Shown here piece after piece: positions 1-64,000 of a DNA stretch of 64,000 nt. Source of the stretch: Amphiscolops sp. MND2022 (taxonomy: Eukaryota); contig OZ076409.1 in the NCBI GenBank assembly GCA_964187785.1, forward strand, positions 19,718,001 to 19,782,000. The letters are read 5' to 3'. The notes under the pieces were generated by a model. The model did no database searches. It saw only the letters and a program-made list of their open reading frames with translations, and was not told where the DNA came from. Each line of letters begins with the position of its first letter. Position 1 is the stretch's first letter. A program made the translations under genes and the position numbers.

Positions 1-2810
1 TCAAATATTTCATATCCAATGAGCACCAAGGATAATCACCACCGATGCAGTACGCCTTCCAAAAAATGTTTCTGCAATTTCCCACATAGGAAGAAAACCT
101 CATAGTGACCCAAAAATCAACAAATTGCTTTGTTTTTTTGCAACTTTTCTACAGTTTTCGAACTGGGTATTGATTGACGACAGAACTCGGTATGCCTTAG
201 GCTTTTTAGAAAAAAACTGTAGGTTTTTGTTAGATAAATTCCTCAAATTGATCTCAAAGTTGTCAAAAAGATCTAAGTTTTCCAATTTTTGACATTTTTG
301 ACGTTATATGTAAAATTATAGCATGCCGAGACCAGGACAAGTCGGAGCCCGCTCAAGTTTCCTATGTATGCTATGGACATTATTTTCAAGTTTTGTTTCA
401 GTTTCTCGGTACCAAAAATACTTCAAGAGTTACACCTGAGACTCGGAAACCACTTTCTCCAACTGGAAATATAAAAAAATCGGAATAGTCCTATACTTTC
501 TACACTGAATTTAGCTATGAGAACGCCCTTTGACCAAATGAAAGTTTCGGAGAGACACAGAACCAGAAAAAAGCTGAAAAAAGTCATTGTCCACAATCTT
601 TAAGAAAACTCATCAGTTCCACAGAATCAAAAAGCAACGAAGACGTCACCCTCAAGACTGGGGAAACATATTTCCTTCACCGATATCCTCAAAAAACCAA
701 AACTTACGTTAACCAAGAAATCCGCTTTAACCACTAGGCCAAGTGCAGTGTGAAGTTACCTGAAAGGTTGAAGATCTTTTGGTAGATATATTTTGGACTG
801 ATCAGGTGTATAGAATAAAAAGCTGACGAAAAGCCATGACTATATTTTATCGCTAAAATCCCGTTCTGTCTCTGAATTTGGATGTTACCAATTAGACCAA
901 GAGCCAATTGATTTGTTCCTTTGGAGTTTGCAGAGAGGTGCATTTGACGTATTGATTTCGAATGACCTGAATAAAATTCAGAACTCAGACTCGTCTTCAA
1001 AAAGCATACCATGGAATTCCATGCAACATGGTTGCAGCATGGAAATACATGGTATTTCATTTTGATAGTTTCAGTTTTGATATTTTAAGTGGACAAGTGG
1101 CTCAATGAAACACCAGTGAATAATACTTAACACTATTTCTGTACTTTCTGCTGCATTAGCATATCTCGCGAGGTTTTTTAATTACATATAAATTGATGTT
1201 ATCGCGATGTTCAAAACTGCGTGGATATGAAATATTGCCGTATATACTGGTGAGAACTTTCAACTTTGATTAAACGACTTTTCGAAAACACTTTACCTTT
1301 CTGTTCTGTGAAGTTTCATAATGCACTTTCATTGAAGTAGTTCAAAAAAATACACCGGAATCAACGACGTAGAATCACAGAAACTAAACTAACATTACCA
1401 TTCAGTAGATGATTATTTGAGCTTTCATAGTCTTATTGATTTTCTTTAGTAGCGAAGCATGACGATTTTCAACATAACTAATTTGAAAAATGAGCGACTT
1501 CAGATTTATCCGTATGAAATTTACGCCTCCACCTAGTTATAACTTTGCTTTACAGAAAAGAATGTTAAATGGTTTGAGGCATTGATCTAAATTTAAGGTC
1601 TCTAAACTCAAGGCATCGGGTGAACGATCGAAAGGCAGTACTTCTACGTATAAGTTGAACGTTAAAGTGGTTAAAGTATAAGATACTAGGAAAAATAACC
1701 GTTACATCGCTGACTTTATCAAGTTTTCTAGATGTTGTCGAAGGTTTTTTGGAACGTTGCCCCAAAGTTGGATATTGAAACTCTTATAACATCAATTTTG
1801 ATTAAAATGTGAAGAACTTGCAGTGGCGCGAAATGCATTCCAGCTCAACATTTAATTTAGAGGCCTTTTCTTATGTACGAACATTAAAAAAAATTGTACC
1901 AGCAAAAATGCGGGCTTCCGTATTTTCCGCCCTGGAAGTATTGAACGGTCATGTGAAACATCTAAAATAAAATCTCAGCTGGAGTTGTATTCTAATAATA
2001 CTTTGCTCCCAGCATGATTCCCATTAGATCCATTGGTTCCGTCAAAAACGCTTGTTTATTTGAAGAATATTCAATTTTTTAATCAGCGCTTTTAAGTGTG
2101 AAAAACATGCTAGTTTTTATGTTAGATGACAAAACTCACACTTATTGATTCGTTTTTTTTTTCAATGGAATTACTGCTCTTCAAAAGCAGGTCAATGAAA
2201 TATTCGTAAAACATCCAAAGAGATCCCCCTCTGCTTTCATGAGTTTTTAAAGCCTTTTTACGATGTTAGAAGTGACAAAATGTTCTCACTTTAATCTTTG
2301 GCATTGTGAAATTTTATTTTAGAAAAAAAATCATTTTCCTTTGATATTTTCTAAACACACGAGATCAAAACGAGCCCAGCTTGAGGTTTTTTTGGGAGAG
2401 GGACGGAACTAGCAGATTCGATAGGTTCATTACGTGCTCATTCCATGAATTAATGTGTTTCTAAACAAAATCATTCGACGAAATAAGCCTCGTTCTACTT
2501 TTAATTTCTTCGACAATGTGTGTGGGGTGTAGAGGCGACGTGAACTTGAAACGCCTGGGTTAAATCGAACTAGATGACAGAAAGTTGTTTACTAACAAAT
2601 TTTAAAGACTCTACCATCTATTTATGCTGAACGTTATTAAGTCTTTTTGTGTTTTTGGCCGTAAGATCTCGTATCTTAACAATGTGAAATTTTTAAAAAA
2701 TGAAACAAACTGGTCATTTGAATTTTTTGTGCGTTAAGCCGGGCGTTTCATTGTTTATCTTAGATTCATTTCGAGCTTTAAATTCTAACAACAAATTGAA
2801 ACAATCGAAA

Positions 2811-2887
2811 ACCTTAAAGATTCAACAAAGCTGCAAATTTCTAGTTATTATAACTAAAAATTTGGAGCTTTGTTGAATCTTTAAGGT
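2811..2887. repeat. 77-bp near-perfect palindrome (MITE-like hairpin) in the last intron of the MFS gene
   Basis: ACCTTAAAGATTCAACAAAGCTGCAAATTTCTAGTTAT pairs with ATAACTAAAAATTTGGAGCTTTGTTGAATCTTTAAGGT with 2 mismatches. Confidence 0.85.
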
Positions 2888-3009
2888 ATACCACTTATGA
2901 TACGCAAAATATCACTATATATTAGTTTGTTTGTAAATTTACAAATAAATTTCCAGCTCGGTTTGTATATTGGTTACAGGTTGTGCACTAATTGCGACTT
3001 GTGTTTCAG

Positions 3010-3200
3010 GGCTAGGATTCTGTAGTTTTGTGGGGGGCTGTGGAATGCTGTTTGTACCAGTGGTCACTGAAATCATCTCCAAGACATCTTCCCGGCTGGC
3101 AACTTCCTTTTTTGTGGGGCTTGCTGGTCTGGGGGCATTCACGGCACTCTCTCTGCCCCTGGAAACGACAGGCCTGCGACTGGGCGAGCTCAATTTGTAA
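3010..3200 (+). CDS. Terminal coding exon of an MFS transporter (SVOP/SLC22-like); upstream exons not identified in the window
   Basis: Acceptor tgtttcag|GG with a CTAAT branch-like motif upstream. Translation GLGFCSFVGGCGMLFVPVV...GLAGLGAFTALSLPLETTGLRLGELNL* gives two hydrophobic helices and an LPxETxG motif, as at the SVOP/SLC22 C-terminus. Confidence 0.75.
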
Positions 3201-4058
3201 AACGACGACCTAGAATGAAACAAATGAAACAATTGTACACAATCCTATCATGTTAATAGCATTTTAATATTGTTGTATTTTGATTGACATTAATATTGTT
3301 AATGTATCCTTGGTGATGAATTATTTAAACTTCAATATTTTTGCCAATGCCATTTTTTCAATCTTATCAATGGTTACGCAACTTGATAACTTTTAAAACC
3401 AAGATCTTTTCAGTCGGCAGTTTTTAGTACAGAAAGTACTTGATTTCTACAGTGACATGTTGTTTTTAGTCGATTGTTTTGAAAAAAACACCGACAATTA
3501 CAGCGAATACTTTTCTCCAGACCACAGAACTTACTGAAAGAGTTCATTGTTACAGCCTTTTGTTTTATCAAGTGGGTACCTCTTTTGGTAACCTGAGTAT
3601 TTTAGTCTGTTAAAGGAACTGAAAGAGATAAAAAAAGTCCACGATTTGATTTTTTTTGATATGAATGATGTATGATATTTTTTGGTTGGACAATTTTCAA
3701 GTTTATATTTTCCAACTTCTTTGAAAAGGCGAAAAAAAATTGATTAAATTTTGTCAAAATTTATAATTTCTAACTTCTGTAATTTTTGACGCAGAACTTT
3801 CAAACGAACAACTTCGTTAACTAATAAAACTCCAAGAACTTCTTGCAGCTGAACAAATTTTGTTTCTGTGACATTTTTCAAGATAGTTGGATTTGAGTTT
3901 TATTTTTTACGCGATATTTCAGAACGCTACTATATATGAAAGTGGAAACTTGATTCATTTCACCTGTTAAGTGCTATTTGTTCATCTTTAATGCAGATGG
4001 TGGGAATAATGGAATAAAATCAATTTTTGTTTTCTTTTTCGGCAATGACGCTAGGTCT

Positions 4059-7000
4059 CTGAGTTGGTTGACCTTCGATGGTCCTTTGATCTTCATCGGT
4101 CTCTAACACCTCCTCTCGATGGGAGGTTGTTGACGAGGGCTGATTTTGGTTGATGATGGCGAAACACTGAGGAAGTGGTGTCGGGTTTTAATGTGTTTAG
4201 CTTGATTGTGGGTGACAGTTCGAGTGCCCCTTGATTTTCACCACACAACAGAACAGGTGTCTTCGCCGTCATCAACCAGAAGAATGTGAGCAAGCTTTGC
4301 AAAAAACTGCTTCCTGTGCAGCCAAAACCAACGAAACTTACTAGGGTTCACAAGAGCTGAGTGCCACACACCCAGGCTTTTTGGAAACCCAAGAGACAAC
4401 ACTGCCAAAACGACCTAGTTTGAAGCAAATCCTGAAGTTGACATGCGCTCATCCTTGTCGGTGACCCGATCGGGTTCCGAAAAACCGAAAAGTTTGAGAT
4501 TTTCTGAGCGGTTATACAAAAGAGATAGAGAATCGATGCCTTTGAGAAAATAAAGAAAGAGAAGGAGTTTCATTGCACAACAATGGGCTTTACCCTTATT
4601 TGACGCAAATCGCGCTAAGGAATAGACAGCAAAGGAAATGTCAGGGCGCCAACAACGGACAAATACATTAGGTTTTCAACTAAGCTGCGATATTGTTTTT
4701 GTTTGCCAAACTCAAGTGAAGTTTCACTACCTTCGAGATGAGGCAGTCCGATTTAGACTGTTTTGTAGGGGGTATAGCTGGCGTACTGACAGGTTTACAG
4801 TCAGACATATGGCTTTTGCGCAAACTGTCATTTATAATGACCGCTGGCTAAGAGAGACGATCGTTTTCCCACGATCATCGATGCTGAATGCATCGCTCAG
4901 TTTCGCTTTGAAGTCATGCGGCAATTTGTCGTTGTTTGAAAAGTACAAAATGTCGTCGGCCCAAACTACAAAAAATTGGGAACTCATAGCAACGGAAAAG
5001 ACAATGATCCTTAGCAGACTGTTCAAATTCGTTCACCAGAAACCACTGGGTTAAGGTTTCGTTCCATTTCCTCCCTGTTTGCTTTAAACCATAGAAGCAT
5101 TTTTGAAGCTTGTAATCAAGTCTTTTAAAACGTAAAAATTAGCGCGCTCTTATTAAGGAATAGTTGTTTTTCCATTGATAAAAAGGCTCAGAGGTCCAAA
5201 GTTCACTTGAGACCCGTTTTGTCTCAACTTGCTAACGCTGCTCAAAATTTGAACATGATCAGGAAGAAAAAGACAGGCGGAAAATGTCACACGACGTTCG
5301 ATCCCATTTTGGTCCAAGAGCAAAATAGAAACTTCTCCAACACCCTCAACTTGCGAAAAGGTCCGGCTCGCAGTTTTTATTTTGCGTTAAGTTTCTTCGA
5401 TAAAGTCGAAGAACAGAGAACAGTACAAAACATGCGAGGAGCACCAGACTCGATGACCAAAATGTGCTCCTTCACCTCGCATTTTCGGCTAGTGAGTGCA
5501 GTCTCACTACCATCGCAAAAAAATAGTAAGTCCTCAGCGAAGTTTGACTTTCCTGTCTCAGGACTTGACCTACGGTTCAAAAGAGGGTTTTTTATTTTCC
5601 GCCCATATTTCATATGGGAAAGGAAAATATTTAAATCGAACGGGTTTTTTTTAACAAAATTTGCTATTTTCCGCCCATTATTCATATGGGAAAGGAAAAT
5701 TTTTAAATCGAACGGGTTTTTTTTTTACAAAATTTGCCAAGAATTTATTTATATCAAAGCTAAAGGGTTTCACCCATAGAATTCAGCTCACATAAATTTA
5801 GCTTCGTGCGATTTGTATTTGTGGAGATTTCCGGACTTTTTTTAGTTGACCTCAAGGACCCCAGAATGACCCCAAAATAACTCGAAAATGACCCTATAAA
5901 AAATTGCATTTTTTTACGTTTTAATGCAATTTTTTCGAGTTTCCGATAAATGTCGTGGAATAGAATGTTGAAAAGGTTCACAAAGACAAGGACTCGTTGT
6001 CCAGTAGTCGTTTATGAAGAGATAAATGCGGTGTTTTGGAAGAAAAAGACCCAAAAATGACAAAGAAAACCAAAAAGTTCCAGATTTTTTACGTTTTTAA
6101 GCAATTTTTGTCAAATTTTCGATAGAATTCGCGGACTAAAATGTTGAAAACGATCAACATGGTACAAGTTTGTTGTCCAGTAGGCGTTTCCGAAGAGATA
6201 ATGGCTGTTTTTTTTGAAAAAGTCTCAAATTGACACCGAAAATGACAAAAGTCCCTAAATTTTCCAATTTTCAATGTTTCTACGCATTTTTCGTCAACTT
6301 TTGGAGACTTCGTGGATTGGAGTGTTTTAAGGGGTCAACGTTGGCTGTCCAGTAACCATTTTGAAGAGTTTATTGTTTTTTTCTAAATTAAAATGTCCCA
6401 AATTGACACCGAAATTGACAAAAAACAACAAAATTTTCCAATTTTCAAAGTAAAGTTTTATGCATTTTTTGTTAAAGTTTCACTGACTTCGTGGATTGGA
6501 ATGTTTTAAAGGGTCAACAATGAACAAATTGGTACGTCCCGTAGTCTTTAATGAAGAGATAATTGCAATGTTCTGATTGAAAATGTCTCGAATTGACACC
6601 GAAAATGACAAAAATCCTAAAAGTTTCCAAATTTCAAAGATTTTAAGCATTTTTTCCAAATTTTTGACAGACTTCGTCAAATGGAATGTTGAAAAGGGTC
6701 AACAAGGGAAATAAGTGTTGTCCAGTATGCTTAGAAAAGAGATAAATGCAGTTTTCAATAGGAAATTGTCCGGAATCGACATCGAAGAAGACAAAATTTC
6801 GAAAAAATATCAAATTCCTTTTTTTTTCACTTTTTGTCAAAATATCGATAGACTTCGTGGACTACAGTGTTTAAACGCTTAAGGCGTGGGCAAACTTGTT
6901 GTTTCGGTGAGCTTTCGTTACGAGATAAGTTCAATTCGTAAAAGAAAAGGGCCTCAAACTGACCTGAGATGTCAAAATTTCGAAGTTTTTGTCGTTTTTG

Positions 7001-7818
7001 ATGCAATTTCTGTAGATTTTTCGAAAAATTTTGTTCTAAGCTCCGCAATCCACTCAACAACGAAAAAACGAGCTATGCAATTTTTTCTTGAAAAAAATAT
7101 TACAGTGTTTTGTTTCTGTATACTTATTATACATATTATACTTTATATCACTTTTTAGTTTTAGATCCAAATTGACTTATTTTTTTTCTCAAATTAGATC
7201 AAATTAGAAGAGTTTTTTGGACCTGACTATTTAGATCAATTCATTTAGATCTCAGTTTTGCCCCTCTTTAGATCTTTTTCTTTAGACCTGATTCCACGTA
7301 GCTCAACCATGCTCTCCGTGGGCTCCAATCGCAGGGTTGTGAACTTCTCCGATAGGTTCATCAACCTCGGTGTTTCTGTGCTGTTGAAGTTTCGCTGCTG
7401 TACGAAGATAAGCTTCAAGTTCACGGAAGCAAAACGGCGGTAACGGACGGCATAAATAGCAAAAATTGTGGTTATCTGAGGCGCAAAAAGCAAAAATTGA
7501 GAACGGGAAATAAATATCAGACGAGCATAGTGAGTAAGCAGAATAAAGGTTTTAAAAAACAAAACTCATTAAATTGCTGTGTCCAAAACCTGTTAGTGCC
7601 TGAACTCTTGATCATGGCTGGAATGTCTGAATATTGAAGACTGATTATTGTCAAAACTTTATTTTGAGATGTGTATGAGAAAGTGATTCAGTCAAGTGAA
7701 GATAAAAAATAACAGGTACACGTTCACAAACAACAATGATAATCTAAATTAGTTCGGTCTGAAATAAACTGAGTTGGTAGACCTTCAATAGTGCATTGAC
7801 CTTCATCGGTTTCTAACA
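4059..7818 (-). mobile_element. Old, degenerate Ty1/Copia LTR retrotransposon interrupted by a HINE
   Basis: 5' LTR 7591-7818 (TGTTAG..CTAAC A) is followed on the minus strand by GGTTTTGGACACAG, a decayed copia PBS (GGTTATGGGCCCAG). Coding remnants: gag (ETPRLMNLSEKFTTLRLEPTESMVE, ~7300-7390), protease (LVIESGA..HMFC, ~5430-5470), RT (VWADDILYF..DDRGK; MSDCKPVSTP), RNase H (CVALSSCE; ENQGAL). PPT GAGAGGAGG abuts a 3' LTR remnant at 4059-4108. Confidence 0.8.
5590..7030 (+). mobile_element. HINE family C copy (duplicated 5' end, 3' end not seen) with a ~175-185-bp tandem array
   Basis: ATTTTCCGCCCATATTTCATATGGG head at ~5595, repeated at ~5666. TGTCCAGTA anchor recurs at ~5998, 6174, 6346, 6719. 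Homologous to 18668-18905 and 60361-61300. Confidence 0.75.
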
Positions 7819-8470
7819 AGATCTAATAGGAGCAAAGACCTAGCGGGAAAGGAGATCGAGAAGCGATCGTAGTGGGAGCTGGTCTTTGCGACGGTGAGGG
7901 CGAGCGTGCCTACACAGCATATTCCCCACATTATATTTTCGCTTTCAGAAAGTCCATGTGGATTGAATTTTCCTTTTTGTTTTTGATGGTCCAGTAAATA
8001 TTTTATACGTTAGGGCATCTTAGTTCTTCAGATCTTAATTACGAATTTTCATAAGATCTTGTTCCTTAAACCTTAGTTATGATCCCCGTTTTCCACGGGC
8101 ATCATCAGATGGAATTTTGCTTCTCAGAGAGTCATTGCTCCTGATTTCACTTATTGCTGATGGGTCGTTCAGAAGCTTTTCAAGGGTGTAGTTTTTTTAT
8201 TTCCTCTATCAGATATCATGGATCTTCGTCATCAATCAAGTGCCATGTGTATCATCATGTTGGGGGGAGAAGACACACACCGATGGTCTGCAACGAAAGT
8301 AGGGGACCCCATACCAGCCACTATACCAGTAGACCAGTAACAAAAAAAACCAACCAACTGACTACTCAAACCAGCCACTATGCAGTCGACCGGTAGAAAT
8401 TTTTTTAAATCTACTATGGAATGAAGGTAAAAACAACTAGGCTATACGTAAGAAATTTCTATTATTTAGA

Positions 8471-11400
8471 TTAAAAAACATCTCTGTCGCTCACAGTTCC
8501 TAGGACACAGGCCGCATTGCCTATCTGAAGAGCCATTGAAATCCGTTGCTTCAAAAAGCTGCCAGCTCGTTGATCGTCGTTCGAAAAACAGAGCATTTTA
8601 CAGAGACGCGTGATGAAAATTTCACTGCTCTCGCCTGAAGAACACTGTACTTCCAAGGCCACCGGCTGAAAAATGTATCCATTGTCTAATAACTCGCGAT
8701 ACTTCTCAAATTCCGCGCTTCGGCCTCAGTGGCAGTGATTCCCGGGTTGCATAAAGAGCCTTGATTCAGGCGACCGGGTGCAAGAGCATCCACAACCGTG
8801 ACATCCCACACCGGGCTGTTCACCCATTTACCAAGGAATCATGGTAACACCGTTTGGGTGTTTGCCATCAGTTCGGTACAGTCCTCGCGGTTCGAGCATT
8901 GAAGGCAAGTCGAGAGATCCCAACGTCTGCTTTATGAGAGAATTGAGAGTAGCGTGACGTGAGAAGCGACCAGCACTCTTGGTGCAAGAAAGACCGTGTA
9001 AGCCGTCCCGTTCATCTCTTTTACCACAGTGGCACGTAAGCGCAACACAGATGTTGGCACCGAGACGCGAACCAATTGAAATTCGAAGTTGCTGATCATC
9101 AAGTTTCATGCCTAGGTTCTTGCAAGGAACGACGTTCAGCCATTGAGACCCGAAATTACCTTGATGAACGTTGAAAAATTTCGAACGTTTGTCATCCATT
9201 GTAGAAATCAACTCTTGGGCGGTTTGTACGAAGACAGGTTGTGTCCGATTTTTTTTGGGTTCCATCGAGAGGACTTTCCTGTTCATTCGTCAATTTCAAC
9301 CATTCCTCAAGCGCTTTTGTAAATGAAACATCTTCGAATGTTTCCGAGAAAATCGTCATGAAAAAGTCACTCGCAACAAAAGCTGAGGCCAAAAAGGCGG
9401 GAAGTGCTAATAATGATGCGGATGAAACCCTAAGACCACCCATCTCAGCAGGCAGAGCCAGCTGAGTACTCGAAATATCGTCGAAGTTCACGTTACACAC
9501 TTTGGAAACACCGACGCGCACGGTTTTGTCATATTTTTCCAGGAGAGCTGGATGATTAAAACATGTACTGGTTCTCAGGAAGTACAACAACTTTGGCAAA
9601 CTGAAGCAATTTTTCAACACAAAAAAACCATTGTGCGCATCTAGTTTTTCAACAATCCCGTTAACTTTTTCCAGCTCAAAAATTTTCTTTTCCAATAAGT
9701 CTGCTTTTGATTTCAGGCCGAGCGGTGAACCAAGAATGATAAGTTCATCTTTCTTTGGTGTTTTGATCCCGGGGCAAAGTTTTTGGAAAGATGCTAAAAT
9801 TGAAGACCGTCGTTTTTCAGTGATGTCATCAAGGAACAATTTCACATTTTTTGGGTTTATTTTTGAGTCCCAGCGTTCTTCCAGCGTCAACAATTTTTTT
9901 GAGATCTTTCAAAACGGTTCGGTAATCATCACTTGAATTTCCATCGTCTAGGTACCATAAGTTTATTTTCGACTCCAAACTGTCAATCAGATCCTGAATG
10001 GAATCCGAAAACAAAGCTGGAGACTCAGGATCTCCTTGCTGGGTCCCTTCACAAGATTCGATTACTGAATCACCGTAAAAAAGAAAACTTGGCTGACTGT
10101 ACCTCGAGTGTGAATACTTATAAACTTCAAGGTGTATTTCAAAAACTTTCTCTAGCATGAATTGCCGGTTTATCGAATTGAAAGCGTTTCCAAAGTAAAT
10201 TTTCAAAATTACGTTTTCTTTGGGCTGAGGGCTTTCTATCAAACAACGGAAAACATGTGAGGCCAATTCAGCGCCCCTTTTGGTGCCTACACCTACTTGT
10301 CGATTTCCATATCTTGCTTGACGTGATTCGAAGACATGGTATCCGGCACATTTTGCGGATAATTGGCGGAAAGTATTGCCTATAGCGATAGGACGAAAGC
10401 CTCCATCGGGCTTTTTTAGCGCAATTAGTTTCGCACCAAAGAAGTACGGCCGAAGTTCGAAAGGAACTTTTCTTTCGAGAATCACATTCACAAGATTTGG
10501 TAAGGCTCTGAGAAAATTCAGTCCAGTTTGCCCGTTCGACTTGCCAGTCAAATCTTTCAAAGTTTGGGGCGAAATGCCATCCAACCTTGCACTAGAGCCG
10601 TTGGGTAAGGACATGAGAGCCTTGTGGACAAAAAAATCCGAGATTGAAAAACAATCGTTATCGGTGGGGTATGGAACAGAGCAAGTTTCCCTCTGCGGAT
10701 GTTTCAGCTTAAGGGCAGCGTAGTTGTTGACCGTGAAATCTGCAATCTTGTCGTCGCCTACTGCCATTTTGATTCCGGCCTTAACATTACCGTTGTCTAA
10801 TTTAGTGCAAATGTAACGCAGTCGTCGATCTAACTTGCTTTTCTGCTGCGGTTTTCTGTCGCGTTTCGGTTTTTTAGGAGTCTGAAAAAAAATTTCGACT
10901 ACTTATGCAACCGTGCTGTTTTTTTCTCCCGACCTTCTCATGAAAAATTCAAACTTCTCAAAAACTGTCCATACGATTTTCACGAAATTTTGCACAGTCA
11001 TTCTACACCCAAAGGGGCCCCTGCGTGTGCAAAGGCATCAAAATTGTATGGCTGGGATGTGAGAAACATAGCCAAATTTAGCCCAAAAATGGCCAAAAAA
11101 CAGCCATTTTTCGACTTTTTTCGATTTTCTCAAAAACTGTCCAAACGGATTAGAACGAAGTTTTCTACAGTTATTCTATACCATATTAGAGTCCTATTTG
11201 TGCAATGGCATTAAAATTGTATGGCTTGGATGTGAGAAACATAGCCAAAATGAGCCCAAAAATGGCCAAAAAACAGTCATTTTTCGATTTTTTTTATTTT
11301 CTTGAACTGTTCATACGATTCGAACGAAATTTTCTACAGTCATTTTCCACCATATTATGGTTCTTTATGTGCACTTTCATTAAATTCGTATTGCTAGGAT

Positions 11401-12026
11401 GTGAGAAACATAGCCAAAGTTAGCCCAAAAATGGCCAAAAAAACAGTCATTTTTCGATTTTTCCGATTTTCTTAAACTGTTCATACGATTCGAACGAAAG
11501 CGAGTCAGAAGGAAAAAGACTTAAGCCGACTCCTTTACCGCATATGCGGCTCTAGTTCTCAATGACACCATCCCGAATACGCTTGTTGATAATTGCACTA
11601 AGTGATGACCGCTGACCTTTACCTCCTCGAGTTGGTTTTTCCAGAAAACAGCTTAGAGAGGAAAGCAGTAAGCACCACAAGGCAATATTTGACGGGGTTT
11701 CAGTAACCGTTTCACAAATATCATTAATTTTGGGTATCAAGTTTTCAGCTAGGGGGATCCGTGAAGTTTTAGGAACTCTTTTCAAGTAAACAACGCCTGA
11801 ATTAAAAAGGGTGTCTGGTCTAAATTTATCATCCTGACACAGGGATTGTGTTCACTGAAGAGCACCTACTACATTTAAATTCGGCAAGACTCCGGGCTTC
11901 AGTTCTTGATAAATTAGCGCATTTTATGTGAACCCATCCGTTGCAAAGCCTACAATTTATCCAGTCGATCAACCCCGAGGGCTTCAGACACTTCGGAGCG
12001 TTGCAGGTTTCGTTGTTTTTCATCAC
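8471..12026 (-). pseudogene. Disrupted single ORF of the CRE element
   Basis: ORF pieces 11829-12026, 11552-11785, 9829-10870, 9192-9893, 8828-9286 and 8471-8662 join through frameshifts, stops and the 10874-11555 insertion. Confidence 0.85.
10874..11555 (+). mobile_element. HINE family D (Helentron-type non-autonomous element) with ~175-bp tandem repeats, inserted in the CRE ORF
   Basis: 5' TTAGGAGTC..TTTCGACT hairpin; 3' subTIR CCGACTCCT, palindrome CCGCATATGCGG, then CTCTAG|TT. Removal restores the CRE frame (GVIE-KKPKR). GGATGTGAGAAACATAGCC occurs three times. Confidence 0.85.
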
Positions 12027-12502
12027 AACTCAACCTCGAAATCTAACCAATTGCAAGAATACCACATTTGGGTGTGTGCTAATCTCCCCCCAAAAAAAAC
12101 AAACAATCACAACAGTGAAGCAATCCGTATATAGAACAAAACCTTGAATTGTTAAAATGAAATAAAAATGGAATTATCTCAATGGGTTGTGATGGTTCTT
12201 TCATCCCGAGTGCAGCGACAAACCAACAAAACAGCGTCAGAGATGTTGTCCAGTTGTCTCAAAATCAAATCATTGCCATCTCTGAAGCTATTCAACAAGC
12301 CGATACAACAATTAGGCTAGTTGGTCACTTTTTCGAATAGGGTGTAGTTGGTCACTTTTTCACAAATTTTTTCGAACCCCGTAATATGTGCGTTAGATTC
12401 CAGCCGTATGCCTAAATTTTTAGACAGGCGTTGAATCGGCTTTTGGAAGTAAATATTTTGTGTTGATTGAAATTTTCTTAGGCGGTATTTTCTTAGGCGG
12501 TA

Positions 12503-15500
12503 CTGTTAGGCTGAGCGGAATAAAGTTAGTTGTGTCTACTGCATATGTCAGACCCGATGACATCGAAGGATTGAGAAGTACAATAAAAGTTATACAGAGT
12601 TGCAAAACGTATGTTGACAAAAATTGCCTGAATGGAGCTCTTTTCTTTGGTGATCTCAATGCAAGACATACCTATTGGGGAGACAAATCGTGTAACTTGT
12701 TAGGTGAGGAACTAGTTCAAATAGCTGGTCACTTCAGCATTCTCAATGATGGTGAGCCTACGTTTTTGGCAGCAAATGGCTACAGTGTTATCGATCTTTG
12801 CATTTGTTATGGGCCACTGTTTGGTAGATGTAAACACTCTCTGTCTACGAATGAATTTGCTGAGCTGTTTACCGGTGCTCCACAGAGGGGTCATGTTCCT
12901 GTTTTTATGAGATTGGAGCGTAGTAGCACCACTGAGAAAACCAAGAAATTATCGATTGAAAAAGCTGATTGGGTGGGTTGGACTTCTTTCGTTGAGGGCT
13001 GAATAGATGATCTCATGGTTGTTGGGGACGACCTTGTTTTTCTTTGGAACGAGTTCAAGAATCAGCTGCACGAAGCTTCCCATAGTCATATACCCCTCAA
13101 GTGTGTTTCAAATCATAGCAAACCGTTTTGGAACTCAGACTTGACAGACGCAAGCAATGAACTCCGGTTTTTACGCAAAAAGTTCAAGTACAAATCAAAA
13201 TTTGAAATAGAAAAAAACTAAAGGCAGCGAAGGAACGTTTCAAGATTCTACTCAACAAAAGTGTAACTGAATGGATGGAAAACTATCTGTCATCGCTTGG
13301 GCATAAAAGAGGAAGAGAATTTTGGACTTCTTACAAGGCCTTACTCAACACTAAACATGAAGAAGTTAGTCTAATACGCAATAAGGAAGAGAGACTCTTA
13401 TATTCTCCAGAGGAAATTAGCAAAGAATTCGAAACCACGTTCTTCGGAGGAGAACATATGAAAAAGCAAATTTTCAACGATGCAACACAACTACAAGTAG
13501 AAGTCAAAGTAAATCAACCTCATGATGACCCTGAACATGATATTGAAGTATTTCATGATAAAATTACTTTCGTTGAATTGAAGAATGCAATTTTGAAATC
13601 AAGCAACACTAAATCTTTTGATATTGATGGTCTCCATTTGACAATGATAAAGAATTTGGGAACAAAAGCACTCCTTTTTCTGCTGAATATTTTCAATGTT
13701 TGCTGGGAGTATCATGTGTGGCCATGGACGGAGTCACGAGTCGTATTCATACGCAAGCCAAACAAAGAGAGATATTATGAATGCTCTTCATATCGACCAC
13801 TCTCAATCTCCAGTCATATCGGCAAAACGTTGGAAAGAATACTTGCAACCAGAATCAAATCGTATCTCGATGTGAATGGACTGCTTGGTGACGAACAGGA
13901 GGGTTTCAGATCGAAAAGAAACACCACTCGATCGCTCTACAGACTACATCTCATGCTGGAAAATGCCAAACGTTCACGTTTACCGACGGCCCTGCTTAAC
14001 ATTGACCTCGAAAAGGCTTTCGATAGCGTGTGGGTGGACGGCCTTCTCTTTAAACTGTTGGAACACAATATTTCTGGCAAAATGTATCAGATAATAAAAT
14101 CGTTCTTAAAAACCAGAGTCGCTTCAATTGAACTGAACGGATACAAACCGCCGAAGTTCCAGATTGACATTGGCGTTCCACAGGGAAGTGTGTTGTCACC
14201 ATTACTCTTCATCATCTTCCTAAACGACTTCCTTAGTAATCAAGCTCAAAAATTCAAGTTTGCAGACGATAGTTCTCTCATTGCCACTGGAATTATCTGC
14301 CATCCTACGAAAAAATTGTTCTGACATCGAGAAGTGGTGTGCAGATTGGAGAATGATAGTGAACGGAGGAAAAACTGAATTAATCCTTTTCAATTGCGAA
14401 GAGAATGACTTCGAACTCCCGTGCCTGTCTCTCGGAGTAATTATCGATAGCAAGCTCAACTACCGGGATCATTCTACTAAAACTATCGAGAGAGCAAAGG
14501 GAAATTGGAATATAATCAAGTCGTTATGCAATAGAAAATGGAGCCTTGCAGTCCCAACGCTAGTTCTGTTGTACAAAACCACTATCTTACCCTCACTTTT
14601 TTATGCAGCACCAATTTGGCTTGAGAAAAAGTCTCAGATACGTCACAGCAGTAGGGTGGCTGTAAATAGGTCGAATTTTTCTGGTGGAAAGGACTGAGGT
14701 CGAACCTTTTGATCGAATTACAGGGAACGAATGGAATGCGGTCGAATTTTATCGTATTTGTTGTATGGCTCGGTCGCTTCGCTCCTTTCGCCAAGTAGCA
14801 ACATTGAGGCATGGCCATATGGCACGTCGCTCCGCTTCGCTTCGCTCCTGCATTCAGGGCGCTAGGAGTATGTGAACATATCTGACTACGTTATAAAAAT
14901 TTCGATCCGAAATGTTTCGATCCCATTATAAAATTTGGTATTGTCGACCTGAGGATTAACTCTGATTTTCGATCCCGTTCCTTCGACCTATTTCCGCCCA
15001 CCCACAGCAGTACAGAACAATTTCATAAGGACAGTTTTTAGACACGGATTTTCGCCGAATTTCGACTCATGTCAAGTTCTGCTAGGAACGCCGCCTCTTG
15101 ATCTTCCGAGTACAGCTATCAACGTCAAATTTCTCTTGAAGCTCAAACTAGAAGACGATTTACTCTTTTCCGGACAGTGTTGCTAACCTCCTCGAGAGTC
15201 ATGTTACCAGATTCGGAAAGTTTTTGAGAATTCATAATTGTACGAGATATGTACAGCAAGATGTCAACCTTCTCATTAACTATCTTTGGAACCTCAGGTG
15301 GAAAAATAATGACGACAGGTCATTTCTGAAATGTTACACCAGAACCCCACCAACTTGTAACACTATATCGCCCCTTTTCAACCTTCAAAGGTATGAAGCC
15401 ATCAAAATTTGTGAAATGCTGATCGGCAATTCTTTCTCTTCAGACGGAATCTCCGATGTGTCATTGTGGCAAAAGTGAAGAGACTACAGAACATTTCTTT

Positions 15501-15741
15501 CTGGCATGTGGCCTATACCAAGACATCAGACCTGAAGACATTGACTCATTGAATCTCCTTGACCCTGAAGATTGCAATACCATTGTCGACTACATCTCAC
15601 ATTCAACGAAGTTAAAAGGAATTGTATAGCTCTCATCATTAAGTTCTAACTTAACTTTATCCAACTCTCAATGCTCTCTTTGTACTATTTATACGATGAA
15701 CACCCTCCCGCAAATTGGGGATATTAGAAAATATATATATA
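12503..15741 (+). mobile_element. 5'-truncated APE-RT LINE (I/Jockey-group-like) with stops and frameshifts
   Basis: APE motifs GDLNA.H..WG, LNDGEPTF, SVIDL; RT motifs YRPLS, QEGFR, DLEKAFDSV, GVPQGSVLSPLLF, FADD; C-terminal CHCG...ETTEHFFLAC; (TA)n tail; 12-bp TSD TCTTAGGCGGTA at 12491-12502 and 15742-15753. Confidence 0.9.
14654..15003. mobile_element. 350-bp Mutator/MULE-type MITE inserted in the LINE
   Basis: TIRs GGGTGGCTGTAAATAGGTCGAA / TTCGACCTATTTCCGCCCACCC; 9-bp TSD ACAGCAGTA at 14645-14653 and 15004-15012. Confidence 0.9.
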
Positions 15742-17093
15742 TCTTAGGCGGTAGATCCTAAAAGCGCTTCCGTGGTTGTTTCTGATTCTTGCATTTGGAA
15801 TTTGGAGTGTCATTGGACGGGTCATCAAATAGGCATAGCAGGGCTTTAGACATTCTCATATTTCCTAGGAGTCGTTTCGCTGAGCGACGACGAGCTCATT
15901 CAACTTGAATGGATGCTTGCGCAGGTCCTAAATGAAGATTGTCATTCGCTCGAACATTACTCGCGTCGAAGTTGATGTTCATGTTTGCGCCCGTCTTTGT
16001 TTCATACGGACTCGGTAATTTCATTTTTTTTCAGATCATGCATTCAGTTTTCTTTGTCCTTGGCTATGGTTAATGGAATCGTCAGACATACAGTGGCTAA
16101 ATAACGTAAGTCAATGTTATTTTCCCGTTTCTTTGGATTTCTTTTCGTTTTTCTAGTTGAAACTTTAGTTCCGGAATCTCTGATATTTTCTTCGATGAGA
16201 AGGATGATGGGATTTTTTCACAATAGGATGGTGTTTTATTTTCTAAAACTCACCATCACTTAATCAGTAGAAACAATGAAGTTTTTGAGGTGAAGTTTTT
16301 GAAAATGGGAATTGATAAATATTTGAAGCTGAATTTTGATCCAAAATTCTTTCAACAAAGCTACTTGTCCAAGATGAATAGAAGTTTCCAATGAATGAAT
16401 TTTTATGAAAATTATTTTATTAATTGAATCAGAACGACCTGAATAATGCGGATACGTGGGTTTTGCGGATGTCTAGGCCGAGGAATAAATTGAATTATTC
16501 AAAAGTGAGATTTTGAAATACCAGAAAATAGAAATTCTTTTTGTCTTGAGATATTTTCTCCGATTCATATCCAGATCGGATCTATAGGCTGTCGCATAGA
16601 CCACATCTCTCCATTAGCGAAACGCTTCATTACAATGAAGATGATAATGACACAGGGGCTTATTGACATTTATTTATATATATTTTTTGGCGGATTATTT
16701 AAAATCTGTCTTGGAGACAATGCCCTTTTTAAACTTTTTGTACCTCGAAAAGACTACAAACATCCCGAATAGATCCGGTATGGGAAGAAGAACGAAGGAA
16801 GAAGACTTTCTCTTCTGAATCAGAAGCAAAATGTAGAGAGAGAGACAACACTATATTATTGTAAGGGGATAGCTGACAGCTTACCATACAATAAGTGTAG
16901 ATGACTTATGCAAGCATAAGTAGTTCTCTCGAACTTTACAACAATTAAAAAGAAAGACAGACAGGTTTATTTGAAGCGGAAATCACGCCAGGTACTAGCT
17001 ACTTGAATAGGAACTGCATTTGACTCTTTTTCCAGATGTAAAAAACGTTTTCTTTCAATTTTTAAGAAATTTCAGAGTAACCGTTTGTCTGTC

Positions 17094-17234
17094 AGCAAAA
17101 CCTGCCATGTGTATTTCAAGAAGGACGGAACGAACAGATGGCTTGAAGTTGAAAAGGCCTTGCGTTTTGATCCCAAGCCAGTCCGCCAAGTCCCGGGTAT
17201 TGGCCAAAGCAGTAGAAAGTCCAACCACGCGAAC
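17094..17234 (-). pseudogene. ASCC3: Orphan exon fragment of an ASCC3-like (Ski2/Brr2-family) helicase
   Basis: Acceptor tttgttcag| then VRVVGLSTALANTRDLADWLGIKTQGLFNFKPSVRSVLLEIHMAGF, matching the ASCC3 second-cassette motif III region (recalled as VRIVGLSTALANARDLADWL..GLFNFRPSVRPVPLEVHI.GF). No neighbouring exons found. Confidence 0.75.
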
Positions 17235-17369
17235 CTGAACAAATTTTTGATTTAAAATTGAGAATTCAAATAAAATTGGTTTAAAAAAGGATGATATTTA
17301 TATAAAAGAGAGAAAGAATTTTTTTAAAAACTGAGAATCAAATCTCAATAACATTTAGTATGATTAGAT

Positions 17370-17645
17370 TAGACCAAGAATTGATGAAAAGTTTTGAAGA
17401 ATTGACATACAATTTTCAAGAATTCATATAAATTTTAAGAATCAACGTAAAATTGAAGAATCGAGAAAGTTTCAAGAATCGAGAAAAACAGCTAGAAGCT
17501 GTTTTTCTCGATTCTTGAAACTTTTCTCGATTCTTGCATGCTATGCATTATATTTAAATCAAGAATCGAGAAAAATCCCCACTTGCTTTCGCTTAGTTTT
17601 TCTCGATTCTTGAAATTTGCATGTATTACCATTAGTTCAAGAATT
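17370..17645. repeat. CAAGAATC(GAGAAA) subrepeat region with a central palindrome (foldback-like)
   Basis: AAGAATCGAGAAAGTTTCAAGAATCGAGAAAAACAGCT (17456-17493) is mirrored by 17497-17535; further CAAGAAT units occur on both sides. Confidence 0.7.
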
Positions 17646-17808
17646 CAAAAATTACCACAACGAAATCGTTGTAGTTCACGTTTTTCCCACTTTGGCCTCG
17701 TAATGAACCCACATGAATTATTTCTGACGCTATAAAGATCTTGTGAGACGCTAGCTAGGGCCTTTCTCTTCGAATTATAACGTAATGTTAATGATGTTTG
17801 TTTTCCAG

Positions 17809-18002
17809 GCTGAAAACATTTCGACGCAAGAAGCTGAAGCAGAACAAGAAGCAGCATGGCTTCGAGCAGTTGGCATGGACTCCGCCGTGGAGAAGTTTGA
17901 GAAGGGCGAGTACATAGACAAGCACACTGTGAAGCAACAGCTCTCTTTTCTCACTTCCCAGCAAAGAATCGCTGTCCAGAAACGTGTTCAAACACTTAAC
18001 AG
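17809..18002 (+). CDS. ARHGAP18: RhoGAP (ARHGAP18/28/40-conundrum family), first identified coding exon; gene 5'-incomplete
   Basis: ttttccag|GCT; EAAWLRAVG and LT..Q..AVQKRVQTL family motifs; donor AG|gttctc, phase 2. Confidence 0.85.
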
Positions 18003-18667
18003 GTTCTCTATCTACTATCTTTTAAACTAACTGTTTTCTTCGTATGCTCATCATCAAAGAAAGCGCATCAGAGAAATTATAGAGAGGTCAAAACAAAGGC
18101 AGAGTACTTCTATGGACACTAAAATGCCCACAGTAGGCAGTAAAAGAAATCATCATCATCATCATCGTATGCTCAATAATGTGTGAAACAGGTGACGCCT
18201 ACTTTTTTCAGTATCGTGTCATTCTTCAGTATTTTACAAAGCTAAGACTCACAGCAGGTATTATTCACATAAAGCTTTCGTACTACCTTCAAAGGAGTGA
18301 ATGCAAAAGTTCGTTATCATTTACTACCAATATTCTTAATCGAAGTAACAAAGCTCATAGTTCAGGGTTTGCATGTTTTCATTGGATTGTTGTGAAGAGT
18401 CTGTCGAATAGATTTCCTTTGTAGGTTTACCCAATACAATTATTTTGTAGAAATGATGAATAAACTTTTTTAAACGGGGTAACAAATTCAAACAATTATA
18501 ATTAAAAAAACATCACATTACACAACCACGATCATGGTCATCGAAATATCAAAACTTAGCAGATAAATTGCTGCACTTCTGGTCAGACCAAAGATAATTG
18601 GCATCTAATCAATGTCAATGGGATATGGCTAGTCTTTGCCAAAACTATACAGCGATGATGATCATTA

Positions 18668-18905
18668 TTATTTTCCGCCCATATTTCATATGGGAAAGGA
18701 ATATATTTAAATCAAACGGTTTTTTTTTACAAAATTTGCCAAGAATTGTTGTTTACGTAATATGAAGAAGTACATTCACAGAATTCAACTGACATAAATT
18801 TAGTTCCATGCGATATGTATTTGTAAAGATTTTTGGACTTGAAACGATTTTGTTGCTGAAATGATTTGGGGCGGAAAATATCCCGCTGGTCCGCGGGCGT
18901 CTTGT
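18668..18905 (+). mobile_element. HINE family C, short complete copy in a RhoGAP intron
   Basis: 5' subTIR TATTTTCCGCCC with hairpin CCCATATTTCATATGGG; 3' subTIR GGGCGGAAAATA, palindrome CCCGCTGGTCCGCGGG, then CGTCTTGT. Confidence 0.85.
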
Positions 18906-20974
18906 AGTTAGAAAGGATTTTCACAAACCGAAAAGAAATGTCACTGGGACTTTAGCCTGTCCTCCTATAAGGCTCCTATGAATAAACTTCTTGAAATTTA
19001 TCCCTCTGTTCAAATATTTTTGCGTTAGTACCGCAAGAAAGCATGCAAATTAAAACGAGCTTTCTTTTTCATGATCATTTAACAATGAATTGTCAAATTG
19101 AAGGTGAACCGTTTTTTTCCGTTGAGTCAAAGTTATCATATTGATTTCTTATTTGCTAATAATTGTTTGTATGGTTTGCTGAATACCTTATTGTATTATT
19201 GAAAGAATGTTACGAATGTCCTTGAGAAATTCTTCTCAGACCATTTTGGTTGCCCCTGTTCAACTTCGAGTTTGCTCCATCTCTTCATTCTTATATACCT
19301 CTTCTGTCATTGTAACCGACCCTGTCGATAACCAGGTGCCAGTACAAAGGATTCCCGACTTCTAATTTGGAATATATTTGTAAACAGTTCTCTGAATATT
19401 GTTTTTGGTTGGTGAAAATTGTAAAGCTCGAAAACTGAAGTTCTGGGATGTAATTTGATATGCTCACCGAGATCAACAAAGTAGCAGTCAGGAATGTTTC
19501 GTCGGCTCCTGTAATTTTGACAGCATTTTATAGGTCGAAGTTTCAATGTTCGTGGTGAAATTGATTCGAATAAATACGGCATTTGTCAACTTGGTCAACC
19601 TTCTCAATCGTTTGGTAAATGAAGATTATCAGCTGAAGGTGGAACAATTAATATTTGTGCTTGTTTTGATTATCATTCAACTGATTTTGCCTTTTATTGT
19701 TGCTGCTGATTCGTCTTGTACACGCAACATAAATATGAAGGTCCTGCAACCTATTTTTCAGAACTTAGCGTTTCGACATGAGATGAAATTCCGGTAAGAA
19801 TGTCACATTGTTTTCATCACACTTGAAGACGACTGTTGAACAAAGTAAAATTTTTGTTTATATCACAGATCCCTCCATGTTTGTACCAATCTATTAAGTT
19901 CTACTTTAAAAAGTTACATAATTTTTCGGCATGAACTGTCCGACATTACTAATCAGAACTTATAAATGGTGGTATTTTCAATCATCGCCCAAAATCGGTC
20001 CCTTTTTCTTCTACACTTCTGGTTGGTATGCTTCAATGTGGGTATCAGCTAATTCTCATATACTTTGGGTTTTTAAAAGACTACACTCCACACGAAATTA
20101 CTGAAAAACGGATCATAGGGTTCTACTGATGCAGCCAAACTAATTGAGTGCAGAATAAAAATAGAAATCTCGACCGAAGTCACAAACAAGGGTGAATAAG
20201 TATCTAAGAATGTACAAAACAACATGAAAATCAAAATGCATTGGAAATGCATTCTTATTGCCCCGGCGGGTACCCCTTGTTTCTTATTTCCCCAAAAAAC
20301 GAAAACAACTTTTATGCTTGAAAAAACTTCTTGGGCGAATGAAAGATATTGATATAGTTAAAGAAGATACTTAAAAGGATTGTCCCTAGAGTTGTTTCGA
20401 CATTTGCAGCAAAAATCCGGATTTTTTGTAATTTTTCCACAAAAAGCATAAATTCACGCCTAATACAACCTAAAATCATATAGGAAAGACCTTATTTCAA
20501 CATACTTGAAAATTTTCGCCGCCATAAATTAAAATGAGCGACTTTTAATTGTATTGATTCACAAATATAGGATTATGTCGACACCCATGGTATTCGAACC
20601 TTATTTCTTTATGGTTCCCCGGGGCCGCTTCGGATCCGAAATTTTCAGTAATTCTTTCAGTTTACTTGAATCGGGGTATGATAATTTTTGTCATTTTTTC
20701 ACGAATTATACTTTTGCTCATGCGAATCAGCGAATGAGTGTAAATATTAGTGTTTTTCGACGCTTTAAATGGTTTATGAAATGATTCAACGCTTTAAACA
20801 TTCGGTGCTTGGAGAATTCTCATTCGACTCCTATCAGCACGGAAAAACTTTGTAAAAGGTTTTAAAATGACGTTGACATTCCATTCAAAACTGCCAGTGT
20901 AATGGGCAGTAAGTCATATCAGTGAATATTTCCCTAATATGACAGTTCATCAAATTTTGTATTAAAGTACTTGG

Positions 20975-21393
20975 TAGACATGGGCGCCGCTTAAGCTAAG
21001 TAAAATCAGCGGCTTACCGCAATTCACTAGCGGCGCGCCGGCTCAGCCGGCTTTTTTGATTTAAAAAAATGCGAATATGAAACTAAATTCGATAACACTT
21101 TTTCACAAAATCATAGTATTCATGATCAAAAATCAAGTATCGAAAATAATTAGGAGATAATTGTGACCGCTTGCTGGTAATGATAAGAACTGCTGAATTC
21201 CATGAACGCTTAATCGCAGCCGATGTCGACGGTCTTGTGAGTAAAAATCGTGCGAGTTTCGAGAATCTGGGTAATTGATTTTTTGACTTTTGGATAGAAT
21301 ATTAGGCCGGCGTAAGCTAACGCTCCTCAGTGGCGCACGTAATTAATCGCATGCAGCGGCGGAGCCGGCTTGATTGGCTGGCGCCCATTACTA
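20975..21393. mobile_element. 419-bp hAT-type MITE in a RhoGAP intron
   Basis: TIRs TAGACATGGGCGCC / GGCGCCCATTACTA; perfect 8-bp TSD GTACTTGG at 20967-20974 and 21394-21401. Confidence 0.9.
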
Positions 21394-22373
21394 GTACTTG
21401 GATACTTTTTACAGAATAGTCGAGGGTTTTAGTTGTCGATCAGGAATATCAAAACTTTGTCCGTACGTAAAAGCTTAATCGCTTTTGGATTGTCGCTTTA
21501 TTCCTTATTCAACTGAGCGTGATACCCAACCCCGGCTATTTTAGACTGTTCAGCCAGATGTTTTGCCGATGTTATGCACTAACTAACAAAGATGCAAAAT
21601 CGAATTAATTAAGAAGCAGTGGAAGAAAGAAGTTGATTTTGAGACTTTTTAATACATTTAATATATTTATTCCGTGGTTCTTTCCGATATCATACCACAA
21701 GACAAGACAATTGCAAATTGTTTATTATCAAACTTTAAAAACTTGATTGGAAATAGCTTCGGCAGCTCTTTGGCAATACATTCTCATTGTTTAGTCGGAT
21801 TCGCGCGTTACTTTCATTAATAGTGTGGTGAGTTTTTTTTGTTTTGAAAAATACTTAATTGGAGTTTGTGAATTCTTGTTCACTAATTGCCGAAAATGAC
21901 CGACTTCGTGTTTTCGTGACGTTGCTGTTTTGATATCAGCGTGGCCAAGATAGCCCATTTGTGTTTTGAAATGTTTATTGAGTTTCTGGTTTTTTTCCTC
22001 AAAAATAAAGTTCTTTGTCTCAGTTGAACTAATTTCAGGTCAACCAAATGCTAAATGAATATTTCATTCATTTCCGCACCTGAAACCATTCTAATGAAAT
22101 TGAGTAACTGCTTGTATATCCTCTTGAAAATACCCCCTATCTCCCCTACTCCGTAACCCCTTCAGTAATTTTCAAGGCCCATATACCCCCAATTGAATGT
22201 GATACATTACCAAATTGCAATGCAATTACACGATGACTTTCATTGCTTCCATAAAGTGCTGACTTGTGTGATTACATAACTTGAACTCAGTTGGATCTCA
22301 TTATCTCATTCTTTGATGTTGGGTTGCTTTGTCACGTGATGGTTGGTTGCGGTGAAACGAGATTGTTGTTTAG

Positions 22374-22740
22374 GACACTGCGTAAAAGAAGAAGGACAAT
22401 TAGAAGTGACACAGAGGTACTTTATGGTTCTGCAGCCACAGGCGCTGCCCGAGATCTTCCCAACTACAATGCTGAGAATGAAACAGGGAAGCAATCATGC
22501 GTGGACACTTATCATGAGAATCCGCCGCCTCCCCTCAAATGCCAAACTTCCTTCATCGATTATGATCTGCCTCTAGAGCACAATAATGGCGCTGCCGTTC
22601 CACTTCAGACCAGCGCCTCTCCCACACACCAACTGCAATCGTCGAAATTTCGCGATTATTCAGATCATACACATCCCTACCACCACGCATTCAATGGCCA
22701 GCAACATTCACAGAAAAATCATGTTGGTTCCCCTTTTCAT
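22374..22740 (+). CDS. ARHGAP18: RhoGAP exon
   Basis: tttag|G completes Arg and continues TLRKRRR in frame; donor CAT|gtgaat, phase 0. Confidence 0.8.
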
Positions 22741-23060
22741 GTGAATCGATGCGTTGAAAATTAATGATATATTTTCTTTTGGAATATAAACAGGCAAGAT
22801 TATTATTTTTCGGACATGGAATGAAATGGTCACAAACAGCAAATTCGACAAAAAGTTCTACAGTCTCTAATTTTTCAGACTCATGTTTCTAACAGATCGT
22901 TTCTGTTTGACAAATCTAAGTCGGCCCCTTAGAACCAATGGAAAGTCATCGTGTTTAGATTATTGGTAACCGTAAAACTATATGCCTAACCTATTTTTGC
23001 GCTGTTTTCAATTTTTGGCAATTTTTACTATTTTGGTGTGTTACAATAATTTTATTGCAG

Positions 23061-23639
23061 GCTCGCAACTTGCCATATTCTCAGGCGGCATATACGCACG
23101 ATAACCAAAGCAGCAATCAGTTCGACGTCAATTCGCACAGCCACTGGGATGTTGTAGCGAGTGGCCCACAAGATGATCGAGACATCAAAGAGTTGTCTGG
23201 TCTCGAAGAAGACTTCTTCGAACTCATCGACGCAGACATTAGAGATGACCCAGACGAAGAAGAGGAGGAGGAGGAGGACCATTATGTGGAAGACGAGGAG
23301 ACCGGTATATCCCCTTTGGGCGAAGTCGATTCTCATACACAAGTCCAGACCAGCACCTTAAATTCAACTAACCCACTACCATTTAGAAACTCTCCCAATC
23401 ATTCCAGAAACCCAAACTTGTTGCCAACCCGCTCTCAGCACCAGCCTCCACATTCCATCGTCGGTGGGTCCAACAAGGAGAACAACGATGCTCTTCATGC
23501 GAATAAAAACGGCGACTGTTTCGTTGGCACCACTAACGACGTTCCGAGGGATGTTGCTGATGGTGACGTCAGCGGAGTTCGATCTAGCCGGTTATTAAGT
23601 ACGGGCGGAACTTTTCCCAGAGTTTCACTGGCAAGCAGA
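23061..23639 (+). CDS. ARHGAP18: RhoGAP exon (acidic, low-complexity region)
   Basis: ttgcag|GCT ... AGA|gtaagt; 193 open codons including a poly-Glu run. Confidence 0.85.
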
Positions 23640-24042
23640 GTAAGTTTACTCCTATACAAATACAGTGGATCCTGGATATAACCAGCGTCAGCGGAACGAC
23701 TAGTGGTGTTTCGTATAATCGGGCTTTCGTATATGTTGGTTTTAAAAAGTGAATTTGCAATCGGGTGCAAGATATGCATTGACTATAAGCCCGGTTTCTT
23801 ATATCCGGGATCCACTGTATTACTCAACAATCGCCATCTTAACAAAGAGTAGGAATGTAGGATATTTTGAGTAACATTACAGGTTGAATGCTTGTCAGTT
23901 TTTAACAAACATTCCCAAACTTCTTTTGATGAATTCATAATTTTGTCGAGTTTATTCTGGCGTTGCGACTCAAATTATTGATTGGGTCATTGATTGATCA
24001 TATTCTTTGAAATTGTTCTCTGTGATCCGATATTCTTTCTAG

Positions 24043-24432
24043 GAACGGAAAAATGGAATCACAGTACTGTACGATCTGAGTCTACCAGATGTTTCTCGCC
24101 TCAACACTCTGTCTTTTCTACAATTAACTTCCATATTTGATCAGTTCAATATACCTCTCTCGATCCCGAAGAAGATACCGAAGCCTCATTCCAAGGCGTC
24201 TCCTTGCATCTTTGGGCGGAACCTCACTTCCCTCGTGGACGACGAGATGAAACGAGACCAGTACCAGTACATTTTGGCTCCACGTTTTGTTAAAGAACTC
24301 ATCAAACATCTCATCAATGGTTCTTTAGCAGAAGAGGGGGTTTTGAGGAAAGCGGGAAACTCCAGTCGCATCAAAGGATATCGTCAATTGATTGATCAGT
24401 CATTCAATGCAAAGCCCTTTTCTTGGGCAGAA
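24043..24432 (+). CDS. ARHGAP18: RhoGAP exon (start of GAP domain, arginine finger)
   Basis: ttctag|GAA; GITVLYDLSLPD..LQLTSIFD, IFG..L..LV, EEGVLRKAG; donor GAA|gttagt. Confidence 0.9.
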
Positions 24433-24869
24433 GTTAGTGACTTCGATTAAAGAGACTAGGAGTGTATTTACATTCATTTTCGGCACCGATCTGAGAGTAT
24501 ACTTTGAGAAAGAGTACTTTGAATGAACAACAGTTAAGAACGAGTGAGCGGTTATGTAAATATGATTAGGGGTTATCATTCGACAAATGTGCATGTGGGT
24601 TAATTAATAGTTGAGTTTGTAAATGGTTTCCTCATACTACATGAAGAATTCGTTCTTGCATCGAAACTTACAATTCGGTTTCACAGTTGATACCAATTAT
24701 ATAGCTTCTGAAATTCATGAATTTTCCGATTAACTGTTATGTATTTGTGCTTATGTCTTCATGCATATTCAGCTGATCTTTTTGTATGATTAACATCTGT
24801 GTCAAATAAAGTTTTGCAACAAATGTGCCATGTGGACTACTTTAATAATGTTGAAGTATCTTTTTTCAG

Positions 24870-25329
24870 GTGCAAATTCACGACGCAGCATCTCTTTTGA
24901 AGCAGTACCTCATGGAATTGCCGGTACCAATACTTACCTTCGAGTACATGCATTTCTTCCCCTTAATCTGTAAAATGGATTGCAAGTTGAGCAAGAAGCT
25001 GGAGGCTTTAAACCTCTTGGTTCTCATGTTACCGGTAGCCCATTCACACACTTTGAAGCTCCTGCTCATTTATCTGGAAAAGGTGAGCCAGAACGAGGAA
25101 CACAACCGGATGAATTTGGAGAACATCGCCAAAATCATGGCGCCCACATTTTTCGGGGGCACTTCGTTCGATGGGGGCAACAAGTTTAAGAGTTCCAAGC
25201 CTTTGGGCTCCATGGACGATGAGATCAAGAACATCGAAGATCAGCAGGAGGTGCTTCAGTTGCTCATCCACTACCACGAGCAACTATGGATCATCCCTGA
25301 CTTCCTTCTCAGCGAATGTCGACATAAAA
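24870..25329 (+). CDS. ARHGAP18: RhoGAP exon (GAP domain core)
   Basis: ttcag|GTG; HDAASLLKQYLMELP.PILT, NRMNLENIAKIMAP, LW.IPDF; donor A|gttggt phase 1 (alternative phase-1 donor at 25372). Confidence 0.85.
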
Positions 25330-25441
25330 GTTGGTGTTTGCAGCATTATTTTCCGCCCTATTTCATGCAGGGTGAGGTAACTATTCATCCAGGACAGGCC
25401 ATTTTGGCAGTGGATTGCAAGTTCAAATCGTACCTTGGCTA

Positions 25442-25815
25442 TTTTTTTAGTCGGCGCATTTTGTACGAAAATGCGCCCGACTGTTACAATGACTAGTGTT
25501 TTTTTCAAGGCCACAGAAAACATTCGAATGGTCCAAGAGTCGGTTTGTTCACGCTGCAAGTTTGTCCGATCTGCAAAGGCCCCCTTCGGTTTTTCCCGTG
25601 TTTCATTTTTCAGAAAGACGTTTTTCAAACCTAAAGACGTTTTTCGGCACTGGGCGACTTCTGATGTTTTCATTAAGATAATAAAAGCGTTTTTCGTGGC
25701 ATCAGACTGCCCGTTCGGATGTTTTTACCAATCTGAATATTATGAAAATTTCCCAAAAGCCATCCTGGGCATTACTATTAGACTTTGCGCTTTAAGTGGG
25801 GCGCCGAGTCTTTTT
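25442..25815 (+). mobile_element. HINE family A variant (degenerate) in a RhoGAP intron
   Basis: TTTTTAGTCGGCGCATTTTGTACGAAAATGCGCCCGACT 5' hairpin; GGCGCCGAGT near 25800. Confidence 0.6.
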
Positions 25816-26040
25816 TGGAGATTTCTTGAATATTTCGTTTCGTTTTCAGGTCACCAAGAATCTTTTATTCACCATTGCGTAAGTCATACTGATTGTAAGC
25901 TGATCACGTGCACATTAGAGCCCAAAATCGCGACCTCCAGAAGTTGCAACTGTCGTCTCCTTGAGATCTTTCACACTTGCCTACTGGCGAAAATTTTTCC
26001 ACCTAGATATGTGAAATAAATTTGCTTTACCTTGAAAGGG

Positions 26041-26198
26041 ACCGTTTAAATGGGACACGCGTATAAGAGACAACGCTTAATTAGCACGCATATTTCGGTC
26101 CCCTGGCCCTGTTAATTGTACTACTGATATAGGAGACAACGGATATAGTAGACAAGAGTACCCGGTCACGAGGCGTCCCACATAAGCGGTTTCCACTG
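26041..26198. mobile_element. Tc1/pogo-like MITE remnant ending 18 bp before the last RhoGAP acceptor
   Basis: Right end reads TA|CAGTGGAAACCGCTTATGTGGGAC on the minus strand; the left partner ACCGTTTAAATGGGAC is truncated. Confidence 0.5.
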
Positions 26199-26216
26199 TA
26201 TTCACATATATTTTAG

Positions 26217-26821
26217 ATCAAACATCGAACGACAAGCAGAAATCGGTGCTAAAAAATCTTTTCAAGAGGTCGATGCGAAGAGAGTCGATAGACCAATCGG
26301 ACTCTGCTTCTTCGTCCTCTGCAATGGCTGCTGCCTCCTCTTCTGCGGCTGCCCCCTCCTCGGCTGTGATGAACGCCAGTGGCGTCGCAACCGGGGCAAA
26401 CTGCTCTAATTCTTTTCTACCTCGCCAGCTGAACGTGTGTCTGAGCCACAACACCACCGTGTACGTCGACACTGAGATGTGTCCCACTGTGGGTGCTGTC
26501 ATGGACTACATCAAACGCAGCACTGGACCCATCCACAAGATGAACTTCGCCTCTACTTCCAGTACCCCCAGCACTCCTTTCTCCTCTTCCAGCAGTGGCT
26601 GCTCTCCCGGTGGGGGTGGAGACGCTTCTTCGGGGGATGAAGCATCCTGTTACTCACAAGACGGCTGGATGAAAGCCATCAACGGAGATCCTTCCAAAAA
26701 GCTCTATCTTTTCGAAATGGGCGGAAACATTTCAAAGAGATGTTTAACTGACGAGAGTGCTTCGATGAGCAAACTGTTATCTTTGAACCCAGGTGCTACT
26801 TGGACTGTAGAATTTCGTTGA
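26217..26821 (+). CDS. ARHGAP18: RhoGAP terminal exon
   Basis: ttttag|AT; C-terminal LFEMGGNISKRCL...LNPGATW, matching the ARHGAP18/28 tail; stop TGA; AATAAA near 27104. Confidence 0.9.
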
Positions 26822-27881
26822 TATTTGTGACTGAACAGTCACGCTTTTCAGACCCAACCAATCCCTCAATTTGAACATTTGTAAAATGCAGGGAAATAAC
26901 GAGTGATTCCGCTTTTCCATGCTTCCAGTGACTTCCTTTGCCCGTTGAAAGTCTCATGCTGATTTTTTAATAGGTGCAATACGAAACCGTCAAAACTTCA
27001 GTTAGATTTCAGAGAATGGTATGAAATATGACATGAAAATATTAAAATCGAGACTTTTGATGAAATGTTTGCTGCTGCGATTTCGCTTTCTCAGCTTTGG
27101 GCAAATAAATTTGTTGAAATAGATTCATTCATAGCAGTACGTTTGCACTTGTTTCTATATTATAGTTGATAAATAATGTTTATTGAAGCGTCCTTTTCGG
27201 TATCGCAGCCTTCTGGAAAGGCGGCGGCATCTGTTTTGCATCAAGATACAAAAGCCATTAAATTAGAATGTTTGTACAATTAGTTTGTGGAGCAGTTATT
27301 TCATATCTAGAGAATGTAAACATTCGACGACCTTCGCTCTGAATCTAAATGCTTTAATGCCGCCATGATTGAAGATAGACAGACAAATCTTTGAGATGGC
27401 ACTAGATGAAATGAAATAGCTAAAAGCCTCGAACACTCCAGATCTAAAACTGTACATGCTGACACTGTAAACATTTGTAAATAAAAATGATCAACAAACA
27501 ACACTACATGGTATTAGAAGAGCTTTTCAATCATGTGTGAAAAATTGAATATTCAAAATATTTATTTTCCAAATTCCATTCAAATTGAAATTTATTCTAT
27601 TCAGTTTCATGTTTTCTTTTGTCTGTAAGACACTTTTGGCATTGAGCAAGTTGAATGTCCCCGGTTGATCTTCATTGATGCTCAGTAGAAGCACCATCAT
27701 AGAATGAAACTCAATTGACCAAAACTCTGCGTGTCGTACGCCGAATACTGTACCTCCGTTTTTCAATGATTTTTGAATGGCATTGCAATAAATAAGTTCA
27801 TCTCCTATCTGCAGAGCGTAGCTACTAGAACAAATGTACTTCAAATATTGCCTACCATGAAAATTTTGAGGATTGTAAACA

Positions 27882-28103
27882 TTTTTAGTCGACGCTTCAT
27901 GAAGTGAAACGCGACTATTATAGTGACTTTTTTAATCCACACGAACTGACCAAAATAGTTCTACAAAGTCCAATACCCGGCGCGCTAATTCGGTTTAACC
28001 TTTGGATTTTTCGGATATTGTAAAAGAATCCTGGACATTTGAAAGTCCTTTGCTATTTTTGAGCCTTAGATATGGCGCCAACTTATGCCGTTCCCGGCTT
28101 GTT
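27882..28103 (+). mobile_element. HINE family A, short copy
   Basis: TTTTTAGTCGACGCTTCATGAAGTGAAACGCGACT ... GATATGGCGCCAACTTATGCCGTTCCCGGCTTGTT. Confidence 0.8.
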
Positions 28104-29021
28104 AAACTTTATTAGTGATTTCTGGCACTGGTAAACAAGTCAAAAAAATGTTTAATGCCCCCCTCCCCAATGTTCGTCTTTGAGTGCTTTCAATTTTTCC
28201 GAACATTTTCGCAGCACACACAAATTATTGGATGCAAAAAGGCTATCTTTTTGCTCAATTAGTGATTTTATTAGATTGAAACTAATCGGTCTTATTGCTC
28301 TAATTTTAGCTGATGAGGTAGCATTTTTTCCAATTTGACAATTTCATCGTTCCTAAATAGGGCAACTTTAATTGTCAATGACCTTGTGCAGATAGTTCAA
28401 AACAGAAGAAAAAAAATCATAACGAAGATTTGCAGCACCACATTTTTATCTTTTTAGTGTAAACAAGTCTTGCCGATCAAACACAATCTATCCTAAAGTT
28501 AGTTTCTATTATACGATGCCTCTGTCCCCTACTTTTTCAACTTCCATGATTTTTCAACTTCAGAATATATTTATCAAGCAATCCTATACATTACATCTTT
28601 GACAGTTTGATCTAAAATCTGATATCTGACTGGAAAAATCACTTTTGACAAAAAAATTGAAAAAAAATTCTGCAGAAAGTCTCAAATTGGCAAAAAGGAG
28701 CTTTAAGCTTGCAAAACGCGTTTCTCAAGCCAAGAACTTTAAAAATAAGGAAGTACCCTTTGACCGAATCGATTTTTTTGAAAAATCTAAGGAGCCCTCA
28801 ATGCTTGCGAAACGCTGTGTCTGCTAAGAATTGAAGGAGGGCAAATCGATTAATTCAAAAAAATTAGAAAAGTCGCACAGCACCGAAAAAAAACCAAGAG
28901 GGGACCATTTGGCCTTTCCTCTACTTTTGCAAGCATAAATAAAAACTAATTGAAAATTGCCGAAAAATGCAGATTCGAAAAAAGTGCCGAAATCCAGAAG
29001 AGGAAATTTGGGCTTTAGGCA

Positions 29022-29260
29022 TTTTAGGAGTCGGAAAAAAATTTCGACTACTTATGCAATCATGACGTTTTTTTTTCTCCCGACCTTTCATGAAAACTTC
29101 AAATTTCTCAAAAACTGTACATCTACACCCAAAGGGGCCCCCTGCATGCGCAAAGGCATCAAAATTGTATGACTGGAATGTGAGAAAAATAGCCAACATT
29201 AGCCCAAAAATAGCCAAATAATGGCCATTTTCGACTTTGAGTTTCGCAAAAACTGTCCAG
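29022..29260 (+). mobile_element. HINE family D, 5' portion
   Basis: TTTTAGGAGTCGGAAAAAAATTTCGACTACTTATGC and the following sequence are homologous to 10874-11150. Confidence 0.75.
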
Positions 29261-29492
29261 ACGGCAAAAGCGTTGACCAAAGACGCTAGTCATTGTCACA
29301 GTCGGGCATATTTTCATAACGGGCACAAAATAGCGCGATTTATCAACAGTTTTTTCGAAAGTCACAAATTTTGGTTTTCTGGGGCTTTCATTTAAAGGAA
29401 ATCGTTTATCGGGTCTTAAAGTGACATCTTCGTTCATTGTCGGCACTGCAGGAATGATCACAGTTTTTCAATGTTTTTCTTGAGTATATATA

Positions 29493-29830
29493 AACAAGCC
29501 GGGAACAGCTTAAGTCGGCGCCATATCTAAGGCTCTAAAATAGCAAAAAGAACTGAAAGTATCAAAGTATTCTTTTCTACAGTACCCAAAAAACCCAAAG
29601 GTTGGACCGAATTGGTGGGACCCTTTAGTCTCGCCCAGTTTTGTATATTATGCTAAAAAAGAACAACTCTTATAGTCCAGTTCCCGTGCCAAATTTACAC
29701 TTTGGCGCCTTAAAATTTTGTAGAACTTTTAGGGGAACTATTTTCGTCACTTCAGGTGTATCGAAAAAAAACACGACGAAAAGCCATGACTATAGTCGAC
29801 TCTTTTCTACAGAAAAGTGCCGACTAAAAA
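29493..29830 (-). mobile_element. HINE family A copy
   Basis: AACAAGCCGGGAAC..AAGTCGGCGCCATATC at the left end; GTGCCGACTAAAAA at the right end. Confidence 0.8.
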
Positions 29831-29923
29831 AGGGGAAAAAGTCACAATGATGGTTGGCCTAGTTTCCATTCCAAGACGACAACAGTACGCGTTTTGAAAG
29901 CCTTCTCTTCTCAAATCGGGACT

Positions 29924-30319
29924 CAGGGTTGGCATATTATAATCACGTGATTATAATCAACGATCATAATCACGATTACATCATCAAGCTTTGCGATTCT
30001 AACATTTCAGGCCAATGAGATTCGAGAACATAAACATTTGCAGGTCAATTTTTGCCGTCAACAGCTTCCTTGGAGCGTTTATTCAGCACTTTTGGATGGG
30101 TCCATTCGAAAGAGAGAAACCGTCTCGGGACAGAAAAGGCTGCAAAACTTGTTTTTTTTTTTGTAAAAATTCTGAACTGATTTGCTCGAAATTCAAGTTT
30201 TTGGCCACTTTTTCTATGTTTCTCGTTTAATCTGATTATAATCAATAATCCGTGATAATAATCAATATAATCATGATTATGGATTTTATCGCGATTTAAT
30301 CCAAAAAATGCCAACCCTT
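29924..30319 (+). mobile_element. Internally deleted hAT transposon retaining the dimerization-domain coding remnant
   Basis: TIRs CAGGGTTGGCA / TGCCAACCCT(t); TSD TCGGGACT / TCGGGACA; subterminal ATAATC/GATTAT repeats; 30052-30156 encodes PSTASLERLFSTFGWVHSKERNRLGTEKAAKLVF. Confidence 0.85.
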
Positions 30320-31149
30320 TCGGGACATAACTTTCCGCGCAATTGCAGCAACTTGTTTACATTTCCACCCTACAGACTAAAAACGTATTGTTTTTGGCTC
30401 CTGCGCGACTTTCCATAGCAGTTTTTTCTTTTCATTAGAGGTCCGCTGCTTCAATTTTGAGGTTTTCTGTTGAAAATTGTAATTTTTGAGCCTTTCGTTG
30501 TCACAAGTACTGTTACATTCGCAGTGTGCAATTTTTTCGACTTCAATTTTTGAAGAAAGTCACAGTTTCGATTTTTGAAACATTTCCAGCTACGACAGAA
30601 TCTTTTCAACCATAAAGTACGCCCTGTAAAACTTTTTGGTTCCTGTCCAATTCATTGAAAATTGTTCTCACCATATAGTTCTCCCAGAGTGGGAAAAGAC
30701 AATCCGAAAAAGAACTTCTGTGTTTTTCAGTCTGCTGTATTCGAAGCTATATGCTTTTTTAAGACCAGCGAACTGTCATTTCTATAAGCGCCAGCTTATG
30801 ATAGTAACTTAGTTTCCTTAGTACCTTCTAACAGTCACTTGCAGTAGGAGTCACCTAAAACTTTTGAGAAAGTGTGACATGTATGAAAAGCAGGTGTACG
30901 TGGGTTCGCGTCTCGCACTAAACCGAAATTTTCATGCTAGCAAAAGTAGAGGGGAGATTAAAGGGTCCCCATTGAATTTATTTTGGATTTATGCAATTTT
31001 TTGTTAAATGTTTGAATCCGAAATCCTCTTCCTCAATTTTTAGCAGAATCAAAGCGTTTTGCATAGAGGGCGACTATTCGTTTTTTTCGGTACTATTCGA
31101 CTTACCGACGAATTAAGAAAAAATACTTCGACAAAATGTTCGACCGTCA

Positions 31150-31512
31150 TTTTTGGTTGGCGCTTCATACAGTGAAACGCGACTGTTATAGTGACTCTTT
31201 TTTTATTCCGCACGAACTGACAAAAATAGTTCAACAAAGTTCTACGAAAATTTATGGTATCAATTTAAGCCATTTGGTCTAGAAAACCGAACCAAAAAGG
31301 TTTTTCCCTTTTTTCCGCGTCACATACACTACCGGGCGAGACTAAATGGTCCCCGTTTAGATTTTTTTGGAATTCTAAAGCGTTTTCTCGAAATTTTTTT
31401 TCAATGATTTCAAAGGGTCCACTTTCAATTTGTTTGATGTTTTGCAACAGAAATGTTGAAAAATCTCAAGGAGTCCCCTTTTTAGCCACCTTGTGCTGTT
31501 CCGGGCTTGTTT
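31150..31512 (+). mobile_element. HINE family A copy (degenerate)
   Basis: TTTTTGGTTGGCGCTTCATACAGTGAAACGCGACT ... CCGGGCTTGTT. Confidence 0.7.
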
Positions 31513-32771
31513 TTCGTTTCTTGAGGGTTTCTGTAGAGGAAACTCCTTCCGAGACTTGACGGAGACAACTTCGATTATTTTTTGATCCTGTGAAACTGAT
31601 GAATTTTCTCAATGATTGTAGAAAAGACCTACGGCTTTTTTCGTCATAATGCGACTTTTATTCGATAAAATTTTTATTTGCACGAAGTGTACCCCTTCAG
31701 TTTTTTAAAATGTTTTCAGCATTTGGCGAGCTCAAGGCTTCCTTTTTGGTACAAAAAAATGTGATTTTTAACGAAAAAAAAATATTTGAAAAATTCAATT
31801 TTTGAAACAAATTTTGATTTTTTTGAGTTCCCAGTTTGCCAATCTTATGCGCATCCTTTTGCATATTTAAATTTTTTTTTACCTTGAGCAGAAGGCCGAC
31901 TTGGGCCATTCCCACTTGTTTCCACTTGAACTATAAGAATACTCTAATGGATATTCATTGCAACGAAGAAAGCGCTAGAAGAAAAAAGAACTCACGGCCT
32001 CCTGTCTGCCAAACGGACGCACTACCAGCTGGGCCACCGTGACTAAATTATTCAAATACGAAATGAAAGATAAAGTGGAGATTTGGCAGAATTTGTACTA
32101 AAATGATGAACAGAGGAGAAATTTTCTTTCATATTGCCCCTTGGGATCCAAAAGAAAAATATGCGGGAGCCGATTTTCAGATCATAAGAGACAATTTAGT
32201 TGAGACGATTCTGTTGCTTTTCGTTTTCGAACTATTTAGTGCTGTAATTGCCGCGTTTTTGCCCGAAGACCTCCTAAAACTTTGATTGAAAACAACGCAC
32301 TACCACTGCGCCTCTTGTTAAAAGTTAGTTAGAGTTTTTAATGGTCCCTACTGACATATGAGAAAATTACTCGTTGAGCTGCGTTTTTCCCATTCATTTC
32401 ACGAGGTTCCAATTTGAACCCAAATTATGAATGTTCCAAGATAAAATACAACATCAGGTAAAATTATGCTCGTGGAATTTTGATCTTTGTAAAAGTTACA
32501 AAACAAACAACGCTTCAAAATCACCTTAAAATGATCCCAAACATCCCAAAGTTTTCAAAATGTACGTATTTTTGACCTCTTTTTAGGGCGAATTGATGTG
32601 CAGTTTTCGAATATTATTTTGGATATGAACAAATGCAGAAATCAAAAAAAATAATCCCTTATTTTATACACTTTTTGTTTCGGAAATCCAGATCTATGTG
32701 AATAAATACGAATCAAAATTAACAAGCAGTAACAAATTTTTGAAATTTAGAAATTCTTTTACTTAGCTTAT

Positions 32772-33214
32772 TTTTAGTTGGCGCGTTTCGGAGAAAAAAC
32801 TATAGTGGCTTTTTTATAGACCGGTTAACTCACTGAGTTAAGTTCCTTCTCAGTTTTCCATTACTCACTTTCATAAGTTTTCTATAAGTTTCTATATTCT
32901 CTATATCCTCTTTCTATACTACTATATACGAAGATTTGACGTTATATTAGAAGTAAAGTGTGTTTTACTAGAGGAGCTTCGAATCTTATTTTTCGAGTTC
33001 AATTGTTTGTTTCTTTCCAAAATTGGAAGAAAAGCTCACTATATCTGAATTTATGACCATATATCCGACATAATTGATATTTCTGGTGAGACTAAAAGCA
33101 AAAAAGGCCCCTTTAGGCTCAAAAGGCCCCCTTTCGATTTTTTTGATACTGTGAAATCGAGAATTGATAGAAAAAGTATCTTTGAAGTACTTTTGCTCTT
33201 TTTCCCCGGCTTGT
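32772..33214 (+). mobile_element. HINE family A variant (degenerate)
   Basis: TTTTTAGTTGGCGCG...CTATAGTGG head; CCCCGGCTTGTT tail. Confidence 0.6.
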
Positions 33215-33479
33215 TTATTATAGACATCTTATGTTTGTTATGCAATAATTCTCATATTTCTGACACTTTCAAATAAAGGTTTTCACGAAGGTGACAGACG
33301 AAACGGAAACTTAGAGTACCTTTTGATCTAGTCCTCCGAAGTTTATTTTACGAAACTACCCATTAGATGCAAAAAATCCCGTTTTTTATTTTGTTCACTT
33401 CTTGTCTAATTTCTGTATGTTTTCAGGAGCATGAGTCTCCGTAGAGTTGAGATGATGTACACAGCACGTTTTTTGGAAG

Positions 33480-33975
33480 AACAAGACGAGAACGTCTAAA
33501 GTCGACGCTACATCTAAGGCTCAAAAAGCGCAAAACATTTTTTGGAAAGAAACTTGAAATTTTTGAAATTATTTCTTTAGAAAAATGTCGCATAGTGCCG
33601 AAAATGTGAAAAGGGGGCCCTTTTGGATTTATTAACATACATTCTGTTGCAAAATTTCAAAAACTCGAAGGGGAAAAAGTAAAAAATGAAAGGGGGACCC
33701 TTTGGCGACAAAAAAATTTTCGAAAAGAAATCGCACAGTGCCGAAAAAAATCGAAAGTGGGGGACTATTTATTCCCGTCCGGCTTTGTAGGTTTCTTTGA
33801 GAAAGTAAAAAATGAAAGGGGGACCCTTTGGACTAAGTTTGCCTTAGCCTTAGGTGGTTTCAGGATTGTTTCTAAAAAAGTGGACCGATCAGTGTGAGGA
33901 TTGTAGTCTGAAGAAAAAAAGGTCACTGCTATAGTTGTGCATTTTTCCTTAGAAGGAAAACGCGCTGACTAAAAA
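33480..33975 (-). mobile_element. HINE family A variant
   Basis: AACAAGACGAGAACGTCTAAAGTCGACGC at the left end; GCGCTGACTAAAAA at the right end. Confidence 0.8.
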
Positions 33976-34298
33976 TGAGATTTTTGTTTGGGAACGGCCT
34001 GCGACCAAGAACATTGAAATTCACAGTTTTTGATAAAGAGAATTAAAGAACAGAGTTCCAACGATTTACAGTTTCGTCTCTGATTTATGTAAATGACCAT
34101 ACTCATGAAACCATTCGAAAATTGTACAACAATAGTTTAACACAGTCAAAATTTGATAATAAAATTTCTATTTTCAGAGCTTGGTTAAAACTGCTTGAAC
34201 TTTTTGCATGTACTTTAATGTTGCCAGCAATTTTCATTATGATTTTCCTAAATTCTTACAGAAATTTTCATGAAAACTAGTTATTATAGTCTGTTATA

Positions 34299-35502
34299 TT
34301 TACACTTGCGATAAGCAAGTGTTATGGGAAAGTGCGGGTGCTTTTTTTTCCGCGCGACAACTCTCTGATTTCACGCGGCAACTCGCACGTTTCACGCGTT
34401 CGTGGTCTAGTGGTAAGATGCTTGCTTTTCAACCCAAAGGTTTCGTGTTCGAACCCGTGGGTCCGCGCTAATTTTTTTACAAGTATTCCGAAGCAGAAGG
34501 TTCTGACTTTTTTCGGCATTATGAGACTTTTCGGCTTTGTGAGACGTTTTTTCGGCTTTGTGAGACTTTTTTTTCGAAATTTTTCAAATGTCCCCAAAGA
34601 GTCCTCCTTTCATTTTTTTTTGATTTTTTGCAAGAGAACGAATGTTAAAAGATCCCAAAGGGTCCCTTTTTTCAGAATTTTCGGCACTATGAGACTGTTC
34701 AAAATTCTAATTTTTTTTCAAAATTTTTTTAGACTCCTTTATTTTTTTCAAAAATTTTTTAATGTCCCCAAAGAGTCCTCCTTTCATTTTTTTTGATATT
34801 TTGCAAGAGAACAAATGTTAAAAAATCCCAAAGGGTCCCTTTTTTCAGAGTTTTCGGCACAATGAGACTGTTCAAAATTCTAATTTTTTTTCAAAAATTT
34901 TTTAGACTCCCTTATTTTTTTCAAAAAATTTTTTAATGTCCCCAAAGCGTCCTCCTTTCAATTTTTTGATATCTTGCAACAGAACGAATGTTATAAAATC
35001 CTAAAGGGTCCCTTTTCCACATTTTTCGGCACTATGCGACTTAGCGGAAACTTCAAAAAAAATAGGAAAATTTTTTCTCAATTTTTAGTTTTAAAAGACC
35101 GTTTTTTAAAAGACCGATCTTTTTTCTATGCGATTTTTTTAAAATTTGTTTTCACCGAAGCCCCTGCTCAATTTTTACAAGAAACGAAACGTTTTGCGAG
35201 AGGACTCCTCAAGGCTTTGCGACTTACCGGAGACCATCAAAAATGTTTTCGAAAAATTTTGAATTTTTTTTCTTCTATTTTCTGTTTAAGGTTTTCCGTT
35301 GAGAAAGAATGGATTTTTTGCTGTTTTCAGTTGGGGAAGAATGGTTTTCGAGGCTTACGCGTATCCCTTCGGGTATTTTTTGGCGCTGTAAAATTGATGA
35401 AATTTTAATCTCCTTTTACCCTTGGTTTTCCGTATGATATTGCTTATTTGGTTTTCTTCAAAAGTTCGCAAGTGTTTGCGAAGCACGGCTTCGCCTCTGT
35501 GT
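34299..35502 (+). mobile_element. HINE family B, complete copy with a tRNA-Glu-like cassette and internal tandem duplications
   Basis: 5' hairpin ACACTTGCGATAAGCAAGTGT; 3' subTIR TCGCAAGTGT, palindrome GCGAAGCACGGCTTCGC, then CTCTGTGT. Closely similar to 62484-63341, with extra ~178-bp units. Confidence 0.9.
34396..34468 (+). other. tRNA-Glu(TTC)-like pseudo-tRNA (Pol III A and B boxes) inside a HINE-B
   Basis: A-box TGGTCTAGTGG at 34403, anticodon-like loop TTTTCAA, B-box GTTCGAACC at 34447; stems poorly paired. Confidence 0.65.
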
Positions 35503-35769
35503 CATAATTATTGAATTCTAGTGTATCTAAATACAGATCTGAATTGTTTCCATTGATTTCAAGCGGTTTTGCTTTTTATACTTTTCCAGTTTTGAGACCC
35601 GAAGGAGGCCACGTTTTCGTCGTGGGTCTCGTCAAGTGCGATACTATGTACCTCACGAGCTGAGTGCCTCCCTAAAAATATAGCATAAAGACGTCGGCAA
35701 GCAATTGCTGTGAACTATATGCACAGGTAGCTGCCATGTCCGACATTCTTACTACACTTTTTTCTTGAA

Positions 35770-35945
35770 CCATGGTTTTCATACTATATGCATGACATGA
35801 AACATGATGGTCATAGTATGATCATACTATGAAACATGGTCGCCATGGTAAGATCTTGGCAAGATCATGATCATGGAATGACCATGATCTAGTATGATCA
35901 TACTATGATCACAGCATGGTGAGTATGTTTGGTCAACCTGGGCAT
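35770..35945. repeat. CATG/GATC-rich repeat ending in GGTCAACCTGGG; related to 54630-54935
   Basis: Dense ATCATG/CCATGG units; the CCAGGTTGACCA motif is shared with 54660-54672 in inverted orientation. Confidence 0.5.
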
Positions 35946-38450
35946 GCCAAAATATTTCCCTGTTGTATTTAAAACTTATCAAGCTGCTTGAAAGATTCAT
36001 CAAAGTTTGGGCAGCAATTTTAAGCCTTGAAGTTTTGCAGGTTTCATTAAGCAACAGTTATAATTTTAAAAACAAATAGGTTTCTGTTAGTTTTACCGCT
36101 AAATTGTTGCAGTCGCGTAATAAACTGCAAATTAGCGTTATGTTCAGCGCGCTATTCGAGAAGCGGTGATCACATCAGATGAATACTTGTGAAAACAAAG
36201 TGATCGTGTCAGTGATTTGGTGGAATTTATTTTCAAATTTAATTACATTAGTTGAAAATGCAGCATAGTTGTACCTGATTTACCACCCGAAGTTCACTGA
36301 TTTTTCTAGGTTTTAAAAAAATACCCTGCACGCTGGTTTGTCAAAAGTTTCTGCAGTTTCAACTAGGGAGGGCATCCGAACAAAAAACATGAGATTTAGG
36401 GTCACTTTGAGGTTATTTCGAAGCACTTTCGTAAGCACCTTTGCTGGCTTTTATTTAACAAAAGATCAAATATCTCGGCACTTACGTTTTCTATGAACAT
36501 AGTTTTCCAGCAGTTGAAAATTGTGTGAGGTTCTTAATAATTTTGGTATTAAAAATTAAACATGGAAAATTGAAAAAAATGCTGCTCAAGCGATTGTTTT
36601 TTCTTTCCCCTAACGTGACATGGGCGGAAAACAACAAGCACGGGCATAACATGATTCGCAGATACTCTTGTTGAAAATTCTTCGTGAAAATACGCCTTTC
36701 TTTATTGAATACGCATAACTTTATTGAAACTGATATCGGAAGTCGCACTTTTAGGTATTGAACAACTTTCAAAAAGTTTTTTTTTCAAAAAATATCAGGA
36801 AGCGTATATGAAGTGTATATCAGAAGTGTATATGCTTTAGGAAAAAGTTCAATGGAAGTAGGACAGTTCGTCGTTTTTCAATAGAAAAGGAGCAGTTTTC
36901 TCTAGTGCTTGCCGTTCAAAATTTTAGCCAAAGATGATGAAACAATATATAGTTTGGTGTTCCTGGTTTCACGTCATTTTGCCTCGAATTTTTGAATTCG
37001 AGTGGTGTGGAAAATTTTGGTGGTAGTCATTCAACTATATTGAGTTTTCCACACAATATGATTCAAGTGAAAAACCAGCAGATTGTTCTGAGAACTTTAG
37101 TTTTCGAAAATCTGTTAGCAACTCTTGACAAAAAGTTGAAGTTATCTAATTCAAGATATTGTCTATTGCCAGTTAAATTTATTAAAATGTAACTGCTCTT
37201 TGAATATAATTTGAAAGAATGTTTCAAGTAAAAATTAACAAAAGTTTGGATACGTACAATCTCAAAAATTCAAACGAATTTCTGGATGAACTTCAAAAGA
37301 CGCTAAGACAGTTTGGCTACGTCAGAGAACGCAACGCAATTAGCCAATAAACTTTTTTGTTGCGTAGAAGTTTCTTTACTCCAGGTGGCTACAAATGTCA
37401 AAAAGGAAAATTGAATTTTGGAAGTCTCTGACCATCAATTGACAATCTTAGTCATTAGATATTCATACTCGTTTGAACTCAACTCACATCAAAGTTGCAC
37501 ATTATCTAGCAATATATTCTCGTCTTTCGTGTTTTGTGGAGAAATTGGAAACTCTTGAACTTAGCATTTGAATTTTTTCATTACTGAATTGGCAGCTAGT
37601 TTTTCGGTGGTGGCCAATTCAAGCTGAAACTTGCTAAAGGTGAGTTTTCAATCTATAAAAATGCAAAAAGCACTAAAAGGTTTGCCCCCCTTTGCCAATT
37701 TTTGTTTCAGAAAAAAAATAATTTATTTTGATGATACAAAATACAAAATAACTTTAAAAATGCCACAAAATATACTTATTGCCCAGAGTTTGTACTTAAC
37801 ATCAGTGCTTTAGTTATTACACATTCTATTATACCGCGCTTGAGGTATGAATAATTAATTATGTTTCCGGTCTTACATGTATTGGGTACTGTGGATATCT
37901 TGCGTGGGTACACAGTCAAGGGTTATACGTAGGAGAGCGAACTCATTGTTTTTGGGCAAAAATATTAGTACTCAACTACTGCTGGTTTCTAATCATCTCC
38001 CATGTTGCCACGTTACTGATGATGCAATGTTCAAATTTCATTCTAAAGGTGACCGTGTGTCGCCAAGAGGGCTTCCTTTGGAACTTTCTGCATTGTGAAA
38101 TTTTTCTGGCTAAAATTTTTCAACATTTTTATTGCAGTAATACTTCAAATTTTCTGAGATTTTTTCTTCACTTTGAACAAAAAGTTTTGTTTGAGATCCT
38201 CTTTGGCACTCTTGAACAAATGAACCTTTTGCGCCAAAAACTTTTTTCAAGAGGTTTGACAGTTCTCTCTCATTTTTTTTGTTTGATATTGTTGACCTTA
38301 GCGGTGAGTCACCTTTTCATTTGATACAGTGGAAATATAATTCGAAACCCTGTGTCAGTACTAGTTGGGCGCTAAAAACTTTTCCCATCAGCATATAATC
38401 GCACATTTGCATCAAGAAACTCTTTGTCGAATTCACATCTTCAAATGATT

Positions 38451-40747
38451 ACCAGAAATTTCGTCACAAGAAATTTCGTCGTCGGAAATTTCATCATCGG
38501 AATTTTCGTCGTCGGAAATTTCGTCGTCGGTGATTACATTCTATAAAACGTCGCATTATCTTTAATCTATTTGGAATCGTCTTATTACTGAGTCTCAATA
38601 ATTATCGATAATTGTGCAATAATTACTATCATTGACTACTTTTTATTATGGTTTTGAGAGAAACAATTTCGGACCTTATAACTCCCAATATACAACTTGT
38701 TTCTAATCCCCCCAGCACGAAGTTGTTTCGACACTTGAAGCAAAAATTTTTACCAAAGGATTTTTTGATAGTTTTATGACAAAAAAGCAAAAATTCCCTC
38801 TGGAGCAAGCTTGAATTGTATTGTAAAGCCCCGGTAAGTAGTTCCACCGGGTTCTAGTGTTCCAAGCAGAAAACGTTGCATGCAGAAATTTGAATTATAT
38901 GTGCATCAACCAGAATAATTGTCATGTTCTTTTATCTTCCAGTGAAATTTATATTTCCCCAGTGAAAATTGACATAATCCCTCTAAGTATTTTTATCCAT
39001 ATAAAATTCGGACAATGTTTTTTTAACACCCCCCCCCCCGGGATACGAAACTTTCCTAACCCGCCCGCCACACACACACACACCTAATTAAATGACTTTT
39101 ACACTATTTTTTTTAAAAAATGGTGGTGGTTACGGGGGGAGGTTTGAACATAAAGGACAGGGTTACCGAAAATATTATTGGAATAATATTTCCTTCGAAA
39201 ATAAATTATTTCAATATTTTTTCTCTAAAAATAAATAATTTATGAGAATCGGTTTCAAAAATAAATTATTCCAATAGATGAAATAACAAAATATGTTTTC
39301 GTGTTGGGGGGGATCCCAACAAGGTGTACCTTGGGGAAATCGATGACATGGTCCAAATGTCGTTTCGAGTTGGGGAGGGGGGGGGAGAGAGAGATTTCCA
39401 ACAAGGTGTACTTGGGTGGAGGGGATAGATGACATGGTCCATTTTTAAGTCGGCGCTTCATGAAGTGAAACGCGACTATTATAGTGACTCTTTTTTTTTT
39501 CTATCCACACGAACTGACCAAAATAGTTCTACAAAAGTTCTACAAAATATTATTGCACCAAAATGCACTATTTGATCTAGCGAACTGAACCAAAATGGTT
39601 TTACCTGTTTTTCCGCGTAACATACCAAACCGGGCGAGACCAAAGAGTCCCCCCTTTCAATTTTTTTCGGCACTGCGAGACATTTTTTTCGGAATTTTTT
39701 TTTCGAAATTTTTTTCCCCAAAGGGTCCCCCCTGCATTTTTTTGATGTTTTGCGACAGAATGGATGTTGAAAAACCTCAAAGGGTCCCCCCTTTCAGTTT
39801 TTTTCGGCATTGTGAGATTTTTTTCCCGAAAATGAAAAAAAATTTTTTCTTCAATTTTTTCATGTTTTGCGACATAATGGATGTTGAAAAACCTCAAAGG
39901 GCCCCCCTTTCAGTTTTTCGGCATTGTGAGACGTTAGCGCGCCAGGGGCTCGCGGTAGCGAGCCCCGGCGCGCCACTCGGTCCATTTTTTTAGTATGTAA
40001 TTTTTTCAAAAAAAAAATTTTCGAAAAATTTTCGATTTTCGAGTACTGTAAAAGAATACTTGACACTTGGAAGTCTTTTTGCTATTTTTGAGCCTTGGAT
40101 ATGGCGCCGACTTGGGCCGGTCCCGGCTTGTTCAAAGGAACAATTCAAAAATTGTTTCCAACTGGCCTGACTAGAAATCTTCCAAAACAGGAAGTTAACT
40201 TCCATTGGAATAGTTTTTCGTTTTTCAATTTTTTCAACTTTTTTTACTGTGGTTATGTTCGAACTAACTGTTTTTGTGGTGAGGGGTTTGAAAGTTGACA
40301 GTAAATCACGCAATTAATCAGCACAACTTTTCTGAAATTAGAGTCTAATTTTGAATTCCAACCAATCAGAGATGATTCTGGTTAGTGCACACTACTATTT
40401 AATATCTGCATGCACCGCTTTCTGTTTAGTGAACGGACACCGTTCCACCGGTAGGATTGAAATTATACCATTGCTTAAAAAACCGTCTCAATGAGTTGAT
40501 TGAATGCAATTAACTTTTTGACTAAATTTTGGTGTCAAAATGAAACTTTGAGATCTCATTTTTATAATTAAGTAACTGTTTAATTCAAATGATATCTTTT
40601 GGTGAACGCTGTTTTTCCAATAAATACGACGAAATTTCTGCCGACGAATTTTCTGACGACGAAATTTCTGGATTTGCTAATACGACGAAATTTCTTACGA
40701 CGAAATTTCTGACGACGAAATTTCTGGCGACGAAATTTCCCCTCCCC
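38451..40747. repeat. Inverted arrays of a ~15-bp GAAATTTCGTCGTC unit bracketing ~2.3 kb (foldback-like element)
   Basis: (GAAATTTCGTCGTCG)n at 38455-38530 and the reverse complement (CGACGAAATTTCTG)n at 40627-40740, ending CCCCTCCCC. Confidence 0.6.
39442..40132 (+). mobile_element. HINE family A, complete young copy
   Basis: 5' AGTCGGCGCTTCATGAAGTGAAACGCGACT; 3' GCGCCGACT, GGGCCGGTCCC, GGCTTGTT; near-identical to 40902-41556. Confidence 0.9.
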
Positions 40748-40901
40748 TTCAAATTGGTTGAATTAGGGTTCCACCAGATATATCACCAATTATCAGGATA
40801 TCAAGTCAAAGAATATTAGGTTCTTTCTTTTTCACCACCAAATTTTTAAGTTTAGTGAAAATATTAGGACGAAAAGACTAGAAACCAAACCAGAAGCCTT
40901 C

Positions 40902-41556
40902 TTTTTAGTCGGCGCTTCATGAAGTGAAACGCGACTATTATAGTGACTCTTTTTTTTTCTATCCACACGAACTGACCAAAATAGTTCTACAAAAGTTCTA
41001 CAAAATATTATTGCATCAAAATGCACTATTTGGTCTAGCGAACTGAACCAAAAAGGTTTTTCCTGTTTTTCCGCGTAACATACCATACCGGGCGAGACCA
41101 AAGACCCTTTCATTTTTTTCGGCACTGCGAGACATTTTTTTTCGGAATTTTTTTCTTCGGAATTTTTTTTCCTCAAAGGGTCCCCCCTGCATTTTTTTGA
41201 TGTTTTGCGACAGAATGGATGTTGAAAAATCCCAAAGGGTCCCCCCTTTCAGTTTTTTTTCGGCATTGTGAGATTTTTTCCCGAAAATGAAAATTTTTGT
41301 TTTCTTCAATTTTTTCATGTTTTGCGACAGAATGGATGTTGAAAAACCTCAAAGGGCCCCCCTTTCAGTTTTTCGGCATTGTGAGACGTTAGCGCGCCAC
41401 TCGGTCCATTTTTTTAGTATGTAATTTTTTCAAAAAAAAAATTTTCGAAAAATTTTCGATTTTCGAGTACTGTAAAAGAATACTTGACACTTGGAAGTCT
41501 TTTTGCTATTTTTGAGCCTTGGATATGGCGCCGACTTGGGCCGGTCCCGGCTTGTT
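40902..41556 (+). mobile_element. HINE family A, complete young copy
   Basis: Same termini and body as 39442-40132. Confidence 0.9.
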
Positions 41557-43087
41557 CATACTTAATTTCAAGGTATCAGTTTATGACCCAGATATGAAAT
41601 TTGTTCTTATGAAGTCACCCATTCTTGACAAGTTTCTTTTTTTTTCGGTCACGAAAAACGGCTAATTTGAACATCTCCACTGTCAAAATGCGTGGAAATG
41701 TTGTGCTCCAACAAAAAACAATTCCAATAGAAGTTAACTTCCTGTAATGGAAAAAGATTTGACTTTTATTCCAGCCAGTTTGAACAACTTTTTAGAAATT
41801 CATTTTTAAAATTTTGATGGGGAACAGAAAAGAGCCGAATGACTTCTCTATATGTTGTGGGTAATATTGAGTTTTTTCTATGAACTTCAGCTAGGTCTTT
41901 CCCATTCATGATTGCAGGGTAGTAATTTGCTACACAGTTAACGGATATCATCTATTAAATAGGGTTATAAGGCGCATTCTCGAATTAAAATTAGGCTCTT
42001 TTTGAGTCCGTGATGGATGTTTTATTGTATTTGAGACTTGATTGTGGGAGAGAATAACCGGGAGAAAATAACATGGGAGAAAATAGCTGTTCCTTACGGT
42101 GACAATTTCCAAGGAATTCACTTTGAAACTGAAATTGTTTTAATCACGAAAAAAGCAACGTCATTTGAAAGGACGTTTTTGTTAGCTTTTGTCATCTAAA
42201 AAGGTTTGCTTTTTTGTTTTTCAAAAGCAATGATTGTCAAAATTTGGGAAAATTGAAATGAATAATAAAAATATTAAATAAATATTTAATTAGTTTTAGA
42301 AAACCTCTATAATTCATTTATATACCTGAGCCTAATGTATTCTGTACTTCAGAAAGATTTTTTTTAATTAGGAAGTTTTCTCAATTGTCTGACATTTTCA
42401 AACTCCGTAGTTTATTGGCTACACTCGAAACGTACGGAGATGTCATCACTAAAATAGCTCAGACGGAGAATTTCTCTAACGGACTTCTTATTTCACATTT
42501 GAAGGACCAAGCGACTATGCCAGGATTGTTCAGGTCTCAAAATTATAAAACAGCAAAACTTCAAAAAAGCTATTTGTTTTGGAAATCAAAGCATATCAGT
42601 CCCTTCAGTTAATTCGTGAACGTCGGTTGTTTCAAAAAGTGCCGTGTTTTTCATCCCTCCGCCAGCAACGAGGGACATTAAGAAGTGAGAAACTATTACT
42701 ATTGTTTCGTCATTATACTTGAAGCTTGAATTTTGGTGTTATAAATTACATTTTCTTCTCATAGGCATGGTTTCACACGGATTAGCTGTTCAAATTCTTC
42801 CTTTTCTTCCACGGTGAGAAACAACTGTACGTTCAACATGTGGTGATCATGGAGATCGCAGACTTTTTTCAATATCCATCGAATTGCCCTGATTTAGTAC
42901 AAACTTTAGTTTTCTTCTGGCACTGTCAGAAAATGTTTACAGGAAACCTTCGGCAAAGTACGTCAACTGGTTTTATTCTATGATTGATTTTCAAGTATTG
43001 AATTTAGTTTCGTACTACGCGAATCAGTAACCAGACGCGCAGTGGAATTGCGTTTATTTTCCTATATTCTTCGAAGACGCCTTTAGA

Positions 43088-43662
43088 AACAAGACGGGAA
43101 CGTCTAAAGTCGGCGCTATATCTAAGCCTCAAAAGTTTTTAAAATTGTAAAAGGGGGATCCTGTAGACTTTTTCAAATCCAGTTTGTAGCAAAATATCAA
43201 AAAGGTTGAGGGGGACCTTTTGGAGACATTAAAAAATTTATAAAAAATTTTGAAAAAAATTTTCGAAAAAAATGAAAAATGAGATTTTTGGAACAGTCTC
43301 ATAGTGCCGAAAAACTAGAAAAGGGAGACCCTTTGGGCTTTTTGAAACTTCAGTTTGCTGCAAAATATCAAAAAAACTTGAAGGGGGACCCTTTGGCGAC
43401 AAAAATTCGAAAAAATGGCACATTGGTGAAAAAATTCAAAGGGGGGGGGACCCTGTAGTCCCATCCGGTTTTGTATCTTACATTAAAAATTGAGTACACG
43501 AAAAGGGGGACCCTTTGCACTAACTTAGATGCGAATCCGCCTGCCGGTCCAGTACTTTAGTAGTTCTGTAAAAAGTGTCCACTACGCATTCTGTGGTCTG
43601 ACGAAAAAAAAACTTGCCACTGTAATAGTCGGACTCATTTGATAAAATGCGCCGACTAAAAA
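43088..43662 (-). mobile_element. HINE family A variant
   Basis: AACAAGACGGGAACGTCTAAAGTCGGCGC at the left end; GCGCCGACTAAAAA at the right end. Confidence 0.85.
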
Positions 43663-43873
43663 CAGACACCTTAAGGCCTGAATTGAATATCAAGAGATGA
43701 AACGGGACATTTTAGACTGAAAAGGTCCTTACTCATCTGAAAACTACTTCATGCACTTTTACATATAGAAAACCACAAGGAGAAAACACAAAAAAACTTA
43801 ACTTGCCTTTGTCCTCGTAAAATCCAAAATATGTCGGGAAAATTTTCAAAAGCGAATTTTCGTTGTTTTATAA

Positions 43874-44047
43874 GAGTGTGAGGTTCGACTCTAATAAGGG
43901 TGGACACGTTTGAAATTTACATATTTAATGTTAATATTACCGTTTTCTGTTTTTATAAGTTAGGTTTATAACAGAAAACGGTAATATTAACGTTAAATAT
44001 GTAAATTTCAAACGTGTCCACCCTTATTAGAGTCGAATCTCATACTC
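43874..44047. repeat. 174-bp hairpin (78-bp arms, ~3 mismatches), MITE-like
   Basis: GAGTGTGAGGTTCGACTCTAATAAGGGTGGACACG... mirrored by ...CGTGTCCACCCTTATTAGAGTCGAATCTCATACTC. Confidence 0.9.
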
Positions 44048-44209
44048 ATTCTGGCAGTATGTAAAGCAGTTCGCGGTCAATTTCGGAAAAAAAAAAGATA
44101 GAACGTCATCAATTCGGCTAGAGCACACTTTTCATCAGAGGGGGCATTTATCAGAATGCGGATTTACTACTTTTCAATTCGAAAAGATATCGTAATTTAA
44201 CAATGCATA

Positions 44210-47200
44210 TGTTGAGGAAAATAACTTAGTCAAATTTTTTGAGCTACAAAACTTATACTTTATTCTATAAAAGCTCAAAATCGAGAAGAAACAAACTAAC
44301 CTGATATGTTAGCAAACTTCAAGTTGTTCGAGCAATGAATAAAATGATGGTGCTAGCTGACTCGAATTATTTGTTAATGTTTAACCTTTCAAGTTCAACC
44401 TGTCGAAAGTATCGTAAATATCAAACATCTGACTCCCATCTATGACCTCAAAATTGGATTATGAAGCGATTCTGAAGTTCATTATTATTGCATTTTTTCA
44501 TGATGGTGTGATGGAAAATTCCTTCCAGAATGTTCGATTGTAAAAATCAAGGAAATTCACATCCGCATTCTTCCAAAGTCCCCAACCTTTAACAAATGTC
44601 ATGTTTACCTTTTGGAGTATAAATACCCGGTGCTTTCCACAATTTTTCACAGCGCTCATCTACTGAAATAGCCTTCCAAACTAATCTTCAAATTAACTCT
44701 TTTTTCTAATTTTCTTTCTAAGCGAAAGTCTTCACTGCTCAGCCACGTCCTAGCCTAATAGGTTATGGGCCCAGTGAAAGGCAATTAGGTTGTCCAATCA
44801 ATCTAGGGGGAATAGATCCCACATCCCATATCAAAAGGCTTAGCAGGATCTCAGCCGTTGAGTAGCTAACCCGGTTCCGGTTTAGACAGGTTGTGACTGG
44901 GAGGTTAGCATTGCACTACTCAACGATAGAAAAAATAAACTATCGGCTGAGCTTAGTACGTTCGAAAAAACTTGAAATGGAAAGCAATAGCAATAATCTC
45001 AAATGGCTCTGCTTCTCGGGCCTAACGGAGGACTACCCAATCTGGAGCACCAGATTTCTAGCCTTTTCTCAAACGAAAGGCCTCTTCGACACGCTCACTG
45101 GCAATGAGCGACCCCCAACTCCACCAACGCGGCTTGGTAAAGACCCAACGGACGAAGCCCGCGCTGCTCACGACGCAGCTGAAGCAGCACATCGACGTGC
45201 TCTCGACGACATCGAGAAACGCAAGAACACACTCTGGTGCTACCTTGCGATGGTTCTCGATTCTACAAGTCTGATGTTGATCCGGCATGACTGCGTTGAT
45301 CACAAAGCCTCGGTGATGGTCACAAGGCATGGGGGCTTCTGCAAGAGAGGTTCAGAAGCAATGAAACAGTCACTGTTGTGAGTGTGATGAGGCAACTGGC
45401 TCGCTTAGCACTAAGAGAAGACGAGGCACTCCACAACTACTTGATCAGAGCCCAAGAGCTCTCAACTCGCCTGGAGCAAGCAGGGGAACGTCTTTCAGAG
45501 CCACTGCTCAATGCGATGGTGCTCAATGGTTTATCTGAGCGCTACGAGCACTTCGTTGTCCAAGAGAGTTTCAATCCAGCTGGCAGCTTCGTGGAGCTGA
45601 GGACACGTCTAACCAATTACGAGGAAAGCCGTCAACACAGGGAGAAACTAGACGACGATGATTCACATGTGGCAATGGCAAGCAAGAGACACAGGCGAAA
45701 ACCCAAGTCCTCGGGTAAATATAGCGCTGCGCCTAAGTTGAGCACAGGACAGACATGCTACTGCTGTTGCATTAAAGGACACGTAAAAGCAGATTGTTTC
45801 CATAAGGAAAAGGCCAAATGTAATTATTGCAAAATGAAAGGCCATTTTGAAAAGGCATGTATGAAAAAAGCTGAAAGTTCCAAGGGAGGCAAGCACGGTA
45901 GCTTAGCATCAAGTCTCATGTCAGGAGGATCAAGTGAGGCAACAGCAAAAGATCTAGTTGTAGATTCAGGAAGTACGGACCATGTAATAGTGAACAAAAA
46001 CTGGTTCAAAAACCTCAAAGAAATAGAAACGACAGTTACCAATCCCGATGGAGGTAACACGAACGTCCTAGGAATAGGAGAAGTTGAGGTCTTAGCCAAA
46101 GATGTAAAGGGGAAAACTAAGTCTTTAGTTTTAAGAAAAGCTTTATTTGTGCCAGGATACCAAACTAGCCTAATCTCGGTATCGCGTATTGTAGACATAG
46201 GACACACAGTTGTTCACGATGCAAAAAATAATTTCCTTTGCCTCAAAAGCAAAGAGAAATTCCCATTTAAAAGAAAAGGAAATCTTTTCTTTCTACGCAT
46301 GACCCCAAAGCAAGGAAACCACTTTGCGAATTTGAGTGGGGGGTCAAACGAGGCACAACTTTGGCACAAACGTTTCGGACACGTGAATTATAGAGACCAA
46401 AAAAACTCGGTTTCGAAAAACTTCTCGGAGATGGACGAAAAATGCGAAACTTGTTGCTTAGCCAAAATAACCAAAATTGCCGTCCCGAAACGATCTGAAA
46501 ATAAAGCTACGAAAGCTCGCGAAAGAGTTTTCAGCGATGTTGTTGGACCAATCACTCCATCGAGTAAAGATGGATTTAGATACTTCGTAACGTTCGTCGA
46601 TGAATACAGTTCGCATGCTTGTGTGAAGTTCATGCGTCACAAAAACCAAGTTTTGCAAAAATTCAAGGAGTACATTGCTGAATGCGGGACTCCCCGTATA
46701 CTCCGGTCAGACAATGGCACCGAGTATACGAACAAAAACTTCAAAAATTTTTGTACTATTAACAAAATGAAGACTGAATACACCGTTCCTGAAACTCCGG
46801 AACAGAATGGTGTTGCAGAGCGATACAATCGAACAGTTGTAGAGACCGCTCGAAGTCTTTTAATTGAGTCAAAACTCCCAAAATGCTATTGGCTCAGAGC
46901 TGTCGACACTGCAGCCTATGTGAGAAACCTAGTTAAAAAGGCCCAAAACGAGAAAACGCCTTATGAGAAATTTTGGGGTAAAAAACCCAGAATAGATCAT
47001 CTGAAGGTTTTCGGTTGTCTAGCATACGTTAAAAACCGAAAACGTGAAAAATCAAAGTTCGATGCCAAAGCACGGAAACATGTGTTTCTCGGCTACGACG
47101 GCAACAGCACGGCTTACCTGTTGCAAGATATTGAAACTAGGAAGTTGACACGAGCCCGCAACGTCGTGTTCAACGAAAAAAGATCGTTGGGTTCACCAAC

Positions 47201-49902
47201 GAAGCAAGAGAAGACGAAAATGATGATCTTCTTTCCGATGTAACATTTGATGAAAGTGAGAATAACGAGCCTGAAAGTATACCAAAAATAGAAGTGAAGG
47301 TCGAGAGGCCTGAAGTTGAAGTGAAAGTTGAAAACGTCACTGATGAAGAAAATTCATCACGTAGCGAATCTGAAAGTAACGTTGACACTACTAATACGAT
47401 AATTCCTAACTCAGAAGTGCAGGTTCAGGAACTAACGCCCAGTAGGACAGATCAAAATTTCCAGGCAAGGCCTTCAAGAATTCCTGTCCTACAGGAACGC
47501 TTTCAGACATCAAGTGATGTTCAGTGAACACCTCAGGTCGTGAGACCAAAAACTAAAGTACCCAGTAGAATGGAACTAACAGGACAGTACCTGAAAATTG
47601 CAATCCCGTCAAGTGAAAAAGTTTTACATGAGAGATGGGATAAGTACTAAGAGATGAAAGATGCCAGGAAAGAAGCTAAGGAACTCAAGCGAGAGGATCG
47701 GTCACGAAATCCTCCTCAAAGATATGGTCAGAGCTACAGCCACAATTCAACGTTCTTTCCCAAAGAACCTGAAACTTACGAAGAGGTTGTAAAGTCCATA
47801 GATAGCAAAAAATGGCAAGACGCCATGAAAAAAGAGCTCGAGTGTCTTCATGAAACAAAAACTTGGAACCTAGTCCAGCGGCCAAGTCAGAAAAATGTAA
47901 TTCCCGGAAAATGGGTTTACAAAGTGAAAACAAAAGCTGATGGCAGCATAGAAAAATATAGAGCGCGATACGTTGCTAAAGGTTTCAATCAAATTGAAGG
48001 CATAGACTATGCAGAAACGTTTGCTCCAACCAGCAAATCAGAAATCTTTCGACTCATTCTTTCGTTAGCAGCGAAAAAACATATTACGCTAAGGCAAATG
48101 GATGTCAAGTCAGCCTAGTTACATCCACAAATCAAAGAAGAGATACACCTCGAGCAACCGACAGGCTTTGAGGAAACAGACAGCTCGGGAAACAAGCTTG
48201 TCTGTAAATTGAACAAATCAATTTACGGATTGAAACGGGCGGCTAAAAATTGGTATGAGGAGTTAGCGAACTTCCTTATACAGCAAAATTTCAGTCGTAG
48301 CAAAAATGATTACTGTCTTTTCATTAAAAACAAAACAAAAGACAGTTGTACGTTCTAAGTTGGGTGGACGATCTAGTATTAGCAGGTAGCAACGATGAGG
48401 ACATTGAGGAGTTAAAGAAAACTCTTGAAGGAAAATTTAAAATGGACGATCGAGGAAAACTCGAATGGTACCTAGGCATGCAAATAAGTCAGGAAAGAAA
48501 CAAAATAACTCTTGACCAGGAAACATGCATTGAAAGCGTCATAGAGAAATTTAGTATGCAAGACAGCAATCCTTCGAAAACGCCAGCGGAAAACAATTTG
48601 AGATTAGTTAAGGCAAGTGAGAGTGAAGCATTGGTTGATGAGAGACTATACAGAAGATTGGTAGGCTCCCTACTATACATAGCTAAGCAAACTAGGCCAG
48701 ATATAGTATGGATCGTCAATGTGCTCTCTCGATTCATGGACAAACCAACTAACACTCACTGGCTGGCTGGCAAACGTGTCCTCCGCTATCTTCAAGCCAC
48801 GAAGTCACTCAAACTGGTCTACTCACGAGTAAGTGACTTCAATCTACATGGAGAAAGTGATGCAGACTGGAGTGGCGATCATGATGACAGACGTTCGACC
48901 ACTGGCTACTTCTTCAAACTTGGATTAAGTGGGAGAGCAGTAAGCTGGCAAACTAAGAAGCAGCAGACTGTGGCACTCTCATCATGTGAAGCAGAATATC
49001 AAGGTCTGGCTGGTGCAGTGCAAAAAGCAATCTTCTTGCGATCACTTTTGTGTGAAATGGGCTACGAACAGACACAGCCGACCATCATTGGGGAAGATAA
49101 TCAAAGTTGCATCAAGCTGGCAACTAACCCTGTGATGCACAAGCGATCAAAACATATTGACACGAAATTCCACTCCATACGGGAGAAAGTTGATGACAAT
49201 TCAATTCAACTAGTCTATACGCCAACTGATCAACTGGCAGCAGATCTGTTGACGAAGGTACTTCCACAAGTGAAAGTGGAGCAACATCGAAAGCAATTTT
49301 TGGGTTAAATGCAGATTCTTCCTACGACATCCGGAACAATCTGAGTGGGGGTGTTGAGGAAAATAACTTAGTCAAATTTCTTGAGCTACAAAACTTATAC
49401 TTTATTCTATAATAGCTCAAAATCGAGAAGAAACAAACTAACGTGATATGTTAGCAAACTTCAAGTTGTTCGAGCAATGAATTAAATGATGGTGCTAGCT
49501 GACTCGAATTATTTGTTAATGTTTAACCTTTCAAGTTCAACCTGTCGAAAGTATCGTAAATATCAAACATCTGACTCCCATCTATGACCTCAAAATGGGA
49601 TTATGAAGTGATTCTGATGTTCATGATTATTGCATTTTTTCATGATGATGTGATGGAAAATTCCTTACAGAATGTTCGATTGTAAAAATCAAGGAAATTC
49701 ACATCCGCATTCTTCCAAAGTCCCCAACCTTTAACAAATGTCATGTTTACCTTTTGGAGTATAAATACCCGGTGCTTTCCACAATTTTTCACAGCGCTCA
49801 TCAACTGAAATAGCCTTCCAAACTAATCTTCAAATTAACTACTTTTTCTAATTGTCTTTCTAAACGAAAGTCTTCACTGCTCAGCCACGTCCTAGCCTAA
49901 TA
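44210..49902 (+). mobile_element. Full-length Ty1/Copia LTR retrotransposon with decayed coding region
   Basis: 551-bp LTRs at 44210-44760 and 49352-49902; 5-bp TSD GCATA; PBS GGTTATGGGCCCAG at 44761; PPT GAGTGGGGG at 49343-49351; gag-PR-IN-RT-RH order. Confidence 0.97.
44977..49308 (+). pseudogene. Copia gag-pol polyprotein with frameshifts and stops
   Basis: Two zinc knuckles, VDSGSTDH protease, LWHKRFGH GAG-pre-integrase, RSDNGTEY..QNGVAER integrase, WVDD RT, SDADW..EDNQ RNase H; breaks near 45310, 47180, 47525, 47650, 48118, 48340. Confidence 0.92.
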
Positions 49903-49956
49903 GCATAGATTCAAACTACTTCCAAAGGAGGACTACTTAGTGAAATATAATTTCGC

Positions 49957-50260
49957 AATGAATGAATGAATGAATGAATAATTTATTAATTTGTTGCCCG
50001 AGGGCGTACAAATTACGAACACTAAAGAAAATGATAACTAGCAAGAAAGAATACAACGCCGGAAAAATCCAAAACCGTGACTCTTTCAATCTGAAAAATA
50101 CTTTTTTTAAACGATAAACTTTGAAAAAGCGAATATGAAATTTCATATTTGTGAACGGGCTTAAGCCCTTGGTGAACGGATTTTTCCCAATAAAAGTCGC
50201 ACAGAGGAATAATAAAATTCCCATAGAGGAAACCCCTCAGACAAGAAAAGCGTATTTTAA
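49957..50260 (-). mobile_element. Probable 3' end of a CR1/L2-type LINE or SINE with an (ATTC)n tail
   Basis: The minus strand reads AATAAATT followed by (ATTC)5; the upstream limit is approximate. Confidence 0.4.
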
Positions 50261-50996
50261 AAAGAAACACCAAATAATCAAAAATAAACTGACTGGTGTC
50301 TAAAAATTTTTCGTTAATAGTCGCACAGTGCTGAAAATTCTAAATATGATATCTTTATGTTTTATTCACATTTTTCTTTGGTTTAAAATGTTACAGATTA
50401 TTTTCAGATAGCAAGCTTTTTCAAAAATGACAACAAAATAAAATGATTACTATAATAATTAAACCAAAAAAGGAAAGATTGAAGCGAGCGACTCTTCAAT
50501 GAATTTGAAATTTTCGAAATTTTTGTCACACACTGTCGACATTTCACCCTTTTGTCTTGCTTTCACTTTTGCATGCTTACAAGCTCTTAAAAATGTTTGG
50601 TGTAATGGGGGACTCGAACCCAGTTACACCCTGAGAAACTCATTCATCTTGTTGCGAATCTTGCTTTTACCTCTCGGCGAAGCGGGAAGTACTTTATTGC
50701 CTAAGCTTTAGGCAGAAAAATGTAGAAGAAACTGAGACCAGGTTGATGAACCAGGATGCCTCATTAAACTGAAATCATAGTTCGATCATACTAGCGTATC
50801 GTGAGGAGGATAACTCCAGACTGGACTATATTTTGTTCAGTCGATGGTAAGCCCGGCTCCTACAATGGTGAGTTGGCTCAACGTAGTCAATTGAGACAGA
50901 CGATTATATACCAAAAGGATATGATGATGATATGGCAAACAATTTGCGTTTTTTCAATAAATTTACATTTGACATCAAAACTAGTGAAAAAAAATC

Positions 50997-51490
50997 GTAG
51001 AAAACGCAGACTATAGCAGTGGCTTTTTTTTCAAGACCAACGAAGTGACAGATTATATAAGTTGTCTTGTCTAACACTAACTGCCACACGACTTCTACTG
51101 GCACTTGGCATAGAGGTTAATTAGGCTTTTTTGAGGTCTGCCAAGCAGAAGGACGTGGTTCGAGTCCCGCCCTCGACCAAATTTTTTTGTGCAGGTTATT
51201 TCGGCTTTGTGAGACTTTTTTCGCAAATTTTTTTAGGGTCTCCAAAGGGCCCCCCTTCATTTTTTTCTATTTTGCAAAAGAATGGTGTTCAAAAACTCCC
51301 AAAGGGCTCCCGTTTACATTTTTCGGCACTGTGCGTCTTACCGGGGACCAAAAAAATAAAAAAAAATCGGATTTTTTTAAAAAATTTTCCTCATGCGGGT
51401 ACTGTAGAAGAGAATATTTCACTCTTTGAAGTCCTTTCGCTATTTTTGAGCCTTAGATATGGCGCCGACGTGGACCGTTCCCGGCTTGTT
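50997..51490 (+). mobile_element. HINE family A subtype with a tRNA-like cassette (5' end eroded)
   Basis: GGTTCGAGTCCC B-box at 51157; 3' end GGCGCCGACGTGGACCGTTCCCGGCTTGTT; homologous to 59474-60001. Confidence 0.8.
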
Positions 51491-52499
51491 TTTCATGTTC
51501 TGCTGTTGTACTCATTATTGATTATGGTTCAATGGAACACAGATTTTCCTTAACAGTGCGGACTATGCAACGAAGCTGTTTAAACTGTGGAAATGAACAA
51601 AAATATTTTCCTTTGAGCTTCGAGCTCAAAGAGCGAGAATGCCCATACGATGACATATTGTTATGGAAGCGTTATCTGCCAATATGGAAGCGTTTTCGAG
51701 TAAACTCGGATAAATAAAAGTTTGCAAGTCAAATTCTTGTCTTCTTTAACACGAACTTCACAGACGTTTATCTCTAATTCCAAGGTTTTTTATATCTATG
51801 CATAAGTTTTCTAAAGCAGCATCGAAAAAGTTGGGAGTATATGCTCGAAGCCCAACGCATTTTTTCCGAATTCTAAACGAAGAAGTCAACTATTAGTTAG
51901 AGATGTCGAAACTTAACGCTTCCGAAAAAAAAGAGAGGGTAGCACCTACAACAATTGTGGGTGATTCTTTGACTTGAAGATGACGGAGAAGAGCGAAGAC
52001 AATATCTCACAAGTCAGGACCTTCCCTGTCGCACCCTTTGGATGTCTCGAAACTGTTTTCTGAGGTTTCAAAAATTACATCTTGGGGATGTTTTAAAAAC
52101 TTTGCGCTTTTTGAACCTTAAATAGACGTTCTTGTCTCGTTTTCTTCTAATTTGAGGATGTGTTCAAATTTTTAAATAATTCAAATTATGTATACTGCAT
52201 TTTCTATTCAAACATTAGAAGTAATATATAGACATACTACGTGTACATATAACATTATGTGTACCTTTGGTGTTTAATAACCTAAGTTATCTAAAACTAA
52301 AAGTAAGTTGGAAAACAATCAAATTGGTGTAAAGCAGTCAATTGCAATAGTGTAAAAAGTTGAGAAAATGGGTAACATTTAAATTTACTTGACTAAAACT
52401 GTCAAATAAGTTTGAACCAGTCATATGCAATATTGTTAAATGGTCAAACTAAAAAATAACTCAAATTAAACATTGAAGCAATTTCATGAAATACGAAAG

Positions 52500-54237
52500 T
52501 GTCGCAGGCTACCGCCTGCGATGGCAACGTCTATACAATCGACCATACGAGGCCAATTGCTCTGCCTGGGACACTCCCATTATAAAACTAAAACCTTCAA
52601 ACATTTAGCATTATTTTGAATATGTAATGTTGATTGATGAATTGTTTTATTATTCTTTATGTAAAATACATTTGACAGCAAGCTATACTGACAGGCAGAA
52701 AGGAAACGTGTTCAAATTGTTTGCCTGTCCAGTATAACTAGCTAAGCCGTCAATGGTCAATTGGCCAATCAGAGTGCAGTTTATAACAGCCATCTTATTG
52801 CTTAAAACGTAACTGCGCTAATAGCTATCTAGAATGGACCGATACGGCCAATTAACTTTGCCGGCCTTATTGTGCTTTGATGCTATACTTGAATGATATT
52901 CAGTAATTACAAATAGGACAAAAGCAGCTATGTGACATAGCTGTCCCTATTCACTGTATTAATTGTCTTGGTGCTATACAGTAAATAAGGCCTATCATGG
53001 CCGGTTGACACGATAAGCACTCAAATGCTGTATACTTATCACATGAAATTGGTGTTTCAAATAAATAGTGATTGAAAGACGCAAGTAACCCCCCATTCAA
53101 TAACCAAACACATATATTGTTTATATTGTTAACATGTAGTGTTGCTTCCCATATTTTGATGGGACTGAATTAGAATACCCCAACGGTCACTAGCCGTACG
53201 GGGCCTTTATGTACATGCTCAAATGTAATGTTGCTTTGTGGTGTTGGAAAGGAACTATATGTCCCTTGCAGCTACTCGCCATTTGTGTTTTACATGAATT
53301 CTGCTTACATGTAAAAGTGTTTACATATATTACGTTGCATATGAGTATCATAATCTGCTTGTCACATGGCCTAATAGAGCACTTTGATCTGCCCGCCTTT
53401 ATATGACCTTAGTGACGTAAAGATGCTTTTTTTTAGCGGTGACGTGTTATAATTTTAACTTGTAAGTTATTTTTAGTAACATGACCGTTAAAATTATGGG
53501 TGTCATGGCAACTTGGGTATAAATAAGCCCAGGTTGACCCTGACACAACAATTGTCTTAATAATACGGTTACTGTTCAGTTACTCTTATACATACTGTAC
53601 AAGATTCACTGTGAAACCTAGTTAATATTGTCCACAGGAACAATTCAAGTATTTACTCCTGGATAATCATTTTCAATGCCATTCACATGGAAACAAAAGG
53701 CAAAAGCCAGGAAATCGAGAGAATTAGATATGTTATCCGACTACGGCAACATGGACGTATTGCTAGGTGAAGGAAATTCAAACTCGATAGAGAGAGAACT
53801 AGATAGCCTAATTAATGTCCCTGAAAGGCAGCAAGACTTTCAATCCTTTCCTAACAGAGAAAATTTATCTCAAGAGAATGAGATCAGAGACATTGATAGT
53901 AGAAATGAGCCTGTTAGAGAAAGTAGATTAGTAGAGTCAATCATAATGCTATCTGGAGAAATGAATGCCAGAATGTCACGTGAAATGGAAGCTATGATGG
54001 ACCTAATGCATTCACAGATTAGTAGAGCCATTAGTTCTGCCATAAGTGAGAGGATCATTCCAGAAATACAAAACATGGTGGAAAATTTGCCTTTGAGTCA
54101 ACATGGCGTTGAGCTGTGTACGTCCACAAATGAGGATGGAATTAGGAATGTATGGAAAAACACAAATACAAAATTAACAAAGAAGGACGCAAGGTCCGCT
54201 TGTGATCTGAGTGACCACACGGACAACGTTCCTTACA
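52500..54237 (+). mobile_element. 1738-bp solo LTR
   Basis: TG..CA ends; 5-bp TSD GAAAG at 52495-52499 and 54238-54242; TATAAATA at 53518; no PBS or internal domain follows. Confidence 0.8.
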
Positions 54238-54248
54238 GAAAGCAATAG
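53676..54248 (+). CDS. 190-aa open ORF inside the solo LTR, probably the N-terminal part of the element's gag/ORF1
   Basis: ATG start ~150 bp after the TATA box; no stops; basic N-terminus and helical central region; runs through the LTR end and stops 11 nt into flanking DNA. Confidence 0.5.
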   Translation: MPFTWKQKAKARKSRELDMLSDYGNMDVLLGEGNSNSIERELDSLINVPERQQDFQSFPNRENLSQENEIRDIDSRNEPVRESRLVESIIMLSGEMNARMSREMEAMMDLMHSQISRAISSAISERIIPEIQNMVENLPLSQHGVELCTSTNEDGIRNVWKNTNTKLTKKDARSACDLSDHTDNVPYRKQ

Positions 54249-55805
54249 GAGGTAGTGTTCAAATTGTGTAAAGTAATCGAAATTTGACTTTTTCCCCGTT
54301 TTTAATCAATGAATTTTCTGAATACGCAAAAACAGAAATTTTGTCGAAGAATGACTAATTTACGCTTTATGCTCGTTTTGGAGTTGATCCAATTTTAGGG
54401 TGAAAATCTTGACTGCTTTCGTTATTTGTCTAATTACGCTCAACGCAATCCGCAGTTTCTCATCACACTGTGCATCAAAATGAGCTTTTAAGACACTGAA
54501 GTAATCTACTAGATTTCGGTTCGCTCTCGTTTCATGAAAAAACACTTTAAACTTATTGATTCAATCCATTTTTGAGGCATATCTATCGTAATGATGCTGA
54601 TTCCGCGTTAGTTCCTTCAGTGTTCTCTTAACCAGGTCATAGAGCCATACTAAAGTGTTCCAGGTTGACCATTATGGCTCATTCTTGGCTTTTCATCCAT
54701 GATCATGGCTTTTTCATGGCATTTATCGGAATTATTGCTTTTCATCCATGGTGTTGTTCATTACTTCCATACAAATCATTGGTAATCATCCATGGTCATA
54801 GCTACTGTAAGAACCAAAGATTCATCCAATGATTCTTCATTTTTCATGGATCATTGGTATCTTTCCAGGATCATAGAATGATTCTGGGCATGACGTGCCC
54901 ATGAATCATGGATTGAGCATGATGGAAAGCCATGACATATTAAAATGTGGTGCTCTTCGAAAGTTGCCACGAGTCAGCTTGATGAAAGAAACTCAGGAAT
55001 GAATCATTGAGACCTAGCAGCAAATTTCTGTAAGTTTTGGAAACATTTGAATATAATTGGGGATGTTAGAAACTTTTCAGTGCCGCCAACTAGCGTATTA
55101 TCATATTTCGAAATATGCTATTTCCTTCATTTTTATGAAGCGCTCATTGAGTAAAATTAATTTTTTAACAAATTTTTTACAGGAATTTCAAAGCTGTATG
55201 TCCATGGGGTTCCCGCCTTTGGATAGTTTTAGGGATGGTGGAACTTTTTGTGAGGCTATGTTTTTACGTAGTCAGAACCGTGCAGTTTGTGTTTTGGCAT
55301 TTTGGTAACAGTACTGTTCTTGTTCGCGCACACTTCACATGCATATTGGTGAAACTAAATCATCCATGCAGTGTAATTCGAGGTCAATTATGCGTCAAGT
55401 TCATGAAAAACTGCGAAAATTTGAATTATGGCTAAATATGCGTGAAAACATGTGTTATGAGCATTACAAATAAGTAAGGGGCCTGTATTGTACACATAGT
55501 TTAAATCTATGAGGGTGTCTGCTTCACTAACTTCCATTTTGTTTCATTTTCCAGCCAGTGTGTTTTTTACAATTTCATGGTACTGTTCTTTGCACAGTTC
55601 TCTAGAAAACGTAGCAAACATTCGAATTTGTTGTGTAGGTCAGTTTTACTTACTAAAAAAATTCCTGGAAATATTTCATTAATTACCGGTGAAACCAGAA
55701 AGTTGTTTGTGTACTGGATGGCAGTAACATTGTGATAAATCATATAGCGTGGCCTTTAATATTTTGTTTCATATTCTCATTACAGGTTCCATCTCACCTT
55801 TCAAA

Positions 55806-55995
55806 ATGATCACACAGGAAGTTCCCCTGCAGAAGAGTTTGACATTCACAACTACCCGGGTGCTTTTTGTTGTTTTACTGCTCTGTACTGTGACAATTTA
55901 TTGGAAGGTGAATACAAGGAATTCGCCCCTGCACCAAGTAATACTACAACAATGGTACCCGCAGTCGCAGGTCATGTATCATGGACAAAATGACG
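55806..55995 (+). CDS. Carbohydrate sulfotransferase (Sulfotransfer_2, CHST8-14/HNK-1ST-like), coding exon 1 with signal anchor
   Basis: ATG 20 nt after acceptor ttacag| (55785); TM segment VLFVVLLLCTVTIYW; donor G|gtaag, phase 1. Confidence 0.8.
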
Positions 55996-56673
55996 GTAAG
56001 AGTCTTTCAACTTTCTGATCATTCCACATTTTGAAAGTCTTCTCAACATTTTGATAGGATCTAGCAGTATATTTGCAATTTTCTGGTGGAAAGGTCTTAC
56101 GATTTGGGAATTTCGCCGGGAATTCAATGATTACATTCATCATCCTTGGAAAAATCTTTTCTTCGATAAGTTTGTCATTAAAACACTTCTAGTGGCGAAG
56201 ATCTATCGTCGAATGCATATTTAAGAAAACAATGAAATTTTTTGAAATTTTCCGTCAACAAAGGCTACTGTATTCACAATTTTCTAGAATACCAGTTTAA
56301 TGGCCTGCATGCTCTTTTTTTTCAAATGTTCTTCAGGTTGCTTGGACTTTTTTAAAAGCACATGGAAATGCTATGATTTTCCAATCTACAGAGAAGTTTT
56401 ACAAGAAGTTTTAAGCATGATTCCTGAATTATCTGTGTTCTATAGAAAATTAGCCTGCATGCTTTAATGCTGCGTGTAAAAAGTTCAAGTAGTTTCGACT
56501 AGGGTACTCTATCCAAAGCATCGTGAACATCTGAAAGCTACATTAGCGCCGAGATAGTTGAATGTTTCTCGAAACTAAAATCATGAAACGAAAAATTAAA
56601 TGGTCCAATTACCGTGAAAAAGTTTACCATAAATTTTTTTTTAACTTTCGATTAAAATTTGATGTTCTTTCAG

Positions 56674-56922
56674 GTGTTCCTTTCTTTGGACTGACTGATG
56701 ATTGGAAACAACTTTTTCCACCGGATATAATGTATGACATTGATAAGGAACAGCAAATGACAACAGAGGAAAGACATGAGCTACGAGCCAATAGAATTCA
56801 AACGTTCTGCAACTCGCCGGCGTACCTAGAAGCTAAGAGAGAAGAAACATTCTTTTTCGCCGACTCTGTTATCACGAATTACACGAAATACGACATAATT
56901 GACTGTCGGGTTGCCAAAACAG
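56674..56922 (+). CDS. Sulfotransferase coding exon 2
   Basis: tttcag|GT; R...I..FC stem motif and the first half of the 5'-PSB (CRVAKT-G); donor G|gtatt. Confidence 0.85.
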
Positions 56923-58107
56923 GTATTATTCCCTTCAGCTCATGAAGTCATTTTTTTCAACTTTGGAATTTATCAGTTTTTGACAGCTCCTTAAAAACAT
57001 AAAAAGTTGTGTTTTAAAAATATAGATAGATTTTTTTCTCATGAAAGCAATTATTTTTTGAATATTTCCACCTTATCTTTCACCTCTTTGATCATTTTGT
57101 CATTACAAGGAATCATTTTTAAAAAATTCCAGACGCAATTCAAGCAGATTAAAGAATGCCTTCAAAAGAGATTTTTCAAGTCTCTGACAGAAACTTTATG
57201 GTAAATTGCAGTACACCCCATATTATATTTTGTTTGAATATCAACACAACCTGCGAGAAAAGAAAACAGCAAAATTTCCATAAACTTTACGAAACAAAAA
57301 AAACACATAGCAAAACTCTTACAGTGGCATGTTTTTTCCTTCAGTCACTGAAGCGTCCACTTTTATCGATTTAAAATGGAGTTTATAAATTTCTAAATGG
57401 AACAAGATGTCCTGCTTTTGTCCCAGTAGTTAAGACGTAATTCAGACCTGGTAACTGGGCCTGAGAAGTCCCTCAATAAACCAACGTTTTATGCTGGCAA
57501 CGGTAGCGGAAAGACCAATGGGTCACCATTGCGAATTTTTTGTCTTTTAACCGAAGTCCACCTTCAGTTTTTAACAGAAACGATTTTTTTGCGAACATAG
57601 AGTGCCTTCTTGTCGGCACCATGCATCTATTTGAAGATATTTTTTGACAAAAAAGTTTGGAACAAAATTTTTGAAAAATAATTTTTCTCTAAAAAATTTT
57701 GGTCTTTTGAGGTTTTCTGTTACGAAAAACCTATTTCCGAGTCTCTGGGGTGACATCTTTGGTTATTTTCAGGTCCCGTGTGATTGATGGGAGCTTTCTC
57801 AATACCCGTGGAAAAGACCTACGTTTTTTTTCTGCTGTTTGTAATTCTTTTGAAAAACATTCATTCGGCCACCCTTTCAATTTTTAAAAAGATTTTGGCT
57901 TGCAAAATGGTTTGGTAAACTTTTTGAAAAACTTGATTTTTGATGTTTCGAGTCAATATAAAAGCTGTTTTCGAGTCTTTTGGGTATCCCTTCGGGTGTT
58001 TTTGTGACTGTATAATCGATAAATGTTTTCACAAGTGTCTTTTCGCACATTCGCGTTTAGTGGGGCGCTCCCAGCTTGTTATTCTTATGCAACGAATCTG
58101 CAAAAAT

Positions 58108-58511
58108 CAAAGCCGGAAACTGCATAAGTCGGCACAAAACCCAAGGCTCTAAAATAGCACAAGGACTTTGAAGTGTCAAGCATTCTCTTCTACAGTACTT
58201 AAAAACCCAAAAGTTGGACTGAAGTAACGCGCTAAAAGAGGGGACCCTTTGGGATTTAAAACTGGAAAAATTGAAGGGGTAACCTTTGGCGGCATTAAAA
58301 AAGTTTCGGAAAAAATTCTCACAATGCCGAAAAAAACTAGTAGGGGGACCTTTTAGTCTCGGTCTTGTATGTTACGCTAAAAAAAGAACAATTTTTATAG
58401 TTCAGGTCTCTGGTCCAAACGGTCCAACATGGCGCCTTAAAATTTCGTGGAATTTTGTAAAACTATTTTGGTCAGTTCTTGATTTTCGAAATTCATGAAG
58501 CGCCGATTAAA
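58108..58511 (-). mobile_element. HINE family A copy (degenerate) in a sulfotransferase intron
   Basis: AAGCCGGAAAC..AAGTCGGCAC at the left end; TTCATGAAGCGCCGATTAAA at the right end. Confidence 0.7.
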
Positions 58512-59473
58512 TATGGACTCAGATTAAGTTTCGCTTCCGGATGACTTCTGTTGGCCTGATAACTACGATACATTTGTACTATATCTTCAGTTATTAACAA
58601 CTGTCACTTACTAAAAACATCGAGTACTTAGCAAGTAACATTGGTTTAAACAAGATGCCATTTTGTTTTTGACCTAAGTGTCTGTTGATTTTAGACCCAG
58701 TGGAAGCCAGCAAGTATAACAACTTGTGAACATGTAGAACAACTTGGCAACAGTTCGGTTTCATCCCCAAGTAGTAGTTCTTCTGTTGCATCAGTCCGAA
58801 TTATTTTGGAGATCTGTATTTTTAGTCAGCGCATTTTAGCAGAAAGCAAAGCACGACTATTACAGGGGCAAGATTTTTTGTCAGGTGACAATCTGACACT
58901 GAATGATCGGTTTTTGAACAATCTCAGCCAAACAATCCTGCAGCCGCCGTAGCGCAGCACGCTATATCGAATTTTTGACGTTATATCCGAAGTAAATTGC
59001 GTTTTTCTTCGGTGGAAGCGGAGTTTCGATATCTTGCGCTATGAGACGATTTCAAAATTCTCGATTTTCGTCTGCTATTAGGATTTCCACCAATAATTTG
59101 TTTCAATACTATCCGAATTTTTGAATGAATTGAGTGATCTCCGAAGTTTGTATTTTCAAGACTGGCGAACTGGCACATTTTTATAGGCTTTTCTATAAGT
59201 TAACTTAGTACCTTACTTACTGCCACTACTTACTCCCTGCGGGGTGAATTCAATTTGCAGGCGTGGGATTTTACGTGGGCTGGAGTCTCGTACTAAAGAA
59301 AAAATTTTATAGTTTGCAAAAGAAGAGTGGAGACCAATTGGTCCCCTTTTTAGGATTTTGTCAGCAGTTTTTTTAATCGAGTCCTAAGGTTGACTTCATT
59401 GAATATTTTTTGGTCCTGTGGAACTAAGGAGAGTTTCATCAATAATAAATGTGGAAAACCCCTTCCGTTTTTA

Positions 59474-60001
59474 TTAGTCGGCGCTTTTCGAAGAAAAACG
59501 CAGACTATAGTAGTGACTTCATTTTTTTAAGACCAACGAACTGACAGATTTTATAAATTTTATAAGTTGGCACTAAACCGGCACTAACACTAAACTGTGT
59601 CACGCTACTTCACTGCCACTTGGCCACTACGGCTTTTTCGAGGTCTGACAAGCAGAATGACATGGGTTCGAGTCCCGCCATGACCAAAATTTTTTTGTGC
59701 AAATTTTTTTCGGCTTTGTGAGACTTTTTTCGCAAATATCTCCAAAGGGTCCACCCTTCATTTTTTTGTCTATTTTGCAAAAGAATGGATGTTAAAAACT
59801 TCCAAAGGGCCCCATTTTACATGTTTCGGCACTATGCGACTTACGGGAGACAAAAAAAATTTAAAAAAAATCAAAAAAATGGATTTTTTTTCAATTTTTC
59901 CTCAAACGGGTACTGTAGAAGAGAATACTTGACACTTTGAAGTCCTTTTGTTATTTTTGAGCCTTAGATATGGCGCCGACTTGGGCCGTTCCCGGCTTGT
60001 T
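59474..60001 (+). mobile_element. HINE family A subtype with a tRNA-like cassette
   Basis: TTAGTCGGCGC head; GGTTCGAGTCCC at 59665; GCGCCGACTTGGGCCGTTCCCGGCTTGTT tail. Confidence 0.85.
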
Positions 60002-60360
60002 TTGACATTGTGCGGCTTTTTTTAAAAAATAATTTAGTTTGGTTAAAGTGTACTTCCGCCGCTTTCACAAATGTTTCCAGCTTGAAGAAAGCGTTTTGCA
60101 AGCTTAAAGCTCCATTCTCAGCACGATGGGGCTTTTTTACGGGAAAAAATTCAGGAAAAAAAATTTCAGAAAAGTTTTTTTTGCAGTTTCCATTTGGGGA
60201 AAAAGTGTTTTTCGAGTCTTACGCGCATCCCTTCGTGTAGTTTTCAGCACTATGAAATTGATAAAAATTTAAAAATAGCGTCCTTTGCAATCTCAAGAAA
60301 CTTGGTTTGTTGGAAATTTGAGAGAGAGCCGACTTCCCGGCTTGTTTTAGAATAATTATA

Positions 60361-61300
60361 AACAAGACGCCCGCGGACCAGCGGGATATTTTCCGCCCCA
60401 AATCTCTTCGAAAAAGACTACTGGACAACAAATTTGTTCCTTGTTGACTCTTTTCAACATTCCAATCTACGAAGTCGGTCGAAAATTTGACAAAAATTGC
60501 ATAAAAACTTTGAAATTTGGAAAATTTTGGGTTTTTTGTCATTTTCGGTTTGAATTCATTTAGAAAACAGCCATTATCTCTTCGGAAAAGTTTACTGGAC
60601 AACGAATTCCTGCCATTCCTGTCACGTTGAGCGTTTTCAACATTCTAATCTACGAAGTCTATCGAAAATTTGACAAAAATTGCATAAAAACGTTAAAAAT
60701 CGAAAAATTTTGGAATTTTTTAAATCATTTTGGGGTAATTTTTTTTTGAAAAAACGCATTTATCTCCTTAAAGAATACTATTGGACAACGAATTCGTGCC
60801 TTGTTGAACGTTTTCAACATTCTAATCCACGATGTTTATCGAAAAAATGACAAAAATTGCATTAAAACGTTAAAAGTCAAAAAAATTTGGAATTTTTGTC
60901 ATTTTTTGGTAATTTTTCTTTTTAAAAACCGCATGTATCTCTTCAGAATACTATTGGACAACGAATTCGTGCCTTGTTGAACGTTTTCAACATTCTAATT
61001 GACGATGTTTATCGAAAAAATGGCAAAAAATGCACGAAAACGGTGAAAATTGGGAAAGTTTTGAATTTTTGTCATTTTCGGGGTCATTTTTGGGTCATTA
61101 TGGGGTCATTTCCGTCATTCCCAAAAAAGTCCAAAAATCTTTACAAATACATATCGCATGGAACTAAATTGATGTCAGTTGAATTCTGTGAATGTACTTC
61201 TTCATATTACGTAAACAATATTTCTTGGCAAATTTTGTAAAAAAAACCCGTTTGATTTAAATATTTTCCTTTCCCATATGAAATATGGGCGGAAAATAAT
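60361..61300 (-). mobile_element. HINE family C, complete copy with a ~175-bp tandem array
   Basis: AACAAGACGCCCGCGGACCAGCGGGATATTTTCCGCCC at the left end; CCCATATGAAATATGGGCGGAAAATA at the right end; TGGACAAC anchor at ~60422, 60596, 60782, 60955. Confidence 0.9.
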
Positions 61301-61785
61301 AAATCAGCTAAGATGCTAGAATTCGGTGATAATGATTTTGCTTTCATTCACTTCGGGAATGAAAATTTTCACACTTTTTGTTGAGGAATACACAATAGTT
61401 ACATCAGTGTTGCTTTAACTGACTACATTATAATAATTTTCAGTCTGCATATTCCTCGAAAATCGGTGCTTCCTAAAAAAATCATTGAAATTTTTGCCTC
61501 GTGTCCCAAGTTTTTTCGCCTCAAACTTTGATCGCTCAAGGAATCCTAGGCAAGGCCATCCTCGCTTGCTTTCACTGTCTACCTAGTTTTTTGTAAGGTT
61601 CCATGTGTGCAATTCATAACAATCAACTCATGGATAACAGAGTTTGTTTTTAAACAAACTCAAGTACCCTTTGGGCGTCTGAAAATTTGTTTCTGCCCAA
61701 ATGCTTCTGAACCTTTAAGCATAGTAACATCATAAATGAATGAGACGATGCTAAAACGGCTACAGATGATCTTGTCTTGTTGTAG

Positions 61786-62387
61786 GTACCACTGCACGAA
61801 GTGCAATCTTCTGGAACATTTTTCACGACGGGCCAGTCCAAGAGTCACACATGTCAAGGGACCGAAGTGTTCCTAAAATGACACCATACGAGTATGCAAG
61901 TGACGATAACAATTTGGAAAAGTTCAGCTTCATGTTCACTAGGGATCCATTCGATCGGGCACTTTCTGGATACTTCAATAAAATTTTGCCGCGAAACACG
62001 GCCAGAAAAAATACAAGCTTGGATGAATTTTTCATGACTGTCATTGAGAGAAAGACGGAAAACAAACATTTTATCAAACAATTGACAATCTGTGATCCAT
62101 GCCTTTTAAACATGTCTTTTCTAGGAAGAACTGAAACAATGAATGAGGATTTGGATTACATTATAAATGATCTCACAAGGATGCATGAAACTGTCTTTTT
62201 TTCAGCGAATGGAACCCAAACGAACCAGAATATTTCTATAAACAAATCCCAGTATGACAAAGGCGTGCTGAAAACGCTGAGTTTTCATAATTTACTAGCT
62301 TTCATTTACGAGTACCGCTTCGACTATGTAGCTTTCGGGTATAACCCCTATCACGCAATATTGAAATACCAGGAAATATATTCTTAG
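61786..62387 (+). CDS. Sulfotransferase terminal exon
   Basis: ttgtag|GT ACC ACT completes KTGTT; 3'-PB FTRDPFDRALSGY, NKHF..Q...CDPC, FLGR.ETM..D, Y..D...FGY; spliced CDS 1041 nt = 346 aa. Confidence 0.9.
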
Positions 62388-62483
62388 TTAATGAATACAT
62401 CGCTGATTATGCAATTGTTTATATCTCCTCATTTGCTGTATATTGACATCTTTTTCAATTTACTCTTCAGTTGTGTTCCATCA

Positions 62484-63341
62484 TTACACTTGCGATAAGC
62501 AAGCGTTATGGGAAAGTGCGGGTGCTTTTTTTTCCGCGCGACAACTGTCTGATTTCACGCGGCAACTCGCACGTTTCACGCGTTCGTGGTCTAGTGGTAA
62601 GATGCTTGCTTTTCAACCCAGAGGTTTCGTGTTCGAACCCGTGGGTATGCGCTAATTTTTTTACAAGTATTCCGAAGCAGAAGGTTCTGACTTTTTTCGG
62701 CACTATGATACTTTTTGGCTTTGTGAGACTTTTTTTCGGCTTTGTGAGACTTTTTTTTCGAATTTTTTTAAATGTCCCCAAAGAGTCCTCCTTTCAATTT
62801 TTTTGATATTTTGCAAGAGAACGAATGTTAAAAAATCCCAAAGGGTCCCTTTTTTCAGAATTTTCGGTACTATGAGACTTAGCGGAAACTTCAAAAAAAT
62901 TCGGAAAATTTTTTCTCAATTTTTAGTTTTAAAAGACCGTTTTTTTAAAGACCGATCTTTTTTCTGTGCGACTTTTTTAAAATTTGTTTTCACCGAAGCC
63001 CCTACTCAATTTTTACAAGAAACGAAACGTTTTGCGAGAGGACTCCTCAAGGCTTTGCGACTTACCGGAGACCATCAAAAATGTTTTCAAAAAGTTTTGA
63101 ATTTTTTTTCTTCTATTTTCTGTTTAAGGTTTTCCGTTGAGAAAGAATGGGTTTTTTGCTGTTTTCAGTTGGGGAAGAATGGTTTTCGAGGCTTACGCGT
63201 ATCCCTTCGGGTATTTTTTGGCGCTGTAAAATTGATGAAATTTTAATCTCCTTTTACCCTTGGTTTTCCGTATGATATTGCTTATTTGGTTTTCTTCAAA
63301 AGTTCGCAAGTGTTTGCGAAGCACGGCTTCGCCTCTGTGTT
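62484..63341 (+). mobile_element. HINE family B, complete copy with a tRNA-Glu-like cassette
   Basis: Same termini as 34299-35502; A and B boxes at ~62587-62639. Confidence 0.9.
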
Positions 63342-64000
63342 ACTAATGCTGGTAAAAGTTGAGAATGACTGGAGCAAAATTACTAGTAAAAGTATGCTGT
63401 TTTACAAAAAGTTCAGGTTAAAATGAGTTACACGAGATTTACCTGAAGTTTAGCAGAATTTGGTTGATAAGCTCGAAAAGAAGACAATAAAGAACAACTG
63501 ATACTTTTGAGCAGAAACACACACACTCAAAAGGTTTTTGTTCCAATAACAAATCAGAACAAGAGGCGCAAAGGCACTGTGATATTTTTCGTATACTGTT
63601 ACATCAAACATTTCCTTAGTCAACTGTCAGGTTTTGAGGAGACTTTTCTTAACTGAAGAATCACACGAAATATCAAAAAGCCGCAGCAGTGAACCTCTAT
63701 ATAAAAGAAAAGAGCGCACAGGAAAAGTCTTTATCACGGTTATCAAAGAAAATCTCATCAGACCCAGAGGACTGAAAATAACCAAAGAGGTCACCCTCAA
63801 AACTGGGAAAATACTTTTGCATAACAGAAAATCTCACAATCAAAATTGTGTGAAAAAAAGCTATTCGATATTACTTTTCCGCAAAAATTTCTTTTAAAAG
63901 TCGAACAGTGCCAAAATGCTAAGGATGCCCTCTACGCTCGCAAAACATTTCATTTCTGCTAAAAATTAAAGGAAGGCCCTCTAGTTTAAAAACAATTCCA

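Follow-up and report, generated by a model that had tools for sequence, protein, structure and literature searches.

The window, by which we mean the whole 64,000-nt stretch of DNA analysed here, belongs to an acoel-like genome and contains about 26 copies and fragments of repeats; these are, with a probability of roughly 0.88, HLE2 elements of the non-autonomous kind, HINE/DINE-1-like partners of Helentrons or Helitron2. They carry four types of ends on only three unrelated bodies, because family B shares about 900 of its 1,200 nt with family A and is unlike it at the ends. All follow one layout: a T-run, a 5' hairpin with a subTIR, an inverted subTIR, a short palindrome, CTTG, CTAG or CTGTG, and then T. 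A preliminary description of this DNA had reported about 20 repeats with a common terminal layout, one per 3 kb, and had read them as non-autonomous Helentrons. The layout was recovered, with all four subTIR motifs forming 5'/3' inverted pairs at the positions given there, and the structure, the T-T insertions and the empty sites all speak for the HINE reading. The abundance given there was slightly low, since the copies occupy 24 intervals and 15,340 bp, or 24% of the window.

Both ends could be set in 15 copies (10 A, 2 B, 2 C and 1 D), and a recognisable subTIR pair, which in HINEs has its inverted copy 20–60 nt from the 3' end, is kept in 13 of them; in the A copies at 31155 and 32776 most of the 3' subTIR is gone, though both of their ends are settable. 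Eleven further copies are single-ended or old fragments. As few C and D copies have both ends (n = 2 and n = 1), these two families rest on few copies in the window. A family-blind scan for a T-run and a 9-mer followed by the inverted 9-mer, a hairpin and CTTGT, CTAGT or CTGTGT paired 13 distinct 3' ends, compared with 0–6 (mean 2.1) in 30 dinucleotide shuffles; ten of these ends belong to curated copies and three are chance-like. In intact copies the perfect subTIR is 9–10 bp long in A, 10 in B and 12 in C, and in the single two-ended D copy it is 7 bp, or 9 with one mismatch. Central repeats across the elements measure 117–185 bp.

The 5' hairpins are strong, as 13 of 15 tested ends, from all four families, beat at least 97.5% of base shuffles (p ≤ 0.025). 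Each end family also has its own 3' palindrome, as had been proposed, with stems of 4–7 bp in all four; by energy these are weak, with p ≤ 0.05 in only 4 of 12. In family A 87% of the cells of the 3' stem are paired, and a single compensatory change, from C-G to A-T, occurs in A33 and A43; this covariation is one event, equalled in 14 of 500 shuffles, on a structure derived from the same sequences. The family A hairpin stems vary in sequence and keep their pairing, which suggests that the enzyme may read shape besides the short subTIR. Canonical Helitrons (HLE1), which have 5' TC, 3' CTRR, A-T insertion and no inverted repeats, were considered and rejected: the ends here begin with a T-run followed by A, subTIRs are present and a CTAG end occurs in D only.

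Family A is the most numerous. Its two-ended copies include A27 (27887–28101, plus strand, short), A29 (29495–29825, minus) and the pair A39 (39448–40130, plus, with 117-bp repeats) and A40 (40907–41554, plus), which are almost identical and have different flanks. A33 (33482–33970, minus) and A43 (43090–43657, minus) form a subfamily with a GACG/CGTC 3' palindrome. A32 (32776–33213, plus) has its 3' subTIR deleted, A58 (58108–58508, minus) has decayed ends and A51 (50995–51488, plus) is truncated at its 5' end. A25 (25449–25810, plus) lies in a RhoGAP intron; its 5' end is of family A and forms a perfect inner hairpin, its 3' subTIR is degenerate and the 3' palindrome is missing. A31 (31155–31509, plus) is nested in the old long A-ended copy H30 (30720–31918, plus), and the two-ended A59 (59476–59999, plus), which has a B-box-like motif, in the old long A-ended copy H58 (58824–60344, plus), the 3' body of which is 82% identical to B. 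H57 (57300–58080, plus) is another long and old copy, the A-like 3' end of which has decayed, and H28 (28640–29020, minus) is a fragment of the A/B/H body. An old A-like copy at about 320–860 (H0, minus) and another A/B/H body fragment at 63560–64000 (H63, minus), which runs past the window end, lie outside the region covered by the preliminary description.

The bodies of C and D are unrelated to those of A and B and to one another. C5 (5594–7024, plus) has a doubled 72-bp 5' end (at 5594 and 5666) and an array of ~176–185-bp repeats; its 3' end was searched for and not found. C18 (18670–18904, plus) is two-ended and without central repeats, and C60 (60363–61297, minus) is two-ended with ~3.8 repeats of 173 bp. 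C25 (25348–25444, plus), a 5' end of C-like type in which the hairpin is a variant, lies ~18 nt into the RhoGAP intron and is interrupted by A25; C36 (36560–36632, minus) is a degenerate, weak C-like 5' end that scores close to the shuffle maximum. Family D is represented by D10 (10876–11555, plus), two-ended with three ~173-bp central repeats, and by D29 (29026–29264, plus), a 5' part only. D10 sits in a T-run within a minus-strand PHD+RT non-LTR retrotransposon, whose ORF it interrupts.

The insertion sites are those of T-T insertion. A T-run stands at the left flank in 14 of 15 copies, the fifteenth having TTTTTA. A T also follows the terminal G in 14 of 15, a count that is partly built in because the script required T or A at that place. 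Val (GTN) stands at this place in 10 of 10 ORFs that come from other B copies and continue in one frame across the 3' end before they diverge, so that in family B the G is followed by T independently of the window script. A flanking non-T direct repeat of at least 3 nt was seen in 4 of 15 copies and in 62 of 210 mismatched flank pairs. Flank repeats are thus at chance level and there is no target site duplication (TSD), as had been claimed, while a Copia LTR element in the window, our positive control, shows its 5-bp TSD GCATA at both sides; a duplication of T or TT is indistinguishable from the terminal T's of the element. Empty sites were aligned as a check. At the D10 site, three homologous proteins span the junction with room for 6 (P0023), 7 (P0062) or 8 (P0128) bases, as against 8 T's in the window, a gain of 0–2 T. 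The host of A59 differs from its paralogues by only 4 extra T's, and that of A31 is collinear with three paralogues. The joined-flank search, from which the A58 row was dropped as a self-match, found junction-crossing paralogues for 3 of the 15 copies (A31, A59 and weakly A43), and the flank paralogue of A39 ends near the junction; the in-window empty-site paralogues are only 60–68% identical. At three insertions (D10, A59 and A31, with A43 weak), then, the elements entered T-runs, and the sites gained a few T's without any further duplication.

A net gain of 0–4 T's at the empty sites would also fit MITEs that move by cut and paste and duplicate a T or TT target, as would inverted repeats near both ends, and such elements were formerly classed as MITEs. 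We give this origin a very slight chance. The 3' inverted repeat stops ~18–26 nt short of the 3' end and is followed by the conserved palindrome, and is therefore not terminal; the gain of T's varies between sites; and the accessible text of the study of mite HINEs places this layout under Helentrons, with autonomous partners (PMC4067079). DDE MITEs, in which the repeats are strictly terminal and the TSD is constant, were rejected as a class, given the internal 3' repeat and flank repeats at the chance level.

The HLE2 copies are without coding capacity. No Pfam match above cut-off lies inside any copy among the 244 stop-to-stop frames of at least 65 aa in the window, and none of these frames matches a Helitron Rep, PIF1 or recombinase family. 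A Helentron in the strict sense has an AP endonuclease fused to the Rep/helicase, and its Rep motif 2 reads GSP instead of GLP; the only AP endonuclease in the window belongs to a LINE. Used as bait, this endonuclease gave 20 matches among 728 candidates, and none of the 20 longer relatives carries a Helitron, Rep, helicase or PIF1 domain. The exact family A end pattern had no match in metagenome and viral contigs, and the exact family B pattern none in metagenome and prokaryote contigs. That no autonomous partner was seen in the window frames or in the A and B end-pattern scans, and that the copies have no TSD, would also suit non-autonomous elements that depend on a Crypton- or DIRS-like tyrosine recombinase; these likewise leave no TSD and can have asymmetric ends. 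We regard this as highly improbable, as no recombinase domain occurs in the 244 frames and the combination of subTIR, 5' inverted repeat, 3' palindrome and T-T insertion is the published HLE2 signature, here on three unrelated bodies. Cryptons have short direct repeats at their ends, and such repeats were not seen here.

From what is known of the HLE2 group, the copies would be moved by a Rep/PIF1-helicase, probably with an AP endonuclease, supplied by an autonomous element elsewhere in the genome. This enzyme would nick in the T's at one element end and peel off one strand, stopping at the 3' subTIR and palindrome. The copy, probably by way of a circle, would then enter a new T-run between two of its T's. 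Because the donor would stay put, copies would accumulate and land inside one another. In the preliminary description each lineage was predicted to need a matching Rep/helicase partner. It also had the families co-amplified, which is too strong. Copy identities run from ~92–97% (A39/A40, B34/B62 and the C18/C60 ends) down to 63–70% in the old long copies, and young A copies are nested in old A-ended ones; this spread of age together with the nesting shows that the copies came in successive waves.

Family B shows that the four end families are not four independent lineages. B34 (34302–35501, plus) is two-ended and consists of a B-specific 5' module, an A-type body with 2.7 repeats of 173 bp, and a B-specific 3' module; the two-ended B62 (62486–63339, plus) has two fewer repeat units. 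The A-B homology is 70–72% over 220–300 nt (E 1e-28 to 1e-43) and covers positions 175–1109 of the 1203 of B34, and the first 174 and last ~94 nt of B share nothing with A. The different terminal sequences that had been described for four families thus stand, whereas their independence as lineages does not: the A and B bodies are homologous and only C and D are unrelated. The B cores are 75–82% identical to A cores and form a short branch among the A subfamilies in an unrooted tree of 14 core units, in which the forks are open, an origin of B within A was not resolved and old H copies were excluded by the length filter. When the B body was used as a query, 116 of 160 candidate ORF clusters on many contigs matched, none with a Pfam domain; the interspersed many-copy status comes from these B-derived chance ORFs and was tested for family B only. 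Some ORFs preserve nested arrangements: in P0286 a B 3' end immediately precedes an A 3' end, in P0258, P0260 and P0267 D ends lie within B bodies, and P0229 has B inside B. These show the raw material for end-swapped composites.

B would most simply be a composite from nesting that set an A-type body between unrelated B ends. Tentatively, and as the less probable course of events in our judgement, HLE2 bodies may be able to change carrier by swapping both ends. In that case the A-type body would have been placed by nesting within an unrelated family, between its 5' and 3' modules, would have gained or kept a tRNA-derived Pol III module and would then have spread as a unit under a different Rep/helicase.

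The module in question is a degenerate pair of tRNA-like A and B boxes found in B and in one A subfamily. It lies at 34396–34457 (plus) in B34, with the Pol III A box at 34403 and the B box at 34447, and the same module is at 62587–62640 in B62; A51 has an A/B-box-like pair at 51106 and 51158. These three pairs are the only ones in the window, all inside elements and in element orientation, compared with 0–1 in 100 shuffles, and in Rfam the B module matches tRNA best, with a score of 17.6 bits (E 0.18) that is below the cut-off of 29. Both observations would be expected of retrotransposed tRNA-derived SINEs or SINE composites, which we consider scarcely credible here. The module begins ~95–130 nt inside the element, away from the 5' end, and is absent from most A, all C and all D copies; there is neither TSD nor tail, and both ends are conserved while the middle is variable. 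Moreover, ARAGORN predicted no tRNA genes in the window, nothing in the whole window reached the Rfam cut-off, neither A51 nor the B box at 50620 had a tRNA match, and the modules fold no better than shuffles. Membership in the tRNA-derived SINEs was accordingly rejected, the boxes being internal and the full pair present in 3 of about 26 copies. The oyster Pearl element reportedly has Pol III boxes. In the literature searched, without subscription papers, we found no relevant report of tRNA or Pol III modules in Helitrons or HINEs.

The elements are ordinary in kind, since a mite and an oyster have already been described with several HINE families per genome and 160–180-bp central repeats. 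HINE-Mo 1–7 and DINE-1, as far as described in the accessible text of Thomas, Vadnagara and Pritham 2014 (PMC4067079), share the subTIRs, 5' inverted repeat or palindrome, 3' palindrome, T-rich target, lack of TSD, variable terminal T's and central repeats; several families per genome likewise occur there (7 families and 21 subfamilies in one mite genome). As differences, the subTIRs are 12–15 bp in the mite and 9–12 bp here, no autonomous partner was seen here in the window frames or the A and B end-pattern scans, and two of the end families here have a body in common. The Cg_HINE elements of the Pacific oyster (Vojvoda Zeljko et al. 2020, PMC7492417), in the portion of that paper available, resemble ours in their many families (11), short arrays of 140–180-bp repeats, T-T insertion without TSD, insertion into other elements and introns, and want of a matched autonomous partner. 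A microsatellite adjoins the satellite repeats in DINE-1 and Cg_HINE, in Cg_HINE in the left flank, and none was noticed here. The oyster cases listed in that portion comprise all parts related, ends related with unrelated repeats, and all parts unrelated; the A/B case, body related and ends unrelated, is the remaining one and is absent from the list. HLE2 elements as treated in the accessible text of HELIANO (Li et al. 2024, PMC11417382) also have short inverted repeats at both ends, a 3' stem-loop past the right repeat and T-T insertion. The subTIRs of A, B and D (7–9 bp in D) are shorter than the published 11–15 bp, a figure that combines a naming threshold and a typical range (PMC4067079), and fall just under the 11–18-nt repeats that HELIANO seeks beside the transposase; C has 12 bp, and oyster subTIRs of 11–12 bp were accepted with a mismatch (PMC7492417). 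FoHeli of Fusarium oxysporum (Chellapan et al. 2016, PMC5148889) has asymmetric inverted repeats with hairpins and doubled 5' ends as in C5. The accessible text proposes self-insertion as a route to chimeric ends and describes joined-end circles detected by PCR, but these elements are fungal and mostly autonomous, with ends ATTTT or CTCCTGT and a constant number of T's. The accessible descriptions in PMC4067079, PMC7492417 and PMC11417382 agree with the elements here in layout, T-T target, a varying number of T's and central repeats. Earlier work already covers T-T insertion, nesting, central repeats of 170 bp and the presence of several families in one genome.

The host looks acoel, as a RhoGAP exon in the window is 72% identical to Convolutriloba. 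By the literature searched, without subscription papers, Helentron-type elements would here be described from acoels for the first time. That literature gave no previous account of acoel Helentrons, titles and abstracts gave no Helitrons of acoels, the one Hofstenia paper found has the term only in its reference list, and acoel terms had no match in the HELIANO supplement (PMC11417382). The repeat tables consulted for two acoel genomes (S. roscoffensis supplementary table 2 and P. naikaiensis table 2) name no rolling-circle class, with 20.4% unclassified in the latter. HINEs make up 24% of the window, yet such a class is missing from the tables, and they may therefore form part of the unclassified repeat fraction in acoels, which matters mostly for annotation. 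If B is indeed an A body with new ends, it would offer a natural test of Rep/helicase recognition in HLE2 and of the way in which central satellite-like repeats pass from one carrier to another.

Self-BLAST, reading and profile scans identified about 26 element copies and fragments in 24 intervals, which together occupy 24% of the window (15,340 bp). These fall into four families (A to D) set apart by their end sequences; copies are designated by family and approximate position in kb. Each of the four subterminal inverted repeat (subTIR) motifs is present in the window as inverted pairs. Fifteen copies include both ends: a T-run is followed by a subTIR that forms a hairpin with an inverted copy close by, and the 3′ end consists of the inverted subTIR, a 4–7-bp stem, a terminal motif (CTTG in A and C, CTGTG in B, CTAG in D) and then a T. 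A family-blind scan found 13 paired ends vs 0–6 in 30 shuffles; ten are curated copies and three resemble chance. The inverted pairs and paired ends bear out the shared terminal layout that the preliminary description had reported for Helentron-type families. Folding of the 5′ hairpin exceeded shuffles at p ≤ 0.025 in 13 of 15 ends, but at the 3′ end just 4 of 12 did so at p ≤ 0.05. The subTIRs measure 9–10 bp in A and B, 12 bp in C and 7–9 bp in the single complete D copy. Such short subTIRs and the weak 3′ folding count against a neat fit to the HINE layout. Judged by ends, target and lack of coding, the elements are very probably (about 0.88) non-autonomous HLE2, the non-coding partners of Helentron/Helitron2 rolling-circle elements; this part of the earlier interpretation stands, whereas four independent lineages and their co-amplification do not. 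Elements also cluster at one another's ends: the 3′ ends of the old long copy H58 (60344, +) and C60 (60363, −) point towards each other with 18 nt between them, and the A29 3′ end (29490–29495) lies shortly beyond the truncated D29.

No target site duplications (TSDs) other than of T's are apparent: non-T direct repeats of at least 3 nt flank 4 of 15 copies compared with 62 of 210 mismatched flank pairs, and empty sites exhibit no non-T duplication. A Copia-type LTR retrotransposon (44210–49902, +; 552-bp LTRs 97% identical, TG...TA) served as a control; the 5-bp duplication GCATA at its flanks indicates that TSDs are detectable in this window. It encodes gag, protease and integrase in one frame, and its reverse transcriptase (RT) is split over three. 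The copy D10 splits the open reading frame of a non-LTR retrotransposon with a PHD finger and RT (about 8800–12300, −; several broken frames), and its empty site was examined using 150 homologues. In homologue P0062, residues 72–103 end at 11557 and residues 104–248 begin at 10875; P0128 and P0023 likewise span the site. Opposite the 6+2 T's of the window, the homologues leave room for 7 (P0062), 8 (P0128) and 6 (P0023) bases; the gain on insertion was therefore 0–2 T's and nothing else. At A59, paralogues of the host, H58, align with only 4 extra T's; the A31 host, the old long copy H30, is collinear with three paralogues, and one weak paralogue was found for A43. These in-window host paralogues are 60–68% identical, which excludes long duplications but does not allow single bases to be counted. 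A T-only duplication is indistinguishable from the element's own terminal T's, as PMC4067079 also points out.

Ends, target, nesting and lack of coding are established for the elements here. By analogy with their group, an HUH-Rep/PIF1 helicase supplied in trans would move them by copy-and-paste, with nicking among the terminal T's (a hypothesis of PMC4067079) and probably a circular intermediate, for which PCR evidence is described in Fusarium (PMC5148889); each end type may need an enzyme of its own. None of the 244 frames in the window matches a Helitron or PIF1 family, and an autonomous partner was not found in the other sequence collections searched. The oyster study PMC7492417 likewise matched none of its HINEs to autonomous elements. 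An APE and RT-encoding LINE with frameshifts (12424–14697, +) has relatives 90–94% identical in ENA records, including one cluster of 118 sequences; a search with its endonuclease found no Helentron partner.

The window is AT-rich animal DNA; besides its sequence, the analysis draws on database proteins and published papers. An exon of its RhoGAP (ARHGAP18-like) gene (22285–26821, +) has four matches among 372 candidates: one, a Convolutriloba macropyga protein, shares 72% identity and the other three 36–42%; the host is therefore probably an acoel. A C-like 5′ end lies about 18 nt past a GT donor near 25330 in this gene, followed by an A copy in the same intron. Other features are remnants of a Copia RT and protease next to C5 (4917–5386, −), a hAT dimerisation-domain remnant (21086–21301, −) and, in the interval from C60 to B62, an exon of a sulfotransferase (61770–62387, +). 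Three long near-perfect palindromes, each single-copy in the window, occur at 2811–2887, 17466–17524 and 43874–44047 (arms of 38, 28 and 78 nt, loops of 1, 3 and 18 nt, respectively). A 15-bp unit is arrayed twice in opposite orientations, 2.1 kb apart (38455–38530 and 40626–40739), and A39 differs from A40 by a palindromic, GC-rich insert of 35 nt (39951–39975), which A40 lacks.

Several HINE families in one genome are known from a mite (seven; PMC4067079) and an oyster (11, with 140–180-bp central repeats, T-T insertion and no TSD; PMC7492417), which makes our main observation ordinary. Searches limited to open-access papers, among them PMC9911081 with a supplement, PMC6451197, PMC10565955 and the HELIANO supplement, turned up no earlier description of acoel Helitrons or Helentrons; the repeat tables in these papers may simply count rolling-circle elements under 'DNA transposons' or 'others'.

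A search with a frame that is open in B34 by chance recovered 116 clusters from 160 candidates. All come from ENA records, they lie on many contigs, and none has a Pfam domain; the best match is B in 115 and D in one. The B 3′ end is read through in 17 clusters, 15 of which run on into differing sequence, and one frame across it encodes Val in 10/10, which requires a T after the terminal G. Copies of family B, the one among A to D examined in this way, are thus interspersed and share a fixed 3′ boundary.

Subfamilies of A differ in the sequence of the inner 5′ stem, but its pairing is kept. In the 3′ stem of family A, 87% of cells are paired (shuffles at this level, 14 of 500; slid controls, 33–49%) and there is one two-sided change, C-G to A-T, in A33 and A43. 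This covariation is a single event in a structure derived from the same sequences, and only hints that structure is conserved over sequence. A general A-box/B-box consensus identified three box pairs in the window (B34, B62 and A51), all inside elements and in element orientation, compared with 0–1 in 100 shuffles; B34 and B62 count as one event. Rfam matches the B module to tRNA alone (17.6 bits, E 0.18, below the cut-off of 29), and the A51 module has no Rfam tRNA match. With moderate confidence, the module is a putative passenger, a degraded tRNA or a degraded SINE head that travels as cargo. At 50585–50690 (−), an isolated B-box-like motif precedes sequence like the A59/A51 module; the segment has no Rfam tRNA match and is possibly another decayed copy.

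Pairwise identities are spread widely: about 92% over the main alignments of A39/A40 and B34/B62, 96–97% for C18/C60 ends, 78% for D10/D29, 74% for C5/C60 and 63–70% for the old long copies. The co-amplification proposed earlier does not agree with this spread; as judged from identity, the families arrived in successive waves, not together.

All-against-all BLAST grouped the elements into three bodies, one shared by A, B and the old long copies, one of C and one of D, so the four end types do not represent four independent lineages. C and D did not match A/B at E ≤ 1e-4 except for two weak matches (45 bits) between the uncertain tail of D29 and old copies, in the range of controls (40 bits shuffled, 51 reversed). 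Compared as single units, the repeats of A and B score 34–76 against each other (shuffle maxima 16–27), while C and D units score inside the shuffle range. Matches from A and old copies cover positions 175–1109 of the 1203 in B34. Identity between B and A cores is 75–82%, with one value of 69%. In an unrooted 14-unit tree with most forks open, the B cores share a short branch (82/88) that lies among the A subfamilies. The compared parts of the HINE/HLE2 literature hold no counterpart of such a pair with related body and unrelated ends. The A and B ends may have diverged slowly from a common ancestor; the simplest reading of the sequences is that B would be a composite that arose through nesting, as has been suggested for the FoHeli elements of Fusarium oxysporum (PMC5148889). 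Nesting is common, both in the window (A31 and A59) and in copies elsewhere (unnamed frames P0229, P0258, P0260, P0267 and P0286). We tentatively suggest that an HLE2 body could change its carrier by exchanging both ends.
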